Positions 1 through 64,000 of a stretch of 64,000 nt of DNA are shown piece by piece. A model generated the notes under the pieces. It had not been told where the DNA came from and ran no database searches. It saw only the letters and a program-made list of their open reading frames with translations. Numbering within the stretch: the first letter of the stretch is position 1; each line of letters starts with the position of its first letter. The position numbers and the translations under genes were made by a program. The stretch lies in IMG/VR virus record IMGVR_UViG_3300016457_001349. One strand, written 5' to 3'. This stretch comes from an uncultured virus (IMG/VR IMGVR_UViG_3300016457_001349) (lineage: Duplodnaviria; Heunggongvirae; Uroviricota; Caudoviricetes).

Positions 1-638
1 TCTACCCACTTATAAAGATAAATGTGATCTTCTTCAGCTTTTATATTGAGCCACTTTAACCATTCTTTTTTACTTCTAGGTTTAAAAGTTTTCTTAAAAA
101 TTCTACTTTGACCATAGGATTCAACCTTAGCTTCTGAAGATTCTAAATCACAAAGACTCCAGTCATAAAGGGTGGCTGAAGCCTTATCGCATAGAGAAGC
201 ATAACTTTTATCTCGCAGAATCGCTTTTGATTGATCTCTTAGCATAGCTTTGGAACGTGCAAAGAGAACAGCTTTTGATTCTCCAAATAGAATAGCATTC
301 GAATCACCCTGGAAATAGCCAAGAGACTTCTCTATAAGAGTTGCCTCTGAGCTAAAAAATCTTCCTCTAGATTTTCCAGCAAGGAAAACCTGAGCCTCAT
401 CAAAAAATATACCCTCGGCTAGTTCTTTTAGAACAGCCACTGTTTGACCTTCGACTTTTACAAACGATTCACCACTCGCCTGAAGTTTTCGAACTGTTTT
501 TAAATAAACTCTAGATTTGCCTTCGACAAAAAGGATAATATTATAGGGCACTTCAATCCACCCTAAGTCAAGATCGTGAATTTCTACAATATCTCCTTCT
601 TGTACATACTTAAGGTCTATTTTGCTTTTAATTTTCAT
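1..638 (-). CDS. Octapeptide-repeat family paralog 4 (partial, runs off the window edge)
   Basis: Not in the ORF track. Manual translation from the ATG at 638 (ATGA overlap with the stop of 635..1654) gives MKIKSKIDLKYVQEGDIVEIHDLDLGWIEVP...KEWLKWLNIKAEEDHIYLYKWV, with the same DLDLG and LYKWV motifs as its neighbours. Confidence 0.85.
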   Translation of the reverse strand, partial: MKIKSKIDLKYVQEGDIVEIHDLDLGWIEVPYNIILFVEGKSRVYLKTVRKLQASGESFVKVEGQTVAVLKELAEGIFFDEAQVFLAGKSRGRFFSSEATLIEKSLGYFQGDSNAILFGESKAVLFARSKAMLRDQSKAILRDKSYASLCDKASATLYDWSLCDLESSEAKVESYGQSRIFKKTFKPRSKKEWLKWLNIKAEEDHIYLYKWV

Positions 639-1654
639 TTTGGATCTCCTTTCACTTCTATCCATTCATTTTTTTCTAATTTAAACTCAGCAATATATTT
701 ACTTAATTTTTGAACGCGAGCTTTATAAGGGCCATAACAATCAATACCGGTATAAACTCTAATGTATTGAGCCGGAACTCTGAATTTTAACATCCTTCCC
801 TCTTCAGAAGGATTAAAATGAAAGGCCGTCCAAGGATCAAACGCTAAATGCAGACCTCTTCCGCACTCATCCTTATAATCAGGATCCCAATCAGGAGCCT
901 CTATTTTTTCTTTTGAATAATCAATAGTTCCAGTATGGAAATCTCTATAATTCTTATCAACCCACTTATAAAGAAAGATATAAGTTTTTCCATCTTTCTC
1001 AAAATGCTCTGCATTGTTCCACTTAATCCACTCGCTTAGACTTTTTACAGTATAGGGTACTTTTTTAATTATCTTGCTATCTCCATAAGAATATGCTTTT
1101 GCTCCTCTTGAGGCAATCTCACCCGTACTCCAATTATAGAACCTTCCCTCTGAATTTTCTAATAAGAGCCCAAACGAACTATCATAAAATCGACCTTTGG
1201 AATTTTCATATAGCGAACCTCTTGATCGTCCAAAAAATATACCTTTAGAACAAGAAGATAAATAACCAAAACTAGAAGAATGAAAAATACCTAAAGAATG
1301 ATCGGTGAGATTTCCTTGCGTTCTCCAATAATAATCAGCTCTACTATAATCGTACTGGAAACATTTTGCATTATGTCGAATAATTCCATAAGCTGAATCT
1401 TTTAGAATTACTTCTCCTCCCTCAATATCAAGGATAGACTCATCGAGAGCCGTAACTTTGGAAATCTTCGCTGCCTTCAAAATTGACTTGCCTTTCAAAA
1501 CAACTTCTACATTTTGAGGGATAACCTGGAATCCCAAATCAAGATCCTCAATTTCAATAGTCTCAAACTCCGGGACCTCTCTGATCTGATCTTTGTGTTT
1601 AATTTTTATCATTTTAGAATTCTCCTCTTTTTTCATTTTTGAATCTCTATCCAT
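635..1654 (-). CDS. Octapeptide-repeat (beta-solenoid) protein with conserved C-terminal domain, paralog 3
   Basis: About 12 8-aa repeats (e.g. LYENSKGR FYDSSFGL LLENSEGR), then LYKWV...APDWDP...ECGRGLHLA. True start may be MIKIKHK. Confidence 0.8.
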   Translation of the reverse strand: MDRDSKMKKEENSKMIKIKHKDQIREVPEFETIEIEDLDLGFQVIPQNVEVVLKGKSILKAAKISKVTALDESILDIEGGEVILKDSAYGIIRHNAKCFQYDYSRADYYWRTQGNLTDHSLGIFHSSSFGYLSSCSKGIFFGRSRGSLYENSKGRFYDSSFGLLLENSEGRFYNWSTGEIASRGAKAYSYGDSKIIKKVPYTVKSLSEWIKWNNAEHFEKDGKTYIFLYKWVDKNYRDFHTGTIDYSKEKIEAPDWDPDYKDECGRGLHLAFDPWTAFHFNPSEEGRMLKFRVPAQYIRVYTGIDCYGPYKARVQKLSKYIAEFKLEKNEWIEVKGDPK

Positions 1655-2640
1655 TCATTTTTAAATAACTTAAGTTCTGCTATGTACTTCTTTAATTTTG
1701 GTACCCTTACCTTGTAGGGCATTTCCACATCTTTTTGGAGATAGGGATAAAGATCTTCAATGGGAACCTTAAACTTCAACATTCGTCCTTCCCTAGTTGA
1801 TTTGAACATATAAGCCATCCACGGATCCGAAGCCAAATGAAGCCCCCGGCCGCATTCTACATCATATTCTGGATCCCAATCAGGAGCAACAATTTCTTCT
1901 TGTGAGTAGTCTATCGTACCCGAGTAGAAATCTTTATAATCAGTTCGTACCCACTTATATAAAATCGCGAACTTTTGATTATTCTTTTCGAGGCATTCAA
2001 TATTATTCCATTTTATCCATTTCTCAAGATCTTTTACTTTGAAGACTTTTTTAATTTTTTTACTATCACCATGTAGCTTGATTTTTGGGCTAGAGGAAAG
2101 AGATGGGAAGATTCTGCATAAACTCCAGTTAAAAAACTCGGCCTCACTGTTTCCAAGAACTACTCCTTCGCTATTATCATAAAATCTTCCTAAGGCGTTC
2201 TCTTTCAAGACACCTCTAGAATAATCTAAAAAGACGCCCTTTGCTGAAAAGGTGAGAGTTCCTTCTGATTGCTCGTAGAACATTCCAAAGGTTTGATGGG
2301 TTAAATCGGCTCTAGATTTCTTAAAGAAAAAACCCTTTGACTTGTCTCGAAGATAAACACTAGAACTTCCATAAAACTCTCCCTTTGCGTCATCAAATAG
2401 AAGGGCAACGGAAGTTCCTAGGACTCTAATTTTAGAACGTTCTCTAGCTTCAACTCTTCCAACCGAAAAAACTTCTACATTAGCTTCACCCCTAAGGATC
2501 AAGGTCACTTTTTTAGGAATTTCAATAAATCCCAAGTCTAAATCTTCAATAACTACTACTTCGCCTTCTCTGATTTTGGGAAGATCGTCTCTAAATCTTA
2601 TTTTTCTAGTCATTTTATTTCTCCGTTTTGGTACAACCAA
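1633..2640 (-). CDS. Octapeptide-repeat protein with conserved C-terminal domain, paralog 2
   Basis: IEDLDLG N-terminal motif, 8-aa repeats, LYKWV...APDWDPEYDVECGRGLHLASDP...YKVRV. True start is probably MTRKIRF. Confidence 0.8.
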   Translation of the reverse strand: MVVPKRRNKMTRKIRFRDDLPKIREGEVVVIEDLDLGFIEIPKKVTLILRGEANVEVFSVGRVEARERSKIRVLGTSVALLFDDAKGEFYGSSSVYLRDKSKGFFFKKSRADLTHQTFGMFYEQSEGTLTFSAKGVFLDYSRGVLKENALGRFYDNSEGVVLGNSEAEFFNWSLCRIFPSLSSSPKIKLHGDSKKIKKVFKVKDLEKWIKWNNIECLEKNNQKFAILYKWVRTDYKDFYSGTIDYSQEEIVAPDWDPEYDVECGRGLHLASDPWMAYMFKSTREGRMLKFKVPIEDLYPYLQKDVEMPYKVRVPKLKKYIAELKLFKNEWIEIQK

Positions 2641-2825
2641 TTAATTCCTATTAAAGCAAAGAAGATCTCCTGCGCCTTTTTGAATCTTATGCTTTTATAT
2701 TGATAGAAGATCTTTCCATTCTCTACCATTTCCACGAAATGAAATTCTCTTTTAGTATAGAATCTCAGAGAAACATCTTTACTTAATTGAATTAATGCTC
2801 TTAATTTTTCCATTATTAAACCCAC
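2610..2825 (-). CDS. Hypothetical protein
   Basis: Fills the gap between paralogs in a co-directional, tightly packed run. Confidence 0.55.
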   Translation of the reverse strand: MGLIMEKLRALIQLSKDVSLRFYTKREFHFVEMVENGKIFYQYKSIRFKKAQEIFFALIGINWLYQNGEIK

Positions 2826-3865
2826 TTTCCATTTTTTAAATGAAGTTCTTCAATGTATTTATTTAGTTTTTTAACGCGAACTTTAGCGGGAAAAATCAAA
2901 GGCTTATTGAGAAGTACTACAAAATCACTAATTGGAACTTTGAATTTGAGCATCCGGCCCTTCGCAAAAGGTTTGAAAGTGAAGGCCGTCCAGGGATCCA
3001 CTGCGAGATGAAGACCCTTCCCGCACTCATCATCAAAAAGAGGATCCCAGTCCGGAGCTTCTATCTTATCTTTTGAATAGTCGATGGTTCCGGAATAGAA
3101 ATCTTTAAAATCTTCTCTGACCCATTTGTAAAGGTACACATATTCTCCTTCAACCTCCGCCCCACTCCATTTTAGCCACTCTCTCTTTGAAGAAAACTTA
3201 TAAAGGATTGAGAAGTGCTTTGAATTTCCATATAATTTAATATTATCCAAATAAGAATCTTCTTTAATGCAGATTGAAGAATCATAGAAAGTTCCACTTG
3301 CCTTAAACGCAAGAATTCCAATCGAAGTATCGTGGAACTCGCCTTCGCCGCCATCTGAGATCTTTCCCTGAGCGTGTCTAAAAAATGTACCTCTCGCAAG
3401 ATCCATCATATAGGCTTGCGAGTAGTCTGTAAAAAAACCAGCGGCGCGACCAGTTAGGTGTCCTCTGGAATTATCATAGAAATAACCAAATGGTATTTCT
3501 TCTTTTTTCTCTTGCCAGAACGATTTAGTAGTACTCCATAAATATCCAATAGAAAAATCAAAAAACCTTCCGGAACTACTATCATATAGATTGCCTTTGC
3601 TATTATCATAAAACTCAGCGCTAGATTCATCATAGAGTCTTGCATGTCCTCCGTTTCTAATAATCGCCTTCGATTTATTATGAAGTACCAAAGATACTTC
3701 TTGTTTTACTTCAATTTTAGAATTTCCCTTCAGAACTACTACTACATTCTGCGGAAAGGACACCAAACCAAGATCTAGGTCTTCAATTAAAACTTCATCG
3801 TAGGGCCTTACTTTTAAAAGATCGCCTTCCCATTTTATTACTCTTAGATTTCTTTGTTTTTTCAT
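2816..3865 (-). CDS. Octapeptide-repeat protein with conserved C-terminal domain, paralog 1
   Basis: IEDLDLG; repeats LYDESSAE FYDNSKGN LYDSSSGR; C-terminal APDWDPLFDDECGKGLHLAVDP; GGAGG SD upstream. Confidence 0.8.
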   Translation of the reverse strand: MKKQRNLRVIKWEGDLLKVRPYDEVLIEDLDLGLVSFPQNVVVVLKGNSKIEVKQEVSLVLHNKSKAIIRNGGHARLYDESSAEFYDNSKGNLYDSSSGRFFDFSIGYLWSTTKSFWQEKKEEIPFGYFYDNSRGHLTGRAAGFFTDYSQAYMMDLARGTFFRHAQGKISDGGEGEFHDTSIGILAFKASGTFYDSSICIKEDSYLDNIKLYGNSKHFSILYKFSSKREWLKWSGAEVEGEYVYLYKWVREDFKDFYSGTIDYSKDKIEAPDWDPLFDDECGKGLHLAVDPWTAFTFKPFAKGRMLKFKVPISDFVVLLNKPLIFPAKVRVKKLNKYIEELHLKNGKWV

Positions 3866-4028
3866 TTTTTTCCTCCGTAATTGCTTGATTACAAACTACA
3901 AAACAACTTCCAGAGCGAACCATTCTTTTTGCTTCGTCTAAAGAAACAAGACCTAACATAACTCCCTTAGAAGACCAAAGCTGAACTTTGGAAGTTTTAA
4001 GAGAATTAGGATCGTGTCTCCAATCCAT
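3795..4028 (-). CDS. Hypothetical protein
   Basis: GGAGG SD upstream of the ATG; co-directional with neighbours. Confidence 0.6.
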   Translation of the reverse strand: MDWRHDPNSLKTSKVQLWSSKGVMLGLVSLDEAKRMVRSGSCFVVCNQAITEEKNEKTKKSKSNKMGRRSFKSKALR

Positions 4029-4038
4029 CTTCGCCTCC

Positions 4039-4782
4039 TTATAATTTAATTCTTTTCTCTATTTTTTCAAATTGTCCTGCATTTTCTAATACTTCTTTTC
4101 GTTCTTTTAGCATATTTCTTAATTTTTCTAGTTCTTCAAAAGCAACTTTCTCTAGATTTTTGACAGCTTCTTTACAGGTTGTTCCAGTTGCACTGATCTT
4201 CATATATCTCATTTTTCTTTTTCCATCATATTGACCCCAAGAAGGATGAAGGATATCTTCGCAAATTGAAAGGCGACCTCCAAATTGGAACTCTTCGATG
4301 AGTCGCTTTTTTCCATTAGTAGGAAGAAGAATTCGTCCAGAAACTACTAAATTATCATCAATTCCCGGCTCGTTCTGGCGAATTTTCTCAATAAGGATTT
4401 TTGCACTTGAGATTGGAAGTTGATAGTCAATCTCTTTTGGTTCAAATTTTCCGGCAAATTTTAAAACTTCTCTTCGTTTCAAAAGGGCCTCCTTTAATTT
4501 GTTCAGTTCTAAATTAACAAATCCAAAAAGATCTCTTTTTGCTTCTTCGAAAGTAAAGCCTCGTCCTATGAGGGTTTTAAATCTCATTTTATGAGCAGGA
4601 TCATACTGCCCCCAACAATCTCGAAGTGCTTCGCCACAAATAAATATGTACGTATAAAATCTGATTTTGGGATCCAAAAAACCATCTTTTGTAGGAAGAA
4701 AAAGTTTTCCCTTGACTTCTATTCGGTCATCGAATGATGGAAGTCTTTGATATCCTTCTTCGATTATGACTCTAGCTTCCAT
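4039..4782 (-). CDS. Hypothetical protein made of two tandem ~120-aa homologous domains
   Basis: Both halves contain DD..V.G...LPT, WGQYD...KMR and EVL..AG.FE; AGGAGG SD. Confidence 0.75.
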   Translation of the reverse strand: MEARVIIEEGYQRLPSFDDRIEVKGKLFLPTKDGFLDPKIRFYTYIFICGEALRDCWGQYDPAHKMRFKTLIGRGFTFEEAKRDLFGFVNLELNKLKEALLKRREVLKFAGKFEPKEIDYQLPISSAKILIEKIRQNEPGIDDNLVVSGRILLPTNGKKRLIEEFQFGGRLSICEDILHPSWGQYDGKRKMRYMKISATGTTCKEAVKNLEKVAFEELEKLRNMLKERKEVLENAGQFEKIEKRIKL

Positions 4783-4793
4783 GTTGATCCTCC

Positions 4794-5072
4794 TTAAAAC
4801 TCAATTTGAATTTTCATTGGTCTAAATTTTCTCTCGCCCTTCTTAAAATTAAGATATAAATAATCACCCCCTTTATCTTCTATAATTCTTCGACCCGTTG
4901 CTGAGTTTCCCCAAAGATAAACATCTCCAGTTAAATCTTTGGGGTTGTCCGAGAAGTGCAATTCAATTTTCTTTAAGGCTTCTCTGAATGAGTCAACGCC
5001 TGTTATAAGGTGCCTTCCTTCAGTATCCTTAAACTGAAGTTCAAATTTAGGTGTTCTCACTCGTCCCATCAT
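4794..5072 (-). CDS. Hypothetical protein
   Basis: AAGGAG SD; tight packing. Confidence 0.65.
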   Translation of the reverse strand: MMGRVRTPKFELQFKDTEGRHLITGVDSFREALKKIELHFSDNPKDLTGDVYLWGNSATGRRIIEDKGGDYLYLNFKKGERKFRPMKIQIEF

Positions 5073-5082
5073 TTTTCTCCTT

Positions 5083-5595
5083 CTAGTTAGTTAAAAGTTT
5101 TTCAAGTCTTTTTAAAACGTTTTCAGGTACTTTTTTTACTAACCATGCCGTACCATATTTATATCCTCGGTCAATTTCTAACCCGTTCTCTTTTAGAATC
5201 TTAAGCTCTTCTTCATATCCTAGTTTCTTTGTGGTTATTTTTTTTAGAAGTTCAGTTTGTTTTTTGGTTCCTGCTTGAAGATCATTTAAATGATGTTCTT
5301 TCCAGATTTCCAGAATCTCAATTAAGTCCTCCGGAAAGATCCACTGGTTTTTATCCATCTCCCTTAGTGACATATCTACTTGACCCCAGGCCTCTGCTCG
5401 AGGTCTTCCTCGTCCACAGGAATAATAAAGATCGCCAGTAATTGATAATCTGACTATCATTTTTTCTTTAAGATCTTCCCAATCAGTTCCAACTCTTTCT
5501 GATTTTCTAGCAATGATCTTTGCAAGATAGAACTCTTTGGAGTTTTTACTTTTAATTTTAAAACATTTTTTCCCGATGATTGTTCCATTATCCAT
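5083..5595 (-). CDS. Hypothetical protein, paralog of 5609..6127
   Basis: Shares LSITG, GQ, HLNDLQAGTK.QTELLK and GYKYG..WL with the adjacent gene. Confidence 0.75.
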   Translation of the reverse strand: MDNGTIIGKKCFKIKSKNSKEFYLAKIIARKSERVGTDWEDLKEKMIVRLSITGDLYYSCGRGRPRAEAWGQVDMSLREMDKNQWIFPEDLIEILEIWKEHHLNDLQAGTKKQTELLKKITTKKLGYEEELKILKENGLEIDRGYKYGTAWLVKKVPENVLKRLEKLLTN

Positions 5596-5608
5596 TTTTA
5601 GTTCTCCT

Positions 5609-6127
5609 CTAATTGGTTAAAATTTCTTCTAGTTCTTCTAAAATTTTTTCAGGTATTCTTTTTGCTAGCCATTCTGAGCCATATTTATATCCTTGATCGA
5701 CCTCTAAACCGTTCTTTTTTAAAATTTTAAGTTTTTCATCATATTTAAGTTTTTCGGCTTCAAGTATTTTCAAAAGCTCAGTTTGTCTTTTAGTTCCCGC
5801 TTGAAGATCATTTAAATGGTACTCATCCCAAATTTCTAGAACTTTATTCAGTCTGGTGGGAAAGATCCACTGAACGTCTTTTTGAATTTCTCGTAAGGCG
5901 GTATTAATTTGTCCAAAAGTTATAAAGTCAGGATTTTTTTTCGAACCATTAGAATAAAATAAACTACCAGTAATAGATAAATTAGTAAACTTATCCTCTT
6001 TGAGGTTCTCCCAGTCTTTTCTAGTTGCTACTCTTATTCTAGCAGAAATCTCTACAATATAGAATTCATTGGATTTTTTATTTTTGATTTTAAATTTTTT
6101 AGTTTCTAAAGTTTTTTCACGAGTCAT
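5609..6127 (-). CDS. Hypothetical protein, paralog of 5083..5595
   Basis: Shares LSITG, HLNDLQAGTKRQTELLK and GYKYGSEWL with the adjacent gene. Confidence 0.75.
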   Translation of the reverse strand: MTREKTLETKKFKIKNKKSNEFYIVEISARIRVATRKDWENLKEDKFTNLSITGSLFYSNGSKKNPDFITFGQINTALREIQKDVQWIFPTRLNKVLEIWDEYHLNDLQAGTKRQTELLKILEAEKLKYDEKLKILKKNGLEVDQGYKYGSEWLAKRIPEKILEELEEILTN

Positions 6128-6144
6128 TTTAGTTTCTCCTTATT

Positions 6145-6405
6145 TTAGTCTTCAACAAATAATTTTTCATTCATTAATAAAGTGATCTCACCAATCTCTT
6201 TGATTTGGTCAACGGTTAGTTTAGATCCAAGATTTTTTTCCAGATAATAGACATATCCTTCTTCTAACAAGTAGGGATCGGGATCTGAATCCTTGCTGTG
6301 ATAGGTCTCAATCCATTCTCGGAAAGTTAAAATATGATCCATAATTCCTCCTTCTTTAATTTTTACCATAAAATTCTGCTTTCGAATTTTCATGGAGAAA
6401 TCCAA
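6145..6405 (-). CDS. Hypothetical protein
   Basis: Likely start MDHILTF after a GGAGG SD. Confidence 0.6.
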   Translation of the reverse strand: MDFSMKIRKQNFMVKIKEGGIMDHILTFREWIETYHSKDSDPDPYLLEEGYVYYLEKNLGSKLTVDQIKEIGEITLLMNEKLFVED

Positions 6406-6799
6406 AAGAAGATTCGAAAAACTTTCCCCTGGATTCCTCGAAAAGTTCTCCGCTGGAGTGTCCGAAGAAATATGCTGAAGCTCTATTGCCTAAAATAGCT
6501 TTTGAATAATCAAAAAAATAACCTTTGGAATTATCTCTAAGAAGGCCCTCTGAAAAATTTCGAAAGAAGCCCTTTGTTTTATCATGGAGGAAGGCATGGA
6601 TTTTTCCATGGAAGAATCCAACTGAAGAATCAAAAAGAAAAACTTTTGCTGCCCCTTCGATCTCAATAGAAGATTTTCCGGTCAAATAAATTCGAAGATT
6701 TTTATTTGTGATTTTAATTTTTACTTTTAAATCTTGTACTTCAACATCTTCATTCCAGTCAAATTTTTTGAGTTGAATTTCATTTTTTATGATTTTCAT
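6356..6799 (-). CDS. Short octapeptide-repeat family member lacking the C-terminal domain
   Basis: Repeats LFDSSVGF, LHDKTKGF, LRDNSKGY, FFDYSKAI; no LYKWV or ECGxGLH domain. Confidence 0.7.
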   Translation of the reverse strand: MKIIKNEIQLKKFDWNEDVEVQDLKVKIKITNKNLRIYLTGKSSIEIEGAAKVFLFDSSVGFFHGKIHAFLHDKTKGFFRNFSEGLLRDNSKGYFFDYSKAILGNRASAYFFGHSSGELFEESRGKFFESSFGFLHENSKAEFYGKN

Positions 6800-7028
6800 T
6801 TTTTTCTCTCCATTCGTTTATCTTTTTTCTAATTTCTTGTTTTAAATAAAAAACCTCGATAGTTTTTTTCTCTTTTAAATTTTTAGGCGCTTCGTCTAAA
6901 ATAAGAAACTTCAGATGATAAACTTCTTTACAAAAGATAACTGAAAAATTTTCACCCAGGACTCTAATTTCTACTTCCTTGAACTCTTTACTTAGAAATC
7001 TTTCAAGTTCTTTTTTGGGGTTTTTCAT
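6780..7028 (-). CDS. Hypothetical protein
   Basis: First ORF of the early operon, directly after the 7029-7278 intergenic region. Confidence 0.6.
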   Translation of the reverse strand: MKNPKKELERFLSKEFKEVEIRVLGENFSVIFCKEVYHLKFLILDEAPKNLKEKKTIEVFYLKQEIRKKINEWREKNENHKK

Positions 7029-7054
7029 TAAAATTGTCCTTTGATTTGTTGTTT

Positions 7055-7128
7055 AAACCCCCGCGCCGGGTCTTTATATAATGTAGTCAAGCTCGGAAGG
7101 CGGGCCCGGCCCTCGGGGGGCGGGGTTT
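7055..7128. other. GC-rich nested inverted-repeat element (candidate origin or structured RNA)
   Basis: AAACCCCCGC pairs imperfectly with GCGGGGTTT; inner GCCGGGTCT pairs with GGGCCCGGC (allowing G-U); set in an AT-rich intergenic region. Confidence 0.5.
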
Positions 7129-7186
7129 CATACACTTGTTTAAACAATTATTTTTTCTTTTAAGTTTCAATTATTTTTAAAAAAAA

Positions 7187-7229
7187 ATAGGGTCTTTAAA
7201 TCTATTTATTTAATAGATTTAGACCCTAT
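7187..7229. terminator. Imperfect hairpin downstream of primase-helicase (probable terminator)
   Basis: ATAGGGTC-tt-TAAATCTATT...AATAGATTTA-GACCCTAT, with A-runs on the + strand that read as a U-tract after the stem on the - strand. Confidence 0.55.
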
Positions 7230-7278
7230 GCACAAAAAAAAGAAGACGAAGTAAAACCGGAAGGCGATAGATTATATT

Positions 7279-9987
7279 TTAAGATTTAAAGTGGATCTTG
7301 GTGAGTGCATTCATGAGTGCCCTTTTCAAGTCATCATAATTAGAAAAGAAATCAGAACCATATTCTTTGAAGAATTCACGAAGATTTATTTTAAAACCCT
7401 TAAATTGTTTTCCGTCCAGCATTTTCTTAACCGGAAGACATATTTCTTTTTTTCTTGAACCACTTAAAGATAGTGAATAAAACCGTTGTGAGTGCTTTAA
7501 TTTATACTTCCTATTCAGTTCAGTATAGACTGCTGAGCTTGAAAAAGTAAGAATGTCATTCTCGAAGTGTACCAAAGGAGTTTCGAGTTTCTCGGTTAAA
7601 ATTTCATTAATAAGCAGAATGATATAATCTACATAATCTTCTTTCCCAGAAAAACCCTCCGAGAAAAAGAAGATCACAGTTTGATAAAAAAGTTCATAAA
7701 TAAAGTCCAAAATGTTCTCTTGTAGAGAACTTCTTTCGAAATGCTTAAAGAAATCATACAAGAATCTCAATCCGAAAAGAACCTTTCTAAAATTCAAAAG
7801 ATTTCGGAATCTAATAATCTTCATTAAAGTTTTAAGTTGGGCTCTGAGAAGCGAAATATCTTCAGGTGGAACCTTCTCTTCATTTATCTTTAAAAATTCA
7901 AAAATACCATCTTTTTTGAATTTTTCATATTCACCTCTCACGTCATATTTTAGCCTAAAATTAATAAAACTTCGCGCCAGATGGGAAAGGGGTCTTTTTT
8001 GAATGTCATTGACGATCTCTAGAGAGTCAGGTGTGAAATTATCAGCGGTCAAAACAACTCTTATGATTCGGTCCATATCAGCCCTTTCTTCTAGATCGGA
8101 CTGCGAAATTAAAGCTAATGGTGCTTGAAGCTTCCAGAGAGTTATGGTTTGATTAGGGTTTCCTCTTGAAACTTCAAGCTCGTTGAAAATGCTTTTTAGA
8201 TGAAGAGTAATATTTTCTTGGTGAGTAAATTCATCTAAAATCAAAGGAAAATCTTTAGATTTAGAAATTAAAGTTCGTAAAGAGAATGATGAGACATCAG
8301 AGTTTAACTTACTTTCAACACTAAACAAAGGGGCCAGGAGTTCTAGCAAAGTAGTTTTTCCACTCTCGGCGGCTCCACAGACAAAAAGAATTGGGAAGGT
8401 CTTCTCCGGGAGCTCATTTTTTAGTGTTGAAGCTGAGAGCCATCCCAAAATTGTACCAAGAGGTTTCAAGTCCTTATATAAAAGACTCAGATTAATAAAA
8501 CTTTCCATTCCGGTAACCCAATCATTCTCCTCTAAAATTTTCTTCGAAACAAACGGAAAAGAGATTTCGGATCTGAAAGTTTCTAAAATCTTTTCTTCAT
8601 CTATTACATATCCATTGATAAAACATCTCTTCCTTCCATCAATTTCAAAAAAACCAAATTGATCTGCATATTTAATTGTGGAAGGTGCTTCACGTTCTAA
8701 AAATTGAAAGAAAGCTGAGACCTCTTCTTGATTCGTAAAATAAGAATAAATTCCAGTCTCGGCGAACTTAGAAACGAGTCTCCGATTGTCGCAATCAGTT
8801 TTAGCATTTAAGACCAGTTCACCTTCTTTGGTTTTTAATACGAAGATGGCTCCCCCATTTATATCTACTAGTTTTTTCTTTACTTCGAAAAAATCTTGTG
8901 TTAAAACTTTAACTTTCTTTTTCTTTTTAAAGAGAATAAGATCACCTTCTCTATAAACGTAAGGCGGAGATGGTATCTCATCTTTTGCCTCTTCTAGTTC
9001 TTCATCAAAATTATTCTGGATTTCTTTGCGATTTCTTTTCTTCCAAAATACAGGACAGTTCTCTTTACCCGGGCAAAATTTGGCCCAATTTGGATCTTCG
9101 CAACCTAGCGATGAATATTGTTTTGTTTCAACTGAATTATAAATTGAGTTTACCTCCTCCTCGTCGAGAGGCTCTTTGAAATTCTCATTTATGGCCTTCA
9201 AAAATGAAAGGACATCTATTCCAGAATATTTAAAGAGATGTTTACAAGCATGAAATAGTAAAACATTTCTTTCGCCGGGTTCAATTTCACTCTTTAAGAA
9301 AATCTTCATGCAAGGAAGAAAATTTTCTTCGTTTTCATATTTGATTTTTTCAGTTTTGGTTCTTTTGATGATCTTTTGAGGTTGAACCTGAATTTCTTCA
9401 ATTTTTTTAGTGTCTATGGCAAGAAGTTCGATTTCACTTTTAAAGTTTTTTATATCTATTTCAACTCCAAAACAATTAAAAGAAACAGTTTTTTCATTAT
9501 CGTTACCTAGACTTATTGCCTTTCCTAGAATGTTTTCGCGAAGAAAATCGTGGTAGGGTATTATTTCTACCTTATTAGTTATAAGAGAGCCTAAATTTTG
9601 TTTAATATATTCTCTAAATTGAATTGCTTTTACAGGTTTTTTGAAGAAGAAATAAATATGATAACCCTTTGATTTGGATCTCTCAAATATAAAAGTGATT
9701 CCTTTTACCCGAAGTTTTTCTACTATTGGTTCAAAGAGTGCTTCATCATCTATATCTAGAGCTCCCCATCGAATGGTTCCATCTCTTCGCAGGGGAAAGA
9801 GTCCTAATTTCTCTTTTCCCAAAAGATGCCTTAAGGCTTCATCGTAGGAAACTTTTTTCCTAATAGTTAAATATTTTTTGCCTTTTAGTATATTAAAGGC
9901 TTCATCAAGACTTGGAAAACTTTCTAGGAACTCTTTTGCGATTTGAAACTGTTCTTTTGGGGGTAGATTCTTCAGGTATGGATTCAT
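7279..9987 (-). CDS. Primase-helicase (AEP primase + PriCT + P-loop helicase-like domain)
   Basis: AEP motifs WGALDIDD and SKSKGYHIYFFF; PriCT-like GERNVLLF with a Cys cluster (C...CPGKENCP); Walker A GAAESGKTT; Walker B LILDE. Confidence 0.85.
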   Translation of the reverse strand: MNPYLKNLPPKEQFQIAKEFLESFPSLDEAFNILKGKKYLTIRKKVSYDEALRHLLGKEKLGLFPLRRDGTIRWGALDIDDEALFEPIVEKLRVKGITFIFERSKSKGYHIYFFFKKPVKAIQFREYIKQNLGSLITNKVEIIPYHDFLRENILGKAISLGNDNEKTVSFNCFGVEIDIKNFKSEIELLAIDTKKIEEIQVQPQKIIKRTKTEKIKYENEENFLPCMKIFLKSEIEPGERNVLLFHACKHLFKYSGIDVLSFLKAINENFKEPLDEEEVNSIYNSVETKQYSSLGCEDPNWAKFCPGKENCPVFWKKRNRKEIQNNFDEELEEAKDEIPSPPYVYREGDLILFKKKKKVKVLTQDFFEVKKKLVDINGGAIFVLKTKEGELVLNAKTDCDNRRLVSKFAETGIYSYFTNQEEVSAFFQFLEREAPSTIKYADQFGFFEIDGRKRCFINGYVIDEEKILETFRSEISFPFVSKKILEENDWVTGMESFINLSLLYKDLKPLGTILGWLSASTLKNELPEKTFPILFVCGAAESGKTTLLELLAPLFSVESKLNSDVSSFSLRTLISKSKDFPLILDEFTHQENITLHLKSIFNELEVSRGNPNQTITLWKLQAPLALISQSDLEERADMDRIIRVVLTADNFTPDSLEIVNDIQKRPLSHLARSFINFRLKYDVRGEYEKFKKDGIFEFLKINEEKVPPEDISLLRAQLKTLMKIIRFRNLLNFRKVLFGLRFLYDFFKHFERSSLQENILDFIYELFYQTVIFFFSEGFSGKEDYVDYIILLINEILTEKLETPLVHFENDILTFSSSAVYTELNRKYKLKHSQRFYSLSLSGSRKKEICLPVKKMLDGKQFKGFKINLREFFKEYGSDFFSNYDDLKRALMNALTKIHFKS

Positions 9988-10447
9988 TTTCCTCTCCTAA
10001 AATTGCTTCTAGCTTAGAAATTTCTTTCTCTAACTTTTCATCTGATAAGTCTCTTATTCTAGTTTCAGATATAGAAGTAGATTCGTTTTGAAGTAAGCGA
10101 ATTTTTCCAATTAGAATATCAATCACCTTTACAAGATCCTTTGCGTTTAGCTCGTCTAGCTTATCCTTAGTAATACTCTTGAAGCTTTGGCCGATTATAC
10201 CCCAAGATCTCTCAATAAAACCAAGAGTTCTAATTCGGTTCAGAATCTCATATTCATCCTTCCCTCTTAGAAGTTCTCTTTTAATTTCTTTTAATTCTTC
10301 AAGTGAATAATGATATTTCTCAGTAAATTTCTTAACATCAGCTTCGGCCAAGTGAATATCGTCTTTGGACTCGAGGAGCTCTTTTTTGATTTCCTCCTCG
10401 AGGCTGGGAAAAATCTTAGAAAGATCTGTTTTAAGTTTTGTTTTCAT
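9905..10447 (-). CDS. Helical protein, possibly terminase small subunit-like
   Basis: C-terminal ILIGKIRLLQNESTSI...DLSDEKL resembles TerS oligomerisation regions. Weak call, and the gene is far from terL. Confidence 0.3.
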   Translation of the reverse strand: MKTKLKTDLSKIFPSLEEEIKKELLESKDDIHLAEADVKKFTEKYHYSLEELKEIKRELLRGKDEYEILNRIRTLGFIERSWGIIGQSFKSITKDKLDELNAKDLVKVIDILIGKIRLLQNESTSISETRIRDLSDEKLEKEISKLEAILGEENESIPEESTPKRTVSNRKRVPRKFSKS

Positions 10448-10495
10448 TTTCTTTTCCTCGTTTTAGTTCTTTTACTTATTAAACGAAACAAGCTC

Positions 10496-10529
10496 AAAAA
10501 AGTTCCTTAAAAAAATAGGGAACTTTTTT
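10496..10529. promoter_or_regulatory. Inverted repeat in the divergent promoter region (operator-like)
   Basis: AAAAAAGTTCC...GGAACTTTTTT between the divergent 9905..10447 (-) and 10590..11153 (+) genes; TTTAAAC-TTC-GTTTAAA follows at 10532-10548. Confidence 0.45.
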
Positions 10530-10589
10530 CATTTAAACTTCGTTTAAACAGTAAAAGCGAAAAAAAGAAGAAACTGAAAGGACTTAAAA

Positions 10590-11153
10590 ATGAAAATTTT
10601 AGCCTCTATTTTTCTTGTGAGTCTTGGATGGATTTGTGTGATTTTCTTTATATTAAGAACCATTTTTATGACCCCGCCTGAGATTGTTCCGGAGAAAATC
10701 GAGATTAAAAACGAATTAGTTCAAACTACTGAAAACTATTTCATAAAATACAGGCCTTTTATTTCAAATAAAGTGTCGGACTCCTTGCTAGCCTTAATTA
10801 TCTTCAAAAGTGTAGAAGCTCAAGTCGATCCAGCCTTGATTCTTTCGATTGTGAAAGCTGAGAGTAATTTTAACCCCCTTGCCATCTCAAAGAAGGGGGC
10901 CATAGGATTGATGCAAGTTCATCCGATCTGGTGTAAGGTATTCAATATAAAAAGAGAAGAACTTTTCGATCCTGAAACTAACCTGGAAATAGGTTGTAAA
11001 ATCTTAAAGATAAATCTTAGTTCAGTCAATACATTAGAGAACGCTTTGGCGCTCTATAATTGGGGAAAAATAAGAAAAGATGGACGATTACCCAAAGAAA
11101 CGAAGAATTATATCAAAAGAGTTAAATTCTTATATAAAAGTTTGGAGGCATGA
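10590..11153 (+). CDS. Lytic transglycosylase (SLT domain) with N-terminal membrane anchor
   Basis: AESNFNPLAISKKGAIGLMQV, NLEIG, ALALYNWG, ETKNYIKRV; hydrophobic N-terminus. Confidence 0.92.
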   Translation: MKILASIFLVSLGWICVIFFILRTIFMTPPEIVPEKIEIKNELVQTTENYFIKYRPFISNKVSDSLLALIIFKSVEAQVDPALILSIVKAESNFNPLAISKKGAIGLMQVHPIWCKVFNIKREELFDPETNLEIGCKILKINLSSVNTLENALALYNWGKIRKDGRLPKETKNYIKRVKFLYKSLEA

Positions 11154-12286
11154 TGAACAAGAAAAAATTTTGGACTAAGAAAGAAATAGAATTCTTAATA
11201 AATTCTTTAGAAAAGAACATAGAAATCTCAGAGATTGCTTCTAGTCTGGGAAGATCTATTGATTCGGTATCGGGGAAAGTCAGGCGCCTAAAAATTGAAG
11301 GCATTGTACCTGACAACTTTCGAAATGTTTCTGAAGAAAATTATGAAAAGCAAATTCAGGATCCTTTGCTTGAAAAATTTTTAGAACGTTCTAAAACGAA
11401 AAAGTCATTTACATTTGAAGAGATTTCAGATATTATAGAACAACCATATTCAAAAACTAAAAAATTTTTACTGAAATATAAGGATCTATTGAATTTAAAG
11501 CAAATAGAAGATGGGACCATTATATTAATGGAATTGAGTCAAAAGACAAAAAGATTGGTTAGAATTCAAGAGCCCAAACATTTCTTTAAGATAGGTGTAA
11601 TAGCTGATACCCATGTTGGTTCAACTTATTTCATGGAAAGAGAGTTAAGAGATTTTCTTTCTTACTGTGAAAAAGAAAAAATAAAAAGGATTTTCATAGC
11701 TGGTGATCTTCTTTCTGGTTCTGGGGTTTATAGAGGACAAATTCAAGAACAAGACTTAATTACTTTTGATAAGCAAAAGAAAAAACTTTATGAGGTATTT
11801 CCGCAAGACATCTTTGAATATTATTTTATCTGCGGAAACCACGATGAATCATTTCATAGGCTTATAGGAATGGACCCCGGTAAAATTATTGAGATGGAAA
11901 GAAAAGACTTTAAGTACTTGGGATTATATCAAGGCGGGGTTAGAATCCATGATATTAGAATCGAATTACATCATGGCTCCGGCGGCGGGGCTTATGCAAT
12001 GTCTTATAAGGGACAAAAGATTATTGAGAATATTGAGCCTGGCGAAAAGCCTGATATATTGATTCTGGGGCATTATCATAGTTCTCTTTATTTTGAAACT
12101 AGAAATGTCCATTTGATTCAACCCGGATGCTTTCAGAGTCAATCACTGCTCCTAAAAAGACTTAGGCTAAGCCCAACCATTGCTGGTTGGATTCTTGAGG
12201 TGGGTGTTGATCCATCCGGATCTCTTAGGTCGTTACAGTTTTATATTAAAAAATACTATACTGGCGGATTCAGGGAGGGAAAATGA
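11150..12286 (+). CDS. Calcineurin-like metallophosphoesterase with N-terminal HTH/Myb-like region
   Basis: DTH, AGD, GNHD, HHG and GHYH motifs; N-terminal WTKKEIEFL...IASSLGRS. Confidence 0.88.
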   Translation: MMNKKKFWTKKEIEFLINSLEKNIEISEIASSLGRSIDSVSGKVRRLKIEGIVPDNFRNVSEENYEKQIQDPLLEKFLERSKTKKSFTFEEISDIIEQPYSKTKKFLLKYKDLLNLKQIEDGTIILMELSQKTKRLVRIQEPKHFFKIGVIADTHVGSTYFMERELRDFLSYCEKEKIKRIFIAGDLLSGSGVYRGQIQEQDLITFDKQKKKLYEVFPQDIFEYYFICGNHDESFHRLIGMDPGKIIEMERKDFKYLGLYQGGVRIHDIRIELHHGSGGGAYAMSYKGQKIIENIEPGEKPDILILGHYHSSLYFETRNVHLIQPGCFQSQSLLLKRLRLSPTIAGWILEVGVDPSGSLRSLQFYIKKYYTGGFREGK

Positions 12287-12480
12287 GCGCTATAAAAGTA
12301 GGTGCTGAGATTAATTTAAAATGTCCTTATTTATTTAAGAAAATTGACAAAAGCGGAGAGAGGCTCTATTGGTGCAATCTTCTAGATGGACCTGCTTTGA
12401 TCCTGAGATGCCCTAGAGATCATCAAGAGTGCCTTCGCTACAAAGAAAGGATTGAAGAAAATGAAAAAGAAAGAAGGTAG
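12283..12480 (+). CDS. Small Cys-rich protein
   Basis: Four Cys residues; ATGA overlap with the upstream gene. Confidence 0.55.
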   Translation: MSAIKVGAEINLKCPYLFKKIDKSGERLYWCNLLDGPALILRCPRDHQECLRYKERIEENEKERR

Positions 12481-13321
12481 AGAAGGTTTTAAGTGGAGTT
12501 TTTCGAGAATTTCATTATACTTGAACTGCAAAAAGGCATATTGGCTTCGATATGTAAAGGGTTATAAGCTTCTTTTGCCCTCAATTCGTTTGGAATGGGG
12601 AAATCTGGTCCACGAAGCACTTTCTTTATATTATTCTCAAAAAATAGAAAATCCAGCTTCTTATATTATTGAAGAAGGCAATAAAAGAACTGATTTCTTC
12701 GAAAAAAAAGATCGAAAAAAATGGACCAAACTATTGGAAAAAAGCGATGCCTTAATAAAGGAGTATTTCGAAGTAACCCCGATCCAATTTTTCTCGGTTG
12801 GGAAAATTGAAGATACGGTGGTTGCTCCCTTAATTAACTTAGTGAACGGTGAGTACTCACAAGAGGATTTAATTTGGGGTAAAATAGACATCGCTGAATT
12901 CCCTTTCAACAAACCAGTAATAGTAACTGATTTTAAAACAAAACAAAGGGAAGAAGCTGAAGATTTAGTAAAGAAAGATCCCCAACTTCTTTTTTATGCT
13001 TATTTAATGTTCAATTTGGGGCATAAGCCCCCTATCATTCGGCATATAAATTTTATCACAACTTCACAACCTAAAATCCAAATTATAGAAAGCCAAACCA
13101 CTGAAAGACAGATCTTCGACTTTTCAGTATCCCTATGGCGAATCATAGAAGAAATTAAGAATGAAAAAAATTTTATAGGATTTCCTTCGTTTAAATGTAC
13201 CTTTTGTAATTTTTTTGATCTATGTATCAAGGAAGAGTATGATAGATACATAGGTCCTGGTTTACCAGAAAGGACCCTAAAGAAAAAAGAGGAAGAAGGA
13301 GAAGAGAATGGAACTTCTTGA
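12452..13321 (+). CDS. PD-(D/E)XK exonuclease, RecB/Cas4-like
   Basis: SFSRISLYLNC, WGNLVHEAL, GKID...DFKT, QLLFYA, C-terminal CTFCNFFDLC. Confidence 0.88.
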   Translation: MKKMKKKEGREGFKWSFSRISLYLNCKKAYWLRYVKGYKLLLPSIRLEWGNLVHEALSLYYSQKIENPASYIIEEGNKRTDFFEKKDRKKWTKLLEKSDALIKEYFEVTPIQFFSVGKIEDTVVAPLINLVNGEYSQEDLIWGKIDIAEFPFNKPVIVTDFKTKQREEAEDLVKKDPQLLFYAYLMFNLGHKPPIIRHINFITTSQPKIQIIESQTTERQIFDFSVSLWRIIEEIKNEKNFIGFPSFKCTFCNFFDLCIKEEYDRYIGPGLPERTLKKKEEEGEENGTS

Positions 13322-13658
13322 TTTTTTAGAACCCCAGGAAAAAAATGAGCTATATGAAATTATTAGAAGGGCAGAGGTTTGTCAAATTGATCTGAAAAAA
13401 ATTTTGAGAAAAGAATTTTTCTATATTGACATAGGCTCTTTAACTAAAACCCTAAATTTCATCATCTTAGAAAAGCTAATCGAGGAAGCGAAAAGAATAA
13501 GTGATGATAAGACTCTCAGAAAAATAGAAGAGGCCGAACCAATCTTAAGGCATAGACTTTCTCAGAATTTTGAATTGGATTGTTTGGAACAAATTTCTTA
13601 TGAAAATTTTGAGGATACAGTGAGAGAATTTTTAGAGAAGATAAAAGAACTAAGATAA
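13308..13658 (+). CDS. Hypothetical protein
   Basis: Co-directional, overlaps the upstream gene, GGAG SD. Confidence 0.6.
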   Translation: MELLDFLEPQEKNELYEIIRRAEVCQIDLKKILRKEFFYIDIGSLTKTLNFIILEKLIEEAKRISDDKTLRKIEEAEPILRHRLSQNFELDCLEQISYENFEDTVREFLEKIKELR

Positions 13659-13677
13659 AAAAAGGAGACCAAAAAAA

Positions 13678-14586
13678 ATGGATGAACTAAAATTCAAAAA
13701 AGAAGAATTAAAAAATGTTTTCCTTCACTGTGATGCAGAGGGGGTTAAGTTAAATGAGAGTGATTTTTTCACTGACAGGGATGATAAAATAATTCCCCGG
13801 GCCACATTCTTTCAAAAACTTAGAGTGGCCTATAAAATCTCAGTGGAGAAGTCCGAAATTAATGAACGAGAACTTTTAGGGGAGAAATTTATCGAATGCA
13901 AGGTCTCTGGGTTCCGCGATAGAGATGGGATCCGGGTCTATGATACTTCAACTAAAATGATTAGTCTTTCAGCTAAGAAGGCCGAAATAGAGCGTACAGC
14001 TCTTGCCAAAATAAAGCAGGGAAGTCTAAAAAAAGAATGGAAAGATTACTATATTAAAAAAGAGTATCAGAGATTCCTTTCAAACCTAGGTGGAGTAATA
14101 GAAACCGGTGCCAAATCAAGACTTACGGCAAACTTAGTTGGGATCCAATCCCTGAGTGCGGACGAGATGAAATTTTTAGAAGCTGAATATGAAGAGGTTA
14201 AACGGAATATGGAAGAATCGGAAACTGAAAGTTCGCAATCTGCACCAAGAGTCTTTGAGATGCCTCAAAAGGAATCCGATATTCCCCAAGAACCAGAACC
14301 AAATTTAAATTTAAAAAACAAAGCTAAAACTAAAAAAGTAACACCAGAGCCCGAACCTGAGCCCAAACCCAAAACTAATGTTGAATCATCTGGAATTGAG
14401 TTTCCCGATGAAAATGACTCTGATGATGTAAAAAGAGAAAAATTGAAAAAGATTCTTGAACTTCCATGCTTTACTGAGGTTGAAAGGAATAGAATGACTG
14501 AAACACTCGATCGTTCAAGTGGAAAATGGATCTCAGCATCTGAAAAATGGATCAGAAATAGACTCGAAGAAAACGGCATAAAATGA
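13678..14586 (+). CDS. Putative single-strand annealing recombinase-like protein
   Basis: IETGAKSRL resembles the ET.A..RA motif of Rad52/Sak-like proteins; Pro/Glu-rich linker; near the exonuclease gene. Confidence 0.4.
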   Translation: MDELKFKKEELKNVFLHCDAEGVKLNESDFFTDRDDKIIPRATFFQKLRVAYKISVEKSEINERELLGEKFIECKVSGFRDRDGIRVYDTSTKMISLSAKKAEIERTALAKIKQGSLKKEWKDYYIKKEYQRFLSNLGGVIETGAKSRLTANLVGIQSLSADEMKFLEAEYEEVKRNMEESETESSQSAPRVFEMPQKESDIPQEPEPNLNLKNKAKTKKVTPEPEPEPKPKTNVESSGIEFPDENDSDDVKREKLKKILELPCFTEVERNRMTETLDRSSGKWISASEKWIRNRLEENGIK

Positions 14587-16190
14587 AAGTTTATTTAAGA
14601 AAAAAGGGTTCTAGATTGTTCTTTTCAGTAAGAGGTCTTCCCCGGGAGATATATCGGATAGGTGATATTTTCTTTCAAGATGGAGAAGCCCTTGTATCGG
14701 CTAACCTCTTTAACTTTTATGAATTAAAAGAGAGGGGAGCTATTTTTGCGCCCGAGGTTAAAACTTGGTTCTTTACTGAAGAGTTGTTAATGCAACAAGC
14801 CTTAGAAATCAAAAAAAATGGTTCCGGGGAAGGCGAAGAATTTCTTTATGCTCATCAAAAAATGGCAATAGAACTTCTGAGTACCTTAAAAAAGGGTGCT
14901 TTGTTTCTGGAAATGGGCCTTGGAAAAACTCTTATTTTTCTAAAATTAATTGAAAAATTTCACGAAGATGGCGATCATCATCTTATTATAGCTCCCCTCT
15001 CTGTATTAGAATCAATAAAAGAGGAAACTGAGAAATGGATTAATTTAAAAGCTAAGATAATTAAGAAAAGCGAAGATTTATATTCGCCAGAAGAGATTTT
15101 TATAATTAATTATGCTAAAATTAGAATCATGTTTGAATCTCTTAAAAAATTTACCTTTAAAGTGATAGTTGCCGATGAAAGTCATTACATAAAAAATCCT
15201 AAGGCTAAACGAACAAAGCTTTTGTTAAAGATTTCTGAGAGGGGACAGTATAAGTTTATTTCAACCGGAACACCGATCTCGAAAAATATTTTAGATATAT
15301 ACCCTCAATTTCGATTTGTAGATCCAAACATTTTGGGCTTTAAAAACTATTATGCCTTCAGAGCTAGATATGCGATAATGGGGGGATTTATGTCAAAACA
15401 AGTAGTAGGCATAAAGAAACAAGAAGAAATTCTTAAAAGAATTGAGCCATTTTCAATTAGAATGCGAAAAGAGGATTGTTTAGATCTTCCGCCACAGATC
15501 TATGAAACTTTCTATGTTGATCTTTCCAAAGACCAGCTTGAAGTTTATAAGAAATTAAAAAAGAATTTTCTAGTTGAAATAGGAACCCAAAAAATAATCT
15601 CCTCTAACATTCTTACAAGGTTTCTTCACTTTCAACAAATAACAGCAGGATTTCTTAGCGGTTCTCATCAAGCCGAAAGCCAGGTTTTTAAGTTTAATAA
15701 GAATCCAAAGCTAGATCTTCTTGAAGAGATTCTAGCCGAAGAAAAAGAAAGAAAGTTTATCATCTATACTAGATTCCTTTATGAAAATAAAATGATCAAA
15801 GACAGGTTAGAAGCTAAGGGTTATAAAATAGAATGCTTAACAGGAAAGGTAAAATCAAAAAGAAGGGCTGAAATTAGAAAAATCTTCCAAGAGGGGGAAC
15901 TGGATGGCTTGGTCGTCCAAATTCAGGTGGGGGGCTTAGGAATTTCATTTACCAGAGCAGATATAGTAATCTATTATTCTAATTCATTTTCATATATAGA
16001 ACGCACCCAGAGCGAATCTAGAGTCCATAGAGCCGGACGAAAGAATACTGTTTTGTATCTTGATTTAATAGCCAGAAATACAATTGATGTTTCAGTTCTA
16101 AAAATCCTAAAAAAGAAAAGAGAAATCTCAGATTATGTCTTAAATAAGGTTAGAATTTCCAGGTTCTTGGACGGCGAGGTTCTGTTATGA
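14583..16190 (+). CDS. SNF2-family helicase
   Basis: EMGLGKT, ADESHYIKN, TGTP, GGLGISF, QSESRVHRAG. Confidence 0.92.
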   Translation: MKVYLRKKGSRLFFSVRGLPREIYRIGDIFFQDGEALVSANLFNFYELKERGAIFAPEVKTWFFTEELLMQQALEIKKNGSGEGEEFLYAHQKMAIELLSTLKKGALFLEMGLGKTLIFLKLIEKFHEDGDHHLIIAPLSVLESIKEETEKWINLKAKIIKKSEDLYSPEEIFIINYAKIRIMFESLKKFTFKVIVADESHYIKNPKAKRTKLLLKISERGQYKFISTGTPISKNILDIYPQFRFVDPNILGFKNYYAFRARYAIMGGFMSKQVVGIKKQEEILKRIEPFSIRMRKEDCLDLPPQIYETFYVDLSKDQLEVYKKLKKNFLVEIGTQKIISSNILTRFLHFQQITAGFLSGSHQAESQVFKFNKNPKLDLLEEILAEEKERKFIIYTRFLYENKMIKDRLEAKGYKIECLTGKVKSKRRAEIRKIFQEGELDGLVVQIQVGGLGISFTRADIVIYYSNSFSYIERTQSESRVHRAGRKNTVLYLDLIARNTIDVSVLKILKKKREISDYVLNKVRISRFLDGEVLL

Positions 16191-16720
16191 AAAGGAAAAT
16201 ATTTCTAAAATTAAATTCAAACAATATGATAGTGAAAGAAATTTTTCAAAGCGTGAAGGATAAGATTCTTCAAGATTTGCAATTAAGGCAGAAGATTTCA
16301 GTCCCCAAGAGGGAGAGTCTTATCATGGATCTAAAAATAGAATTTGAAGATTCTGAGGGAATAGATCTTTTTCTTAGGGGCGACTATAAAATAGGAGTAC
16401 TTGTACTAGGCAGGTTTCGAAATAATTTTACTCAGAATAAGAAAAGGTTTCTTTTCAATGAAAAATTCGGAAATATTCCCAGCCTCTCGATAGGGATTTC
16501 AGAGTCTTGGGAAAAAAGTAATAGGGAAAGGGAAATTTTAGAAATTTCAATTTTTAAGGGTATAGTCGATTACTTTATAAAATATCATTCTTTTGAATAC
16601 AAATTCAGGGAACATATAGAACCAAAAGAAATTCAAAAATTTATTGAAAGATTGTCTTCAATTCCTTATTTGTTTCCATTGGATTATAAAAAAATTTTTT
16701 GGGGAGACTATATAAAATGA
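16187..16720 (+). CDS. Hypothetical protein
   Basis: ATGA overlap with the helicase; tight packing. Confidence 0.6.
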   Translation: MKRKIFLKLNSNNMIVKEIFQSVKDKILQDLQLRQKISVPKRESLIMDLKIEFEDSEGIDLFLRGDYKIGVLVLGRFRNNFTQNKKRFLFNEKFGNIPSLSIGISESWEKSNREREILEISIFKGIVDYFIKYHSFEYKFREHIEPKEIQKFIERLSSIPYLFPLDYKKIFWGDYIK

Positions 16721-17397
16721 TCTGGGCACGTCAAAGAGCAAGAATAGAAGTTTTTAATGAGGATTGTTTACCAGCTATGAAAAAAATGAGGGATGGCGAG
16801 TTCGATCTCGCCATAATAGATCCACCTTATGGGATAGAAATTACTAAAAACGCCCTAGGAAAGGGGGGCGGTGTTTATCGGGCCTCCAGAAAATATAAAA
16901 TGGGAGAATGGGATTCTCAGGCTCCGACGAAAGAATATTTTCAGGAACTTTTTAGAGTTTCAAAGAATCAAATCATCTGGGGTGCTAATCATTTCATAAG
17001 TAAGATCCCAATAGATAGTCCTTGTTGGATATTTTGGGATAAAGAAAACGGCCCCTGCTCTTATGCCGAAGGCGAGCTAGCATGGACCTCATTCAATAGG
17101 CCAACAAAACGATTTAGATATAGATGGCGTGGATTCATCAAAGGAAAGGGCGAGGGATTAAAAGAGAAAAAAATTCATCCGACCCAAAAACCGATAGCAT
17201 TATATAAATTTTTACTCAAGAATTTCGCGAAAAAAGGCGAAAAGATCCTAGACACTCACATGGGGAGCGGTAATATTGCAATTGCCTGTTGGGATTTAGG
17301 TTTCGATCTTGTAGCTTTTGAAATTGATAAAGAATACTTTGAGGCTGCGTATAAAAGATTTAAAGAGCATACTTCACAATTAAAATTTGCCTTTTAA
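16699..17397 (+). CDS. DNA amino-methyltransferase (N6-adenine/N4-cytosine, beta class)
   Basis: IIDPPYG, HPTQKP, LDTHMGSG, FEIDKEYF. Likely start MIWARQ. Confidence 0.92.
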   Translation: MGRLYKMIWARQRARIEVFNEDCLPAMKKMRDGEFDLAIIDPPYGIEITKNALGKGGGVYRASRKYKMGEWDSQAPTKEYFQELFRVSKNQIIWGANHFISKIPIDSPCWIFWDKENGPCSYAEGELAWTSFNRPTKRFRYRWRGFIKGKGEGLKEKKIHPTQKPIALYKFLLKNFAKKGEKILDTHMGSGNIAIACWDLGFDLVAFEIDKEYFEAAYKRFKEHTSQLKFAF

Positions 17398-17434
17398 ACA
17401 AGGATAAATTTACTTAAAAATATCATAATAAAAA

Positions 17435-19228
17435 ATGACAAAAGTCGATATATTAGAAAAATATTTTCAATTCAGCCTTTCAAATTCTGGGGTTGAATTG
17501 GATGAGAATGAAAAGGCCAACTTGCTCTGGAAACATCTTAATGGCCTTTATAGGGCTTTTGTCATTCCGGCTTCTAAGAAAGTAGCTTATTTTTTTGCAA
17601 TAGATCTCTTTCTGTCTGAGATCTTAGAAATTATAGATGAAGAGCTCAAAAACTTTCTTTTAAAAACTATAACAATAAAAGCTGATATTGATACGTTTAG
17701 AATTTATTTTTTGTTTGAAGATGTTATTCACATCGAAGATATTAAATTATTTCATTCGATTTTGAAAGGCAAGGCTCCATTGCAAATTGGTGACTTATAT
17801 TTAGAAAAGTCAGTAAGTTTGCCATTTTTTGGGCAAGAAGATCTTCCTATTGATTTTAAAAGTTACAGAACTTTTGAGCCTTATTTAAAAAAGAAAATTA
17901 ATAAGCCGCAAGACTTCTTTTTAAAATTAGATGAAATCAAAGCCGGTTCAAAACTTTTTTTCCAGCTTCCTTCAAGTAAATTCCAATATCAATTTCCCTC
18001 TATTGAAACTATGATAATTTCAGATTTTAATCTTTTGGCCAGAAAAGGAAAATTGGAAAATGGGGACAAGGAATTACTATGGCACTTTGATGAAAACTTT
18101 GAGAAATGTGCTTTAACCCTTTATGAGAAAAAGAGATTAAAAATCCACAAAACGGTCTCGATTTTCGATGACCTATTAAGAGTTTTACCGGAAAACTTAG
18201 CCTCTTTCTTGCTTGAAATACGGAAACGAAGCTTTGATGAAAATTTTAAACTCAAAAAAGAGAAAAAAATACCCCTTAAAATCAGAGAAAGATTTTTTCA
18301 TTTTTTATATCTAGAAAAAGAAAAATATTTTGAGGGCGGAAGTGAAGAGTTTATTCTTTCTTTTTTAATTGCTCATTCTAGACAATTGAATTTATTAATT
18401 TTATACGAAGATCTTGAAAGTGCTTACTTTTATTATGAGTGTCTGAAAAAATTTTGTGGTTCACCCTTAAAAAGCGGAATAGATCATCTTGGAACGGAAA
18501 AGCTAGAAGGAACTGGAATATTTTTATTTCAAGATTCCTTTGAAGAACTAAAAATTTTTTCGGATTTCATCTTAATAGATAAAGCTTTTTTGGAATTTAA
18601 CATGCGAAGAAATATAATATTATTTTCAAAAAACTTAAAAGAAGTTTCGATTCCCAAAAATTGGTATTTAGCTTATTTACCAAAATTAAAACCAATTAGA
18701 ATGAAAAAAATTTCTATTTTTTCCGCTTTTGCTAATCGAGTCCTGAAGGAAAGGCGCTTTTCAGAAATTAGGGGAAGTTCCCTTTTAGATAAAGTACCCT
18801 CAAGATTGCGCGAACTAGTTGAAACGGTGGCGTGGTTTCATGGAAAGGAAAAAATTGAACTTGATGACCTTTATATTATTCAACAACTTAGACCAGCATT
18901 TTTTCTTTCTAATTTTTTCTCGAAATTTTCAGATTCTGAAAAAAGAACACTTAAAGTACTAAGAAAATTCGGAAAAATTGAAAAGAAATTCTCTGACTTA
19001 GAAGGAATAAAAAGTTTATTAGAAAAAGGAATTTTGAAAATAGAAAACGAAAGTTTGGTTTGGAACTCTTTTCCTCTTGAGCCCGAATTTTATGTAGAGG
19101 ATTTATTCTCGATTGAACCTGGTTTTTTATACCAAATAGAAGACGGAAGGGTTCCGGAATTTATAGAAAAATATATAGATGAACTCAAAAAACTAGAGGA
19201 GTTAAGCGATGAACTTGATAACTTATAA
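17435..19228 (+). CDS. Large hypothetical protein, possibly a degenerate primase/AAA+ derivative
   Basis: N-terminal FFAIDL...FRIYFLF...KSVSLPF echoes the AEP layout without catalytic residues; C-terminal LVETVAWFHGKEKIELDD resembles an AAA+ lid. Confidence 0.4.
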   Translation: MTKVDILEKYFQFSLSNSGVELDENEKANLLWKHLNGLYRAFVIPASKKVAYFFAIDLFLSEILEIIDEELKNFLLKTITIKADIDTFRIYFLFEDVIHIEDIKLFHSILKGKAPLQIGDLYLEKSVSLPFFGQEDLPIDFKSYRTFEPYLKKKINKPQDFFLKLDEIKAGSKLFFQLPSSKFQYQFPSIETMIISDFNLLARKGKLENGDKELLWHFDENFEKCALTLYEKKRLKIHKTVSIFDDLLRVLPENLASFLLEIRKRSFDENFKLKKEKKIPLKIRERFFHFLYLEKEKYFEGGSEEFILSFLIAHSRQLNLLILYEDLESAYFYYECLKKFCGSPLKSGIDHLGTEKLEGTGIFLFQDSFEELKIFSDFILIDKAFLEFNMRRNIILFSKNLKEVSIPKNWYLAYLPKLKPIRMKKISIFSAFANRVLKERRFSEIRGSSLLDKVPSRLRELVETVAWFHGKEKIELDDLYIIQQLRPAFFLSNFFSKFSDSEKRTLKVLRKFGKIEKKFSDLEGIKSLLEKGILKIENESLVWNSFPLEPEFYVEDLFSIEPGFLYQIEDGRVPEFIEKYIDELKKLEELSDELDNL

Positions 19229-19577
19229 TGAAGCTGACGAGGAAAAGGTGGATTTGCTCCTGGTTGCATCAAATTTAGAAACTCAATATGAATTCTTCAA
19301 GGAATTTGGAGTGGTTTTCGAAAGCATTTCAGAGGATCTCGAAAAGGAAGAATTGGAAAAATTAATCCGGATTTTGTGTGCTTTGGCCGAAGCGGGATTT
19401 AAAAGATGTTTTGATACTATGTTTTTTCTTATCAAGAGAAAGAAATTATTACCCGAGTTTCTTCAAGTTTTGGATTACAAAGACAGGGAAAAGCAATTTA
19501 AAAACACTAAAGAAATAAACCCTTTAATTACAGAACTACTTAAAAAATCCAAAGAAATCACCAAATTAACCGAATAA
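19209..19577 (+). CDS. Hypothetical protein
   Basis: Co-directional and overlapping. Confidence 0.6.
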   Translation: MNLITYNEADEEKVDLLLVASNLETQYEFFKEFGVVFESISEDLEKEELEKLIRILCALAEAGFKRCFDTMFFLIKRKKLLPEFLQVLDYKDREKQFKNTKEINPLITELLKKSKEITKLTE

Positions 19578-19587
19578 GGAGAAGAAA

Positions 19588-19878
19588 ATGTGGGATAATA
19601 TATCTCAGATAGCCATAACAATTTTAGGTCCCACAGCAATCATTTTAGTTGCCAGGAAAAACAAATGGGGCTTTGTAATTGGATTAATGAGTCAACCATT
19701 TTGGTTCATAACTTCAATAGCCAATGAACAATGGGGCGTATTTTTTGTTAGTTTAATTTATACTTGTAGTTGGGCCTTAGGAATTTATGAATGGTATTTT
19801 AAAGAAAGATCAATTCGCCAAGAAAAAAATTTTATCATTTCAGAACTTTCAAAACTGAAGGAGAAAGAAAATGACTAA
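19588..19878 (+). CDS. Small membrane protein (PnuC-like or holin candidate)
   Basis: Three hydrophobic segments; KWGFVIGLMSQPFW...QWG pattern; immediately upstream of the M15 peptidase. Confidence 0.6.
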   Translation: MWDNISQIAITILGPTAIILVARKNKWGFVIGLMSQPFWFITSIANEQWGVFFVSLIYTCSWALGIYEWYFKERSIRQEKNFIISELSKLKEKEND

Positions 19879-20203
19879 GAGAGAAATTTTTCTTCAAAAG
19901 TTTAGTGAGCTTGTTACATTTGCAAAGAGCCAAAACATTAGATTTATTGTATTTACTTTCTATCGGTCGCCGGAAGAGCAATATAAAATGTACAAAGAAA
20001 GAAAAAGCCAAATTGATGGGTACAAGAAAAAATCTTACCATCAGAAATGGCGAGCTATTGATTTGGTGATTCTAGATGAAAGAGGAAATCCCATTTGGAG
20101 CCGAAATGAGCAATACGAAAAACTTGGTAAATATTGGAAGGATTTAGGTGGAACCTGGGGAGGAGATTGGACATTTAATGATATTTATCACTTTCAGATA
20201 TAA
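19871..20203 (+). CDS. M15-family peptidase (endolysin)
   Basis: FYRSPEEQ, SYHQKWRAIDL, GGTWGGDW..DIYHFQ zinc peptidase motifs. Confidence 0.88.
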   Translation: MTKREIFLQKFSELVTFAKSQNIRFIVFTFYRSPEEQYKMYKERKSQIDGYKKKSYHQKWRAIDLVILDERGNPIWSRNEQYEKLGKYWKDLGGTWGGDWTFNDIYHFQI

Positions 20204-20214
20204 AAAGAAGGATG

Positions 20215-20251
20215 AAGGGAGGAAAGACTTTTTTTAAGTCAATCCTCCCTT
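20215..20251. terminator. Stem-loop after the endolysin gene
   Basis: AAGGGAGGA-aa-GACTT...AAGTC-aa-TCCTCCCTT; no clear U-tract. Confidence 0.45.
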
Positions 20252-20262
20252 AGAGAACCATT

Positions 20263-20646
20263 ATGAATGAAAGATATTATACATCAAAACTGGTTAAGAA
20301 ATTGAAAGAAGGCGGCTCCTTTGCTTATAAGGTACCAGATCTCAGTACTGGCATAAAGCCTTTTGATATATTCTGTGTTAATAATGGCGTGCCACTTGCA
20401 ATCGAATGCAAGATGAAAAAGGTAAAATCAATTAAAAATCCAACTCGCTACCTAACTAAGCACCAGGAAGCCTTTTTAGAACAATTTGAAAAGGCTGGTG
20501 GCACTTCTCTGATTTGCTTTTTCTCTTACGGCGGGGAAATCGAGATTTTTGATTTAAAGGGAAAGCTTAGGGCGGATTGGTTGAAAAGTCTCCAGTTGCG
20601 CCCCAAAAGGCCAGGACCCAGAAAAGTTCAGCCTCTTGAGAACTAG
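20263..20646 (+). CDS. Holliday junction resolvase-like PD-(D/E)XK nuclease (RecU/Hjc/VRR-NUC-like)
   Basis: KPFDIF...AIECK...HQEAFL...AGG. Confidence 0.78.
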   Translation: MNERYYTSKLVKKLKEGGSFAYKVPDLSTGIKPFDIFCVNNGVPLAIECKMKKVKSIKNPTRYLTKHQEAFLEQFEKAGGTSLICFFSYGGEIEIFDLKGKLRADWLKSLQLRPKRPGPRKVQPLEN

Positions 20647-21121
20647 AACCACCTTTTCTTAAGATCCATCTTTTGGTTCCATCTTCAATTCCATCATAGT
20701 TGATTCCTATATGGAAATCAAGTTCCTCTAGCTCATGGGACAGAGTAGAAAAATCAGCAACCTTGCTTCCCATTGGTGTTCCTTCAAAGTAGGCATAAAA
20801 GGTGCTTTTCTCGGACCAATTCCAACTCTGTGCACAAACATATACATGGAAGGTGGCGAGGCTACCTAACCTTCTGACTTCCTCCCTATCAAATTCAAGG
20901 GCCAAACCGAATTCCAGTGAACCGGTCCATCCATCAGCCAACTCCATAGGTGAAGTAGAACTTCCAACATAGGCCATTCTAGGGAAAAAATTTAGATATT
21001 CTCTTAAAAATTCTAAATTATTATTAAGTCTTCTGACCCAATCATAGTCTAATGCATCATTGATCCTAGGATTAAGTAAAGAAGTTGACCAACGGCACCA
21101 TTCAGACATTTGTTCCTCCAT
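20567..21121 (-). CDS. Putative tail-tip/fibre protein
   Basis: End of the tail module; shares the N-terminal W..R...N..FL motif with the two upstream genes. Confidence 0.55.
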   Translation of the reverse strand: MEEQMSEWCRWSTSLLNPRINDALDYDWVRRLNNNLEFLREYLNFFPRMAYVGSSTSPMELADGWTGSLEFGLALEFDREEVRRLGSLATFHVYVCAQSWNWSEKSTFYAYFEGTPMGSKVADFSTLSHELEELDFHIGINYDGIEDGTKRWILRKGGSSSQEAELFWVLAFWGATGDFSTNPP

Positions 21122-21632
21122 AATATTCTATACTGAGACGCGAAAAGTATGAGGTTGCATCATAGTTAGCCACGCTGGCGCAAACCTCTATTTTATTTAA
21201 ACCTACTAAAAAATCCTCGGTTGGAATCTGATAAGAAGGATAAGAAATTGGTGAATAATTTAAGGGATCGTAAAGAAAAAACGATCCAGCCGCGGTTCCG
21301 TTCAAGGTTAACCAGGTCATTACCTTTCTATGAGGTGCTGAGAATGATTTGTTGATCCCATACTTAATTTGAATGTGCCCACCCCATTCAAACACCGATT
21401 CTGGAAGATATATTTGAAGAGGTTGATATACAGTTCCATCATTTAGCCCTCTTAAAACGCTTCGAAGTATTGCGCCATTAAAAATAGGAAAATGGGTTAT
21501 ATTAAAAGTATATTTTAGGTAGCCTAAATTTTCAACTAATCTACTACCCCAGGAATATGAAATTTCCTTGTGGGGCGAGACTATTATCCCTTGAGGGTTA
21601 TACGAAGCATCTGAAAAGTCTAAGTATTTCAT
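21102..21632 (-). CDS. Putative tail-tip/fibre protein
   Basis: ISYSWGSRLVENLGYL motif shared with neighbours. Confidence 0.55.
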   Translation of the reverse strand: MKYLDFSDASYNPQGIIVSPHKEISYSWGSRLVENLGYLKYTFNITHFPIFNGAILRSVLRGLNDGTVYQPLQIYLPESVFEWGGHIQIKYGINKSFSAPHRKVMTWLTLNGTAAGSFFLYDPLNYSPISYPSYQIPTEDFLVGLNKIEVCASVANYDATSYFSRLSIEYYGGTNV

Positions 21633-22207
21633 TCAAAGGGCCCTCCTATAAAGGAATATAAATAACTCAAGGTAGCTTGACGATTAGCATCATAGCTTCC
21701 TTCATAATACCTTAAATATGCCCTCAGAATTTTCTCAGTTCCTGTGAAATTTTCGTCGAGAAAATTATAAAGATTGAAGCCAGTATTTATATCGTTGTCC
21801 TTCCACCCTGAAAGATCGGCCGGAAAATATTCAAGAATCTGGGTAGCTGCGTTTGTACCCCAAACAGTTGGATAGGAAGGCGAGGAACTAACAATTAGGG
21901 ATAAAGTGGCACCTTTTATATTATAAATTTTAAGCTTACCCTTGAAATTTAAATGCGAATAACAACCTCTTAGATAGAGCACTCTCCTGTTAATTGGCAT
22001 TGAAACATAGCCAAAACAACAAGGATTAGAGTTCATTCGCCTAGTTCTTTCACAATTAAATGGAATCGGCATAGAGATTCCTTGTCTTACCATCCAAACT
22101 ATATTTTTTTCAATTCGTTTGCCCCAATTAAGGTCCAAATAATCTTCATCCTCGGGTACAATGCCTACTGAAGCAAAATGCGCTCTGAAAAAGTTTTCAT
22201 CTTTCAT
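21629..22207 (-). CDS. Putative tail-tip/fibre protein
   Basis: LDLNWGKRIEKNIVWM motif shared with neighbours. Confidence 0.55.
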   Translation of the reverse strand: MKDENFFRAHFASVGIVPEDEDYLDLNWGKRIEKNIVWMVRQGISMPIPFNCERTRRMNSNPCCFGYVSMPINRRVLYLRGCYSHLNFKGKLKIYNIKGATLSLIVSSSPSYPTVWGTNAATQILEYFPADLSGWKDNDINTGFNLYNFLDENFTGTEKILRAYLRYYEGSYDANRQATLSYLYSFIGGPFE

Positions 22208-24955
22208 TTAGAAAAACCTCGTTATTGAACCAAATTCAAAATTAAAACAGGTTGCTGCGCCTTGTTCCCATGTAATTTTATATAAGGATGCCATAGATGA
22301 AAGAGTTGAAATTGTTCCAACAGCACCTCTATCAACGTACAAAATAGCCTCGCCGACAGTTGTACTTTTAACTCTTTCAACTCTTAAAATTTCAGGGAAC
22401 TTATACGAATCTCCAGCCTTGCTTGCATAGATAAAGTCATCCTTTTGAACCCAATCAACCGTTCCGGTAGCCCCATAAGAGGTGGCATGAATTTGGTTAT
22501 CAAACAAATTTGCATTCTTTTCATTTAAGTTAATCAGCAGTAGATCACTTGAAGATGTTGCTATTGCCCATCCACTCAGAGAGGTTGAGCTAACATCTCT
22601 TTCCACTAGCTCAGTACCGTTCCAACTTCCCTCCTCGAAATAACCGATTCCCTTCTCGGTATAAAACTGAAAATCCATCAAAGAGTAAGAAAATATACCC
22701 TTTTCAAAATCTTTATGGTAGCCCAAAACCACATAAGTTCCACTCAAGGAGGCTTTTGGATATTCAACTATACCTAATTCACCTAATTTGATTCTCAATT
22801 TAGTTGCCGTAGTAATCTCCAACTCATTGGTAAGAAAGGAATTCTCTAATATTTCTCTTTCGACCCAGGTTTCACCCTCAGCAAAATCTTTTATCCATTC
22901 CGCCTTGGTTTTTCTTGAAGAATGGAAATCGTTGAAAGCGGTAGCCGCACTTCCTTTTACAATTACATTTTTGAACTTTTTTGTTTTAAAGGATAGTTCT
23001 TCTTTGGTTAAAATATTACTTAGACTTCTTGAGCGACTAATAGATTCTAAGTTGGTTGCATTAAGGGAAAATGATAGCTTTCGAAAGGGACGAATAGCAA
23101 AGAAGGAAATTTGATTTTTCTCATTAATGAAAAATGAGATCCGTCCTTCTTGACAAATTCTATTAAGAAGATCTGATACATTTTCCCCCACAAAAGTATT
23201 TCTAATTTGGAATGTTTGAGATTCAGTTGCCATTTCAAAAGAGTATCTATCAAAATCATCCTCTGACAATGGCAAATAAAAGTTAGATCCCATAAAAAAT
23301 TTTTTGATAATCTCAGCAGGCTTTCCAGCAAGTTCAATGCCTTTTCTCATATAAAGAAAATCATCCTCTTTGACCTCATCTGGAAAATCTTTCAAAAATA
23401 GTGTAGCGGCTAAATTTTCTTTAACAAAGGTGCCACCTTCAATTTTATAAATAGGAAATGGATCTAAGGAGCTGCCCCCGCTAGTGCCTTCGAAATAAAC
23501 AGAGGCGAATTTAACTATATCACCTTGAAATAAAGCATCGAAAGTCCCTTTGAAAAGGTTTTCCCACAAGGGCCGAATCACACTATAAAAATATCTTTCT
23601 GTTTCCTGAGGATATTTAAACCTAGATGGAACTATGTCGGTTTCAGTCCAGTTGAGCATCGTCCAACCCTTTAGAGTATCAGCCCCCTTAGCATAAAAAT
23701 AAAAATGGGGAAAAATAATCCTATTAGCTGGTTTTAAGAAAACCTTGTTCTTAAAAGTAAATTTTACTCTATTTCCGCTTTTACCCTCGCCCTCCGAAAG
23801 ACAGGCAAAATCATATCGGATCGGGCTTAGTGAAAGATTTCTACCCTTGTCTGCTAATTGAATCTGAGTTACACCGTTTTGGAACTTAAGTTGTCTAATG
23901 TTTCCTTGATAGATTATTTCATTTTGAAGATTGTCACAGCACAAACCTCTCATTATATGAAGGCCGGGATAGGTATAATGGGTTGCAACCAAGCTTAAAT
24001 CATCTTTATCTACTACGTAATAAGAATGTCCACTAGGAAAACCAATATAAAGAAACTCCGGATCACAATCAATTCCATCCTCACAATCGGAGTAAACCGT
24101 GCTTTGGACCAAGCTAAGATCGGACTGTTTCCGCTTTATGATAGTACCGTTGTATAAAGAATAATATAAAAAGTTTTCATCTCCAGTAATATAATAAGGT
24201 GCAACACTTTCTTCAATACTTCCTATATTAGATAAGGTCAAGCTATCAAAAAGACTAATTTTATCTGAAGGCCAATATTCACAAAGGAATAAAGTACCAC
24301 TTGAATTAACCCACAAACCCCGACCAGAGAAAGCCGTTGTAGAGACATTAGAGCCACAAAGCTCTTTTTCGTGAGAATATTTGAAAACCCCATAAAGACT
24401 ACCTTTCTTGGCACTAAAATAAAAATAGGATCTATCAATAGCAATTCCCTGGATTTCTGAATAGCCTTCGCCGTCCAAAAGCTTTTCTTTAAACTCAAGA
24501 GAGTTTTTGTCATATTTTAAAATATAGTTCCAATTTGCGATATATAAATCATCTTCAAAAATTTTCATTTGGAAGCATTGAGTAGAGGTTTCTAGCTTAG
24601 AACTTCCCTCGATGCTATCAAAATCTTTGGCCGTCTTCCAAAGCGTCGAGAACCCATCGTGGATAAAGAGGGCATTCTGATAATCACACATCAGTCTAAT
24701 TTCTTTATTTTCAAGAGCATTCTCATTCCAGCTCCCTAGAATTTCCCCGTCATCTGCAAAGGTAAGGGCTAAATTAGAAACTGGAATTTTACCGTCCCAC
24801 AGAGTAAAAGATTTCCTAATAGGAGGTATGCCCTTTAAATTTCTAGAATGAAAATCAACCCAAGTGGCTTCGGTAGAGCCTTCCTTTATTTCTACTCTAT
24901 AACAGAGTGTGGAAAATTCATTCATTCCATTCCTCGAATTTAAAATCAAAATCAA
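22208..24955 (-). CDS. Large tail/baseplate hub protein with inserted beta-propeller-like region
   Basis: Follows a Dit-like gene; LLNRICQEGRISFFINEKNQI hub-like motif; YWTD/NHL-like repeats (GIAIDRSYFY, ITGDENFLYY, IDCDPEFLY). Confidence 0.65.
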   Translation of the reverse strand: MILILNSRNGMNEFSTLCYRVEIKEGSTEATWVDFHSRNLKGIPPIRKSFTLWDGKIPVSNLALTFADDGEILGSWNENALENKEIRLMCDYQNALFIHDGFSTLWKTAKDFDSIEGSSKLETSTQCFQMKIFEDDLYIANWNYILKYDKNSLEFKEKLLDGEGYSEIQGIAIDRSYFYFSAKKGSLYGVFKYSHEKELCGSNVSTTAFSGRGLWVNSSGTLFLCEYWPSDKISLFDSLTLSNIGSIEESVAPYYITGDENFLYYSLYNGTIIKRKQSDLSLVQSTVYSDCEDGIDCDPEFLYIGFPSGHSYYVVDKDDLSLVATHYTYPGLHIMRGLCCDNLQNEIIYQGNIRQLKFQNGVTQIQLADKGRNLSLSPIRYDFACLSEGEGKSGNRVKFTFKNKVFLKPANRIIFPHFYFYAKGADTLKGWTMLNWTETDIVPSRFKYPQETERYFYSVIRPLWENLFKGTFDALFQGDIVKFASVYFEGTSGGSSLDPFPIYKIEGGTFVKENLAATLFLKDFPDEVKEDDFLYMRKGIELAGKPAEIIKKFFMGSNFYLPLSEDDFDRYSFEMATESQTFQIRNTFVGENVSDLLNRICQEGRISFFINEKNQISFFAIRPFRKLSFSLNATNLESISRSRSLSNILTKEELSFKTKKFKNVIVKGSAATAFNDFHSSRKTKAEWIKDFAEGETWVEREILENSFLTNELEITTATKLRIKLGELGIVEYPKASLSGTYVVLGYHKDFEKGIFSYSLMDFQFYTEKGIGYFEEGSWNGTELVERDVSSTSLSGWAIATSSSDLLLINLNEKNANLFDNQIHATSYGATGTVDWVQKDDFIYASKAGDSYKFPEILRVERVKSTTVGEAILYVDRGAVGTISTLSSMASLYKITWEQGAATCFNFEFGSITRFF

Positions 24956-25304
24956 ATAAATCTTTCATCTTCTCAGGCGGAAGAAAACTTCTTTCCGTGA
25001 AAACACAAGTAGCAGTTCCAGTAACATCATCAAAAGTCCATAGAAAAAGAAAAGGGAGATTCGATTCGGCTATCATCTTAAAGGTTGCTGCGCAGTCGGG
25101 TGAAACAGCCCGAAAATGCAATCGCCAATGTTTTTTTCGCCATATTTCATGGCTAAAAACCTTTCCAGTCAGACTCCTGCGAATTTCCCTCCGAAGTTCA
25201 ATGGATTCTTCCCATGGGTAACCAGGGAAGTCGAACCAGGGTATATCATATTGAACATCCCCGCCAAAAGGGGTATTATCCATACGTATTGTCCAATCAC
25301 CCAT
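24918..25304 (-). CDS. Distal tail (Dit)-like protein
   Basis: ~128 aa; RSLTGK, W.L.F and a C-terminal FDFKFEE typical of minor tail proteins; position fits. Confidence 0.55.
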   Translation of the reverse strand: MGDWTIRMDNTPFGGDVQYDIPWFDFPGYPWEESIELRREIRRSLTGKVFSHEIWRKKHWRLHFRAVSPDCAATFKMIAESNLPFLFLWTFDDVTGTATCVFTERSFLPPEKMKDLFDFDFKFEEWNE

Positions 25305-25307
25305 CGC

Positions 25308-25898
25308 TTACCTCAATGCAATTAGAAATGAAAGAAAAAATCTTGGACTATCATATTTAAAAGGAATCAAATTATACTCAAAACCTAATAAAAAGTTCCA
25401 TCCATAAGGTCGGAAACCAAACCCCACTAGAAGCCCCTTTCTTTGCACGAGCGCATGAAGTCCAAATTGATTCCAATATAAAAACCTAATTCCAACCTCG
25501 GGCTCTAAATTAGAAGCAATTCCAATTAAGGGTTTCATGCACAAACCTTTATTTTTTATTATGAATTTAAATTGATTGCTTTTCTTATCATAAGTAAGAA
25601 ATACCTTACCCTCGGCTGGAATTTTCTTTCTTTTTATCTGAATTGAATCTTGAATACTAATTTCAGAAATCGTAGTTTTTTCAATTTTTAGGATTTTATT
25701 TGAGTTCAGTTTTTTAGCTAATCGCTTGATTTCTTTCTTTTCTGGTTCTTTTTTAATGATTTTGTTGATTTTTGTAATCTGATTGAAAGTCTTGACTTCT
25801 GGCTCGTGCAAAAACTTTAAAATTCCGATATAAATCAAACCTAGTAAAATCAAATAAAAACAAATCTTTGAAACAAGTTTTTTCATTTTTAACTCCAA
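25308..25898 (-). CDS. Membrane-anchored protein (spanin-like candidate)
   Basis: N-terminal TM segment, Lys-rich stalk, beta-rich hydrophobic C-terminus. Likely start MKKLVSK. Confidence 0.45.
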   Translation of the reverse strand: MELKMKKLVSKICFYLILLGLIYIGILKFLHEPEVKTFNQITKINKIIKKEPEKKEIKRLAKKLNSNKILKIEKTTISEISIQDSIQIKRKKIPAEGKVFLTYDKKSNQFKFIIKNKGLCMKPLIGIASNLEPEVGIRFLYWNQFGLHALVQRKGLLVGFGFRPYGWNFLLGFEYNLIPFKYDSPRFFLSFLIALR

Positions 25899-27346
25899 AG
25901 TGGAAACATAAATTGAATATATCGCCTACTCTTGTTAGCTGGAATACTTTCCCCGGAAGCAATGGGGTACCATGGTGCCGAACTTCCAAAAACGGAATCG
26001 TTACCTATTGGAAAATCATAATTTTGCCATGGGCTTCCATTAGAATTCCACATTGGGGGATATTCTGAAGTTCTATAAAAGAATTTTCGGGTTCCATCTA
26101 TTATTGAACCAACGGTTGAATTTGAAATTTCAGTAGCACCCCATGAAAAAGAGGTTGCGATCCAGTTCTCACCCAAATCAATAACACCAGAAATAAAAGA
26201 ACCAAATTCGCTATAAAGGGGATAAGTTCCTTTAAGTTGAACAACCTCGGTTGCCCCCGTTCCATTGATAGCAGTCTCAAAAAGGCAGCTAGCACTTGAG
26301 GCTTCAGGACCGAACATATCCCAGTTAATGCTCATCTCGTACGAGCCGACCTGAAAGAAAGTTTCAGTCCCGGGGGCTTCAATCGTAGCAAGATGAAGAT
26401 TTCTATATCCAGAAAAATCGCCTCTAACTCTTCGGCCATATTTTCCAAAGCTACCCCAAACATTCTCGAGGGGCTTAGAATCATTCCAAGTACTTGTTTT
26501 ATATTTTTGAATGCCACCGTACCATCCGGAACCAAAAATATATAAATCTTTGTATCTATCAATGGCTGCCGACAGAAAAACTTTATTCAAATATTTTCCC
26601 TTCAAGATCCCAGTAATAGAACCAGAGGAGCGCCAAATTCTAAAACCAGCGGTTGCATTCTCAATTTTTCCATTTGGAACATACAAAGTACCGCAGGTCG
26701 AAATAGCGATTTCCTCATTCCAGTTGATTTGACGAGACCAAAGAACAGAAAAATCAGTCAAATTTCTCCGCCTGAGATATTTTGTGCCATTTTGTAATTC
26801 CTCTGTAATTAATGCTCCATCATAATCATCATAAACATCTTGAAACTCAGAATTGGAGGCCATAAATATCTTAAAAGGTTGGGTGGGACTAGAAACGAGA
26901 GAAAGGGCAACTTTAGACCCACCAGAAATTAGAAGAGTGGCTGAGTTGGAAAAAAGTTTCAAACCAGAAACGGTGGCAAGTGTAGAGATATTGTAAATTT
27001 GAACCGTACCATTCGGATCGACTCTACAAAATCTGGAACCATCATGTTCACGCCCCCAAATGGAACCCCAGAAATCAACTTCAACTGGATAAAACTTGCC
27101 CGTTATACTAATATGGGTAGAATCGCCATTTACAAGATTTTTTTGAACCCAGACATCGGTATCTGTTCTTTTATAATATACGTAACTAGCGTTGAAATCA
27201 ACGGCAGCACCAAAATATTCGCCCCAGTATTCTTCACCAGAAGACCAATGGACACTTCCATCAATTGCAAATCTTTCGAACCAACCTTCCTCTCTCTCGT
27301 ACTGATATTGATAAAAACCGTAAACTCCAAAAGAACCTATTTGCAT
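25889..27346 (-). CDS. Virion tail appendage: beta-propeller-like N-terminus + shared C-terminal module
   Basis: C-terminal GSFISGVIDLG...DGTRKFFYRTS...RYIQFMFP shared with 27348..28781 and 50548..52368. Confidence 0.6.
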   Translation of the reverse strand: MQIGSFGVYGFYQYQYEREEGWFERFAIDGSVHWSSGEEYWGEYFGAAVDFNASYVYYKRTDTDVWVQKNLVNGDSTHISITGKFYPVEVDFWGSIWGREHDGSRFCRVDPNGTVQIYNISTLATVSGLKLFSNSATLLISGGSKVALSLVSSPTQPFKIFMASNSEFQDVYDDYDGALITEELQNGTKYLRRRNLTDFSVLWSRQINWNEEIAISTCGTLYVPNGKIENATAGFRIWRSSGSITGILKGKYLNKVFLSAAIDRYKDLYIFGSGWYGGIQKYKTSTWNDSKPLENVWGSFGKYGRRVRGDFSGYRNLHLATIEAPGTETFFQVGSYEMSINWDMFGPEASSASCLFETAINGTGATEVVQLKGTYPLYSEFGSFISGVIDLGENWIATSFSWGATEISNSTVGSIIDGTRKFFYRTSEYPPMWNSNGSPWQNYDFPIGNDSVFGSSAPWYPIASGESIPANKSRRYIQFMFPLWS

Positions 27347-27347
27347 T

Positions 27348-28781
27348 TTATTCCTCTATTTTAAATGGAACCATCCATTGAATATATCTAGCCCAACTTG
27401 CCTGAGGAAAAATCTCAGAGGGTGAAATTAAATCCCAGGGTTTTCCAGTCCCATCCGTTCCAAAATTAGGATCATCGCCCCTTGGCATGTCTAAGTTATC
27501 CCAAGAATTTCCATCGGAATCATAAGAAGGGGCCACTGAAGCCGTGCGATAATAGATGCAAAGTTTAGTGCCACCATGCCAGGTGCCTAAGTAAGAATTT
27601 GAGCCCTCCCAATTCCTAAATGAAAGTGAGGTTGCAAATCCAGTCGTTCCCACATCAATTACGCCTGAAATAAAAGTACCTTCAGTTGCATAATTGCCTT
27701 CAGAACCCGCAAGCTCAACCCTTTGCTCAGTTCCAGACGTTCCCTCAATTTCAGTATCATATAAAGATGAACCAGCCATCGTAGCAGGTCCAAAATCAGT
27801 AAAGTAATAATTGCACCCTACCGAGCCTATTTGAACCTTAGGACCTAAAACACAAGGAGGGAAGGCTTGAGCATTATAATAACCAGAGGGATCTTGGGGA
27901 TCTTTACGGAACTGAACCAGATAGAAAGAGGTTGAATAAGAATCTAAACTAAGATCGGAAAAATTTCTTTTCTGAATTTTTCCACCAATAGCAAGATAAA
28001 ACTTATCGTGATTAGTTCTATCAAAGCAAAAACCATGAATATAATCAGAAAAGGTTAAAGAACCTAACTCAGTTCCTTGAAGATTATATTTTATAAGAGT
28101 ACCTTCCGAAACAGGATTATATGCCGTCAAGAACTCAGTAGCGGTTCGAGTTCGGTTCCATGGTGTGAGGATCCAGTCTGCAAGCCATGCCTTTCCCCAT
28201 TTAGAAGTGCCAAACACGTCCTTTCGAGCAATAAAATCTGCATCAGCCTTACTCAGTATCACATTGGATTCATCATCGAATGCAAAACACTTACAAGCAT
28301 CATTCCAAATAAATTTGATAAAACTCCCATTCGCAAAAAAAGTCTTTAGATGTGAGCCGCTTGAGTCATTTCCAACTAAATAGCGAAAATCTTTAGAAGG
28401 TCTAATGGAATCTATATTTGAATCCAAATCAATGGTAGCATAAGAAAGATCTGAGTTAAATAAAAATAAAGTGGTAGAATAGTCAGGATTATAAGCCCAC
28501 AAACGATCGTTTGAATCGACTATAATAGGTTGATAACTTCCTGTAATTTCAGAAATAAGGCTTCCATTTTCAAGGTTTCGTTTCTGAAGATAATTTTCAG
28601 AGCTTTTTCTAACTCTTGCATAAAAAACTGAGCCTCTAGGATTGATAGCAATTCCTGAAATTAGGCTAAGCTCTTCTGTGTACCAACCAATTTGAAGATT
28701 GGATTGAAATGCCATAAATCTTCGAGATTCACCGACAGTCCTTTGAACTTCGGCTATAAAGGCTAGGTCATTAATATTCAT
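27348..28781 (-). CDS. Virion tail appendage: beta-propeller-like N-terminus + shared C-terminal module
   Basis: GTFISGVIDVG...GGTKLCIYYRTA...RYIQWMVPF. Confidence 0.6.
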   Translation of the reverse strand: MNINDLAFIAEVQRTVGESRRFMAFQSNLQIGWYTEELSLISGIAINPRGSVFYARVRKSSENYLQKRNLENGSLISEITGSYQPIIVDSNDRLWAYNPDYSTTLFLFNSDLSYATIDLDSNIDSIRPSKDFRYLVGNDSSGSHLKTFFANGSFIKFIWNDACKCFAFDDESNVILSKADADFIARKDVFGTSKWGKAWLADWILTPWNRTRTATEFLTAYNPVSEGTLIKYNLQGTELGSLTFSDYIHGFCFDRTNHDKFYLAIGGKIQKRNFSDLSLDSYSTSFYLVQFRKDPQDPSGYYNAQAFPPCVLGPKVQIGSVGCNYYFTDFGPATMAGSSLYDTEIEGTSGTEQRVELAGSEGNYATEGTFISGVIDVGTTGFATSLSFRNWEGSNSYLGTWHGGTKLCIYYRTASVAPSYDSDGNSWDNLDMPRGDDPNFGTDGTGKPWDLISPSEIFPQASWARYIQWMVPFKIEE

Positions 28782-29530
28782 AGCTCTCTTTCCTTTTCAG
28801 TGCTTAAAACTTGTTTTATATTTGCAATTACTTTTGATGGCAATCTTTCACCTCTTACTATTAAAACTTTTCTGCCAGTTGGAATCATTCGCCCCTCAAC
28901 TGGTTTAAAAATGAATTCTTTTGCCTTTTTAGGTCTTTCCAAAAGTTTTCTCTGAGAAGTCTCAAACGCAATTGGTTTTGGTGTTTTTACCCTTGGAATA
29001 TTAGGCTGCGCAAAACCCTTTCGAATTGGTACTCTTTTATAAACTTCTCTTCTAGGTCGCCTAGGTAAGGTGGAAACCCCTTTTGTAGAGGCTGGTAATG
29101 GTGGAACATAATATAAGGCTCCAATTCTTACGAAAAAAACCTTAGGGTTGTTCTCGCGTCTCTTTACTCCAATTTTAGTAAAATAAGTAAACGGGGTAAT
29201 GCCTTCGGCCGTGATTTTTCCGATTTCTATATCGAATAACTTAGCAGAAACCTTTTCAACCTTTCCACCAAGACCAATTTCAACTTCAAAAAGCTGGGAT
29301 GGTGAAACTAAAACCTTTCCACCAAGACCAATTTCAACTTCAAAGAGCCGAGGAGGTAAGGCAAAAGCCTTTCCACCAAGACCGATTTCAATGTCAAAGA
29401 GCTTTGCAGGAGACTTCTCAGAATATCCACCTAGACCGATCTCGAAATCAATCAACGAAGCGGATTGAGAACCAGTGGATGGATTAGAAAGTCCTATTTC
29501 TGTATTTAAAAGTTTAGAAGTATCAGCCAC
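28778..29530 (-). CDS. Repeat protein (16-aa LF[DE]xEIGLGG repeats) with basic C-terminus
   Basis: Six EIG repeats in the N-terminal half; Arg/Lys/Pro-rich tail; directly after the tape measure gene. Confidence 0.65.
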   Translation of the reverse strand: MADTSKLLNTEIGLSNPSTGSQSASLIDFEIGLGGYSEKSPAKLFDIEIGLGGKAFALPPRLFEVEIGLGGKVLVSPSQLFEVEIGLGGKVEKVSAKLFDIEIGKITAEGITPFTYFTKIGVKRRENNPKVFFVRIGALYYVPPLPASTKGVSTLPRRPRREVYKRVPIRKGFAQPNIPRVKTPKPIAFETSQRKLLERPKKAKEFIFKPVEGRMIPTGRKVLIVRGERLPSKVIANIKQVLSTEKEREL

Positions 29531-29531
29531 A

Positions 29532-32500
29532 TTACAAAGTTTCCTTTATAATTTCAGCTTTCGCCGTATGAACCTTTTCTACAAAATCTTGAAAATCATA
29601 GACATCGCCCATCACTTGAATAACCACACCACCTTCAGTTGGGGAGGGTAAAGCACCCTCAGGTGTTATACTTACTCTTTCCGGGCCAGCTTCGCCAGCC
29701 AGAAAAAGAGTTGGCCTGGTAACCATACCCTCAAACCCTTGAGCTGCTTTCATAAATGCTTTCTCGCCAGCTTTCAGCACACCAGCGCCTGTGGCTAATG
29801 TAGCAAATGCCACAAAGGGATTAAAACTAGAGAAAGCAGATTTAGCCAGTGCCCAATAGGCAGCCCTTTTCATCTCACTTGCCGTTTTTTGGGTAAGTTT
29901 GTAGGCAGCAACTGAACCAGCAACCTGAATGGCCTGAGTTACAACAGCTTCTTTTCTTATTTGTTTCATAAGATCTAATCTTCCCTCTTCACTTCGGTAA
30001 AGGCTTCTAATTCCAAATAATTCTAGAGTCTTCTGTAAGAACCACATTGCAGCTATCTCAGAAATTTTTCTTTTTAGAAAATCAAAGAAAGAGGTCCATA
30101 ATTCCTCTCTGACTTCTTTGAAAGTAGTTTCTTTATCCATGGCTGAAACGAAGAAATCAGAAAGAATAGATTCCATCTCTGAAAAAGAGCTGACCATCGT
30201 ATCCCTGACTCTATTGGTAATATCTTCATAATAAGCAAGTAGCTCAGCTTTAAGAGAATCCCAAAACTCCCTATTAAACCAATCAGATGGGGCCAATCCA
30301 ATATCTTTTAGGGCTCTCAGGGCTTCTTTTTGCAGTTCTATTGAATTCGCCGCATCTTGATGGGCTCTATAATATTCTAGGGCCGCCTCCACTTGTTCTC
30401 GCAGCTCTTCTTTAGAGACCACCATTTTATCATGGATTCTAAGAAGGCTTAACTCTCTTTCGTTTAAAAACTTATTGACTTTATTTTCCAAATATAAATT
30501 TTCATTTATTCCTTCTTTGATATAATTTTTGAGTTGATAAATTTTCTTTTCAATCTCTTCCCTATTTTGCATCAAAGAAAGAATTTCCTGATTAGCACCA
30601 CCAATTTTCTCGAGTCGCTTTATTTGGTCGTTGAGAACCTTAATCGCTTCCTCATATCCACTTAAAAGCTCCCTTTGAGATATTTGGTTTCTTTTTCTTT
30701 TTAATTCAAGAATTCTAATGGTGGTTGAAAGGGCTCTGTTTTCCTCAGTAATATTAGAAATAGCTTGTCTTCTAGTTTCCTCAATAGTGGATTCAATTTC
30801 TTTTTGAATTTTAAGCTGAAGGGAAATTAGCTTTAGTTTTTGAATCTCATTTGCAGTTAATTCAGCTTTCTTTATCTTTTCGATTAAAATATCACCAAGT
30901 GTTTTGAACTCTTCTACCGTAATCTGATGCGTATCTCTTTTCAGTTTTAAAATCTTGAATTCTTCATTGAACTGACTCATAAGTTTGGTAAGCCTATCAG
31001 TTTCACCTTTGAGGTCTTTTCTATTCCAAAGATCTAATTGCTTTGCGATTTTTAGTTGTAGTTCAAAATTCTCGTTTCGTTCTTTTAATTTTTCAAGTGC
31101 ATCAGTGAGAAGAGAACGAGCCTTTTCTAGCGAGATGCCCCATTCCAGATTATATTTTCCAGCCTCGGCCTTGAAAAGTACCATTTTGTACCATGTGTCG
31201 GTAATTTTCCGGCTTGTAATCTCATTTGAACTCAGCAATCTGGACCATTCAGCTTCCCTTTCGGAAATCTTAGTATAGTACTCAGTTAATTTTTCAAGGG
31301 TAGAGCGAAGAGTATCAAGATTCCTTATTGCCTTTTCATCACCTTTGAGAATGAATTTTTGAAGATAAGTTAGCTTATCATATTGGCTTATAGTTCGTTG
31401 GATGTCTGCTATTCTTAATTCAAGAGCTGCTTTTTGATTTCTAAGAATTTCTAGACCCTGCTCAGAGGCTTCGGTTTCACTATAATAAAATGAGACTATT
31501 TGATTTAGAAGTTCAGAGCTTTTAGAAAGCACAGAATTCGTTTCTTTCCAGGTTTTAAAAGAATCATCTATCTTTTTCCCAATCAAACCGGTCAGGACCA
31601 AGATTCCCATTAAAGTTCCCCTGACCGGAAGGGTCACAAGAGAAATTGCTCGCCAAGCATCTTTGATTCCAATAGAACCTTTCAGGGCTAGCTTTAGAAT
31701 TCCAACTATTTGCCCTAAAGAACCTTTACAGGCCACAAAATAAGTCAACCAAGCCTTTTCAAGCGCAAGGAAAATTCGGCTTCTTTCAATGACTGTGATT
31801 AATAAGGGCATAAATGAAGCCCAGAATATAGCACCTAAACCTCCTCTTAAAGTCACCAAATCTACTATTTTTTTGGTTGTAATGAAAAAATTTCCCAAGC
31901 TAATGGCAGCCTCTTTAGCCCTAATATAAATTTCTTTAATAGATTCAGCTATTCTTAAAAGCGCAGTTCGACTAGTAGCAATTTCTCTTAATCTTTTATG
32001 AAGATTTGCAAAATCTTCACTCACTAGGGTGAAAACTGCTTGTCCAATTTTGTATTTTAAAATAAAGAAAACGTCTTCAAGGTTAGAGAGCAACCCCTTA
32101 AAGGTGAAAACCATTTTGTGCATGGCATCAGGAAATTTGGTCCGAATTATCGATGCGAGGGCCTCGGCTCTGTCACCAGTTTTCATAAGGGCAGCGTTGA
32201 ATTCACTCATACTAATACCCATTCTGGCAAGCAAGCGATTGGTCTGTTGCGAACCCAGAACAACCTTTCCAAACCGAACGGCCATGTCCGATATGCTAGT
32301 TCTCATCATCGCAGCCCAATCACCTACATATTTTAGATATTTCTGAGTGGCAACACCAAAGGACTGCATTCGAATAGAAGCGTCGATTACATCCTTTATA
32401 ACAAAGGGGGTTTCGATCGCAAATTTAGTGAGCCAATCTAAAAGCTCTCGCGCCCTGGGAAGCGAACCTGCCACAACACTTAATTGCTCCCTAAAATACT

Positions 32501-32732
32501 CCATCTGGGCGTTTGCTTCTATAATGCCATATCCGACCTCCTTGAAAAGTAATCCTAATCCTCTGATGATTTGAAACGAAACATAAGCCTTCGCCACAGA
32601 ATCCCATCTATGGAGCATGGAATCCACAAAATAGTTATGCTTTTCAATACTTTTAGAAACGCCCTCTATGGCAGATTCGGCCTGTTTCGCTCGCTGAACA
32701 TCAAAGGTAACTTGAATCTCAGTTCTAAGCAT
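29532..32732 (-). CDS. Tail tape measure protein
   Basis: FAIETPF and TFKGLLSNLED tape-measure motifs; long coiled coils; C-terminal PTLFLAGEAGPERV. Confidence 0.92.
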   Translation of the reverse strand: MLRTEIQVTFDVQRAKQAESAIEGVSKSIEKHNYFVDSMLHRWDSVAKAYVSFQIIRGLGLLFKEVGYGIIEANAQMEYFREQLSVVAGSLPRARELLDWLTKFAIETPFVIKDVIDASIRMQSFGVATQKYLKYVGDWAAMMRTSISDMAVRFGKVVLGSQQTNRLLARMGISMSEFNAALMKTGDRAEALASIIRTKFPDAMHKMVFTFKGLLSNLEDVFFILKYKIGQAVFTLVSEDFANLHKRLREIATSRTALLRIAESIKEIYIRAKEAAISLGNFFITTKKIVDLVTLRGGLGAIFWASFMPLLITVIERSRIFLALEKAWLTYFVACKGSLGQIVGILKLALKGSIGIKDAWRAISLVTLPVRGTLMGILVLTGLIGKKIDDSFKTWKETNSVLSKSSELLNQIVSFYYSETEASEQGLEILRNQKAALELRIADIQRTISQYDKLTYLQKFILKGDEKAIRNLDTLRSTLEKLTEYYTKISEREAEWSRLLSSNEITSRKITDTWYKMVLFKAEAGKYNLEWGISLEKARSLLTDALEKLKERNENFELQLKIAKQLDLWNRKDLKGETDRLTKLMSQFNEEFKILKLKRDTHQITVEEFKTLGDILIEKIKKAELTANEIQKLKLISLQLKIQKEIESTIEETRRQAISNITEENRALSTTIRILELKRKRNQISQRELLSGYEEAIKVLNDQIKRLEKIGGANQEILSLMQNREEIEKKIYQLKNYIKEGINENLYLENKVNKFLNERELSLLRIHDKMVVSKEELREQVEAALEYYRAHQDAANSIELQKEALRALKDIGLAPSDWFNREFWDSLKAELLAYYEDITNRVRDTMVSSFSEMESILSDFFVSAMDKETTFKEVREELWTSFFDFLKRKISEIAAMWFLQKTLELFGIRSLYRSEEGRLDLMKQIRKEAVVTQAIQVAGSVAAYKLTQKTASEMKRAAYWALAKSAFSSFNPFVAFATLATGAGVLKAGEKAFMKAAQGFEGMVTRPTLFLAGEAGPERVSITPEGALPSPTEGGVVIQVMGDVYDFQDFVEKVHTAKAEIIKETL

Positions 32733-33231
32733 AGAAATGATCCTTTAGTTCTTTTAAAATCTTTTCTTCTAAAGTCTTTGAAAAACCAAATATTTTTCGA
32801 GAAGGCACTTTAACAGTTTTTTTGCCAAAAATTTTGGTGGTATATCCCTTGTCATGCAGGCCCGCGATCCATTTATCCTCTGTAAAAACACCAGCCCTAA
32901 CTTTACTTTCTTCGATTTTGTAGTCTATTTGGTTGTAAATATGTTTTCTGGTTTCTTTCAGGATCTGATCGGCGCCGGCTCTTATTCCTCTTTTCTTCCG
33001 AATTTCTAAAGTAGTCTCAGATAAGGGTGCAAAAGATTTCCCGCTAGGTTCCTTATTTTTTAATAAGCCGGTATTAAACCCTGAAAGACCCTTAAGGGCT
33101 CTTACCATTAGAGCTGCGATTTTTCTTTTTAATTCTCTCTGAATCGGTATATTAAACCGCTTGGGAAGTACTAACCAAAAGTTCATAACGTGCCCATCAA
33201 CGGTATGTCTAATTTTTGCTTTTACGGGCAT
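32725..33231 (-). CDS. Phage virion morphogenesis protein (Mu gpG-like)
   Basis: PSGKSFAPLSETT, ILKETR, AGLHDKG, VPSRKIFGFS. Confidence 0.75.
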   Translation of the reverse strand: MPVKAKIRHTVDGHVMNFWLVLPKRFNIPIQRELKRKIAALMVRALKGLSGFNTGLLKNKEPSGKSFAPLSETTLEIRKKRGIRAGADQILKETRKHIYNQIDYKIEESKVRAGVFTEDKWIAGLHDKGYTTKIFGKKTVKVPSRKIFGFSKTLEEKILKELKDHFYA

Positions 33232-33604
33232 TTTCCTCTTCTTTCTCCTTTAAAATTTTAAGTTTTTCAACGGTAATAATTTCCCTAATTTCAAAGAATA
33301 AATTTGGGTTGTCTAACACAACAGGCGCACAAGGAAGATTTATTAAGTCGGTTCCATTGGGTCCGCCATGGGTTAAATCATAAAGCTCAAGTGCCCTTAA
33401 AGTAAAGTGGTCGAGTGGAAAGCTCTTGGGGCAAATTCCCAACTTTCTTAGAGCTAATTCGATTGGATATTTTTCTTCTAGTTCCTCCAATTCTGAATCT
33501 AGCTCTAAGAAAGAATGCAAGACCTTTCCACTCCTTACCTTTAAGGGTTCCTTTTCAAGATCCCGGTTTAATAAGCATAGTCTCCCAGGAGTCCGATTCT
33601 TCAT
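33209..33604 (-). CDS. Tail assembly chaperone C-terminal (gpT-like) part, reached by -1 frameshift
   Basis: This frame is open back to the slippery AAAAAAC at 33679-33685. Confidence 0.75.
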   Translation of the reverse strand: MKNRTPGRLCLLNRDLEKEPLKVRSGKVLHSFLELDSELEELEEKYPIELALRKLGICPKSFPLDHFTLRALELYDLTHGGPNGTDLINLPCAPVVLDNPNLFFEIREIITVEKLKILKEKEEENARKSKN

Positions 33605-33657
33605 TGTTCGCTTTTCACAAAGCTCGCAATCATACTTAGAAGGATCGACCGTTAAAT

Positions 33658-34047
33658 TTAATCGGACTCCTCTTCTGAGTTTTTTCTCTCATCCTCGTTT
33701 AGGCTAGAGATTCCAAGCAAGAAATTGTCGATCTCGGCGCCAGCTTCAACATCCGAGAGATGAGTCATAAAGTAAAGAATCTTATCTTTGTCGGTGATCT
33801 CATCATAAACTGTGCCATCAATCTCAACATTCTTGATCTTTACGATTCTCTCCCGATAAATTTTATGCAGCGCCTGAGCCCTCTTAACTCTTACTTCTTT
33901 ACCCTTGAATGAGGACGAAATAGAGTCTTGGTACCTGTCATATTCTCCCTTAGAGAGAGGTTTGGCATATATTGTAGTCGGTTTTAGTTGATGTCTCTCG
34001 CTAGAGGGAATGAATTCTTTGACTTCGAAATCTAAGGTCTTTAACAT
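33658..34047 (-). CDS. Tail assembly chaperone (gpG-like)
   Basis: Lies between tail tube and tape measure genes; ends ...DERKN at a slippery site; GGAGG SD. Confidence 0.8.
   Translation of the reverse strand: MLKTLDFEVKEFIPSSERHQLKPTTIYAKPLSKGEYDRYQDSISSSFKGKEVRVKRAQALHKIYRERIVKIKNVEIDGTVYDEITDKDKILYFMTHLSDVEAGAEIDNFLLGISSLNEDERKNSEEESD
33679..33685 (-). other. Programmed -1 ribosomal frameshift site A AAA AAC
   Basis: In-frame AGA AAA AAC; the -1 frame reads KLRRGVRLNLTVDPSKYDCELCEKRTMKNRTPG, continuous with 33209..33604. Confidence 0.8.
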
Positions 34048-34073
34048 AAGAACCTCCTTTTCTTTTTTTTAGA

Positions 34074-35171
34074 TTAAGTTTGTTGATCAACGCCACTTCC
34101 TAGATATTGGGTCTGAAAAGCAGTTCCAAAAACCTTGCAAACCGAAACTTTGGCCTGAAGTCCATTAGAATCCGGATAGGCCCGAAACGGCAAAGTGTAA
34201 TTCAAAACAGCCTGCCCACCAGGAAGCTGAGGCTCAAAAGGTCTTAACTTGAGACAATTCATTGTAATTTCCATCCAGTCCTTATTAGAATTCTGCCACC
34301 GCATTGTAAGGGAGCAGGAACCGTCAAAATGGATAAGCTGATTGAGATAATAAGAATCGGTAAACTCAAGATCCAATGAAACTTCTGTAATTACCTTATT
34401 CTGGAACGGAAATTTGGAAAAACCTTTCTTTCCAATCTTTCCAAATTCAGAAAGCCCTAAATTCGAAGTAAAAGCAAATTTACTTATTTCCAAATTCACA
34501 CTTTCACCGCGCCTGGTAAAAGAAAGAGTGCCTTTCCAGTCTGTATATTGGCTTACCTTGAATAGAGAGCCAATAGATTCTACTCCAGCTTCGGAAACAT
34601 GAGTCGAATCTACATCTAGAAATTTGAAGGTGGGGTTCACTACTAAATCAGCACCATATTCTTGAGTAATCTCTAAAACATCAACGATCCCATTTCTGAA
34701 AAATAAGGAGTTTGACCCTTGGACCGAAAAACCATAATGTCTTAAAACAGAAACGGGATAAACAGAATATGCAACTGGAGAAGTTCCGCCTAACAAAGTA
34801 CCCCATTTCGATCCAGTCCAAGATGGTTGTTTCTCGATATATGAATACGAAAAAGTTCCAGTACCTACTTCAGCAGAGCCTATGACTGTACCCTGAAATG
34901 AAACGGCTTGAAAATGAGACATTAAAATTAAGAGCAAGTCATCTATTCTAGGTTGAAACTGAAAATTCCCTCCTGGCTTTCTTTGTTCGACAGAGTAAGT
35001 CACAGCGTCGGAGAGGCGGGCACCAACCATCTTGTCATCTCTTTCTTTGACTTCTTGTCCGACAGTTAACCCGTCGGAATCCAACCAGGGAATGATTCCT
35101 CGATTAACATCCGAAGAATCCCAACCCTTATAGTTTTCAAATATGATTATTCTTCCTTCCCAACCTACCAT
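34074..35171 (-). CDS. Major tail tube protein
   Basis: Position before the chaperone and tape measure genes; PGGNFQFQP, V..LEIT, EVSLDLEF and LPFRAY patterns of siphoviral tube proteins. Confidence 0.75.
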   Translation of the reverse strand: MVGWEGRIIIFENYKGWDSSDVNRGIIPWLDSDGLTVGQEVKERDDKMVGARLSDAVTYSVEQRKPGGNFQFQPRIDDLLLILMSHFQAVSFQGTVIGSAEVGTGTFSYSYIEKQPSWTGSKWGTLLGGTSPVAYSVYPVSVLRHYGFSVQGSNSLFFRNGIVDVLEITQEYGADLVVNPTFKFLDVDSTHVSEAGVESIGSLFKVSQYTDWKGTLSFTRRGESVNLEISKFAFTSNLGLSEFGKIGKKGFSKFPFQNKVITEVSLDLEFTDSYYLNQLIHFDGSCSLTMRWQNSNKDWMEITMNCLKLRPFEPQLPGGQAVLNYTLPFRAYPDSNGLQAKVSVCKVFGTAFQTQYLGSGVDQQT

Positions 35172-35186
35172 TTTTATTCTCCTTTC

Positions 35187-35675
35187 TTAAAAATTAATTT
35201 CCTCTGAGATTTTTCCAGTCCAAATGAATGAGGCTGAAAGAATCCTATCCTCATCTTCTTTTATGTACTGAATATCACCAACCTGAGAAACTGGTGAAGT
35301 ATCTAAAAGCCCCCCTAAATTGGTCAATTTTATTTTTTGTACTATTCGTCTAACTAAATCAAGCAATCCTTCTCTGATAACACCTATTACACGCTCTTTT
35401 GGCGATGGTCCCTTGACTATTATTTTGATCCCAATCTCAAAAACCTTAGTTTGAATCCTACCTACCTTTAACAAAATTCTGGGCTCTCGCAATGGAACCA
35501 GAAGAATTAAGGATCGCTTAAACTTATATTTCTTAAGTGAAGGTGATTCCGAAATTATAATTTCAGACTCGGTACAAACTGATTGAATTTCACTTTTTAA
35601 TTTTTTTAAAACGGTTGATAAGCTGGTGTCCATATTTTTTCCTCTTATGCAAAAAATCTTTTCCTTGCAACCCAA
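35187..35675 (-). CDS. Putative tail terminator/completion protein
   Basis: Size and position upstream of the tail tube gene. Likely start MDTSLS. Confidence 0.55.
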   Translation of the reverse strand: MGCKEKIFCIRGKNMDTSLSTVLKKLKSEIQSVCTESEIIISESPSLKKYKFKRSLILLVPLREPRILLKVGRIQTKVFEIGIKIIVKGPSPKERVIGVIREGLLDLVRRIVQKIKLTNLGGLLDTSPVSQVGDIQYIKEDEDRILSASFIWTGKISEEINF

Positions 35676-36403
35676 TTAGTTTTAGGGTCTTGATCGCCAC
35701 GAACTATTAGATAATCTGGATATACAATGAAAGACCAAATATCTCCCTCTTCGACCTGAACCTCGGTTGAAGTATATTCAAAGCGAATCCAAACATTCCT
35801 GAATTTATCGCCAGTTCCTAATGAGACCCAATCAGTAGCACAATAAGTACCCTCAAACCAGGACAGACCGCCATCCCAAGACCATTCAAATTCGGAACTC
35901 AGAAAATTAGAACCCTTAGTTGCAATTTTAACTACATAAGTTCTGGTATAATCAGTAGCACAGCTAGGACCATTATATCCCGAGAAATTATTATGAAGAG
36001 TGGCTTCACCTTGGTTTTCCGATCCTTTTTGTGGGGGCTGAATTCCAGTTTGAAATGGTGAATAGTCACTCTTTAAAACAATTTGTCCTTTTTGAATTTT
36101 ATGTTTAATTAAATTTCCAATTTCCCATAAGGAATTAAGCCATTCTGGAACCTCAGCAGATTCACCGAGAAAGCGCCTTCTTATCAGATAATAACAAGCC
36201 CAAGCAGCCTCCCATTCTGATAGGCTCTGAGGGAATCTCCCCGTTTCTTCAATAGTACCAATAGGTGTTTCATATCCTATACTTCTAAGCTCTTCGTTAA
36301 TTTTCCTAAACACGAAAGAGCCCATCATAGAACCCTGCGAACCAACCCAATAATCATCTATATCTTCTACTATTAGGTTCCATTCCGAGATCAAAGAATA
36401 CAT
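35645..36403 (-). CDS. Putative head-tail adaptor with C-terminal extension
   Basis: KINEELRSIGYETPI...AAWACYYL resembles gp36/gp6-like adaptors; beta-rich C-terminal domain. Confidence 0.55.
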   Translation of the reverse strand: MYSLISEWNLIVEDIDDYWVGSQGSMMGSFVFRKINEELRSIGYETPIGTIEETGRFPQSLSEWEAAWACYYLIRRRFLGESAEVPEWLNSLWEIGNLIKHKIQKGQIVLKSDYSPFQTGIQPPQKGSENQGEATLHNNFSGYNGPSCATDYTRTYVVKIATKGSNFLSSEFEWSWDGGLSWFEGTYCATDWVSLGTGDKFRNVWIRFEYTSTEVQVEEGDIWSFIVYPDYLIVRGDQDPKTNWVARKRFFA

Positions 36404-37164
36404 TATTCCTCCAATACTTCATTTTCTAAATCAGCAAAAATTAAAGAATTAGCCCATTTCAAATGAAAATAAAATGAATCCCTTTGTAATATCCAAAGTC
36501 TTTCTTTGCTTTTATCGGGATTGCTGGCTCTTGAAAATCCCTCCTCCTCAAGATGGGCGACCTTGCTTTTAGGCTCAACCCAGACTTCCCATCCGGCATA
36601 TCTAGCTCTTAAACAATAGTCTGAATCTGAGAAAATCATTCTCATCTTCTTGTCTAGTAAGCCAACCTCTCTTATCATTTCTCTTCTAAGATAAACTGAG
36701 CCAAAAGTGACCCATGATTCCTTAGTTGGCTTTTGGAAGAATTGAACCAAACCGGTTTTATGCTGCCCCCTTAAAATTGACAACCCACCGCCAAAAACCA
36801 CTTTGGAATGACAATTCATATCCAATAAAATTGAGGAAATAATTCCAGCTTTGGGATTTGACGCCATAAAAGTAGTTAGAGGTGTAATTGGATCACCTAT
36901 TAATCGACAATCTTGGTTCAAGAGCCAGACATCCTGTACGCCACCCCATTTTAAGCCATGATTAACAGCCTCTGTAAAACCTAGTGGTCCCGGAAAGGAA
37001 AGCGGCATCACAAAGGGAAATTTTTTACAAACTTCTAAACATTTTTCTTGGTATTCTGGTGTTGAGTTTTCAACCACAATTGTATCCAAATTATATGCTG
37101 ACAAATCTTTTAAAAGAGCTTCCAATTTGTGAGGTGCATTATAACTTGGAATCACTATATACAT
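36403..37164 (-). CDS. Glycosyltransferase family 2
   Basis: IVIPSYN, VVENST, GFTEAVNHGL, LLNQD, DSDYCLRA, VAH. Confidence 0.9.
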   Translation of the reverse strand: MYIVIPSYNAPHKLEALLKDLSAYNLDTIVVENSTPEYQEKCLEVCKKFPFVMPLSFPGPLGFTEAVNHGLKWGGVQDVWLLNQDCRLIGDPITPLTTFMASNPKAGIISSILLDMNCHSKVVFGGGLSILRGQHKTGLVQFFQKPTKESWVTFGSVYLRREMIREVGLLDKKMRMIFSDSDYCLRARYAGWEVWVEPKSKVAHLEEEGFSRASNPDKSKERLWILQRDSFYFHLKWANSLIFADLENEVLEE

Positions 37165-37175
37165 TTTAGCCTCCT

Positions 37176-37847
37176 TTAATACGTTAAGCCTAAATTATCT
37201 TCGCGCTGAGAGCCTCTTATAAAATGATACACAAAAGAATTCTCAGCAAAATCAAATTTTTTGTTAAGCATTCCCAATTTATTCAAAAACTCAAGATCAT
37301 TGGGGTAGGGAAAATAGTTTGAGTTGGGATAACCTCCAACCTCTAAAAAATCTGCCTTCATAAAACCAAGCGGCATAGGAAAGAATCTAGTTTTAATTTT
37401 TCGTCTTTGATACTCTTTAATTTTACTATAAAAGTATTCTCTGTTGAATTCCTTTGGATGATTACCTGCCTCAATCCCATCGTTCAAATAATTTGAATCG
37501 AAAACCTGAGCAACCACAAAAGTATCTTTCCTGATTCTTGAAACCAAATCTACATTCCAATCGGGTGAAAAAGCCATGTCATCGTTTAAAAATACAACCT
37601 TTTCATTAGAAGATAGCTTAACTAGCTCATTAATTTTCTGATAAACCTCATCTGAAGAAGTTCTCATTTTCTTGATGTACCGATATTTTCTTGAGAATTT
37701 ATCGGCTACCTCCTTGACTTCTGGTGTTGCGTTCTTAAATCCTAATAGAATTTCGAAATCGCCATTTGTGAAATTCACCAAATCTTGCAATGTGAATTCA
37801 AGAAATTCAGAAGCGTTGTAAGTTGGAATTATAATACTGAATTTCAT
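37176..37847 (-). CDS. Glycosyltransferase family 2
   Basis: FSIIIPTYN, FLNDDM, FLEVGGY, NDLEF, VYHF. Confidence 0.88.
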   Translation of the reverse strand: MKFSIIIPTYNASEFLEFTLQDLVNFTNGDFEILLGFKNATPEVKEVADKFSRKYRYIKKMRTSSDEVYQKINELVKLSSNEKVVFLNDDMAFSPDWNVDLVSRIRKDTFVVAQVFDSNYLNDGIEAGNHPKEFNREYFYSKIKEYQRRKIKTRFFPMPLGFMKADFLEVGGYPNSNYFPYPNDLEFLNKLGMLNKKFDFAENSFVYHFIRGSQREDNLGLTY

Positions 37848-39445
37848 ATTTTTCCTCCTTTTTTGTCATATATAAAAATATCTTTGGCCTCAAAAATAGA
37901 ATGTAAGTGATTAATAATACTCTTTTTAGAAAGCTGATTTAACTTCCTGAGAACCGCGCTTGAAATCAGTGTCACCTTTTTGGTTTCTTCTATTGGAATA
38001 TTTTGAATTTGTGACATAAAGTCTTCTGAGACCTTTTCAATCTCATTCACCTTGCAAAAGCGAATTTGTGGAACCAAGGCGTCACAATTTAAGGTTTCAA
38101 GCCTTTTCGCCATTCTCTCAAGAAAAAACTGAGGCGGAATCACATCTTCTGTTAAAATTAAAAGATGATAAGAAGGATCAGCCTCGCCAATCGAATTAAG
38201 AAAACGAATTTCAACCTTTTCATTAGAAAGGATTTTCTTGATTTTCTTGATTTTGGTTTCTTTGGTTCCCTCTATGAAAACATTGATGGGCCTTTTAATT
38301 TGAAAGGCCTTGAATTCTCCTTTCAAAATATTTTCAGCCGTTAGTAAAATCTCATCTATGGAAATTAGATTCAAGCACTTAGCCTGAATCATAGATTGAG
38401 ACTCAAGCCTTTCCTTTATTGATGCAAACTCTCTTGAAATGCCTTCAACCGTGGTATTTAATTCCTGGGCTACGACTTGAATTGGAACTCCGGTTTTTTG
38501 TGCCCAAAGAATTCTTTTTTCTCTTTTGCTAAGCGAATCAATTGCTTGTTTTTGCCGGGCCGGACAATATCTTTGAAGAGTGAAACATGGCCTACAAGGT
38601 ATATCAACCTCTAATGGAATTGTGTATTTATAATATTTAACCCTAGTCCAAGAGGGAACAGTTGAATAAAGCGAAATAGAAGGAACGCCTAAAGCTTCAG
38701 CAATATGAGAAAAGCCAGAATCGGCCGAAATAAACAGATTCAGTTTAGAAACTAAGGCAGCGGATTGTCGTAAGGTGCATTTTAGATTACCAATCCTTCC
38801 TTCTTTCGTAAAAATCAGCCATTGATTTCCATCCCAGAACAAAACAATAGCTGAGAATCTTTTTGCTAGTAAGGGTGGTAAAAAATGGGCTGCATAATAA
38901 GTTCTAGCCAGAGAACTTGCAACCATCTGGACGCCAATTCTCGTCTTAAAATCATTCAAAATAGATTCCGCCCAATTTGATTCTTCATCTTTCACCCTAT
39001 AAATTGGTCTTTTCCACTCGTCTGGAATTTTGGTCCAATCTATGTTAACCCAACTAAGATGCATATCTAACCAATGGAAATAGTTGGAATTAACTGAATT
39101 GGCCCAGGGACCTAAATGAAAATTATTGCCACTCTTATTGTTTTCGATAGAATTTTTCATATCAGCATCAAGATCATATTTTCTCTTGAAACTGGAAAGA
39201 GCGGCATATCCATACTTTGTTTTTATTGTATCAACATGTCCAGGTTGAAACCTTTGAATGGGAAACACTTTATCAAAACAATCAAGATTTTCAAATAAGG
39301 GAGCAAGAGTATCTCTTACTGCAAAATCAACCTTGCACTTATAAACTTCTTTGATGATTCTTGCTAATGAAGTGCAAATCATCGAATCCCCAATTCCCCC
39401 GTATCTCTGGATAAGAGCCGATTTAATAGGTTTTGCCATAAACAT
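37844..39445 (-). CDS. Glycosyltransferase family 9 (heptosyltransferase-like) with degenerate C-terminal domain
   Basis: RYGGIGD, FISADSGFSHIAEALGVPSISLY, CRPCF...CP...CL. Confidence 0.88.
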   Translation of the reverse strand: MFMAKPIKSALIQRYGGIGDSMICTSLARIIKEVYKCKVDFAVRDTLAPLFENLDCFDKVFPIQRFQPGHVDTIKTKYGYAALSSFKRKYDLDADMKNSIENNKSGNNFHLGPWANSVNSNYFHWLDMHLSWVNIDWTKIPDEWKRPIYRVKDEESNWAESILNDFKTRIGVQMVASSLARTYYAAHFLPPLLAKRFSAIVLFWDGNQWLIFTKEGRIGNLKCTLRQSAALVSKLNLFISADSGFSHIAEALGVPSISLYSTVPSWTRVKYYKYTIPLEVDIPCRPCFTLQRYCPARQKQAIDSLSKREKRILWAQKTGVPIQVVAQELNTTVEGISREFASIKERLESQSMIQAKCLNLISIDEILLTAENILKGEFKAFQIKRPINVFIEGTKETKIKKIKKILSNEKVEIRFLNSIGEADPSYHLLILTEDVIPPQFFLERMAKRLETLNCDALVPQIRFCKVNEIEKVSEDFMSQIQNIPIEETKKVTLISSAVLRKLNQLSKKSIINHLHSIFEAKDIFIYDKKGGKI

Positions 39446-39473
39446 ATTTAATACCTCCTTTTTAAAATTAAAA

Positions 39474-40121
39474 TTAAAACCATTCTAAGTTGTCCTCAAC
39501 TCCTAAATAAGCCATAAGTTTTTTTAGAAAAACTAACTCTTGTTGTCTTGCTCTTGGATCTAAAAGTTTTTTTCTATTTTTATGGCTCCTTCTAATATCT
39601 TCTAAAGTTCTATCGTGTATTATCTTATATTGACGGTCAACCCAAAATTGGAAGGGACTTTTTATTTCAGGGTATGTATGTAAAGTGGTAGGCCAAACCA
39701 GAGCACCTTTTCTAAAAAGGCGGGGGTGGGGATCATCGCCTAAAATCTCTCTTATATTCTTCCCCTCTACTAAGTTCTCAAAAAAGAACCAAAAAACATC
39801 ATAAGAGGGTTTCAGATCAATTAAATATGGAATTACTGATTTAGTCTTCTTGCTGAGATACTCGTCAGCATCAAGAGCTAAGATCCAAGGTTGAGATGCA
39901 AGAGAATATAAAAAATTTCGCATCGGATCGGCATTCCCTATATTGGGACGCTGAAAAACTTTGATGTTATCTTTTTTCAAAGAACGAATCTCTTCTAAAG
40001 TATTATCAGTTGAGTTTTGGTCGATTATCAGAATTTCTTTAACCTCTGGTAGTGACTGAAGACATCGCTTGATATATTTTTCTTCATTTCTAACAATCAA
40101 ACAAGCACTAATAGGTAACAT
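39474..40121 (-). CDS. Glycosyltransferase family 2 (WaaE/LgtF-like)
   Basis: ISACLIVRNEE, IDQNSTDNT, WILALDADE, PRLFRK, IIH. Confidence 0.9.
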   Translation of the reverse strand: MLPISACLIVRNEEKYIKRCLQSLPEVKEILIIDQNSTDNTLEEIRSLKKDNIKVFQRPNIGNADPMRNFLYSLASQPWILALDADEYLSKKTKSVIPYLIDLKPSYDVFWFFFENLVEGKNIREILGDDPHPRLFRKGALVWPTTLHTYPEIKSPFQFWVDRQYKIIHDRTLEDIRRSHKNRKKLLDPRARQQELVFLKKLMAYLGVEDNLEWF

Positions 40122-40147
40122 TTTAGCCTCCTTTCATTCAAAAAAGA

Positions 40148-40206
40148 GGAGTTGAACAAGATACTCATGGAAAGGAGGCCAAAACCATTTTCTCTTGTTC
40201 AACTCC
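40148..40206 (-). terminator. Intrinsic terminator after the capsid and decoration genes
   Basis: Perfect 14-bp inverted repeat GGAGTTGAACAAGA / TCTTGTTCAACTCC, followed on the - strand by a U-tract. Confidence 0.7.
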
Positions 40207-40216
40207 CCCACCTATT

Positions 40217-40573
40217 TTAGCTAACAGGAACGACAAAAAGAATTACAGAATCGTAACTGGAATAATCATTGGCGGAATGAACCACACCTTTAGTCCCGGT
40301 AGAATGTATGGTATAGCCAGAAACCGCATTAAGGTTAACAGCAGTGCCTCCATTTAACTTGGCCGCTAACCCTCCTAGCACTATATCATCTGTGGAAAGA
40401 ATATTCCCAGAAGTTATAGTACCATACTTAGTCCCACCAGCTACACCAACGGAATAGATTCCGCTTAAACCATTTTCAATCTCATCTATAACAGTCCCGA
40501 GGCCGAAGCCACTTGGACCTTCATTCCAACCAAATCGTTCATCTAATTCAGAAGGATCAAATTGAAAAGCCAT
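40217..40573 (-). CDS. Putative capsid decoration protein
   Basis: Small Gly/Ser/Thr-rich gene directly after the major capsid gene and before the terminator. Confidence 0.6.
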   Translation of the reverse strand: MAFQFDPSELDERFGWNEGPSGFGLGTVIDEIENGLSGIYSVGVAGGTKYGTITSGNILSTDDIVLGGLAAKLNGGTAVNLNAVSGYTIHSTGTKGVVHSANDYSSYDSVILFVVPVS

Positions 40574-40590
40574 TTTAATCTCCTTTTATT

Positions 40591-41826
40591 TTAAGTCAAT
40601 TTTACGTTTCTCATTAAGGATACTACATAATCAGTAGAACCAGTATATAGATAAATGAAATCAAGACGCTGCGTGGTAACAGCCACATTTTGCCCGGTAT
40701 CAATGTCTTCCTTGGTCTTGAAGGTAATCTTGCGTCGATCACCAATTAACCACCCAGGACGATAGACTAAAAGAACAGCACCTAGACTTCCACCGTAAGT
40801 GCCATCGCTCTTCAGGTCATCTCTCATAAAGTCGGAAACGATTATGGGAACACCCATATATTTTCCTAACTCACCGGTAAAAACGATAGCCTTTGGACCA
40901 TATTTGTCAAGAGTCTGAACATTATCGAGTTCACTTAAGAACTGGTTGTAAACTAATGGACTTACAACATAAGCCAATTTGGAAGGATCGATTCCATACT
41001 TTTTCATTTTTGCTCTTTGTTGAGCTAAAAGGGTTTTTGTGATTTTGGAATTCCCGGCATCAACCTGACTGTTGGTCAACATAATCCCGCGTTTTCTCAG
41101 CCCCTTAAACGCCTTACGAACATCATCAGAATCGGTAACATCAGAATCCATGTGGGACGCAGAATCATCGCCATTCACGATTGCATTTTCAACGGCCTCG
41201 GCTAAAGCAGTTATGATATTGTCCCTTACAAAAGGCAGAATGGGAATTAAGGAATCTTCATCGAGTTCTTCAGAAAAAACAACCCGAGCCGCAAGCTTTT
41301 TAGCACTTAACTGCAGATTCCCGGTCGTGGGGGTAGAGGCCTTATATTTAGAGGGCGAATCATTTTTAGCTTCACCCTGCAGATAAACGGTAGCATCCCC
41401 GGTTGCAGTTGGCAAAGTATAAGGATCTCTAGGCATGTCAATTCGCCTAAACAAAGAGGCAACCTTCGTATCCAAACGAACTTTCTTGATCAGATCGGTC
41501 GAAAAGCCAGTAGGAACCCAGTCCCCACCAACACCAGCGGTATCACTCATCGCCTTCTTAATCTCAGAAAATTCTTTTTCGACCTCATTCCACAATCTTA
41601 AATCAGAGACCTTTTTATTTAAAAGAATAGAGGCAATGTAGGCATAATCGGCTGCCTTCTGGAACTCGATAGGCAAATTTTTAGTTTTTTCATCAATTAA
41701 GAACTCGCCCTTTCGAAGAGTAGAGTTGAAATATTGTTTTGCCATCTTAGTTGTTTCTTTTTCTCTTTCACTGAGTTTTTGGATTCCGTTTTCGATGTCT
41801 TTTATGACTTTTAAGATATTATCCAT
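40591..41826 (-). CDS. Major capsid protein, HK97 fold
   Basis: GGDWVPTGFS, KKLAARVVFSEELDEDS, ENAIVNGD, GVPIIVSD; N-terminal coiled-coil delta domain. Confidence 0.95.
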   Translation of the reverse strand: MDNILKVIKDIENGIQKLSEREKETTKMAKQYFNSTLRKGEFLIDEKTKNLPIEFQKAADYAYIASILLNKKVSDLRLWNEVEKEFSEIKKAMSDTAGVGGDWVPTGFSTDLIKKVRLDTKVASLFRRIDMPRDPYTLPTATGDATVYLQGEAKNDSPSKYKASTPTTGNLQLSAKKLAARVVFSEELDEDSLIPILPFVRDNIITALAEAVENAIVNGDDSASHMDSDVTDSDDVRKAFKGLRKRGIMLTNSQVDAGNSKITKTLLAQQRAKMKKYGIDPSKLAYVVSPLVYNQFLSELDNVQTLDKYGPKAIVFTGELGKYMGVPIIVSDFMRDDLKSDGTYGGSLGAVLLVYRPGWLIGDRRKITFKTKEDIDTGQNVAVTTQRLDFIYLYTGSTDYVVSLMRNVKLT

Positions 41827-41840
41827 TTCTTATTCCTCCA

Positions 41841-42782
41841 TCATTCTTTATTTAAGTCTTGAATTAATTGGTTAAGCGAAGAAAGGGCATCTAAGATCTT
41901 GTTTTCTTTTTCCTTCCAACCCTCTTCCAATTCTTTGATTTTTTCCTGAACCTTAGCCTCAACTTTCTTTTCTATATCTTCTTCGTTCGGTTTTGGCTCT
42001 GGATCACCATTTTTCTGAATTTCTGGTTCGTTGTTAGGATCTGCTTCTTTTTTCGGGGCTGGATAAGGATATGGATAAGGGTACGGATAGGGATAAGGAT
42101 AATTCTGCCCTCTTCGCTGAAGCTTACCCATCTCTGTTATGATCTTTTCCACCTCATCTTTTAAGTCATCCTTGACTTTCTGTTTTAACTCTTTCAGCAA
42201 GTCTAGAATTATTTCAATTGCACCCATCTTTTTCTCCTTTTCTTTTTCGTTCTCGTTTTTCTTTACCTCTTTTTTGTTTTTCTCTTCTAGCTCCTTAAAA
42301 GCTTTTTGGACGTACCATCTAATAGATCTAGCATTAGGATTGGCGGGAACGGAAACTAAACTGACCTCCAAAATTCTCATCTTAGTAGCAATAAGAACTT
42401 CACGTCCAACATCTTGATTATATTCCTTTTCGTAGTCTTCGATACAAGCCCTGATGGAAAAGTGATTTAAGATCCCCTCTTTGATTTTAGTCCAAATTTC
42501 AGGAACACTCTTTGAAATCAGAATTTTGACAAAGAGGCCCTCATCTCTGGGCTCAGCTTCTATAACTTTGCCTATTGGCCTATCTACTTCGTGGTTGAAG
42601 AGAACCGTAGAATATTTGAGGAGATCTTTAGCGGCATCTGTATATGCCTCCTTAGAAACTATTTCATATTCAAGGTCAAGGTCGGAGGTGGTAGCAAATC
42701 CCTCCACAATCCAATCGCCATCTTCGTCCATGCTTTTTTCGATTAGAAGAGGAAAATTGAATTTTGGTTTTTCTTTTTCCAT
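41841..42782 (-). CDS. HK97-type prohead protease with scaffold-like C-terminus
   Basis: VEGFATT, VLFNH...PIGK, HFSI, EVSLVSVPANP; (YP)7 tract. Confidence 0.92.
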   Translation of the reverse strand: MEKEKPKFNFPLLIEKSMDEDGDWIVEGFATTSDLDLEYEIVSKEAYTDAAKDLLKYSTVLFNHEVDRPIGKVIEAEPRDEGLFVKILISKSVPEIWTKIKEGILNHFSIRACIEDYEKEYNQDVGREVLIATKMRILEVSLVSVPANPNARSIRWYVQKAFKELEEKNKKEVKKNENEKEKEKKMGAIEIILDLLKELKQKVKDDLKDEVEKIITEMGKLQRRGQNYPYPYPYPYPYPYPAPKKEADPNNEPEIQKNGDPEPKPNEEDIEKKVEAKVQEKIKELEEGWKEKENKILDALSSLNQLIQDLNKE

Positions 42783-42783
42783 T

Positions 42784-45366
42784 TTATTCTCCTGGAAGTT
42801 TTGATCTTTCTATTTCCCAAACATTTTCTTTTTTAGAAAAAGCCCAAAGCCCTCCTAACTTCTTACCCTTAAACTCAACTTTGATAAAGGAGGGTTTTTT
42901 ATCAAATACTTTGAATGAACCAGAATCTAACTTTTCAATCCAACAAGGTGTTTCCTTTGTCGGATTCAGGCGAGTTTTAGGCTTAATTTCACCCTCAGCT
43001 GAAAAATCCTCAGCCTTAACTTTATCCTCATAGCCCGCCGTTTTATTAACTTCTAAAATATTATCATTTAAAACAAATTTAAGTAATTTACCACCAAAAT
43101 CCAACAGAAGATTCCATTGTTCTCTGGACGGACCCTCTCTGATTATGATAGGACCTCTCCAGTATTGATATTGTAAAACAAACTTTCCAGTTGGTAAGGA
43201 TTTAATAAGTTTCAAATCAAGAAATTTTTTTCTGAGTTCCTTCCGAAGTTCCAAAGCCTTTTTTCTGTCGGCAACCTTCCAATACTGAAGTTCTTTTGGA
43301 ACCTTCTTTCTTAGTTCTCTCTGAATTGCCGAAATCCCTTTAGGTGGCAACCATTCTTTTTTGACAGCCCTATTTGAAAGAACATAAGGAGTCTGATCCT
43401 TAGGTCTTATAAAAAACCAAGCAGCCTTACCCTTTGGGCTCTGTCCAACTGGCGGTTCTATTGGTGCTTCAATCTTTTTTTCAAATAGTTGATCTTCTAC
43501 TGATAATATAGCATTTTTCTCAAAAAAATCAAGATTTTTGTTTTCTTCTCTCCAAATATTTTCAAGTTGTCTCATTACATATCTTCCCTTGAGAATCTTG
43601 CCGTGAAAGAAGTATTCATGGACATAGGTTTTTTGCGCAAGATACTCAACCTCGCCCCTATCTATGATTATAAATACTCCAGGGTATTGTTTAGTAGAGC
43701 CTGGCTCGCCCTCTCTTCCGCCGGCTCTTGTAACCCCCTCGAAATCCATCCAGGGCAGGGGTTCTTTAGCTTTAGTTTCACAAAGAACTGATACATTTAC
43801 ATATTTGGAACCTCTTTTTCTCTTAGCCCATTCGCCGCTTAGGGGATTTATTTTCCATAGTTTGGAATTTTTCAAGGCTTCTCTGGCATCTTCCATGGTA
43901 AGAACCGGCTTTTTAAGAACACCCGGCATTTGAACATCAATAGTCCAACCTATTAAATGATCTTTATCGGAACTTTCCATCCTCAAGTCCCAATGAACCG
44001 ACTTTCCTCTGAAGTGGGCTTGAATTACATATTTGTAATTCTTGGATTCATCAGGATAAACTAAATATATATTAGCTGCTTTGAAAATTCCTAAGCTTTT
44101 GAGTTTTTCAGTTGGACCTTCAATTTCCTCAGCGACAAAGAGAAGTTTTGTAATTAAATTTCGAGCCTCATCATAAGAAATCTGTTCTGTTTGAATTGCA
44201 TATAAGAAACTAGGATGGATAAAACCCACTTTATTCAAACCCTTGAAATCAGGAGGAAGTTCAGCTTTTAGAAAAGATGAAAAACCTTTGAAGTCGTTTT
44301 CATTTTCTAAAACTTTCTGGAAAAATGGATTCGAAGTTAGGATTTTACAATGGGATATATTGACAGGCAATACAACTGAATGAGTTAAGATAGCCGTGCC
44401 GGGTTCGATTCTCAAAAATTGAGGATTTTTGATCAGCTTCTCATTCAAAAGGCCGGATTCTTTTCCTATGCTAAGAACGGTTTTGACCGAATCAATGGAA
44501 GCATCTTCATCTAGCTTCTCATAAAATATAGGCTCATATAAATGTACTCTTATTTTTCCGGTCTTATAATTTTTATATAAATTCAAAGAATGAAATCTTA
44601 CTGTAATTTTATCGCCAATATCACATTTTGTTTTAGTATTATAAGTCCGCCCAGCCTTAAGATATTCTTTGCCCTTGACTTCAACTACGCTATTTGGTTC
44701 AACATTATCATTTGGATCAAATTTAATTGCAAAGTAGTAATTGTAAGCCTTTCCATCTTTCGTTCTCTGTTTAGCCCAGACAATTGCATGAATCTCGGCA
44801 TATTTTTTGTATTTAATTAATCCTGTCGTGCTCCCACTTAATGAGTATTTAAAATCTGGAAGTTTCAGCATAGCGCCCTCGGAGGCTGGGGCGTTAGCTA
44901 GTTTATTCAATACAGTTTTAGCTTTTTCTTCAGAATCTACAAAATAGGTCGGAGACAAATTGAGATAAACATCTTTTCTGGGTACACCAATAGTCGATTC
45001 TTTGAAAGGGATTTTCTTGAGATAAAGTAATCTTTCTTCAAAGGGTAAATTGTGAATATCCTTTCCGTCCCAATAAACTATATCAAAAACATTAGCCACT
45101 AAACCTTCGCATTCAGGCGGGCTCTTTTCATGCAAATAACCTGACATGAATTCGCGTCCAAGATGTTCATTGCCCTTCCACTTTTCAATCTCGGCCAATA
45201 AAATTGCAGAGTGAGATTTAAGGATCTCCTTAACTTCCTTGACTATACAGGGAAGCCTTGAGGTAATATCGGAGCCGTCATCAGAAAAAATTAAAACCTT
45301 ATCCTTACCATCATAATGAATAGAAGAGGCTATTCCATCGTACTTTTTCTGTGCATAAAACTTCAT
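42784..45366 (-). CDS. ATP-dependent DNA ligase fused to two LigD 3'-phosphoesterase-like domains
   Basis: Ligase motifs I KKYDG, IIIa VFDIVYWDG, IV EGAMLK, V IKYKK, plus OB region; PE motif YVIQAHFRGKSVHWDLRME; second degenerate copy FVLQYQYWRG...FKGKKLGGLW. Confidence 0.85.
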   Translation of the reverse strand: MKFYAQKKYDGIASSIHYDGKDKVLIFSDDGSDITSRLPCIVKEVKEILKSHSAILLAEIEKWKGNEHLGREFMSGYLHEKSPPECEGLVANVFDIVYWDGKDIHNLPFEERLLYLKKIPFKESTIGVPRKDVYLNLSPTYFVDSEEKAKTVLNKLANAPASEGAMLKLPDFKYSLSGSTTGLIKYKKYAEIHAIVWAKQRTKDGKAYNYYFAIKFDPNDNVEPNSVVEVKGKEYLKAGRTYNTKTKCDIGDKITVRFHSLNLYKNYKTGKIRVHLYEPIFYEKLDEDASIDSVKTVLSIGKESGLLNEKLIKNPQFLRIEPGTAILTHSVVLPVNISHCKILTSNPFFQKVLENENDFKGFSSFLKAELPPDFKGLNKVGFIHPSFLYAIQTEQISYDEARNLITKLLFVAEEIEGPTEKLKSLGIFKAANIYLVYPDESKNYKYVIQAHFRGKSVHWDLRMESSDKDHLIGWTIDVQMPGVLKKPVLTMEDAREALKNSKLWKINPLSGEWAKRKRGSKYVNVSVLCETKAKEPLPWMDFEGVTRAGGREGEPGSTKQYPGVFIIIDRGEVEYLAQKTYVHEYFFHGKILKGRYVMRQLENIWREENKNLDFFEKNAILSVEDQLFEKKIEAPIEPPVGQSPKGKAAWFFIRPKDQTPYVLSNRAVKKEWLPPKGISAIQRELRKKVPKELQYWKVADRKKALELRKELRKKFLDLKLIKSLPTGKFVLQYQYWRGPIIIREGPSREQWNLLLDFGGKLLKFVLNDNILEVNKTAGYEDKVKAEDFSAEGEIKPKTRLNPTKETPCWIEKLDSGSFKVFDKKPSFIKVEFKGKKLGGLWAFSKKENVWEIERSKLPGE

Positions 45367-45578
45367 TTTAAGGCTCCTTGACTATTTTTTCTTTTTCTAA
45401 TTCTTTCTTGAAAGTGTTCACAGGGTTTGAAATCGTTATTTTTAAAAATTTTGTTTGGAAACTTTAAACAGGCAAAATCATTAAGCCATTTTAAACCAGC
45501 ACTTTGAAAATGGATACAATCCCAACAGGTTTTCTCACTCATTTTTTCCTCCTTTTTTTTAAGCATTATCAAAATCAT
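45363..45578 (-). CDS. Small Cys-rich protein
   Basis: CWDCIHF...C...CEHF. Confidence 0.6.
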   Translation of the reverse strand: MILIMLKKKEEKMSEKTCWDCIHFQSAGLKWLNDFACLKFPNKIFKNNDFKPCEHFQERIRKRKNSQGALK

Positions 45579-45897
45579 CGAAAACTACTATCTTTAAAGA
45601 GTTTTCTGTTGGTGCGGTAAGTATGCCGCCAGACATCTCAATTTCAAATTCCCCCCAATAAATTCCAGACTTTCTAAGATCGCCTGAATTCCAATTATAT
45701 TCAACGGTTCCATTCGAATCTAAAATGGTAGCCATTGAAGCTAGATAAAGGGAATTAGTTTGATTCTCTCTTAAATGAAAGAAAACCGTAGCATGAGTTC
45801 CAAAATTAACAACTTCACCTGTATCTGAATATTTTATAACAGCTCTAAGCGCTGGTAAGGTATCGTGTCTTTTATATTTAAGAATAGTCATTTTCAA
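45559..45897 (-). CDS. BppU N-terminal-like Ig-fold virion protein
   Basis: KRHDTLPAL...GTVEYNW..GD...GIYWGEFE. Confidence 0.7.
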   Translation of the reverse strand: MKMTILKYKRHDTLPALRAVIKYSDTGEVVNFGTHATVFFHLRENQTNSLYLASMATILDSNGTVEYNWNSGDLRKSGIYWGEFEIEMSGGILTAPTENSLKIVVFDDFDNA

Positions 45898-46063
45898 TAC
45901 CCGCTATAAAAATTTCTACTATTTTCTTGGTTATATATAATGGGATGAGACTCAATATTGAGGGTGGGATATGATAAATTCTAGATAAAAATCCCTTTGA
46001 GACCAATGGTAAGCCTCGTCCTTTTCTTAAAATTCCTTTTGTAACTATTGAAATGGCTTTCAT
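45878..46063 (-). CDS. Hypothetical protein
   Basis: Tight packing; SIVTKG motif. Confidence 0.5.
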   Translation of the reverse strand: MKAISIVTKGILRKGRGLPLVSKGFLSRIYHIPPSILSLIPLYITKKIVEIFIAGIENDYS

Positions 46064-46638
46064 TAAACCCTCGTTACTTGATAGTGAATACAGTTTCCAT
46101 TATCATAAGTTGCCGACATGTGATACTCGGCAATTTCATTTTGATCCAATTCAAGATCGTCCTTGTTTTCATATATTCTTATTTTACATGAAGTAAGATA
46201 ATTATTATCATATTGTTGGTCATAAATTTTAAAATTTTCTTGCGTCAACCCTAGAACTCTTTTTGTCATAGAACCAAGAACGTCTAGAGAATCAGAAATC
46301 TCGAAAATTTTCTTTTTTGATTGATCTAAAAATAATGTTTCAACACTTATAGTCTCCATGCCATTATAAAGCGCCCGAAAAAGAAGCGTATATTGAGCCG
46401 ATGGTAAAGTTCCAACGTAAATTGAGGTTCCAAAGAACCCTTTTATATTAAACTGTTTTTCTAGCGTAAAGGTTCCATTATTTCCTAATGCTGGGTCTGG
46501 AAATAAAGTTCCAGAATTTTGATCCAATTTAAAAAAATATGCCCAGGCCGAATCTGGCTCGACCGGCTCGCCATTTGAATTTGTAATTCCAATTGATACA
46601 TTGATATAATTTATTCCTTCTCTTACTTCAGCTATCAT
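46063..46638 (-). CDS. Putative virion structural protein
   Basis: Ig-like N-terminus, RVLGLTQEN motif, GT-rich. Confidence 0.55.
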   Translation of the reverse strand: MIAEVREGINYINVSIGITNSNGEPVEPDSAWAYFFKLDQNSGTLFPDPALGNNGTFTLEKQFNIKGFFGTSIYVGTLPSAQYTLLFRALYNGMETISVETLFLDQSKKKIFEISDSLDVLGSMTKRVLGLTQENFKIYDQQYDNNYLTSCKIRIYENKDDLELDQNEIAEYHMSATYDNGNCIHYQVTRV

Positions 46639-46840
46639 TTGAAAAAGTTCCTTGAAGTTCTATTACTTTTGGACAAGAAAGATCACAGTAGCCTTCGGTA
46701 AATCTAAATGGAATTAAAAAATCATCAGAGGTTTTTAGCATAACACAATTAGAAGCTGAAATCGAACCTAAAAGTAAAATTTCACTCTCTTCTATGATAT
46801 AAATTTCTTGATTATGATAGGGACAGAAAACTTTTCTCAT
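46628..46840 (-). CDS. Small Cys-containing hypothetical protein
   Basis: CPYH...C...CDLSCP; tight packing. Confidence 0.5.
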   Translation of the reverse strand: MRKVFCPYHNQEIYIIEESEILLLGSISASNCVMLKTSDDFLIPFRFTEGYCDLSCPKVIELQGTFSNDS

Positions 46841-47358
46841 TACACCTTTTCCTCTATCTTAATATCATCAAAACCAATTCTATAACTATCGCTTGAGTGT
46901 CGGCATCTAAATCCTACGCATCCCGAGGCAATGGGATTTTCATCCATGAAATTGGCAATAGTGATCCAGGTACCACTTTCAAGAACATCTATATTAAAAA
47001 GAGAACCACAGGCTGAAAAACGAATTGTATAAGGCGAAGGTGTAAAATGATCATCTAGCATATAATAAATGCAGGTTCCAATGTAATTCTCATAGCGATA
47101 GACCCAGATATAAGCTTTCTCAGAACTTTGTTGTCTAGTCTGTAAGTAGTATCCTCTTTTAAAATCGTTGTCAAAACGGAGAAAGGGTCCGCCTTGGCTC
47201 TGGCTATTATAAAACATACTTAATTGAACTCGGCAGTCCTCTAAGTCGTCTCGCCCTTTCCATTTTGAGTCCGTATTCCCCCATCCTCGGAATCTATGCG
47301 AACCTTCAACTAGAACTACATCATACTTTCCAGTTATTTCCCAATCGGTAGCTGCCAC
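46840..47358 (-). CDS. Concanavalin A/LamG-like beta-sandwich virion protein
   Basis: GYYL, IASGCVGF, IGFDDIKI pattern. Confidence 0.55.
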   Translation of the reverse strand: MAATDWEITGKYDVVLVEGSHRFRGWGNTDSKWKGRDDLEDCRVQLSMFYNSQSQGGPFLRFDNDFKRGYYLQTRQQSSEKAYIWVYRYENYIGTCIYYMLDDHFTPSPYTIRFSACGSLFNIDVLESGTWITIANFMDENPIASGCVGFRCRHSSDSYRIGFDDIKIEEKV

Positions 47359-47374
47359 ATAAACCTCACATTAT

Positions 47375-47725
47375 TTACCATCCACTTTCAAAATCTTCTA
47401 TAAATAAGACATTGAAACTGTCTGAGATAGTCCATCCATTTTCAAAACTTTCAAAAAATAAGGTATTGAAACTGCCTTCAATGGACCAACCACTTTCAAA
47501 ATCCTCTGAAAATATTTCATAAAAACTTCCAGAACCTTCCCAACCACTTTCAAAGTCTTCAAAAAATAAGGTGGAGAAACTTCCCTCAATATTCCATCCG
47601 TTTTCGAAGCTTTCAAGGAATAAGGTAGAAAAACTTCCTGAGATTTTCCATCCCCTCTCAAAGTCCTCAAAGAATCTTTCGTGCCAAAATTTAAATTGAA
47701 GAAGGGGTCCAAAGCGAAACCTCAC
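47375..47725 (-). CDS. 18-aa tandem repeat protein (FxE[DS]FExGW...GSF)
   Basis: Six copies of a 54-bp/18-aa unit, the last one partial. Confidence 0.75.
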   Translation of the reverse strand: MRFRFGPLLQFKFWHERFFEDFERGWKISGSFSTLFLESFENGWNIEGSFSTLFFEDFESGWEGSGSFYEIFSEDFESGWSIEGSFNTLFFESFENGWTISDSFNVLFIEDFESGW

Positions 47726-49959
47726 AAATCTAACTCAATTATGGATTTACGTAATTGTTCCAGGGCTACAAAATCCGCCCTTTGGACATAAAGAGTTACT
47801 AATCTCACAATCTTTCTATATAGATCGCTCTGAAATTTAGAACTAATTGTAACTATTTCAGAAATTGTTTTTAAAACTGAAATTGAAAAATATGCTGATA
47901 GAATTTGAAAATCTTGAATCTTTTTTAATACTTGAATTGAAGGCTGCTCTGACAAATGAATGTTATCATATTTGGAAATGCCTACTATTTTTTGGAGCAG
48001 CTCCTTCAAGAGAAGATTTGTCTCTATATTTTTCTTAAAAAATTTTTCTTGACTCTCAAATTTTATTAAAAGGTCTTCAAAGAAATTTTTTCCAACCAAT
48101 TTATTGACCCAGCCCTGAGTTTCAAGCTGGTCAAATTTGAATAGTTGGCTCCTGGAGCTAAATAAGTCAGATAAGCCTTGCTGCTCAAAATGATTTTTTA
48201 CAACTTGAAAGAAAAACTCTTTTTGCTCCAATAAAAGCGATTCAAATTTTTCAGAGTTAAATTTAAGGCTAGAATCCTCCGCCATTTCAAGGCTTTCAAA
48301 AAAGCTTCGGATCACACCTCTTGTTATCTTAAAAATTTCAGAAATAATTTCCTCATCATATAAGTTCCAGCGAGGCGCTTTAATGGAAAGTTTTTCAGAG
48401 AAATCAATCGGGCTCTCAACAAGAAATTTCCCATTATGAAGACTAGGCCTTTCAAAAAAGCTGAGCGTATCAGAAAGAAATTCTTCCCAAAGCTTTGCTA
48501 AAGTATATTCAAGATTTTCATTTGAGAAGAAATCGGTAAAAAATTCCAAGGTATATTGAAGCGAACCTTCCTTACCAAATATTTTGGTAAATTGACTTGT
48601 ATAAACCTGAAAAATCTCCAAAAAGAATTTTGAAATAGCGGTAGAAATTTGCTCTGAACTGAAAACACTATCAATGGCTTCTTTTTGAAAACTAGCCAAT
48701 AAGTCCGAATATAATGAAAGTGTTTCCCTTAGAACCAAATTTATATTTCCAGAAAAAGAAATTTTATCAAAAATCTTATCTAGACTATCCTGAATAAATT
48801 TACCAAGATCAGAATTTCTAAATTCTGAAAAATCAAGAAAATCTTCTTTGTTCTTACAAAATTGTAATTGAAGTTCATCAAGAAAACTTTGGATTTCATC
48901 GGTTGATCTAGAAATTATTTTAGATGGAAATTCACCAATTAATAGAAAATCTCTTGGTCGAAAAACTGGTAATTTGAAATAAAATCTAGACTCCCAAACT
49001 GGAATAGCAGAATAGAAACCCTTGCCAATTACAAAATTGTAATCGGTCTCTGAAATAGGAATAGACTCAAATTCTTTAAGCTGAGGTTTCATTTGAAAAT
49101 AATCTGAAAAAGTCAGAGCGCCACTTAAGGGAAAGGCAATTTGTTTTTGAAAGTATTCCTTCAACTTTAAGAAATCATGTAGCCCCACCGCCCCAGAAGT
49201 TTGCCAATTAAAAATTTCACTCATTAATAAAATATCGTAAAGCAAAGTCGCCCTTCCCAATTCATATTCAAAAAGATCCTCGAGCGAAAGTAAATCTTTA
49301 GAATATTTAGAAACGGCCCTAAGGATGGATTCGCCGATAGCCTGAGATTCGGGAAAGGTTCGTCTAAATTCAGACAATTTTGAAAACAATTCAGAGGTTT
49401 CCACCAAGTCATAAAGAGAAATAGGAGCAGAAGTTTTTATACTGAAATGCTCGGAAATAAGCAAAGTGTCACTACCTTCTTGAAGCGGTTTCAGTAAAAG
49501 ATCTAGAGCAAATAATACTGGGCTAAAATTGGGAATAGAAAATTCCTCTAAAATCGAAATCAGACTTGAAACTCCTTTCCCGATTTCAAATTTCGAGATT
49601 TTGTCAACAAGCTGAAAGCTATCATCCAAGAAACCGTGTTTTCCTCTTAACGGCAAAATTTCATCGCTAAGAGATAGTATTTCGGAAAACGAGAGGGATA
49701 GACCTAAAAGATCAATAGCCCTTAAGATAGGTGTAAAATTAGGAACATAGCAAGAGAAATCTTCTGAGATATTCATTACTTCAGAAGGGTTTTTGAGGAT
49801 CTTGCTTTGCCTGAATTCGGATAGGGAAACAGAATCCCCAAAAGTTCCATGTTTTCCCCTCAAGGGCTCAATTTGGTCAGAGAGGCTTAGAACTTCATAG
49901 AAATCTTTAGATAAGGATAGAAGATCTATCCCTCTTAATTTCGGGCTATAATTTGCCAT
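47722..49959 (-). CDS. Long repetitive Ser/Glu/Phe/Leu-rich putative fibre protein
   Basis: Recurrent [DE].L.[LI]S[ED] units; duplicated N(Y/F).P.LR.IDLL and PLRGKHG blocks. Confidence 0.6.
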   Translation of the reverse strand: MANYSPKLRGIDLLSLSKDFYEVLSLSDQIEPLRGKHGTFGDSVSLSEFRQSKILKNPSEVMNISEDFSCYVPNFTPILRAIDLLGLSLSFSEILSLSDEILPLRGKHGFLDDSFQLVDKISKFEIGKGVSSLISILEEFSIPNFSPVLFALDLLLKPLQEGSDTLLISEHFSIKTSAPISLYDLVETSELFSKLSEFRRTFPESQAIGESILRAVSKYSKDLLSLEDLFEYELGRATLLYDILLMSEIFNWQTSGAVGLHDFLKLKEYFQKQIAFPLSGALTFSDYFQMKPQLKEFESIPISETDYNFVIGKGFYSAIPVWESRFYFKLPVFRPRDFLLIGEFPSKIISRSTDEIQSFLDELQLQFCKNKEDFLDFSEFRNSDLGKFIQDSLDKIFDKISFSGNINLVLRETLSLYSDLLASFQKEAIDSVFSSEQISTAISKFFLEIFQVYTSQFTKIFGKEGSLQYTLEFFTDFFSNENLEYTLAKLWEEFLSDTLSFFERPSLHNGKFLVESPIDFSEKLSIKAPRWNLYDEEIISEIFKITRGVIRSFFESLEMAEDSSLKFNSEKFESLLLEQKEFFFQVVKNHFEQQGLSDLFSSRSQLFKFDQLETQGWVNKLVGKNFFEDLLIKFESQEKFFKKNIETNLLLKELLQKIVGISKYDNIHLSEQPSIQVLKKIQDFQILSAYFSISVLKTISEIVTISSKFQSDLYRKIVRLVTLYVQRADFVALEQLRKSIIELDL

Positions 49960-49966
49960 CTTTTAA

Positions 49967-50413
49967 TTATGAGCCAAAAGTTAGGGTCCAGTTAATTGTA
50001 AGGGTGTCAGCCGTACCTTTATTAATCTCGGCAAATACTTGACGACACATCATAACCCCGCCCGAGTCAGCGTTAAAAATACCAGCTTCGGTGATAGCAC
50101 CAGTTGCCGTACCAGCACCCCAATCTGCAACATATTTAACCTGGTTTTCATTTGGACTAGGTTGCTGAGTCTTTGAGGTTAAAGGTACGCGGCTAATCTC
50201 AGCTTGAAGGGCAGTATCTGCTGAGGTTGCAGCTTCAGTACCAGTTCCAACGGCCATATACCCCATAGTAGCTTGTCCTTGATCGGACATCTGATCGGCC
50301 ACGTGCTCATTTCCATCGTGAGTTATTACATTGTAAAGGTGCCGTTCTTCTTTTAAGTAACCCAATTCATCCTTTAAGTAAATATCAAGCCAACCTTTAA
50401 TTTTCATTTTCAT
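49967..50413 (-). CDS. Conserved phage structural protein (fibre/collar-associated)
   Basis: NVIT..G, YMAVGTG, DTAL..E..R, ITEAGIFNA..GG, INK...DTL.I.W. Confidence 0.7.
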   Translation of the reverse strand: MKMKIKGWLDIYLKDELGYLKEERHLYNVITHDGNEHVADQMSDQGQATMGYMAVGTGTEAATSADTALQAEISRVPLTSKTQQPSPNENQVKYVADWGAGTATGAITEAGIFNADSGGVMMCRQVFAEINKGTADTLTINWTLTFGS

Positions 50414-50543
50414 TCTCCTTTAATTTCCTAAGTTCATTAAACACTATTTCTTCAAGTTCTTTTATTAAATGATCCCCCTCGGTTTCACCTCCCCTAATTA
50501 ACTTTAGATCGACTTTATCCTCTAATTCTAATGTATAGTTCAT
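50397..50543 (-). CDS. Small hypothetical protein (48 aa)
   Basis: Manual translation MNYTLELEDKVDLKLIRGG...ENEN; fills the intergenic gap. Confidence 0.45.
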   Translation of the reverse strand: MNYTLELEDKVDLKLIRGGETEGDHLIKELEEIVFNELRKLKENENEN

Positions 50544-50547
50544 TTTT

Positions 50548-52368
50548 TTATCCTGCATAAAATGGAATTTTTAGTTGAACATATTTTTTCTTTCTTTCTT
50601 CAGGAATTTGAACTGGCGATACAAGCTCCCAAACATTATAAGGGTCTCCTTTTATTTCAAACTCAAAAACAGAGGCGGCTCGATTAGCGTAACCACCAAA
50701 TCCCATACAAAAAGAGGCCGAGGAATTCTGTAATCCCCATATAAAAGTAGCTTCCTTAGAATCATTAGCCCATTTCCAATATGCGGTAGCAGTTGAGTTT
50801 TTAAATTTAACTTTCACGAAATAGGTGTCTAAATCAGCCCACTTAGTTCCGCTGATATAATCATAAGCACCATTTCCATAATAATATTCAATATCATTAT
50901 TCCAGTAATGAATTCGAATTTGGCCTATTGCATGCCCTCTAAAGGGTTGAAGTACTTGAATCCCATAATTATCAAAATACATTGAGGCAAAATATTGAAA
51001 TTCGTTTCCTGGTTTATATTTCAAGTGTGAAGTCATATACAAATATCCAGTCCCACCAAAGGCGGGCGTTCTTGCAAAACCATCTCCAATCGACCAGTCA
51101 GAGGGTGAGGTAGTACTCCAATTTTCATTGAAAACTGAACCATCAAAGTGTTCAGTAAAGGTTCCTAAAAATTCTTTACCCCAATAATCAGCCATCTCTG
51201 ACGGAAAATCACCAGACTTCCAAGCACTTCCCTCATAATTTAAAGAAGGAGGCTCATCAGAAGATTTTAAATATATTTTCTTCGTTCCATCAATTAAAGT
51301 TCCGATCTTAGAACTAGAACCTTGCCAAGCCTCAATCCTTAAATTGTTTAGTTTTGATGGAAGCTCAATTACACCTGTAACAAAAGAACCAGATAAAACA
51401 TATTCAGTCCCTGAAGTAGCAAGAGTAATATTTTCAGACGAGCCGCTCTCGTGAATTACAGTTTGAAAGGTAGCTTGAGATAAAGGTGAAAAGGTGGAAA
51501 ATGTCAATTGAAAACCAGTACCACCAACTTGAAATAAATTCTCTTCTTTTCCCAAAGAAATATTGCCATCACAATCGGATTTAATAATTTCAGTTCTATC
51601 AATATCTACTATTGCATTGTACATTAAGAATTGAGGCCAAATATTTTCGGTGCCGCCCACTATTCCAAATGGATCTCTTTTAGAACCGTTTACATAATAA
51701 GTACAATACTGATTTTGCAAATCAACTATTGAAGTATTGGTAACTCCGCTCTGATACCAATAATCACCCCAATCGTAATCACCAGTTCCATTTTGAGCCC
51801 GATCGTTATGGACATTTGAATTCCTAACTCCTCGATTCCAGGACGGTCCAAAAGTGGCAACTAAGAAATAATTCCCATTTTGATCCCCAGTTGGCTTCCA
51901 ATAAATTACAAAACGAAAAAGAGCCGATCCGCCTATTGTAAGGTCTAAAGGATCTTCAAATCGCAAGGTAGCATTTTTAACGTATCCAACATGAGCAGCT
52001 CCGCCAATAAGACTCCACTTTCCATCATTATTCCATGCCGTTCCAAATTCTGATCCCTCAAAATCATCAATCCATGTCGAATTTAAGGCGGAAAGTGAGG
52101 GGTTGGTAGCTAAAGTATCTATTTCCTGATTCCCATATTTTAAGAATGCTCTGGAATTCTCTCTTTTTCTAAGTAAAATAAATTCTGAGACCCCAGTTGC
52201 ATCCCACTTTTCAATTTTATATTCTATTGGTTCGCCATAATCATCGAAAAATCTAATGTCTTTTCCATCGGGGTCACAATGAGAATAATCAAAATTTTCA
52301 AGTCTCAGATAGAAAGTTCCAGCTTTAGTAGAATCAAAAGTTAATTCTCTAAAATATTGAAATGCCAT
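50548..52368 (-). CDS. DUF2341-like / ConA-like virion appendage with shared module
   Basis: FDYSHCDPDGKDIRF...YKIEKWD...KYGN (DUF2341-like); DDFEG and EHFDG lectin-like domains; GSFVTGVIEL...DGTKKIYL...KYVQLKIPF. Confidence 0.7.
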   Translation of the reverse strand: MAFQYFRELTFDSTKAGTFYLRLENFDYSHCDPDGKDIRFFDDYGEPIEYKIEKWDATGVSEFILLRKRENSRAFLKYGNQEIDTLATNPSLSALNSTWIDDFEGSEFGTAWNNDGKWSLIGGAAHVGYVKNATLRFEDPLDLTIGGSALFRFVIYWKPTGDQNGNYFLVATFGPSWNRGVRNSNVHNDRAQNGTGDYDWGDYWYQSGVTNTSIVDLQNQYCTYYVNGSKRDPFGIVGGTENIWPQFLMYNAIVDIDRTEIIKSDCDGNISLGKEENLFQVGGTGFQLTFSTFSPLSQATFQTVIHESGSSENITLATSGTEYVLSGSFVTGVIELPSKLNNLRIEAWQGSSSKIGTLIDGTKKIYLKSSDEPPSLNYEGSAWKSGDFPSEMADYWGKEFLGTFTEHFDGSVFNENWSTTSPSDWSIGDGFARTPAFGGTGYLYMTSHLKYKPGNEFQYFASMYFDNYGIQVLQPFRGHAIGQIRIHYWNNDIEYYYGNGAYDYISGTKWADLDTYFVKVKFKNSTATAYWKWANDSKEATFIWGLQNSSASFCMGFGGYANRAASVFEFEIKGDPYNVWELVSPVQIPEERKKKYVQLKIPFYAG

Positions 52369-52524
52369 TTATACGCCCTTTATTTTTTGCCATGTACGAA
52401 AACCCATAAAAGCCATGGCTACTAAAATCCAAGACTGACTATCCAATTTACTTAAAACTAACAAAATGGTTGCAACTATGAAAACTATAAATTCTCTACT
52501 TGAAATTTTTTTATGGAGTTTCAT
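52369..52524 (-). CDS. Holin-like two-TM protein (51 aa)
   Basis: Manual translation MKLHKKISSREFIVFIVATILLVLSKLDSQSWILVAMAFMGFRTWQKIKGV. Confidence 0.6.
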   Translation of the reverse strand: MKLHKKISSREFIVFIVATILLVLSKLDSQSWILVAMAFMGFRTWQKIKGV

Positions 52525-53692
52525 CTTTCTTTCCTCGTCTTTCTTCAAGTTTTTTAAAATACTCTATCACTTTATCAATCTGATAAATTTCCCCCTTCCG
52601 ATAAGCTTGAATTGCTGAGAGTGAAGTTTTTAGAGGATAGAAAAACCTGAAAAGTTTTACTTTATCTTCTTTCTTGCTTTGCTCAGCTTCTCTTTTAACT
52701 TTAGGATCTTTAACTCTAACCTCGGCCTTTATCATATCCCAAGCGAGAGCTTCTTTCGCCGACAACTCAACTCTAATGGGCGGACGAATACGTTCAACTT
52801 TTAGACGATAAATAGGAACATAGGAAGTGTAAGGCCCTAAACCTTCATCCTGAAGAAGTTGAAACCTATGCCATAATTCTTTAGGAAGCTGTCTTAACAT
52901 TCTGAACCAAATAGGTTTTAAAACATGGTCAGGAAGATTGCCTTTTATAAGAACATCTATATCATTTGCAGTCTCGCCTCTATTTACTAAACCACCAGTC
53001 AAAAAAATAAACGGATCTGAAATTACAAAACTTTCCAATTTTTCAAGGATCTCAGGTAATCTAATTGTTTCTCCAATTTTTTCCCCAGATCCTCCAACTC
53101 TCGCATACGCTTTTCTAATTTCCTTATTCGTAGCCACCAAAGAAAAACGGTTAAGATACAATACTTTAGAATCAAAAAAAGTTTTTTCATAATCATCCTC
53201 GGAAACTCTATGTTCATCAAAGTACTCTAAAAATTTACTGGGATCTATCTTCTTAGAAGAATCAACCCTAATCACACCCCAAATATCTTCTTTACCATCG
53301 TAAATTTTTTCCTTTGGCAAAAAACTCCCATCTGCTAGAAAGTAAAGTCCACTATATTTTTTCTTAGATAGGAAAGCGGTTTGAACTCCTTTAATTATGA
53401 GTGCAGGATCAGAAACCTCGATTACTTTATGGACCTTTTTCTTAATAAGTGAAAAAACTAAATCTCTTTCTTTAATATCCGGTAAGTGAATTGTAATTTT
53501 TGACTTAGTAAGAATCGCATTTATAATTTTTTTGAGAATAGATATTACTTGTCGCTCAGTAAATTTAAATTTTTCGCCTTTTTTGACCGAAGAAAGCCAA
53601 GCCAAACAAATACGAAAGTCGTCTGCCAAAACCCTCTCGTCAGATGGAATTTTGTAATCGAGGGGATTTTTTATTTTTAAGAGTTCTTTCAA
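52511..53692 (-). CDS. Multidomain head-module protein: helical domain + ASCH/PUA-like domain + pol-beta nucleotidyltransferase + probable ligase N-terminal segment
   Basis: LTGGLVNRGETANDIDVLIK (GG...DxD); C-terminal FFYPLK segment; TTG start with AGGAG SD. Confidence 0.65.
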   Translation of the reverse strand: MKELLKIKNPLDYKIPSDERVLADDFRICLAWLSSVKKGEKFKFTERQVISILKKIINAILTKSKITIHLPDIKERDLVFSLIKKKVHKVIEVSDPALIIKGVQTAFLSKKKYSGLYFLADGSFLPKEKIYDGKEDIWGVIRVDSSKKIDPSKFLEYFDEHRVSEDDYEKTFFDSKVLYLNRFSLVATNKEIRKAYARVGGSGEKIGETIRLPEILEKLESFVISDPFIFLTGGLVNRGETANDIDVLIKGNLPDHVLKPIWFRMLRQLPKELWHRFQLLQDEGLGPYTSYVPIYRLKVERIRPPIRVELSAKEALAWDMIKAEVRVKDPKVKREAEQSKKEDKVKLFRFFYPLKTSLSAIQAYRKGEIYQIDKVIEYFKKLEERRGKKDETP

Positions 53693-54164
53693 GATAGAAA
53701 TCTCCTATAAAAATTTTATCACACAAAAAATAATGAGTTCCATTTTGCGCTCTTAATCTAAAAGGAATAGCCTCAATTAAATCAATTTTTTCAATTTTCA
53801 TTATTCGCTCGAACTTAAAAATTGAATTTGAAAAATCAAATCCAAATTGAAAGGGATTCAAAGTGGGGATTACATCACCTACTTTTAAGTTCGAAGCTTT
53901 GATCCGGCCTAAACCGTCTAAATATATTACTATCGGCGTATCTGGAGTAACCTCCATAAAATCAAATAGTTCTCCGTAATAGATTCTGAGACCATCCGGA
54001 AAAATGTTTTTAACATTTTTTTCGCGATGGAGTTTGGCCAAGAAGGGACTTTCATTTTTTTTCAAGCTCAAAATTTTGAACCCTTCAATCTCAGAGGCGC
54101 GAAAGATTTTCCATTTTTTCTCTCTGGTCCAAACCGGTACCAAAGAATCCGCTGAAATGGCCAT
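53640..54164 (-). CDS. Stand-alone degenerate Hint (intein-like) domain protein
   Basis: AISADSLV, EVTPDTP, ASNLKVGD, ERIMKIEK, GTHYFLCDKIF; lacks Cys/Ser1, the block-B His and the terminal HN. Confidence 0.65.
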   Translation of the reverse strand: MAISADSLVPVWTREKKWKIFRASEIEGFKILSLKKNESPFLAKLHREKNVKNIFPDGLRIYYGELFDFMEVTPDTPIVIYLDGLGRIKASNLKVGDVIPTLNPFQFGFDFSNSIFKFERIMKIEKIDLIEAIPFRLRAQNGTHYFLCDKIFIGDFYLERTLKNKKSPRLQNSI

Positions 54165-55444
54165 TATTCTTCCTCAGTTCTAGGGTTCTCGGGCAATCCC
54201 CTGTCGGGCCCACCTGTCCTAGCATCGTATTTTTGCTTTCTCTGAGTTGAGAAGTGTGGCTCGTTACCCCATGGCACTGCCGGAAGTCCTTCCTGGGCTC
54301 TTATTTCATTTATTGTCATAACACCACAATTAAGAACACGTTCCCAAATTCTGGTCTTAATATCCAGATTTTCTTTAAGAGCATCTACGCCCGATATGTC
54401 AAATTCACAAAATACATTGGTGAAAAATTTAGGAAAAACCAACTCATTCAAGTGTGCTTGAACCTTTTTTAATTTAGGCAGAATAGTATCTTCATAAAAA
54501 GCTCTTTTCATCTCAAAGGCAGAAGCAAAGGTCGTTAAATCAAAAATTCCAACCTTAGCCGGATTAACTCCGAAACCTGAAATTACCTCTTGTCTTGAAA
54601 GTTTTCTTCCTTCAGAAAATTCCATATCTCCTTTTGAGGCCTCAATTTGTTTGTATTTCAGCCCTTCTTCTAATATGAGAGTCTTATGAGATTTAGAAGC
54701 ACCGGCATAAGTTTCTTCCCATTGCTTTCGTAGTCTTTGAATCGTGTTATCAGTAAGGGATCTGTCCGTCTCCAAAATCCCACTCATTTTAGCTCCTTTT
54801 TGAAAAAATCTTTTGTTATATAGCATGGTATATAAATCAATTATTACGCTCTGTTGGAGAGGCGAAAGAGCAGTCATGCCCCAATATTCAGAAGTGGGAT
54901 TGAAATATTTAAAATGAATTATCTCGTCTGGCTCAAAGAATATCTTCTTTCCGTTCACTTCATATTCATATCCTTGGATCTTTCGTTTAGGATCTGGAAT
55001 GATTTTAATCTTGTCGCTCCTAAGCGGCGAAAGAAGAACTGGCTTTTTTCGTCCGCCTTTCTCAGAATAAGTCACTTCCCAAAAGCAGTTTCCAGTCAAC
55101 TCAAGAAATCCAAATGTCCATTCCCATAGGTCAAAAGAAGACATCCAGGGATTGGGGCGAAAAAATAAAGCGCCAACTTCAGAATTTTCATCAAGTGGTA
55201 TCTTTTTATTTTTACTAACTTTTTTATAAAATTTAAGTGGAATCATTGCACAAGCAGAAGAAATCGCAAAAACACTTGAATAGACCCATACATAGTTTTT
55301 ATATAGTTCAAGGTAATCAGTCATTGCAGGGTCTTTACTTTTCTTAAATTCTTCCTCCTCAGCCTCAAGAGGAATGCCCCTTATTGATTTTTGTAATTTC
55401 TTATAAACTTTAAATTTAACTTTTTCAAGGAGATTCATAAACAT
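54164..55444 (-). CDS. Portal protein, HK97 family
   Basis: VYSSV..I, RPNPWMS, LELTGN, IIHFKY, ILEEGLKY, MTINEIRAQEGLP. Confidence 0.95.
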   Translation of the reverse strand: MFMNLLEKVKFKVYKKLQKSIRGIPLEAEEEEFKKSKDPAMTDYLELYKNYVWVYSSVFAISSACAMIPLKFYKKVSKNKKIPLDENSEVGALFFRPNPWMSSFDLWEWTFGFLELTGNCFWEVTYSEKGGRKKPVLLSPLRSDKIKIIPDPKRKIQGYEYEVNGKKIFFEPDEIIHFKYFNPTSEYWGMTALSPLQQSVIIDLYTMLYNKRFFQKGAKMSGILETDRSLTDNTIQRLRKQWEETYAGASKSHKTLILEEGLKYKQIEASKGDMEFSEGRKLSRQEVISGFGVNPAKVGIFDLTTFASAFEMKRAFYEDTILPKLKKVQAHLNELVFPKFFTNVFCEFDISGVDALKENLDIKTRIWERVLNCGVMTINEIRAQEGLPAVPWGNEPHFSTQRKQKYDARTGGPDRGLPENPRTEEE

Positions 55445-55451
55445 CCTCTCT

Positions 55452-56876
55452 TTAAAGTAAAATTATTCTAGGTTGTTTTCCATATTTCTTGATTCCTCTC
55501 CAAGCCAGCCAGGAGGCCATAAGAACGTCACAGGTTCCAATTGGATATTCCAAATAATCCTTTCTCCAAAGACAAAATGAGCAATTGCAATTCGCAAAAT
55601 GATCCTTAATCGGAACCCAGAATTTTCCCAAGGCAATGTCTTCGCCCATCGCAGCCATTCCGAGGGTTGGGTCGTTAAGAGCTTTAGGTGTTGTATCTAA
55701 ACCGAGAACCTCGGCTGAGAGTCTTTCTTCCTGAAGAATTTCAACCAAACTTCTTTGATAGGCATTAGATTCTATTATGATCATTTGAGGCGATCTTTCT
55801 TTAACCAGCCTCAAAATTCTAGATTTCACCTGGGGCGAAGTAGTTCTAAACTTTTCAACTTTTTCAAATACGAAATAATCTTCTCCTTTCCATTCGCCTA
55901 GCCCCATCAGAAATAGACAAGTAAAGTTTTTTCCCCTCTTAGAAGATCCGGGATCTATCCCAAGGCATCTTGCATGAATAACCCCAGGAAATTCCTGTGC
56001 CCTCAAAGAGTTCTGAAGCGATTCTTCACTGAATGGAGTTTCCTCCTCTGACATCGGTTTAAGTTGATATGCCCTTGCATACGCTCTAGGCGATTCGAGG
56101 TATCTTTGTTCTAGTTGTTTCGAACTCATTCTCTCTGGCCAAATAGAATGAAAATTGGGTGGCCCACCACAAGGATATCTCACAACCTCAAAGACACCTT
56201 GTTTTTTCAAAAATGCAGTAAGATCTAAAAGATGCCAGGGCGTACAAATATATACTCTTCGTCCCCAGGGCTCCAATATAGGAGTCCATACTTCTTGAAA
56301 GGCAGTGATGACTGATTCTCGCATAGAGGGCTGGGTCACGGAATTCCTGAGATCGCAAACATCATCAAAAACCAAAATATCGGCTCGCCCTCCGACGGCA
56401 GAACTTAAAATGCCTTGCGCCTCAACCGAGGCATCCTTAGAAATTTTTTCTCTTTCTAAATAAAATTTATGTTTTGAAGGTTCCCTGTCAAATTTTAGAT
56501 GCGGAAAAACCTTTTTTATTTTCTCATTAAAAAGTAAATGAGAAATCATCTCCGAAACTTTCTCGGAGCTTTTGTCATCGTTTTGAGAAATATATTTAAT
56601 TCTTAAATTAGGATTTCGTCCCAGTTCCCAAATAATTCTTCGGATTACTTGTGAAGTTTTCCCAAATCCTCTAGGGGCCTCAATAAGGATATCTTTATGT
56701 TCAGAAATTTTTTCCTGAATGTCGTTATGAAAAGGTGCATTCTTTTCTTCGAAGGCGTACTGAGAAAATATAGCTGGATTTTTTCTAGAAAGACGGAGTA
56801 ATTTTTCTTCTTTGAGTCTAAGCAATTTCAATTTTGCTTTAGACTCATCAAAGTCCTCTCTTTTTTTTGGCCTCAT
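55452..56876 (-). CDS. terL: Terminase large subunit
   Basis: APRGFGKT Walker A, GGRADILVFDD Walker B, TPWH, nuclease GIDPG, IESNAYQ, DVLMA. Confidence 0.93.
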   Translation of the reverse strand: MRPKKREDFDESKAKLKLLRLKEEKLLRLSRKNPAIFSQYAFEEKNAPFHNDIQEKISEHKDILIEAPRGFGKTSQVIRRIIWELGRNPNLRIKYISQNDDKSSEKVSEMISHLLFNEKIKKVFPHLKFDREPSKHKFYLEREKISKDASVEAQGILSSAVGGRADILVFDDVCDLRNSVTQPSMRESVITAFQEVWTPILEPWGRRVYICTPWHLLDLTAFLKKQGVFEVVRYPCGGPPNFHSIWPERMSSKQLEQRYLESPRAYARAYQLKPMSEEETPFSEESLQNSLRAQEFPGVIHARCLGIDPGSSKRGKNFTCLFLMGLGEWKGEDYFVFEKVEKFRTTSPQVKSRILRLVKERSPQMIIIESNAYQRSLVEILQEERLSAEVLGLDTTPKALNDPTLGMAAMGEDIALGKFWVPIKDHFANCNCSFCLWRKDYLEYPIGTCDVLMASWLAWRGIKKYGKQPRIILL

Positions 56877-57097
56877 TTTGAATTGAATTTAGTTATTTCT
56901 TTTTCAATATTAGAGAGTCTCAAACTTTGCAAGGCTATTTTCTTATCTAAATTATTAAATTTCCTATCTAAATTTTCTACTTTAGCCTCAATGTTATTAA
57001 AAGACTCTCGAAAGGGTTTTAGATATACTGAAACAACCCCAATTACGGCTAATATACAGGATAGTGCTGTTCCAACTGGTAAAAAAATTTCCATCAT
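56873..57097 (-). CDS. TM + coiled-coil small protein (holin/XhlA-like)
   Basis: One N-terminal TM helix followed by heptad repeats. Confidence 0.5.
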   Translation of the reverse strand: MMEIFLPVGTALSCILAVIGVVSVYLKPFRESFNNIEAKVENLDRKFNNLDKKIALQSLRLSNIEKEITKFNSK

Positions 57098-57136
57098 GGG
57101 CCTCTCCTCTAGAAAAATAATAATAACCCTACTTTA

Positions 57137-57164
57137 AATATAGTATTTTTCTTTAAAAATTCAA
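57137..57164 (-). promoter_or_regulatory. Candidate sigma70-like promoter for the morphogenesis operon
   Basis: TTGAAT-N16-TATATT on the - strand upstream of 56873..57097 and terL. Confidence 0.35.
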
Positions 57165-57214
57165 CACCTTTTTTCATAATTAGTTTCGCTTCATCCGGTC
57201 CCAGTATAAGCATA

Positions 57215-58015
57215 TTAACTTATAAATTTTCTCAAACCCTCCCAATCTTTGTCTCTTATAGTTCGAAGTTTATTCGAGTAATCGAAGCTTACCCAATAGC
57301 CGCCTATATGCGATTCAACAAATTCCTTTTTCAGTTTCACCCTTACGAATTCAAGCTCGAGTTGTGATGGCGCAATTCCAAACCTCTTTCTAGCGAGTCG
57401 CTTTGCCGCAATCAAGGCGGTGCCTCTTTGTAAAAATGGATCTAAAATTCTATCTCCCCGTTCTGTTGTCATCAAAATCATTCTTTCCAAGAGAACTCTA
57501 GATATTCTAAAGTAAGTTCTCTTCCCCCAGACTTTAAACGGCTCACCCGGAATATCAGACCAAACCTCCGACACAAGAGGACCAAATTCATGTCTTTCTT
57601 CTTCCGCCGATGCTCCTTCTAGCGAATCCGGTCCGTGTGGTCTTCTTAATAAAAATTTTTTAAATTCTTTTTGCTTTACTAAATGGAGAATCCCGGAATG
57701 TGTTTTTAAAAGCGGTTTTGGTTTCTTCCCGGCCAGAAGTATATCCCAAACTATCCACGAGTTAAGCCGAAAACCCGATTCTTGAAGAACCGGAAAAACC
57801 TTTAACAACCAATATGGCGTACCGTAGAAAAAGAGCGAACCCTTTCTGTTTAATATCCTATACACCTCACGCGCCCAATCCGAAAAGAAACGCAAGTTTT
57901 CTTTCTCAGACTTCTTCAACACAAAATGAGAAGGCGGATTGGCAAAAACCATATCAAACACACCCGGAGGAAACTTTTTCAGTTCTTCAATATAATCACC
58001 TGATACTAAATCCAT
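57215..58015 (-). CDS. Divergent or possibly inactive beta-class DNA methyltransferase
   Basis: MTase layout, but motif IV reads NPPS and motif I reads DPFLQRGT. Confidence 0.7.
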   Translation of the reverse strand: MDLVSGDYIEELKKFPPGVFDMVFANPPSHFVLKKSEKENLRFFSDWAREVYRILNRKGSLFFYGTPYWLLKVFPVLQESGFRLNSWIVWDILLAGKKPKPLLKTHSGILHLVKQKEFKKFLLRRPHGPDSLEGASAEEERHEFGPLVSEVWSDIPGEPFKVWGKRTYFRISRVLLERMILMTTERGDRILDPFLQRGTALIAAKRLARKRFGIAPSQLELEFVRVKLKKEFVESHIGGYWVSFDYSNKLRTIRDKDWEGLRKFIS

Positions 58016-58034
58016 TTTTTTTAAAATGAATATT

Positions 58035-58406
58035 TTAATAAAGGTTTGAATAATTATTCATTGTTTTATATCCTTTGGCTTTCTTTAGCAATTCATCAAT
58101 GGTATGCACTATTGGAATTCCAAGTTTTTTAGCTAATTTCATTTCTTGTTTTACGCCAGGTGATAGATCGATCACGTATAGAATATCAGAGACTCTGAGC
58201 CATTCTATACCATTATGAAAATAGTCTGAGTAGTCAAATTTGCCGTCAATGAGACCCAGAAGAAAATCTTGTCCTGGAACAAAGACTGCAAACCCTAGTC
58301 TTCTAATGTCTTTGGCGACTCTCAGCATTCTAGAGAGATTTTCGATATACGATGGGGCATCTGGCCCATTAAGCGGTCCTGCAACATAGACTTTTATTAC
58401 TCCCAT
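58035..58406 (-). CDS. Nucleoside 2-deoxyribosyltransferase-like (DUF1937/DUF4406-type) protein
   Basis: VYVAGP, VFVP, WLRVSD, SPGVKQEM..AKKLGIPI. Confidence 0.7.
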   Translation of the reverse strand: MGVIKVYVAGPLNGPDAPSYIENLSRMLRVAKDIRRLGFAVFVPGQDFLLGLIDGKFDYSDYFHNGIEWLRVSDILYVIDLSPGVKQEMKLAKKLGIPIVHTIDELLKKAKGYKTMNNYSNLY

Positions 58407-58464
58407 TTGATTCGCCTCCTTTTGTTTTTTCGTCTCAGGCTCTGTTTAAATTTTTTAGGTATTT

Positions 58465-58722
58465 TTAATTCTCGGATTCATTTTTTTCGTTTTCTTTAAG
58501 GTATTTGAAGAATTTTGCACTGTAAGTTATGGAATCCATTAACAGAACAAAATTCAAGCACAAGAACATGACCACAACAGGAAAGGCGGAGAGCCATTTC
58601 CACCAGGGAAGAATATTGAAAGCCCAATTAACGAGCACATACAGTATTAAGAAAATAGACAAAGCAAAAATACAAAATATTGCACGCATTAGATCCTCCT
58701 TTTTTTTAAAATAATGTTTCAA
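58465..58722 (-). CDS. Small membrane protein
   Basis: Two hydrophobic segments. Confidence 0.55.
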
Positions 58723-59725
58723 GATAGGGTTTCAGTAGCTTTTTAGCAATTTTCATATAGTCAGGATTAAGTTCAATTCCTATAAATCGTCTCCCGGCTC
58801 TCAGGGCCACCATCCCAGTTCGTCCAGAGCCCATAAAAGGATCAAGAACGACACCTTTCTCAAATCCCTTGCCGCAGCCACAATCAGTCCATCCAACAGT
58901 TTTTATACCGTCCCCTCCATAATTTTTCTCATCATATTTTTCAACTTCCTTTTTAGTCGCTCGTCTATCCGGTGCGATAATTTTTCCTTCTTTTACTTCC
59001 TTGACCCTGCGATTAAAGGCGTTGGGACTTTTGCCTTTCAAAATTCTTCGGCGTGGTTCACCGCATTCAGGACATATCCATTCAGGGCACCCAGCCAAAA
59101 CGAGCGGTTCAACTAGTTTCGTACTAAAAGTCGCGAAGTGAGCCCCTGGAAACGGTTGGATTGGAATCGTCCAGACATCGCCTGGGTCTTTTCGCAAATC
59201 AGCTCCTTTCGCAGAGTGGTCTGAATTTTTAAGTGGTATTTTCACCGCCTCCAAATCAAACCAATATTTATCGTTTTTAACTAACATAAAGACTGGCTCA
59301 TAGAGATGAGAAAAAGATCTTTTAAAAGAAGAGGAAAGCGTATTAGGTTTGTGCCAAACAATAGGACCTTTAGTCGGCGCCTTCCATCCTTGTTCATCGA
59401 TCATTCTAATTACAAATCTGTAATTCTGAAAAGTGTCGCAAAGTTTAATTTTATTAGTGTCATGGTTCCAGAACATCACGCCGGTATATTTTAGGACTCT
59501 TTTCAACTCAGCCGTAATTGCAAGTAGGCGTTCTAGGTATTCATCGAGCGTTTTTTCAAGTCCTATTTCCTTTAATTTATCCGGATGATCATCTGGCAAA
59601 TAGGATCTAAGTTTCCAGTATGGTGGGGAAGTGATGATACAATCCACACTCTCATCCGGCATTTTTTTCAGTTCTTCGAGCGTATCGCCTAAAATCAATT
59701 TCGCTTTATAAGATGATGGAATCAT
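58706..59725 (-). CDS. DNA N4-cytosine/N6-adenine methyltransferase (beta class) with Cys-rich insertion
   Basis: TSPPYW, HFATF, CPECG...CGC insert, [14 protein letters not shown]. Confidence 0.92.
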
Positions 59726-60203
59726 TAAAAACCTCTTCTAGATAAGAATAAGTTCTAGTCTTATCAGATCCAAATAAAATTTTAAAGATGGCCTCAACGA
59801 GACAGCGGGCCCTCTCATATTTGTAGGGCGGTAATTTTCGTTTCCATGATTTATCTATTAGGATGGTTCTAAGATGTAATCGAATCATGGGTTCCATATC
59901 GGAGTCTATTACATTTCCTAGAACAACCACCTCTGAGGCAACTGATTTAGTATCATTGATGGCTCTAATATAGTCTTCATCGGTTATAGAGTCCAAAAAA
60001 TAGATTTTAGAAAAATATTTCTTAATCGGTTTAATGACTTTTCGTTTTATTTTCTTATTTAGAAACAGAACAAGAGTATAGTTTTTAGAAAGTATTTCAA
60101 GACAGGGTATAACATTATTACGTAGTTTAAGTTTAGAAAAACCTAAAATATTCCGATCTTCTTTCCAGAGAGTATTTACACCTTCAATTATGATAGTACT
60201 CAT
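59706..60203 (-). CDS. Degenerate HAD-like protein
   Basis: IIIEGVNTL (DxDxT equivalent) and [10 protein letters not shown] (GD...D equivalent); catalytic Asp residues lost. Confidence 0.45.
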
Positions 60204-60426
60204 TAAGAGCCCTCCTTAAATTTAGCCATTCCTCCTTATCTATCTTGCTTCCTAATCCATTCTCCGACTCAGCCTTAGTAATCTCATCAATAATATTTCC
60301 GATAGCCACAAAAGAGAGGCTTTCCATTTTCTTTCTTATATAGTTGGATACAACTCCCACTATGTAGCTTCGTCTTCCCAGGGCATATCTAAGTGCGCAG
60401 AGAAGAATCAATTCCTCATCATTCAT
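60184..60426 (-). CDS. Conserved phage hypothetical protein
   Basis: CALRYALGRRSY motif. Confidence 0.65.
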   Translation of the reverse strand: MNDEELILLCALRYALGRRSYIVGVVSNYIRKKMESLSFVAIGNIIDEITKAESENGLGSKIDKEEWLNLRRALNEYYHN

Positions 60427-60755
60427 TAAACTTTCCTCCTTAGTTTTAGTCTTAGATTCAAATTTTTAAAAAAACTCTCAGCCTCTTTGTAGTTATCAGC
60501 ACATTCTAGGCAGAGATACTCAAATTTATCGCCTACCTTTCCGACCCAGGCATGTTCATATTCAAGAGGCTTCAAGCACCGCGAACAAAAAGCGGGCAAA
60601 AAAACTATATTAATATAGATCTCGCCAGTCTTATATTTTTTTCGTAGTTTTTTTAGTTCATTTTTATCCATTTTACCAAATAAATTTTTTAGCCATTTTA
60701 ACCAGCCAGAGAAAAACTTCATCCTTAATTTTTTCTTTTGGGTCAAGCTCATCAA
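60426..60755 (-). CDS. Zinc-finger protein
   Basis: CSRC...CLEC. Likely start MDKNEL. Confidence 0.6.
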   Translation of the reverse strand: MMSLTQKKKLRMKFFSGWLKWLKNLFGKMDKNELKKLRKKYKTGEIYINIVFLPAFCSRCLKPLEYEHAWVGKVGDKFEYLCLECADNYKEAESFFKNLNLRLKLRRKV

Positions 60756-61056
60756 ATGGTACTAAGTCCGGGTGGATTCTTTTTACAGGATCATAGACCT
60801 TGCCATATTTCCATCCCATTTCTAGGTATTTACGAACCCAACTATCATGTGCTTTCTCGGGATCGGCAAATTTTCGTTTACCAGAACAAAGATCACGAAC
60901 CAATTCTACGAACTGATTTTTAAAGTCATCCTCTCTGAGTTCCCAAGGAGCTGGTCTAACAGGACATTCAAGAGCTATGGCATGAAGCCTTGCCCCTTCA
61001 TAAACAAATCTAGCTCTTCTTAGGTCTAAGTTTTTTCTTATGTTTAAGTTTTTCAT
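60673..61056 (-). CDS. RyR-domain-like phage protein
   Basis: AHDSW...GWKYG...KRIHPDLVPFDELDPKEKIKD. Confidence 0.75.
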   Translation of the reverse strand: MKNLNIRKNLDLRRARFVYEGARLHAIALECPVRPAPWELREDDFKNQFVELVRDLCSGKRKFADPEKAHDSWVRKYLEMGWKYGKVYDPVKRIHPDLVPFDELDPKEKIKDEVFLWLVKMAKKFIW

Positions 61057-61060
61057 TTTT

Positions 61061-61201
61061 TTATCCCCATTTAAAAAATTTTAAGTAATAGTAAATTGCT
61101 TGAATTGATAGCATTAATAATACTCCGCTATATAGAAGAAAGCAAAACAACCGATCTCTTCGTTTCCATTTTATCTCGTCATCGTTTTTATTGCTTTTCA
61201 T
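61061..61201 (-). CDS. Small membrane protein (46 aa)
   Basis: Manual translation MKSNKNDDEIKWKRRDRLFCFLLYSGVLLMLSIQAIYYYLKFFKWG. Confidence 0.5.
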   Translation of the reverse strand: MKSNKNDDEIKWKRRDRLFCFLLYSGVLLMLSIQAIYYYLKFFKWG

Positions 61202-61213
61202 TTTCTTATCCCC

Positions 61214-61396
61214 TTACTTAGATTCAAGTATGAATTTCAGTGTATCGGCAATAGCTGCAATCGCGGCGCCATGGTTTCCAAAGTATTCAGCAACGGTTCT
61301 GCCGTTAAATTCCTTGCCGTCAAATTCTCTGGCATCGTTTCGCATATCTTCAATTATCATATTCATCCTTTTTATATGCATCTCATTATTTTGCAT
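61214..61396 (-). CDS. Hypothetical protein
   Basis: Co-directional; GGAG SD. Confidence 0.6.
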   Translation of the reverse strand: MQNNEMHIKRMNMIIEDMRNDAREFDGKEFNGRTVAEYFGNHGAAIAAIADTLKFILESK

Positions 61397-61715
61397 TTTT
61401 TAAAGTCTCCTTTTTAGTTATGCTAATTGCCTTGATAGGAACGTTAGTTAGATATTGTAAAAGCATCTCAGCATCATCTATTAAAAAACCTTTAATCCCC
61501 TTTCCATAGTATTTTTTACTGATAAATTCATGGTAGGTCAATGGATAGGAAATAGAAAGATTGTGTTTTTTAGCCAAATTAAATATATAATCGACAGTTT
61601 TCATGTCACGGGCTACAATATCAAAATTGTTTTCACTTGCCATTCTAATAAGGTCAAGAGTTTTGCCCTTTCCACGTCCCTTATAAATAATTTCCATAAT
61701 GCCTCCTTTTATCAA
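61386..61715 (-). CDS. Small P-loop NTPase-like protein
   Basis: GRGKGKT and FLIDD in about 100 aa. Confidence 0.65.
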   Translation of the reverse strand: MIKGGIMEIIYKGRGKGKTLDLIRMASENNFDIVARDMKTVDYIFNLAKKHNLSISYPLTYHEFISKKYYGKGIKGFLIDDAEMLLQYLTNVPIKAISITKKETLKNAK

Positions 61716-61978
61716 GGTATTTTTAGTTGTTTGGGCTCAAGTTTAAAAATATTCTCGTCTCTAAGCTTGGGGTTACCACATATAAAATTAGGGCAGCGCG
61801 TCATAGCAAAGGCAATTCCATAAATCTGACAAAGCTCAAAAGCTTTTTTAGCTATTTCACAATCATATAATAATGCACAGTTAAGACAAAGACACTGTGA
61901 TTTTCGCAACTCATCCATCTCAATATGTTGCCAAACTTTTCTTCCATATTTTTCTATGTCTCTTACTCTGAATCTCAT
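61712..61978 (-). CDS. Cys-rich hypothetical protein
   Basis: CLCLNC...C...C...CP. Confidence 0.6.
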   Translation of the reverse strand: MRFRVRDIEKYGRKVWQHIEMDELRKSQCLCLNCALLYDCEIAKKAFELCQIYGIAFAMTRCPNFICGNPKLRDENIFKLEPKQLKIP

Positions 61979-62301
61979 TTTTTCCTCTTTGATTTATATC
62001 TTATTCTCCATCCAAAACTTAAGTAAAAGAAGTGGTCAGCCTCAGGGCTTAAATCTACAAACATCACATCCAACTCATAGTGAAGTTTTATATAGTGAAA
62101 AATCATCACAGGTTTAGCGAATTGAAGCGGATTATAGTAAAAAGTCACCTCATGCGGTCTCCCTAAAAGCCCTATAACCTCCAGAGGTCTCATCCCTATA
62201 TTTATTTTAGGGCATTTCTCAGTCTTGTCTGAGGTGTAATTTAAACAATTTAAAAATAAAAGAAAAACAACCAAAACTGAAATTATTTTAAAATATTTCA
62301 T
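61975..62301 (-). CDS. Putative lipoprotein with SmpA/BamE-like motif
   Basis: Signal peptide ending in Cys; INIGMRPLEVIGLLGRP. Confidence 0.55.
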   Translation of the reverse strand: MKYFKIISVLVVFLLFLNCLNYTSDKTEKCPKINIGMRPLEVIGLLGRPHEVTFYYNPLQFAKPVMIFHYIKLHYELDVMFVDLSPEADHFFYLSFGWRIRYKSKRKK

Positions 62302-62303
62302 TC

Positions 62304-62669
62304 TTAAGCCTCCTTTCTAGGTCTCCCCCTTTTCCGCTTTACAGTCACTTCATTATTCTCCTCTCTCTCGGCCATTTTATCTAATTTTTGCTCCTGATTC
62401 ATCCCCTTTAATCTCTCAGCTATTTTATCTAATTTCTGCTTTCGTTTCATCCCCTCCTTAAAAACACTTTCTAACATCCCGCACTTAATGCACTTTCTAT
62501 CGCCAGTGAATCTTACCACCAGGGGATCGCAGCCGTGTCCTTCCACAAATTCCTTGTTGGGGTTTATCACTTTTTCAACCATTACCCCTATACTGAAATC
62601 ATGCTCGCAATTTACTTCCCAGGGTTCCAAGATCTTGAAGGTCCTTATCCCTACTTTTATTGTTTTCAT
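62304..62669 (-). CDS. Zinc-ribbon protein with C-terminal AT-hook
   Basis: CEH...CIKCG; KRKRGRPRK. Confidence 0.6.
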   Translation of the reverse strand: MKTIKVGIRTFKILEPWEVNCEHDFSIGVMVEKVINPNKEFVEGHGCDPLVVRFTGDRKCIKCGMLESVFKEGMKRKQKLDKIAERLKGMNQEQKLDKMAEREENNEVTVKRKRGRPRKEA

Positions 62670-62672
62670 TTC

Positions 62673-63257
62673 TTATCCTCCCTTTTTGAAGATTAAATGT
62701 AACATTCTTTCAAGTGTCCATGAAGCTCTATACTTCTCATCCTTTGTGATTTCTAAGATTTTTTGATAAAACTCTAAATCATGGCTCAATAAAACTTCTC
62801 TACTCACAGCAAACTGCCCACCCCTGACGAACTCAAATCTTCCAGGGCTTTTTTCACCAAATATCATCTCATAAACCTGCCCAACAGGAATGGGGTCTTT
62901 CCTGTGAAACGGAAACCCTCTATCATCACTTAAAGCTCTAATATGCCCCAGAGGATAAAAATCTGGGACTTCCTTATTTTTTATGATATTCTTTATCTTT
63001 ACTATATTTTTCCCATGCCCAGGCCCATCAGGCGATCCCTGAACAAAGAAAGTAACCTTCGAGAAATAAGGATAAACATTTACTATGTGATAAAAATAGG
63101 TGTGAACATCCCTTCCAATATTTTCTAACTTGTGACTGAAATATCCTTTTCCTAAATCTTTACCTTTATTATAAATGATATATGAAATCCCTAAATCTTT
63201 AACCCAACTTACATCTTCATTATATCTAGCTACCACTAAAAAATATGAAGGAGCCAT
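62673..63257 (-). CDS. DUF3431-like protein (glycosyltransferase-related)
   Basis: VVARYNEDVSW, NIGRDVHTYFYHI, FVQG, GGQFAVSRE, LER. Confidence 0.75.
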   Translation of the reverse strand: MAPSYFLVVARYNEDVSWVKDLGISYIIYNKGKDLGKGYFSHKLENIGRDVHTYFYHIVNVYPYFSKVTFFVQGSPDGPGHGKNIVKIKNIIKNKEVPDFYPLGHIRALSDDRGFPFHRKDPIPVGQVYEMIFGEKSPGRFEFVRGGQFAVSREVLLSHDLEFYQKILEITKDEKYRASWTLERMLHLIFKKGG

Positions 63258-63258
63258 T

Positions 63259-63474
63259 TTACACCTCTAACTCTTTGTTTATTTCTTTCTCTATTGCTAA
63301 ATCTACTTTGTCTATCATTTTATTACTCTTTATCTTGGCCCAAATACTGTAAGGAAATTCCAAGTTCCGATCACAATAAGTCACACTGAAAACATCCGCC
63401 CCGGCTCTCTCCATCCCCTGAGCAGTCTGAAAAGCCATGAACAAATCTCTGGCATGCCTGACCATTATTTCCAT
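63259..63474 (-). CDS. Hypothetical protein
   Basis: Co-directional; tight packing. Confidence 0.55.
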   Translation of the reverse strand: MEIMVRHARDLFMAFQTAQGMERAGADVFSVTYCDRNLEFPYSIWAKIKSNKMIDKVDLAIEKEINKELEV

Positions 63475-63492
63475 TTTCTTTTTTCCTCTTTT

Positions 63493-63975
63493 TTACCACC
63501 TGAATAAAACATTACACTTTTTATACTCAACAAAGGGTAAATATAAATTCACCAAAAGATGTGAAGAATACTTTTCAATATGCTCAACATCTATTTTGTG
63601 AGGCCAACGTGCTAACCCCACAATCTGCCTTTCGTGATCAAACCCTAATATAATATAAGGCTCACCCTTGTACTCTATTATGCTTAATACTCTACACCCT
63701 AAGAAGGATTCTTCAGAATCTACTTTTTCTACTATATTCTTTCTTATTCTTTTTTCTCTTTCTGTTTCAATTTGTCTTTCATCTTGTTTTTTGTCTAACC
63801 ATTTTGCGAGTTTTTTTATACTTTCTACTTTGAAATAAGCCGACGAGAAATGTTCCCAATCATCTGTGTAAATGTTCCACCTTTCTGTGATGATCACTAA
63901 ATTGTCATTCCCAAGCAACCGGGCCCATTGCCTCTCAATGTGATCTTCAGAAAGAAAAAGAATCTCATTTTTCAT
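63493..63975 (-). CDS. Hypothetical protein
   Basis: GGAGG SD; co-directional. Confidence 0.6.
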   Translation of the reverse strand: MKNEILFLSEDHIERQWARLLGNDNLVIITERWNIYTDDWEHFSSAYFKVESIKKLAKWLDKKQDERQIETEREKRIRKNIVEKVDSEESFLGCRVLSIIEYKGEPYIILGFDHERQIVGLARWPHKIDVEHIEKYSSHLLVNLYLPFVEYKKCNVLFRW

Positions 63976-64000
63976 TTTTAAAATGGCCTCCTTTTTGAGT

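What the first reader, a model, noticed from the sequence alone, without database searches (positions are those of the whole stretch)
20567..52368. Surface virion proteins are enriched in Gly-Ser/Gly-Thr: candidate acceptor motif for phage-encoded O-glycosylation
Seen (hand counts): in 27348..28781 about 21 of ~40 Gly residues are followed by Ser or Thr. The tail tube has about 13 GS/GT (e.g. QGTVIGSAEVGTGTFS, TGSKWGTLLGGTS). The 118-aa decoration protein has 5 GT among its 9 Thr. 25889..27346, 22208..24955, 50548..52368, 45559..46638 and the adaptor show the same bias, along with many AT/AS. The primase, by contrast, has only ~5 among ~38 Gly, and the tape measure and major capsid proteins are not obviously enriched. 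The bias crosses unrelated folds but follows predicted outward exposure. Inference: [G/A]-[S/T] is an acceptor motif for the four glycosyltransferases in the same operon, giving a glycan-coated virion whose sites are written into the protein sequences.
Basis: partly seen in the sequence, partly recalled or inferred. Interest (0 to 1): 0.88.

Follow-up and report, generated by a model that had tools for sequence, protein, structure and literature searches.

The report
Gly-Thr-rich tail proteins beside glycosyltransferase cassette
The outer tail proteins of this uncultivated phage and its relatives carry far more Gly-Thr pairs than chance allows, always alongside the same block of sugar-transferring enzymes, so the pairs may mark where sugars are attached to the virus particle, though this is not yet shown.

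Summary
In 18 tail, fibre and adaptor proteins (5,676 aa), A-T, G-T and G-S are the three most over-represented of all 400 dipeptides (z 9.3, 8.8, 5.1). The reverse orders and A-S are not enriched. Codon use at the sites matches the background.

Capsid, portal, tape measure, neck proteins, the glycosyltransferases and non-structural proteins show no bias. Tail proteins of 8 reference phages (O/E 0.85-1.24) and 1,046 ORFs from 78 capsid-related viral loci do not show it either.

The four glycosyltransferase genes form a conserved GT2-GT9-GT2 cassette. In 11 distinct IMG/VR loci it travels with the same adaptor, tube and tape-measure module. In all 7 relatives whose distal tail genes I could read, G-T is again enriched (pooled 238 vs 108, z 12.9, top of 400), across 32-63% GC and mostly in proteins with no detectable homology to the window's.

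The best reading is an acceptor context, G-T more than G-S, for virion O-glycosylation (about 0.45). It is unproven. Cassette and tail module are co-inherited, no cassette-less relative was found, and no exposure data could be obtained. A-T enrichment is specific to this phage.

The parts
39474..40121 (-). GT2 glycosyltransferase, first gene of the cassette (215 aa)
   Evidence: PF00535 E 1.3e-15. Best NCBIfam hit is the SunS peptide S-glycosyltransferase, 50 bits against a cut-off of 350, so sub-threshold. Homologues found in all 11 distinct cassette loci and, as fusion proteins, in 6 capsid-lineage loci.
37844..39445 (-). GT9-like (heptosyltransferase-fold) enzyme of 533 aa with a C-terminal extension
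   Evidence: PF01075 E 1.4e-10. AF2 model pLDDT 78.6. Best PDB folds are 3tov, WaaF 1psw and TibC 4rap. Four Cys (284, 287, 294, 357) are each conserved in 78% of 40 family members. Residues about 300-358 resemble a LuxR-type helical domain. 62 homologues found.
37176..37847 (-). GT2 glycosyltransferase (223 aa)
   Evidence: PF00535 E 4.2e-16. Homologues in L095, L096, L097 and L098.
36403..37164 (-). GT2 glycosyltransferase (253 aa)
   Evidence: PF00535 E 5.1e-09. Homologues in 9 of 11 distinct cassette loci.
40217..40573 (-). 118-aa decoration-like protein directly after the capsid gene; 5 of 9 Thr follow Gly
   Evidence: [GA]T 5 vs 2.0, p 0.02. The family occurs next to GT genes in 6 related loci, but the window's G-T sites are not conserved there.
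35645..36403 (-). 252-aa head-tail adaptor-like protein directly after the cassette; [GA]T 7 vs 1.9
   Evidence: z 4.1. Homologues next to the cassette in 7 loci, each with [GA]T z 1.7-4.5. Atlas leads to Mu gp36 / gp6-like connector families (leads only).
34074..35171 (-). Tail tube protein; 13 G[ST] vs 5.9
   Evidence: Homologues carry PF18906. [GA][ST] dipeptides are kept in 58% of homologue pairs, against a median of 17% over class dipeptides.
20567..28781 (-). Distal tail / baseplate / fibre genes with the strongest bias: 27348-28781, 25889-27346, 24918-25304, 22208-24955, 21629-22207, 21102-21632, 20567-21121. 25308-25898 in this stretch is not biased.
   Evidence: [GA]T 16/4.8, 14/4.7, 3/0.8, 20/6.8, 5/1.0, 4/1.1 and 4/1.3. 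No Pfam or PHROG family. 27348-28781 and 25889-27346 are paralogues.
45559..52368 (-). Second group of biased putative fibre genes near the portal: 50548-52368 (DUF2341 plus the shared C-terminal domain), 49967-50413 (tail-collar fibre N-terminal domain), 46840-47358, 46063-46638, 45559-45897. 47722-49959 here is not biased.
   Evidence: 50548-52368 has [GA]T 19/6.4 (z 5.6); 47722-49959 has 2/1.6.
40591..41826 (-). Major capsid protein, unbiased internal control
   Evidence: PF05065. G[ST] 3 vs 3.7 and [GA]T 3 vs 4.0.
29532..32732 (-). Tape measure protein, unbiased internal control
   Evidence: PHROG 973 and PF20155. [GA]T 5 vs 8.4.

Best explanation
The four late-operon glycosyltransferases (GT2, GT9-like, GT2, GT2) glycosylate virion proteins in the cytoplasm before or during assembly. 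Thr, and less often Ser, directly preceded by Gly is the preferred acceptor context; in this phage Ala also serves. Selection for a dense glycan coat on the outside of the tail (adaptor, tube, baseplate, fibres) and on the decoration protein has therefore enriched G-T pairs in those proteins only.

Shown: the bias, its specificity to these proteins, its absence elsewhere, its recurrence with the cassette, and the folds of the enzymes.

Inferred: that the enzymes act on proteins, that G-T is their acceptor, which enzyme starts the chain, and what the glycan does.
For: 1. The bias is directional, acts at protein level and is very strong. GT, AT and GS are the top 3 of 400 dipeptides, the reverse orders are flat, and codon use matches the background. 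It survives removal of paralogues.
2. It is not generic. Eight reference phage tail sets have G-[ST] O/E 0.85-1.24 and [GA]T 0.92-1.17. Of 1,046 ORFs in 78 capsid-related loci, none reaches z>=5 and 1 reaches z>=4, against 4 and 6 of 69 window ORFs.
3. It recurs with the cassette. All 7 relatives with readable post-tape-measure genes have pooled [GA]T O/E 1.32-2.00, and 5 of them z>=3.6. Pooled G-T is 238 vs 108.1, z 12.9, top of 400. These phages span GC 0.32-0.63, and most of these ORFs have no detectable homology to the window's.
4. Within each genome the bias is confined to adaptor, tube and distal tail proteins. It is absent from tape measure, neck, portal, terminase, the GTs and non-structural genes.
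5. The sites are selected. They are kept in 58% (tube) and 25% (adaptor) of homologue pairs, against medians of 17% and 10%. The window's copies of the shared C-terminal domain hold 8.2-10.7 sites per 100 aa, against 3.0-6.7 in distant homologues.
6. The cassette sits in the late structural operon directly upstream of the biased adaptor and tube genes in 11 distinct loci.
7. The GT9-like enzyme has a GT9 fold, with the protein heptosyltransferase TibC among its top 3 PDB entries, and a conserved Cys4 cluster.
8. Precedent: phage-encoded GTs glycosylate the capsid and tail tube of mycobacteriophages. I saw this only in passages of PMC12363180 and PMC11256854 citing Freeman et al. 2023; the original paper was not readable.
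Against: - There is no direct evidence of any glycan.
- Cassette and tail module are co-inherited and no cassette-less member of the tail lineage was found. The association therefore amounts to one lineage, not independent replicates.
- Over the +-10 kb around the cassette the z distribution is not shifted overall (Mann-Whitney p 0.26). Only its upper tail is (z>=3: 7/160 vs 10/781, p 0.015), and many of those ORFs are tube or adaptor homologues.
- Six cassette loci have pooled O/E 0.78-1.08 in that range.
- The capsid, 47722-49959 and 28778-29530 are not enriched, although at least the capsid is exposed.
- A-T is enriched only in the window (75 vs 77.4 in relatives).
- TibC modifies Ser, not Thr, in an S-G-G / S-A-A context (PMC4358343 passages).
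- The GT9-like enzyme has a helical insert resembling a LuxR-type DNA-binding domain.
- High positional conservation in the tube fits a structural role equally well.
- Glycosylated Che8 and Corndog show no such signature.
Confidence: 0.45

Rival explanations
1. G-T is a lineage-specific structural habit of this tail module, for example a recurrent way of starting or kinking beta-strands. It is inherited and spread by domain shuffling, and it has nothing to do with the neighbouring glycosyltransferases.
For: - All biased phages share one tail module of adaptor, tube and tape measure, so common descent could carry the habit.
- Sites are highly conserved in position in the tube (58%). One G-T (E-G-T-F-[TI]-S-G-V) is conserved even in distant homologues of the C-terminal domain.
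- G-S sites show an alternating hydrophobic pattern typical of strands.
- In the low-confidence tube model about 4 of 13 sites lie in strands.
Against: - The bias extends to many proteins without detectable homology to each other or to the window's.
- It reaches genes in another part of the window (45559-52368) and a decoration protein of a different (capsid) lineage, where relatives have other residues at those positions.
- [GA]T sites have no flanking context such as N-G or D-G turns and no periodic spacing.
- Beta-rich tail proteins of 8 other phages lack the bias.
- Distant homologues of the same domain have half as many sites.
Confidence: 0.28
2. The cassette acts on something other than virion proteins, such as phage DNA bases, a host envelope glycan or a small molecule. 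The dipeptide bias would then have an unrelated, unknown cause.
For: - GT9 enzymes are best known from LPS core synthesis (NCBIfam hits to heptosyltransferases I-III, sub-threshold).
- The GT9-like family carries a helical insert resembling a LuxR-type HTH (E 4e-4 to NarL).
- Phage GTs that hypermodify DNA are known (search listing only, 10.1101/2023.12.21.572611).
Against: - The cassette lies inside the late structural operon between the capsid or decoration gene and the adaptor in all 11 distinct loci, not with the replication genes.
- No hydroxymethylase or TET-type gene was found in the 64-kb window, only N6/N4 methylases. The genome is longer than the window: the tube protein's cluster is recorded on a contig of 78,279 bases.
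- This reading leaves the co-occurring bias unexplained.
Confidence: 0.12
3. Another selective force acts on X-Thr in tail proteins. It could be a different modification of Thr, or avoidance of bulky residues before Thr to escape a host protease or a sensor of tail proteins.
For: Enrichment of G/A before Thr is arithmetically the same as depletion of other residues there. TT, NT, KS and SS are depleted, and ST and GP are depleted in relatives.
Against: No kinase, protease or other modifying enzyme is conserved next to these genes. The only conserved enzymes in the module are the glycosyltransferases.
Confidence: 0.08

Closest known systems
Mycobacteriophage virion glycosylation (Che8, Corndog, Myrna; Freeman et al. 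2023, seen only through passages of citing papers PMC12363180 and PMC11256854)
   Same: Phage-encoded glycosyltransferases reported to glycosylate capsid and tail tube proteins. In Corndog the GT genes gp36-38 lie inside the structural operon just before the capsid gene, as they do here.
   Different: - No sequence similarity between the window's GTs and Corndog gp35-39 (phmmer, nothing at E<=10).
- A different enzyme set, GT2-GT9-GT2.
- Che8 and Corndog tail proteins show no G-[ST] signature (O/E 0.99 and 1.24).
- Here the capsid is not enriched and the tail is.
BAHT family (TibC/AAH) hyper-heptosylation of the autotransporters TibA and AIDA-I
   Same: GT9/GT-B fold, with TibC among the top 3 PDB entries. 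A four-Cys cluster sits in the C-terminal half; TibC has an iron finger of Cys339, 342, 358 and 370 (PMC4358343). One cytoplasmic enzyme places many sugars on a beta-rich surface protein encoded next to it.
   Different: - No sequence-level match to TibC.
- No N-terminal beta-barrel: the model starts directly with the Rossmann lobe.
- Different Cys spacing (CxxC-6-C-62-C).
- TibC modifies Ser, not Thr, in S-G-G / S-A-A contexts. Here the signal is Thr preceded by Gly.
SunS-type GT2 peptide glycosyltransferases (glycocins)
   Same: The best NCBIfam hit of GT2 39474-40121 is TIGR04195 SunS (E 1.7e-13). Related phages fuse this GT2 to TPR repeats.
   Different: The score is 50 bits against a cut-off of 350, and only the generic N-terminal GT-A part aligns. 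It is not a member.
Short bacterial O-glycosylation sequons, e.g. D-[ST]-[ALIVMT] of Bacteroidota (recalled, not checked in a call)
   Same: The idea that a two- or three-residue context marks O-glycosylation sites and can be read from sequence.
   Different: A different motif, a different (periplasmic, lipid-linked) machinery, and cellular rather than viral.

Membership tests
Phage virion glycosylation systems (mycobacteriophage type) | Phage-encoded glycosyltransferases | tested here: met
   Three GT2 genes and one GT9 gene score above the Pfam cut-offs.
Phage virion glycosylation systems (mycobacteriophage type) | GT genes placed among the virion structural genes | tested here: met
   In the window they lie between the decoration gene and the adaptor/tube genes. 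The placement is the same in 11 distinct related loci. Corndog gp36-38 lie before its capsid gene.
Phage virion glycosylation systems (mycobacteriophage type) | Glycans covalently bound to capsid or tail proteins | not testable with these tools
   This needs mass spectrometry or glycan staining.
Phage virion glycosylation systems (mycobacteriophage type) | Homology of the enzymes to Corndog GTs (Che8 GTs not fetched) | tested here: not met
   phmmer of the 4 window GTs against Corndog gp35-39 gave no hit at E<=10. The Che8 GT genes were not fetched.
BAHT (TibC/AAH) protein O-heptosyltransferases | GT9 / GT-B catalytic fold | tested here: met
   PF01075 at 41.4 bits against a cut-off of 22. Foldseek gives 3tov, 1psw and 4rap at E 3e-10 to 2e-9.
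BAHT (TibC/AAH) protein O-heptosyltransferases | [quoted passage not shown] | tested here: not met
   TibC is absent from the sequence and profile searches of the PDB. Structural alignments show 11-12% identity.
BAHT (TibC/AAH) protein O-heptosyltransferases | N-terminal beta-barrel domain | tested here: not met
   The model begins with strand-helix-strand of the Rossmann lobe at residue 9, with pLDDT above 90.
BAHT (TibC/AAH) protein O-heptosyltransferases | Four-Cys iron finger inserted in the C-lobe | tested here: inconclusive
   Cys284, 287, 294 and 357 are each conserved in 78% of 40 sequences. The spacing differs from TibC, and the geometry could not be checked because no coordinates are available.
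BAHT (TibC/AAH) protein O-heptosyltransferases | Acceptor is Ser of a beta-helical autotransporter | tested here: not met
   No autotransporter is present. The enriched residue is Thr preceded by Gly, whereas TibC sites are S-G-G / S-A-A.
LPS heptosyltransferases WaaC/WaaF/WaaQ | Score above the NCBIfam equivalog cut-off | tested here: not met
   Best is TIGR02193 at 32.9 bits against 185.3.
SunS family peptide glycosyltransferases | Score above the TIGR04195 cut-off | tested here: not met
   50.3 bits against 350.

The most novel reading that the evidence does not exclude
A widespread lineage of uncultivated siphophages coats its whole tail exterior, from adaptor and tube to baseplate and fibres, with O-glycans. 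A conserved GT2-GT9-GT2 cassette lays them down, and its minimal sequon, Gly-Thr (and Gly-Ser), has been written by selection into dozens of unrelated proteins. Glycosylation sites, and even the presence of the system, can then be read from genome sequence alone. This would be the first sequon-like signature for a phage, and a second, independent branch of GT9 enzymes that act on proteins rather than LPS.
Probability: 0.4. Interest if true: 0.85.

Novelty: new variant of a known kind. Interest (0 to 1): 0.7.

Why it matters
Virion glycosylation by phage enzymes has been described so far only for a few mycobacteriophages. My four literature searches on phage glycosylation found no phage heptosyltransferase-type cassette and no acceptor motif.

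If G-T marks the sites, this has several consequences:
- Glycosylated phages could be recognised, and their sites predicted, directly in metagenomes.
- A compact four-gene cassette with a two-residue tag would be a candidate tool for glyco-engineering proteins in bacteria.
- A glycan-coated tail would bear on how phages resist proteases, avoid sticking to decoys or meet receptors.

Even if the glycan reading fails, a dipeptide excess this strong needs an explanation. It is the top of 400 dipeptides, is conserved from 32 to 63% GC, and is confined to the outer tail proteins.

Tried and rejected
- **DNA-level motif or codon-pair bias:** rejected. Codon use inside the motif equals the background, and the bias holds from GC 0.32 to 0.63.
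- **Local G/S/T-rich low complexity:** rejected. The reverse dipeptides are flat and TT and SS are depleted.
- **Paralogy or repeats inflating the counts:** partly true. Three proteins share a C-terminal domain, and 47375-47725 is a peptide repeat. The signal survives their removal.
- **Collagen-like or solenoid repeats:** rejected. G-P is depleted, T-G is flat, and the spacing has no periodicity.
- **Extended sequon:** none found. [GA]T sites have no significant flanking preference beyond avoidance of T at +1.
- **GT-less homologues of the tube, adaptor or fibres:** searches of IMG/VR, JGI metagenomes and GTDB genomes gave only identical or cassette-bearing contigs. Two alignments were too divergent to scan with.
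- **Capsid-lineage relatives:** the 78 loci share only head genes and a GT2 with the window. They serve as a baseline, not as homologue controls.
- **Exposure mapping:** the tube model is poor (pLDDT 50.9) and no coordinates are returned, so this stays open.
- **Freeman et al. 2023:** could not be read.
- **Earlier notes of this scan:** none for this genome.
- **Whole genome of the window:** not held.

Full report
**What the window is.**
The window is most of a siphophage-like genome from a metagenome. IMG/VR holds identical fragments. No whole genome is held. The late operon runs on the minus strand in this order:
- terminase 55452-56876 and portal 54164-55444
- putative fibre genes 45559-52368
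- an 860-aa ligase-domain protein, then protease 41841-42782
- capsid 40591-41826 and a 118-aa decoration-like protein 40217-40573
- four glycosyltransferase genes: GT2 39474-40121, GT9-like 37844-39445, GT2 37176-37847, GT2 36403-37164
- a 252-aa adaptor-like protein 35645-36403 and tube 34074-35171
- neck genes, tape measure 29532-32732, and distal tail genes down to 20567

An SLT transglycosylase and an M15 peptidase point to a bacterial host.

I compared each protein with shuffles of itself. G-[ST] is in excess in these proteins:

| Protein | Observed vs expected | z |
|---|---|---|
| 27348-28781 | 21 vs 7.0 | 6.1 |
| 25889-27346 | 20 vs 8.8 | 4.2 |
| 50548-52368 | 19 vs 9.1 | 3.8 |
| 20567-21121 | 7 vs 2.1 | 3.8 |
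| tube 34074-35171 | 13 vs 5.9 | 3.4 |
| 22208-24955 | 20 vs 10.3 | 3.3 |
| 35645-36403 | 8 vs 3.3 | 3.0 |

The primase, tape measure, capsid, portal, terminase and the glycosyltransferases themselves show no excess.

I then pooled 18 tail, fibre and adaptor proteins (5,676 aa) and ranked all 400 dipeptides.
- The top three are A-T (51 vs 16.2, z 9.3), G-T (69 vs 26.9, z 8.8) and G-S (73 vs 42.2, z 5.1).
- A-S is flat (23 vs 24). T-G, S-G and T-A are flat. T-T and S-S are depleted.
- None of this is seen in the other 57 proteins.
- 36% of Thr in the tail set follow Gly or Ala, against 10% elsewhere. Codon use inside the motif equals the background, so the signal is at protein level.
- With one member per paralogue family and without a peptide-repeat protein, G-T stays at 2.54x (z 7.2) and A-T at 2.74x (z 6.3).
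- [GA]T sites have no further sequence context. Their spacing is not periodic.

**It is not ordinary tail-protein composition.**
- Tail, baseplate and fibre proteins of lambda, SPP1, T5, TP901-1, Che8, Corndog, T4 and P2 give G-[ST] O/E 0.85-1.24 and [GA]T 0.92-1.17. Che8 and Corndog are phages reported to be glycosylated.
- I fetched 78 IMG/VR loci whose capsid is 33-51% identical to the window's and scored 1,046 mechanically called ORFs. None reaches z>=5 for [GA]T and one reaches z>=4. In the window 4 and 6 of 69 ORFs do.
- At least 10 of these 78 loci (9 distinct) carry other glycosyltransferases just after the capsid or decoration gene. These are GT2-TPR-GT1 fusions, multi-GT2 proteins, GT9+GT1 or GT1. 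They show no broad bias.
- These loci share only head genes and a GT2 with the window, not its tail proteins. They are a baseline rather than homologue controls.

**The true relatives of the tail module carry the same cassette and the same bias.**
- The GT9-like enzyme has 62 homologues, mostly 380-400 aa and 31-43% identical.
- A scan of IMG/VR with their alignment found 13 further loci, 11 of them distinct.
- In these loci a conserved block recurs: a capsid of another type, a GT2 like 39474, the GT9, one or two more GT2, the adaptor-like protein, the tube, three neck proteins and the tape measure. The window is therefore a mosaic of one head lineage and this tail-plus-cassette lineage.
- Within +-10 kb of the cassette, the adaptor homologues (z 1.7-4.5) and several tube homologues (z about 3) are enriched. 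So are some small Thr-rich proteins next to the cassette.
- The overall z distribution is not shifted against the baseline (Mann-Whitney p 0.26). Only its upper tail is: z>=2 in 21/160 vs 41/781 (p 6e-4), and z>=3 in 7/160 vs 10/781 (p 0.015). Six loci are flat over this range.

I then read further downstream.
- The post-tape-measure gene sets of all 7 relatives that could be read have pooled [GA]T O/E 1.32-2.00 (z 1.5-6.1, five of them >=3.6). T-[GA] is flat and A-S is flat or low.
- Single ORFs reach 22 vs 7.5 (z 5.8), 18 vs 7.3 (z 4.9) and 19 vs 8.0 (z 4.4). Most have no detectable similarity to window proteins.
- Pooled over these 49 ORFs (13,292 aa), G-T is the top dipeptide of 400 (238 vs 108.1, z 12.9). 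G-S follows (129 vs 96.7, z 3.6). A-T is not enriched (75 vs 77.4).
- The phages span GC 0.32 to 0.63.
- Their tape measure, neck, head and non-structural genes are flat.

**The sites are under selection.**
- Among tube homologues (33-43% identical), a [GA][ST] pair is kept as such in 58% of pairwise comparisons. The median over class dipeptides is 17%, and [ST][GA] is kept in 16%. In the adaptor family the figures are 25% against 10%.
- Three window proteins share a C-terminal domain. It holds 8.2-10.7 sites per 100 aa (z 3.9-5.2). More distant homologues from other contexts hold 3.0-6.7 (z -0.5 to 2.0), and one holds 5.6 (z 3.4).
- The decoration protein belongs to a family found next to glycosyltransferase genes in six capsid-lineage loci. 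Those relatives have R-D, S-T or G-N where the window has G-T. The pairs were therefore gained in this genome.

**The enzymes.**
- The GT9-like protein models well over its catalytic part (pLDDT 78.6). It matches GT9 structures, with the protein heptosyltransferase TibC third after a Veillonella GT9 and WaaF.
- The family has four conserved Cys (284, 287, 294, 357). This recalls the four-Cys iron finger that TibC needs for substrate handling (PMC4358343 passages).
- It is not a TibC family member. There is no sequence match, no N-terminal barrel and a different Cys spacing. TibC also modifies Ser in S-G-G / S-A-A contexts, not Thr.
- The family has a helical insert resembling a LuxR-type domain. 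I cannot explain it, and it keeps a DNA-directed role open.
- The first GT2 is closest to SunS peptide glycosyltransferases, but far below the cut-off.
- None of the four resembles the Corndog enzymes.

**Reading.**
The most economical explanation is that the cassette glycosylates the outer tail proteins and the decoration protein. Thr, and less often Ser, after Gly would be the preferred acceptor; in this phage Ala also serves. I put this at about 0.45.

What holds it back:
- There is no glycan evidence.
- Cassette and tail module are co-inherited, and no cassette-less relative was found.
- The capsid is unenriched.
- The high positional conservation in the tube fits a structural role as well.
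- There are no exposure data. The tube model is poor (pLDDT 50.9) and no coordinates are available.

Rivals:
- A lineage-specific structural habit: 0.28.
- A cassette aimed at DNA or host glycans, with the bias unexplained: 0.12.
- Some other pressure on X-Thr: 0.08.

**Novelty.**
Phage virion glycosylation is known from mycobacteriophages. I saw this only in passages of citing papers. My four literature searches on phage glycosylation found no GT9-type cassette in phages and no acceptor signature in phage proteins. If true, this is a new variant of a known kind, and it can be tested directly by co-expression.

Noticed in passing
window 29532-40121 versus 40217-56876; loci L095-L107 and L015-L092: The genome is a mosaic. 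Capsid, protease, portal and terminase belong to one lineage (78 IMG/VR relatives). The GT cassette, adaptor, tube, neck genes and tape measure belong to another, whose members have a different capsid of about 325 aa.
   Followed up: partly
window 37844-39445 (residues about 300-358 and Cys284/287/294/357): The GT9-like enzyme family carries a helical insert that matches LuxR/NarL-type HTH domains (E 4e-4). It also carries a conserved four-Cys cluster. One source names a homologue a CsgD-family regulator. The purpose of both features is unknown.
   Followed up: partly
L020, L046, L062, L085, L016/L017 (genes just after the capsid gene): A family of 118-139-aa decoration-like proteins (alignment A4) is followed within about 1.5 kb by glycosyltransferase genes in every locus long enough to tell. 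These are GT2-TPR, GT2-TPR-GT1 or GT1 genes. This suggests that head decoration and glycosylation are linked in the capsid lineage too.
   Followed up: partly
window 42784-45366: An 860-aa protein with an N-terminal ATP-dependent DNA ligase domain sits inside the structural operon between the fibre genes and the prohead protease. Homologues are in L019, L023, L024, L027 and L059.
   Followed up: no
window 47375-47725: A 116-aa protein made of about six tandem copies of an 18-residue unit of the type GSFSTLF-E-FE-GW. Its G-S count reflects the repeat, not independent sites.
   Followed up: no
window 3-3865: Four tandem paralogous genes (221-349 aa) share an N-terminal E-D-L-D-L-G motif and have no family match. 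Three of them have 30-40% of their few Thr after G/A, which is not significant.
   Followed up: no
window 20567-22207: Three tandem, distantly related genes (176-192 aa, 21-23% identical) at the end of the tail operon share a W-x-x-R-[LI]-x-x-N motif near the N-terminus. All three are [GA]T-enriched.
   Followed up: partly
P0013, P0026, P0133, P0135, L121: Several close or distant homologues of the capsid and of the GT9-like enzyme are labelled by their sources as archaeal MAGs (Altiarchaeales, Hodarchaeales, Thermoplasmata, Heimdallarchaeota). Other capsid homologues are labelled bacterial. The window itself encodes peptidoglycan-directed lysis enzymes, so the archaeal labels may be binning artefacts.
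   Followed up: no
window 62673-63257: A 194-aa protein matches DUF3431 (E 6.5e-13). It lies far from the cassette among early genes.
   Followed up: no
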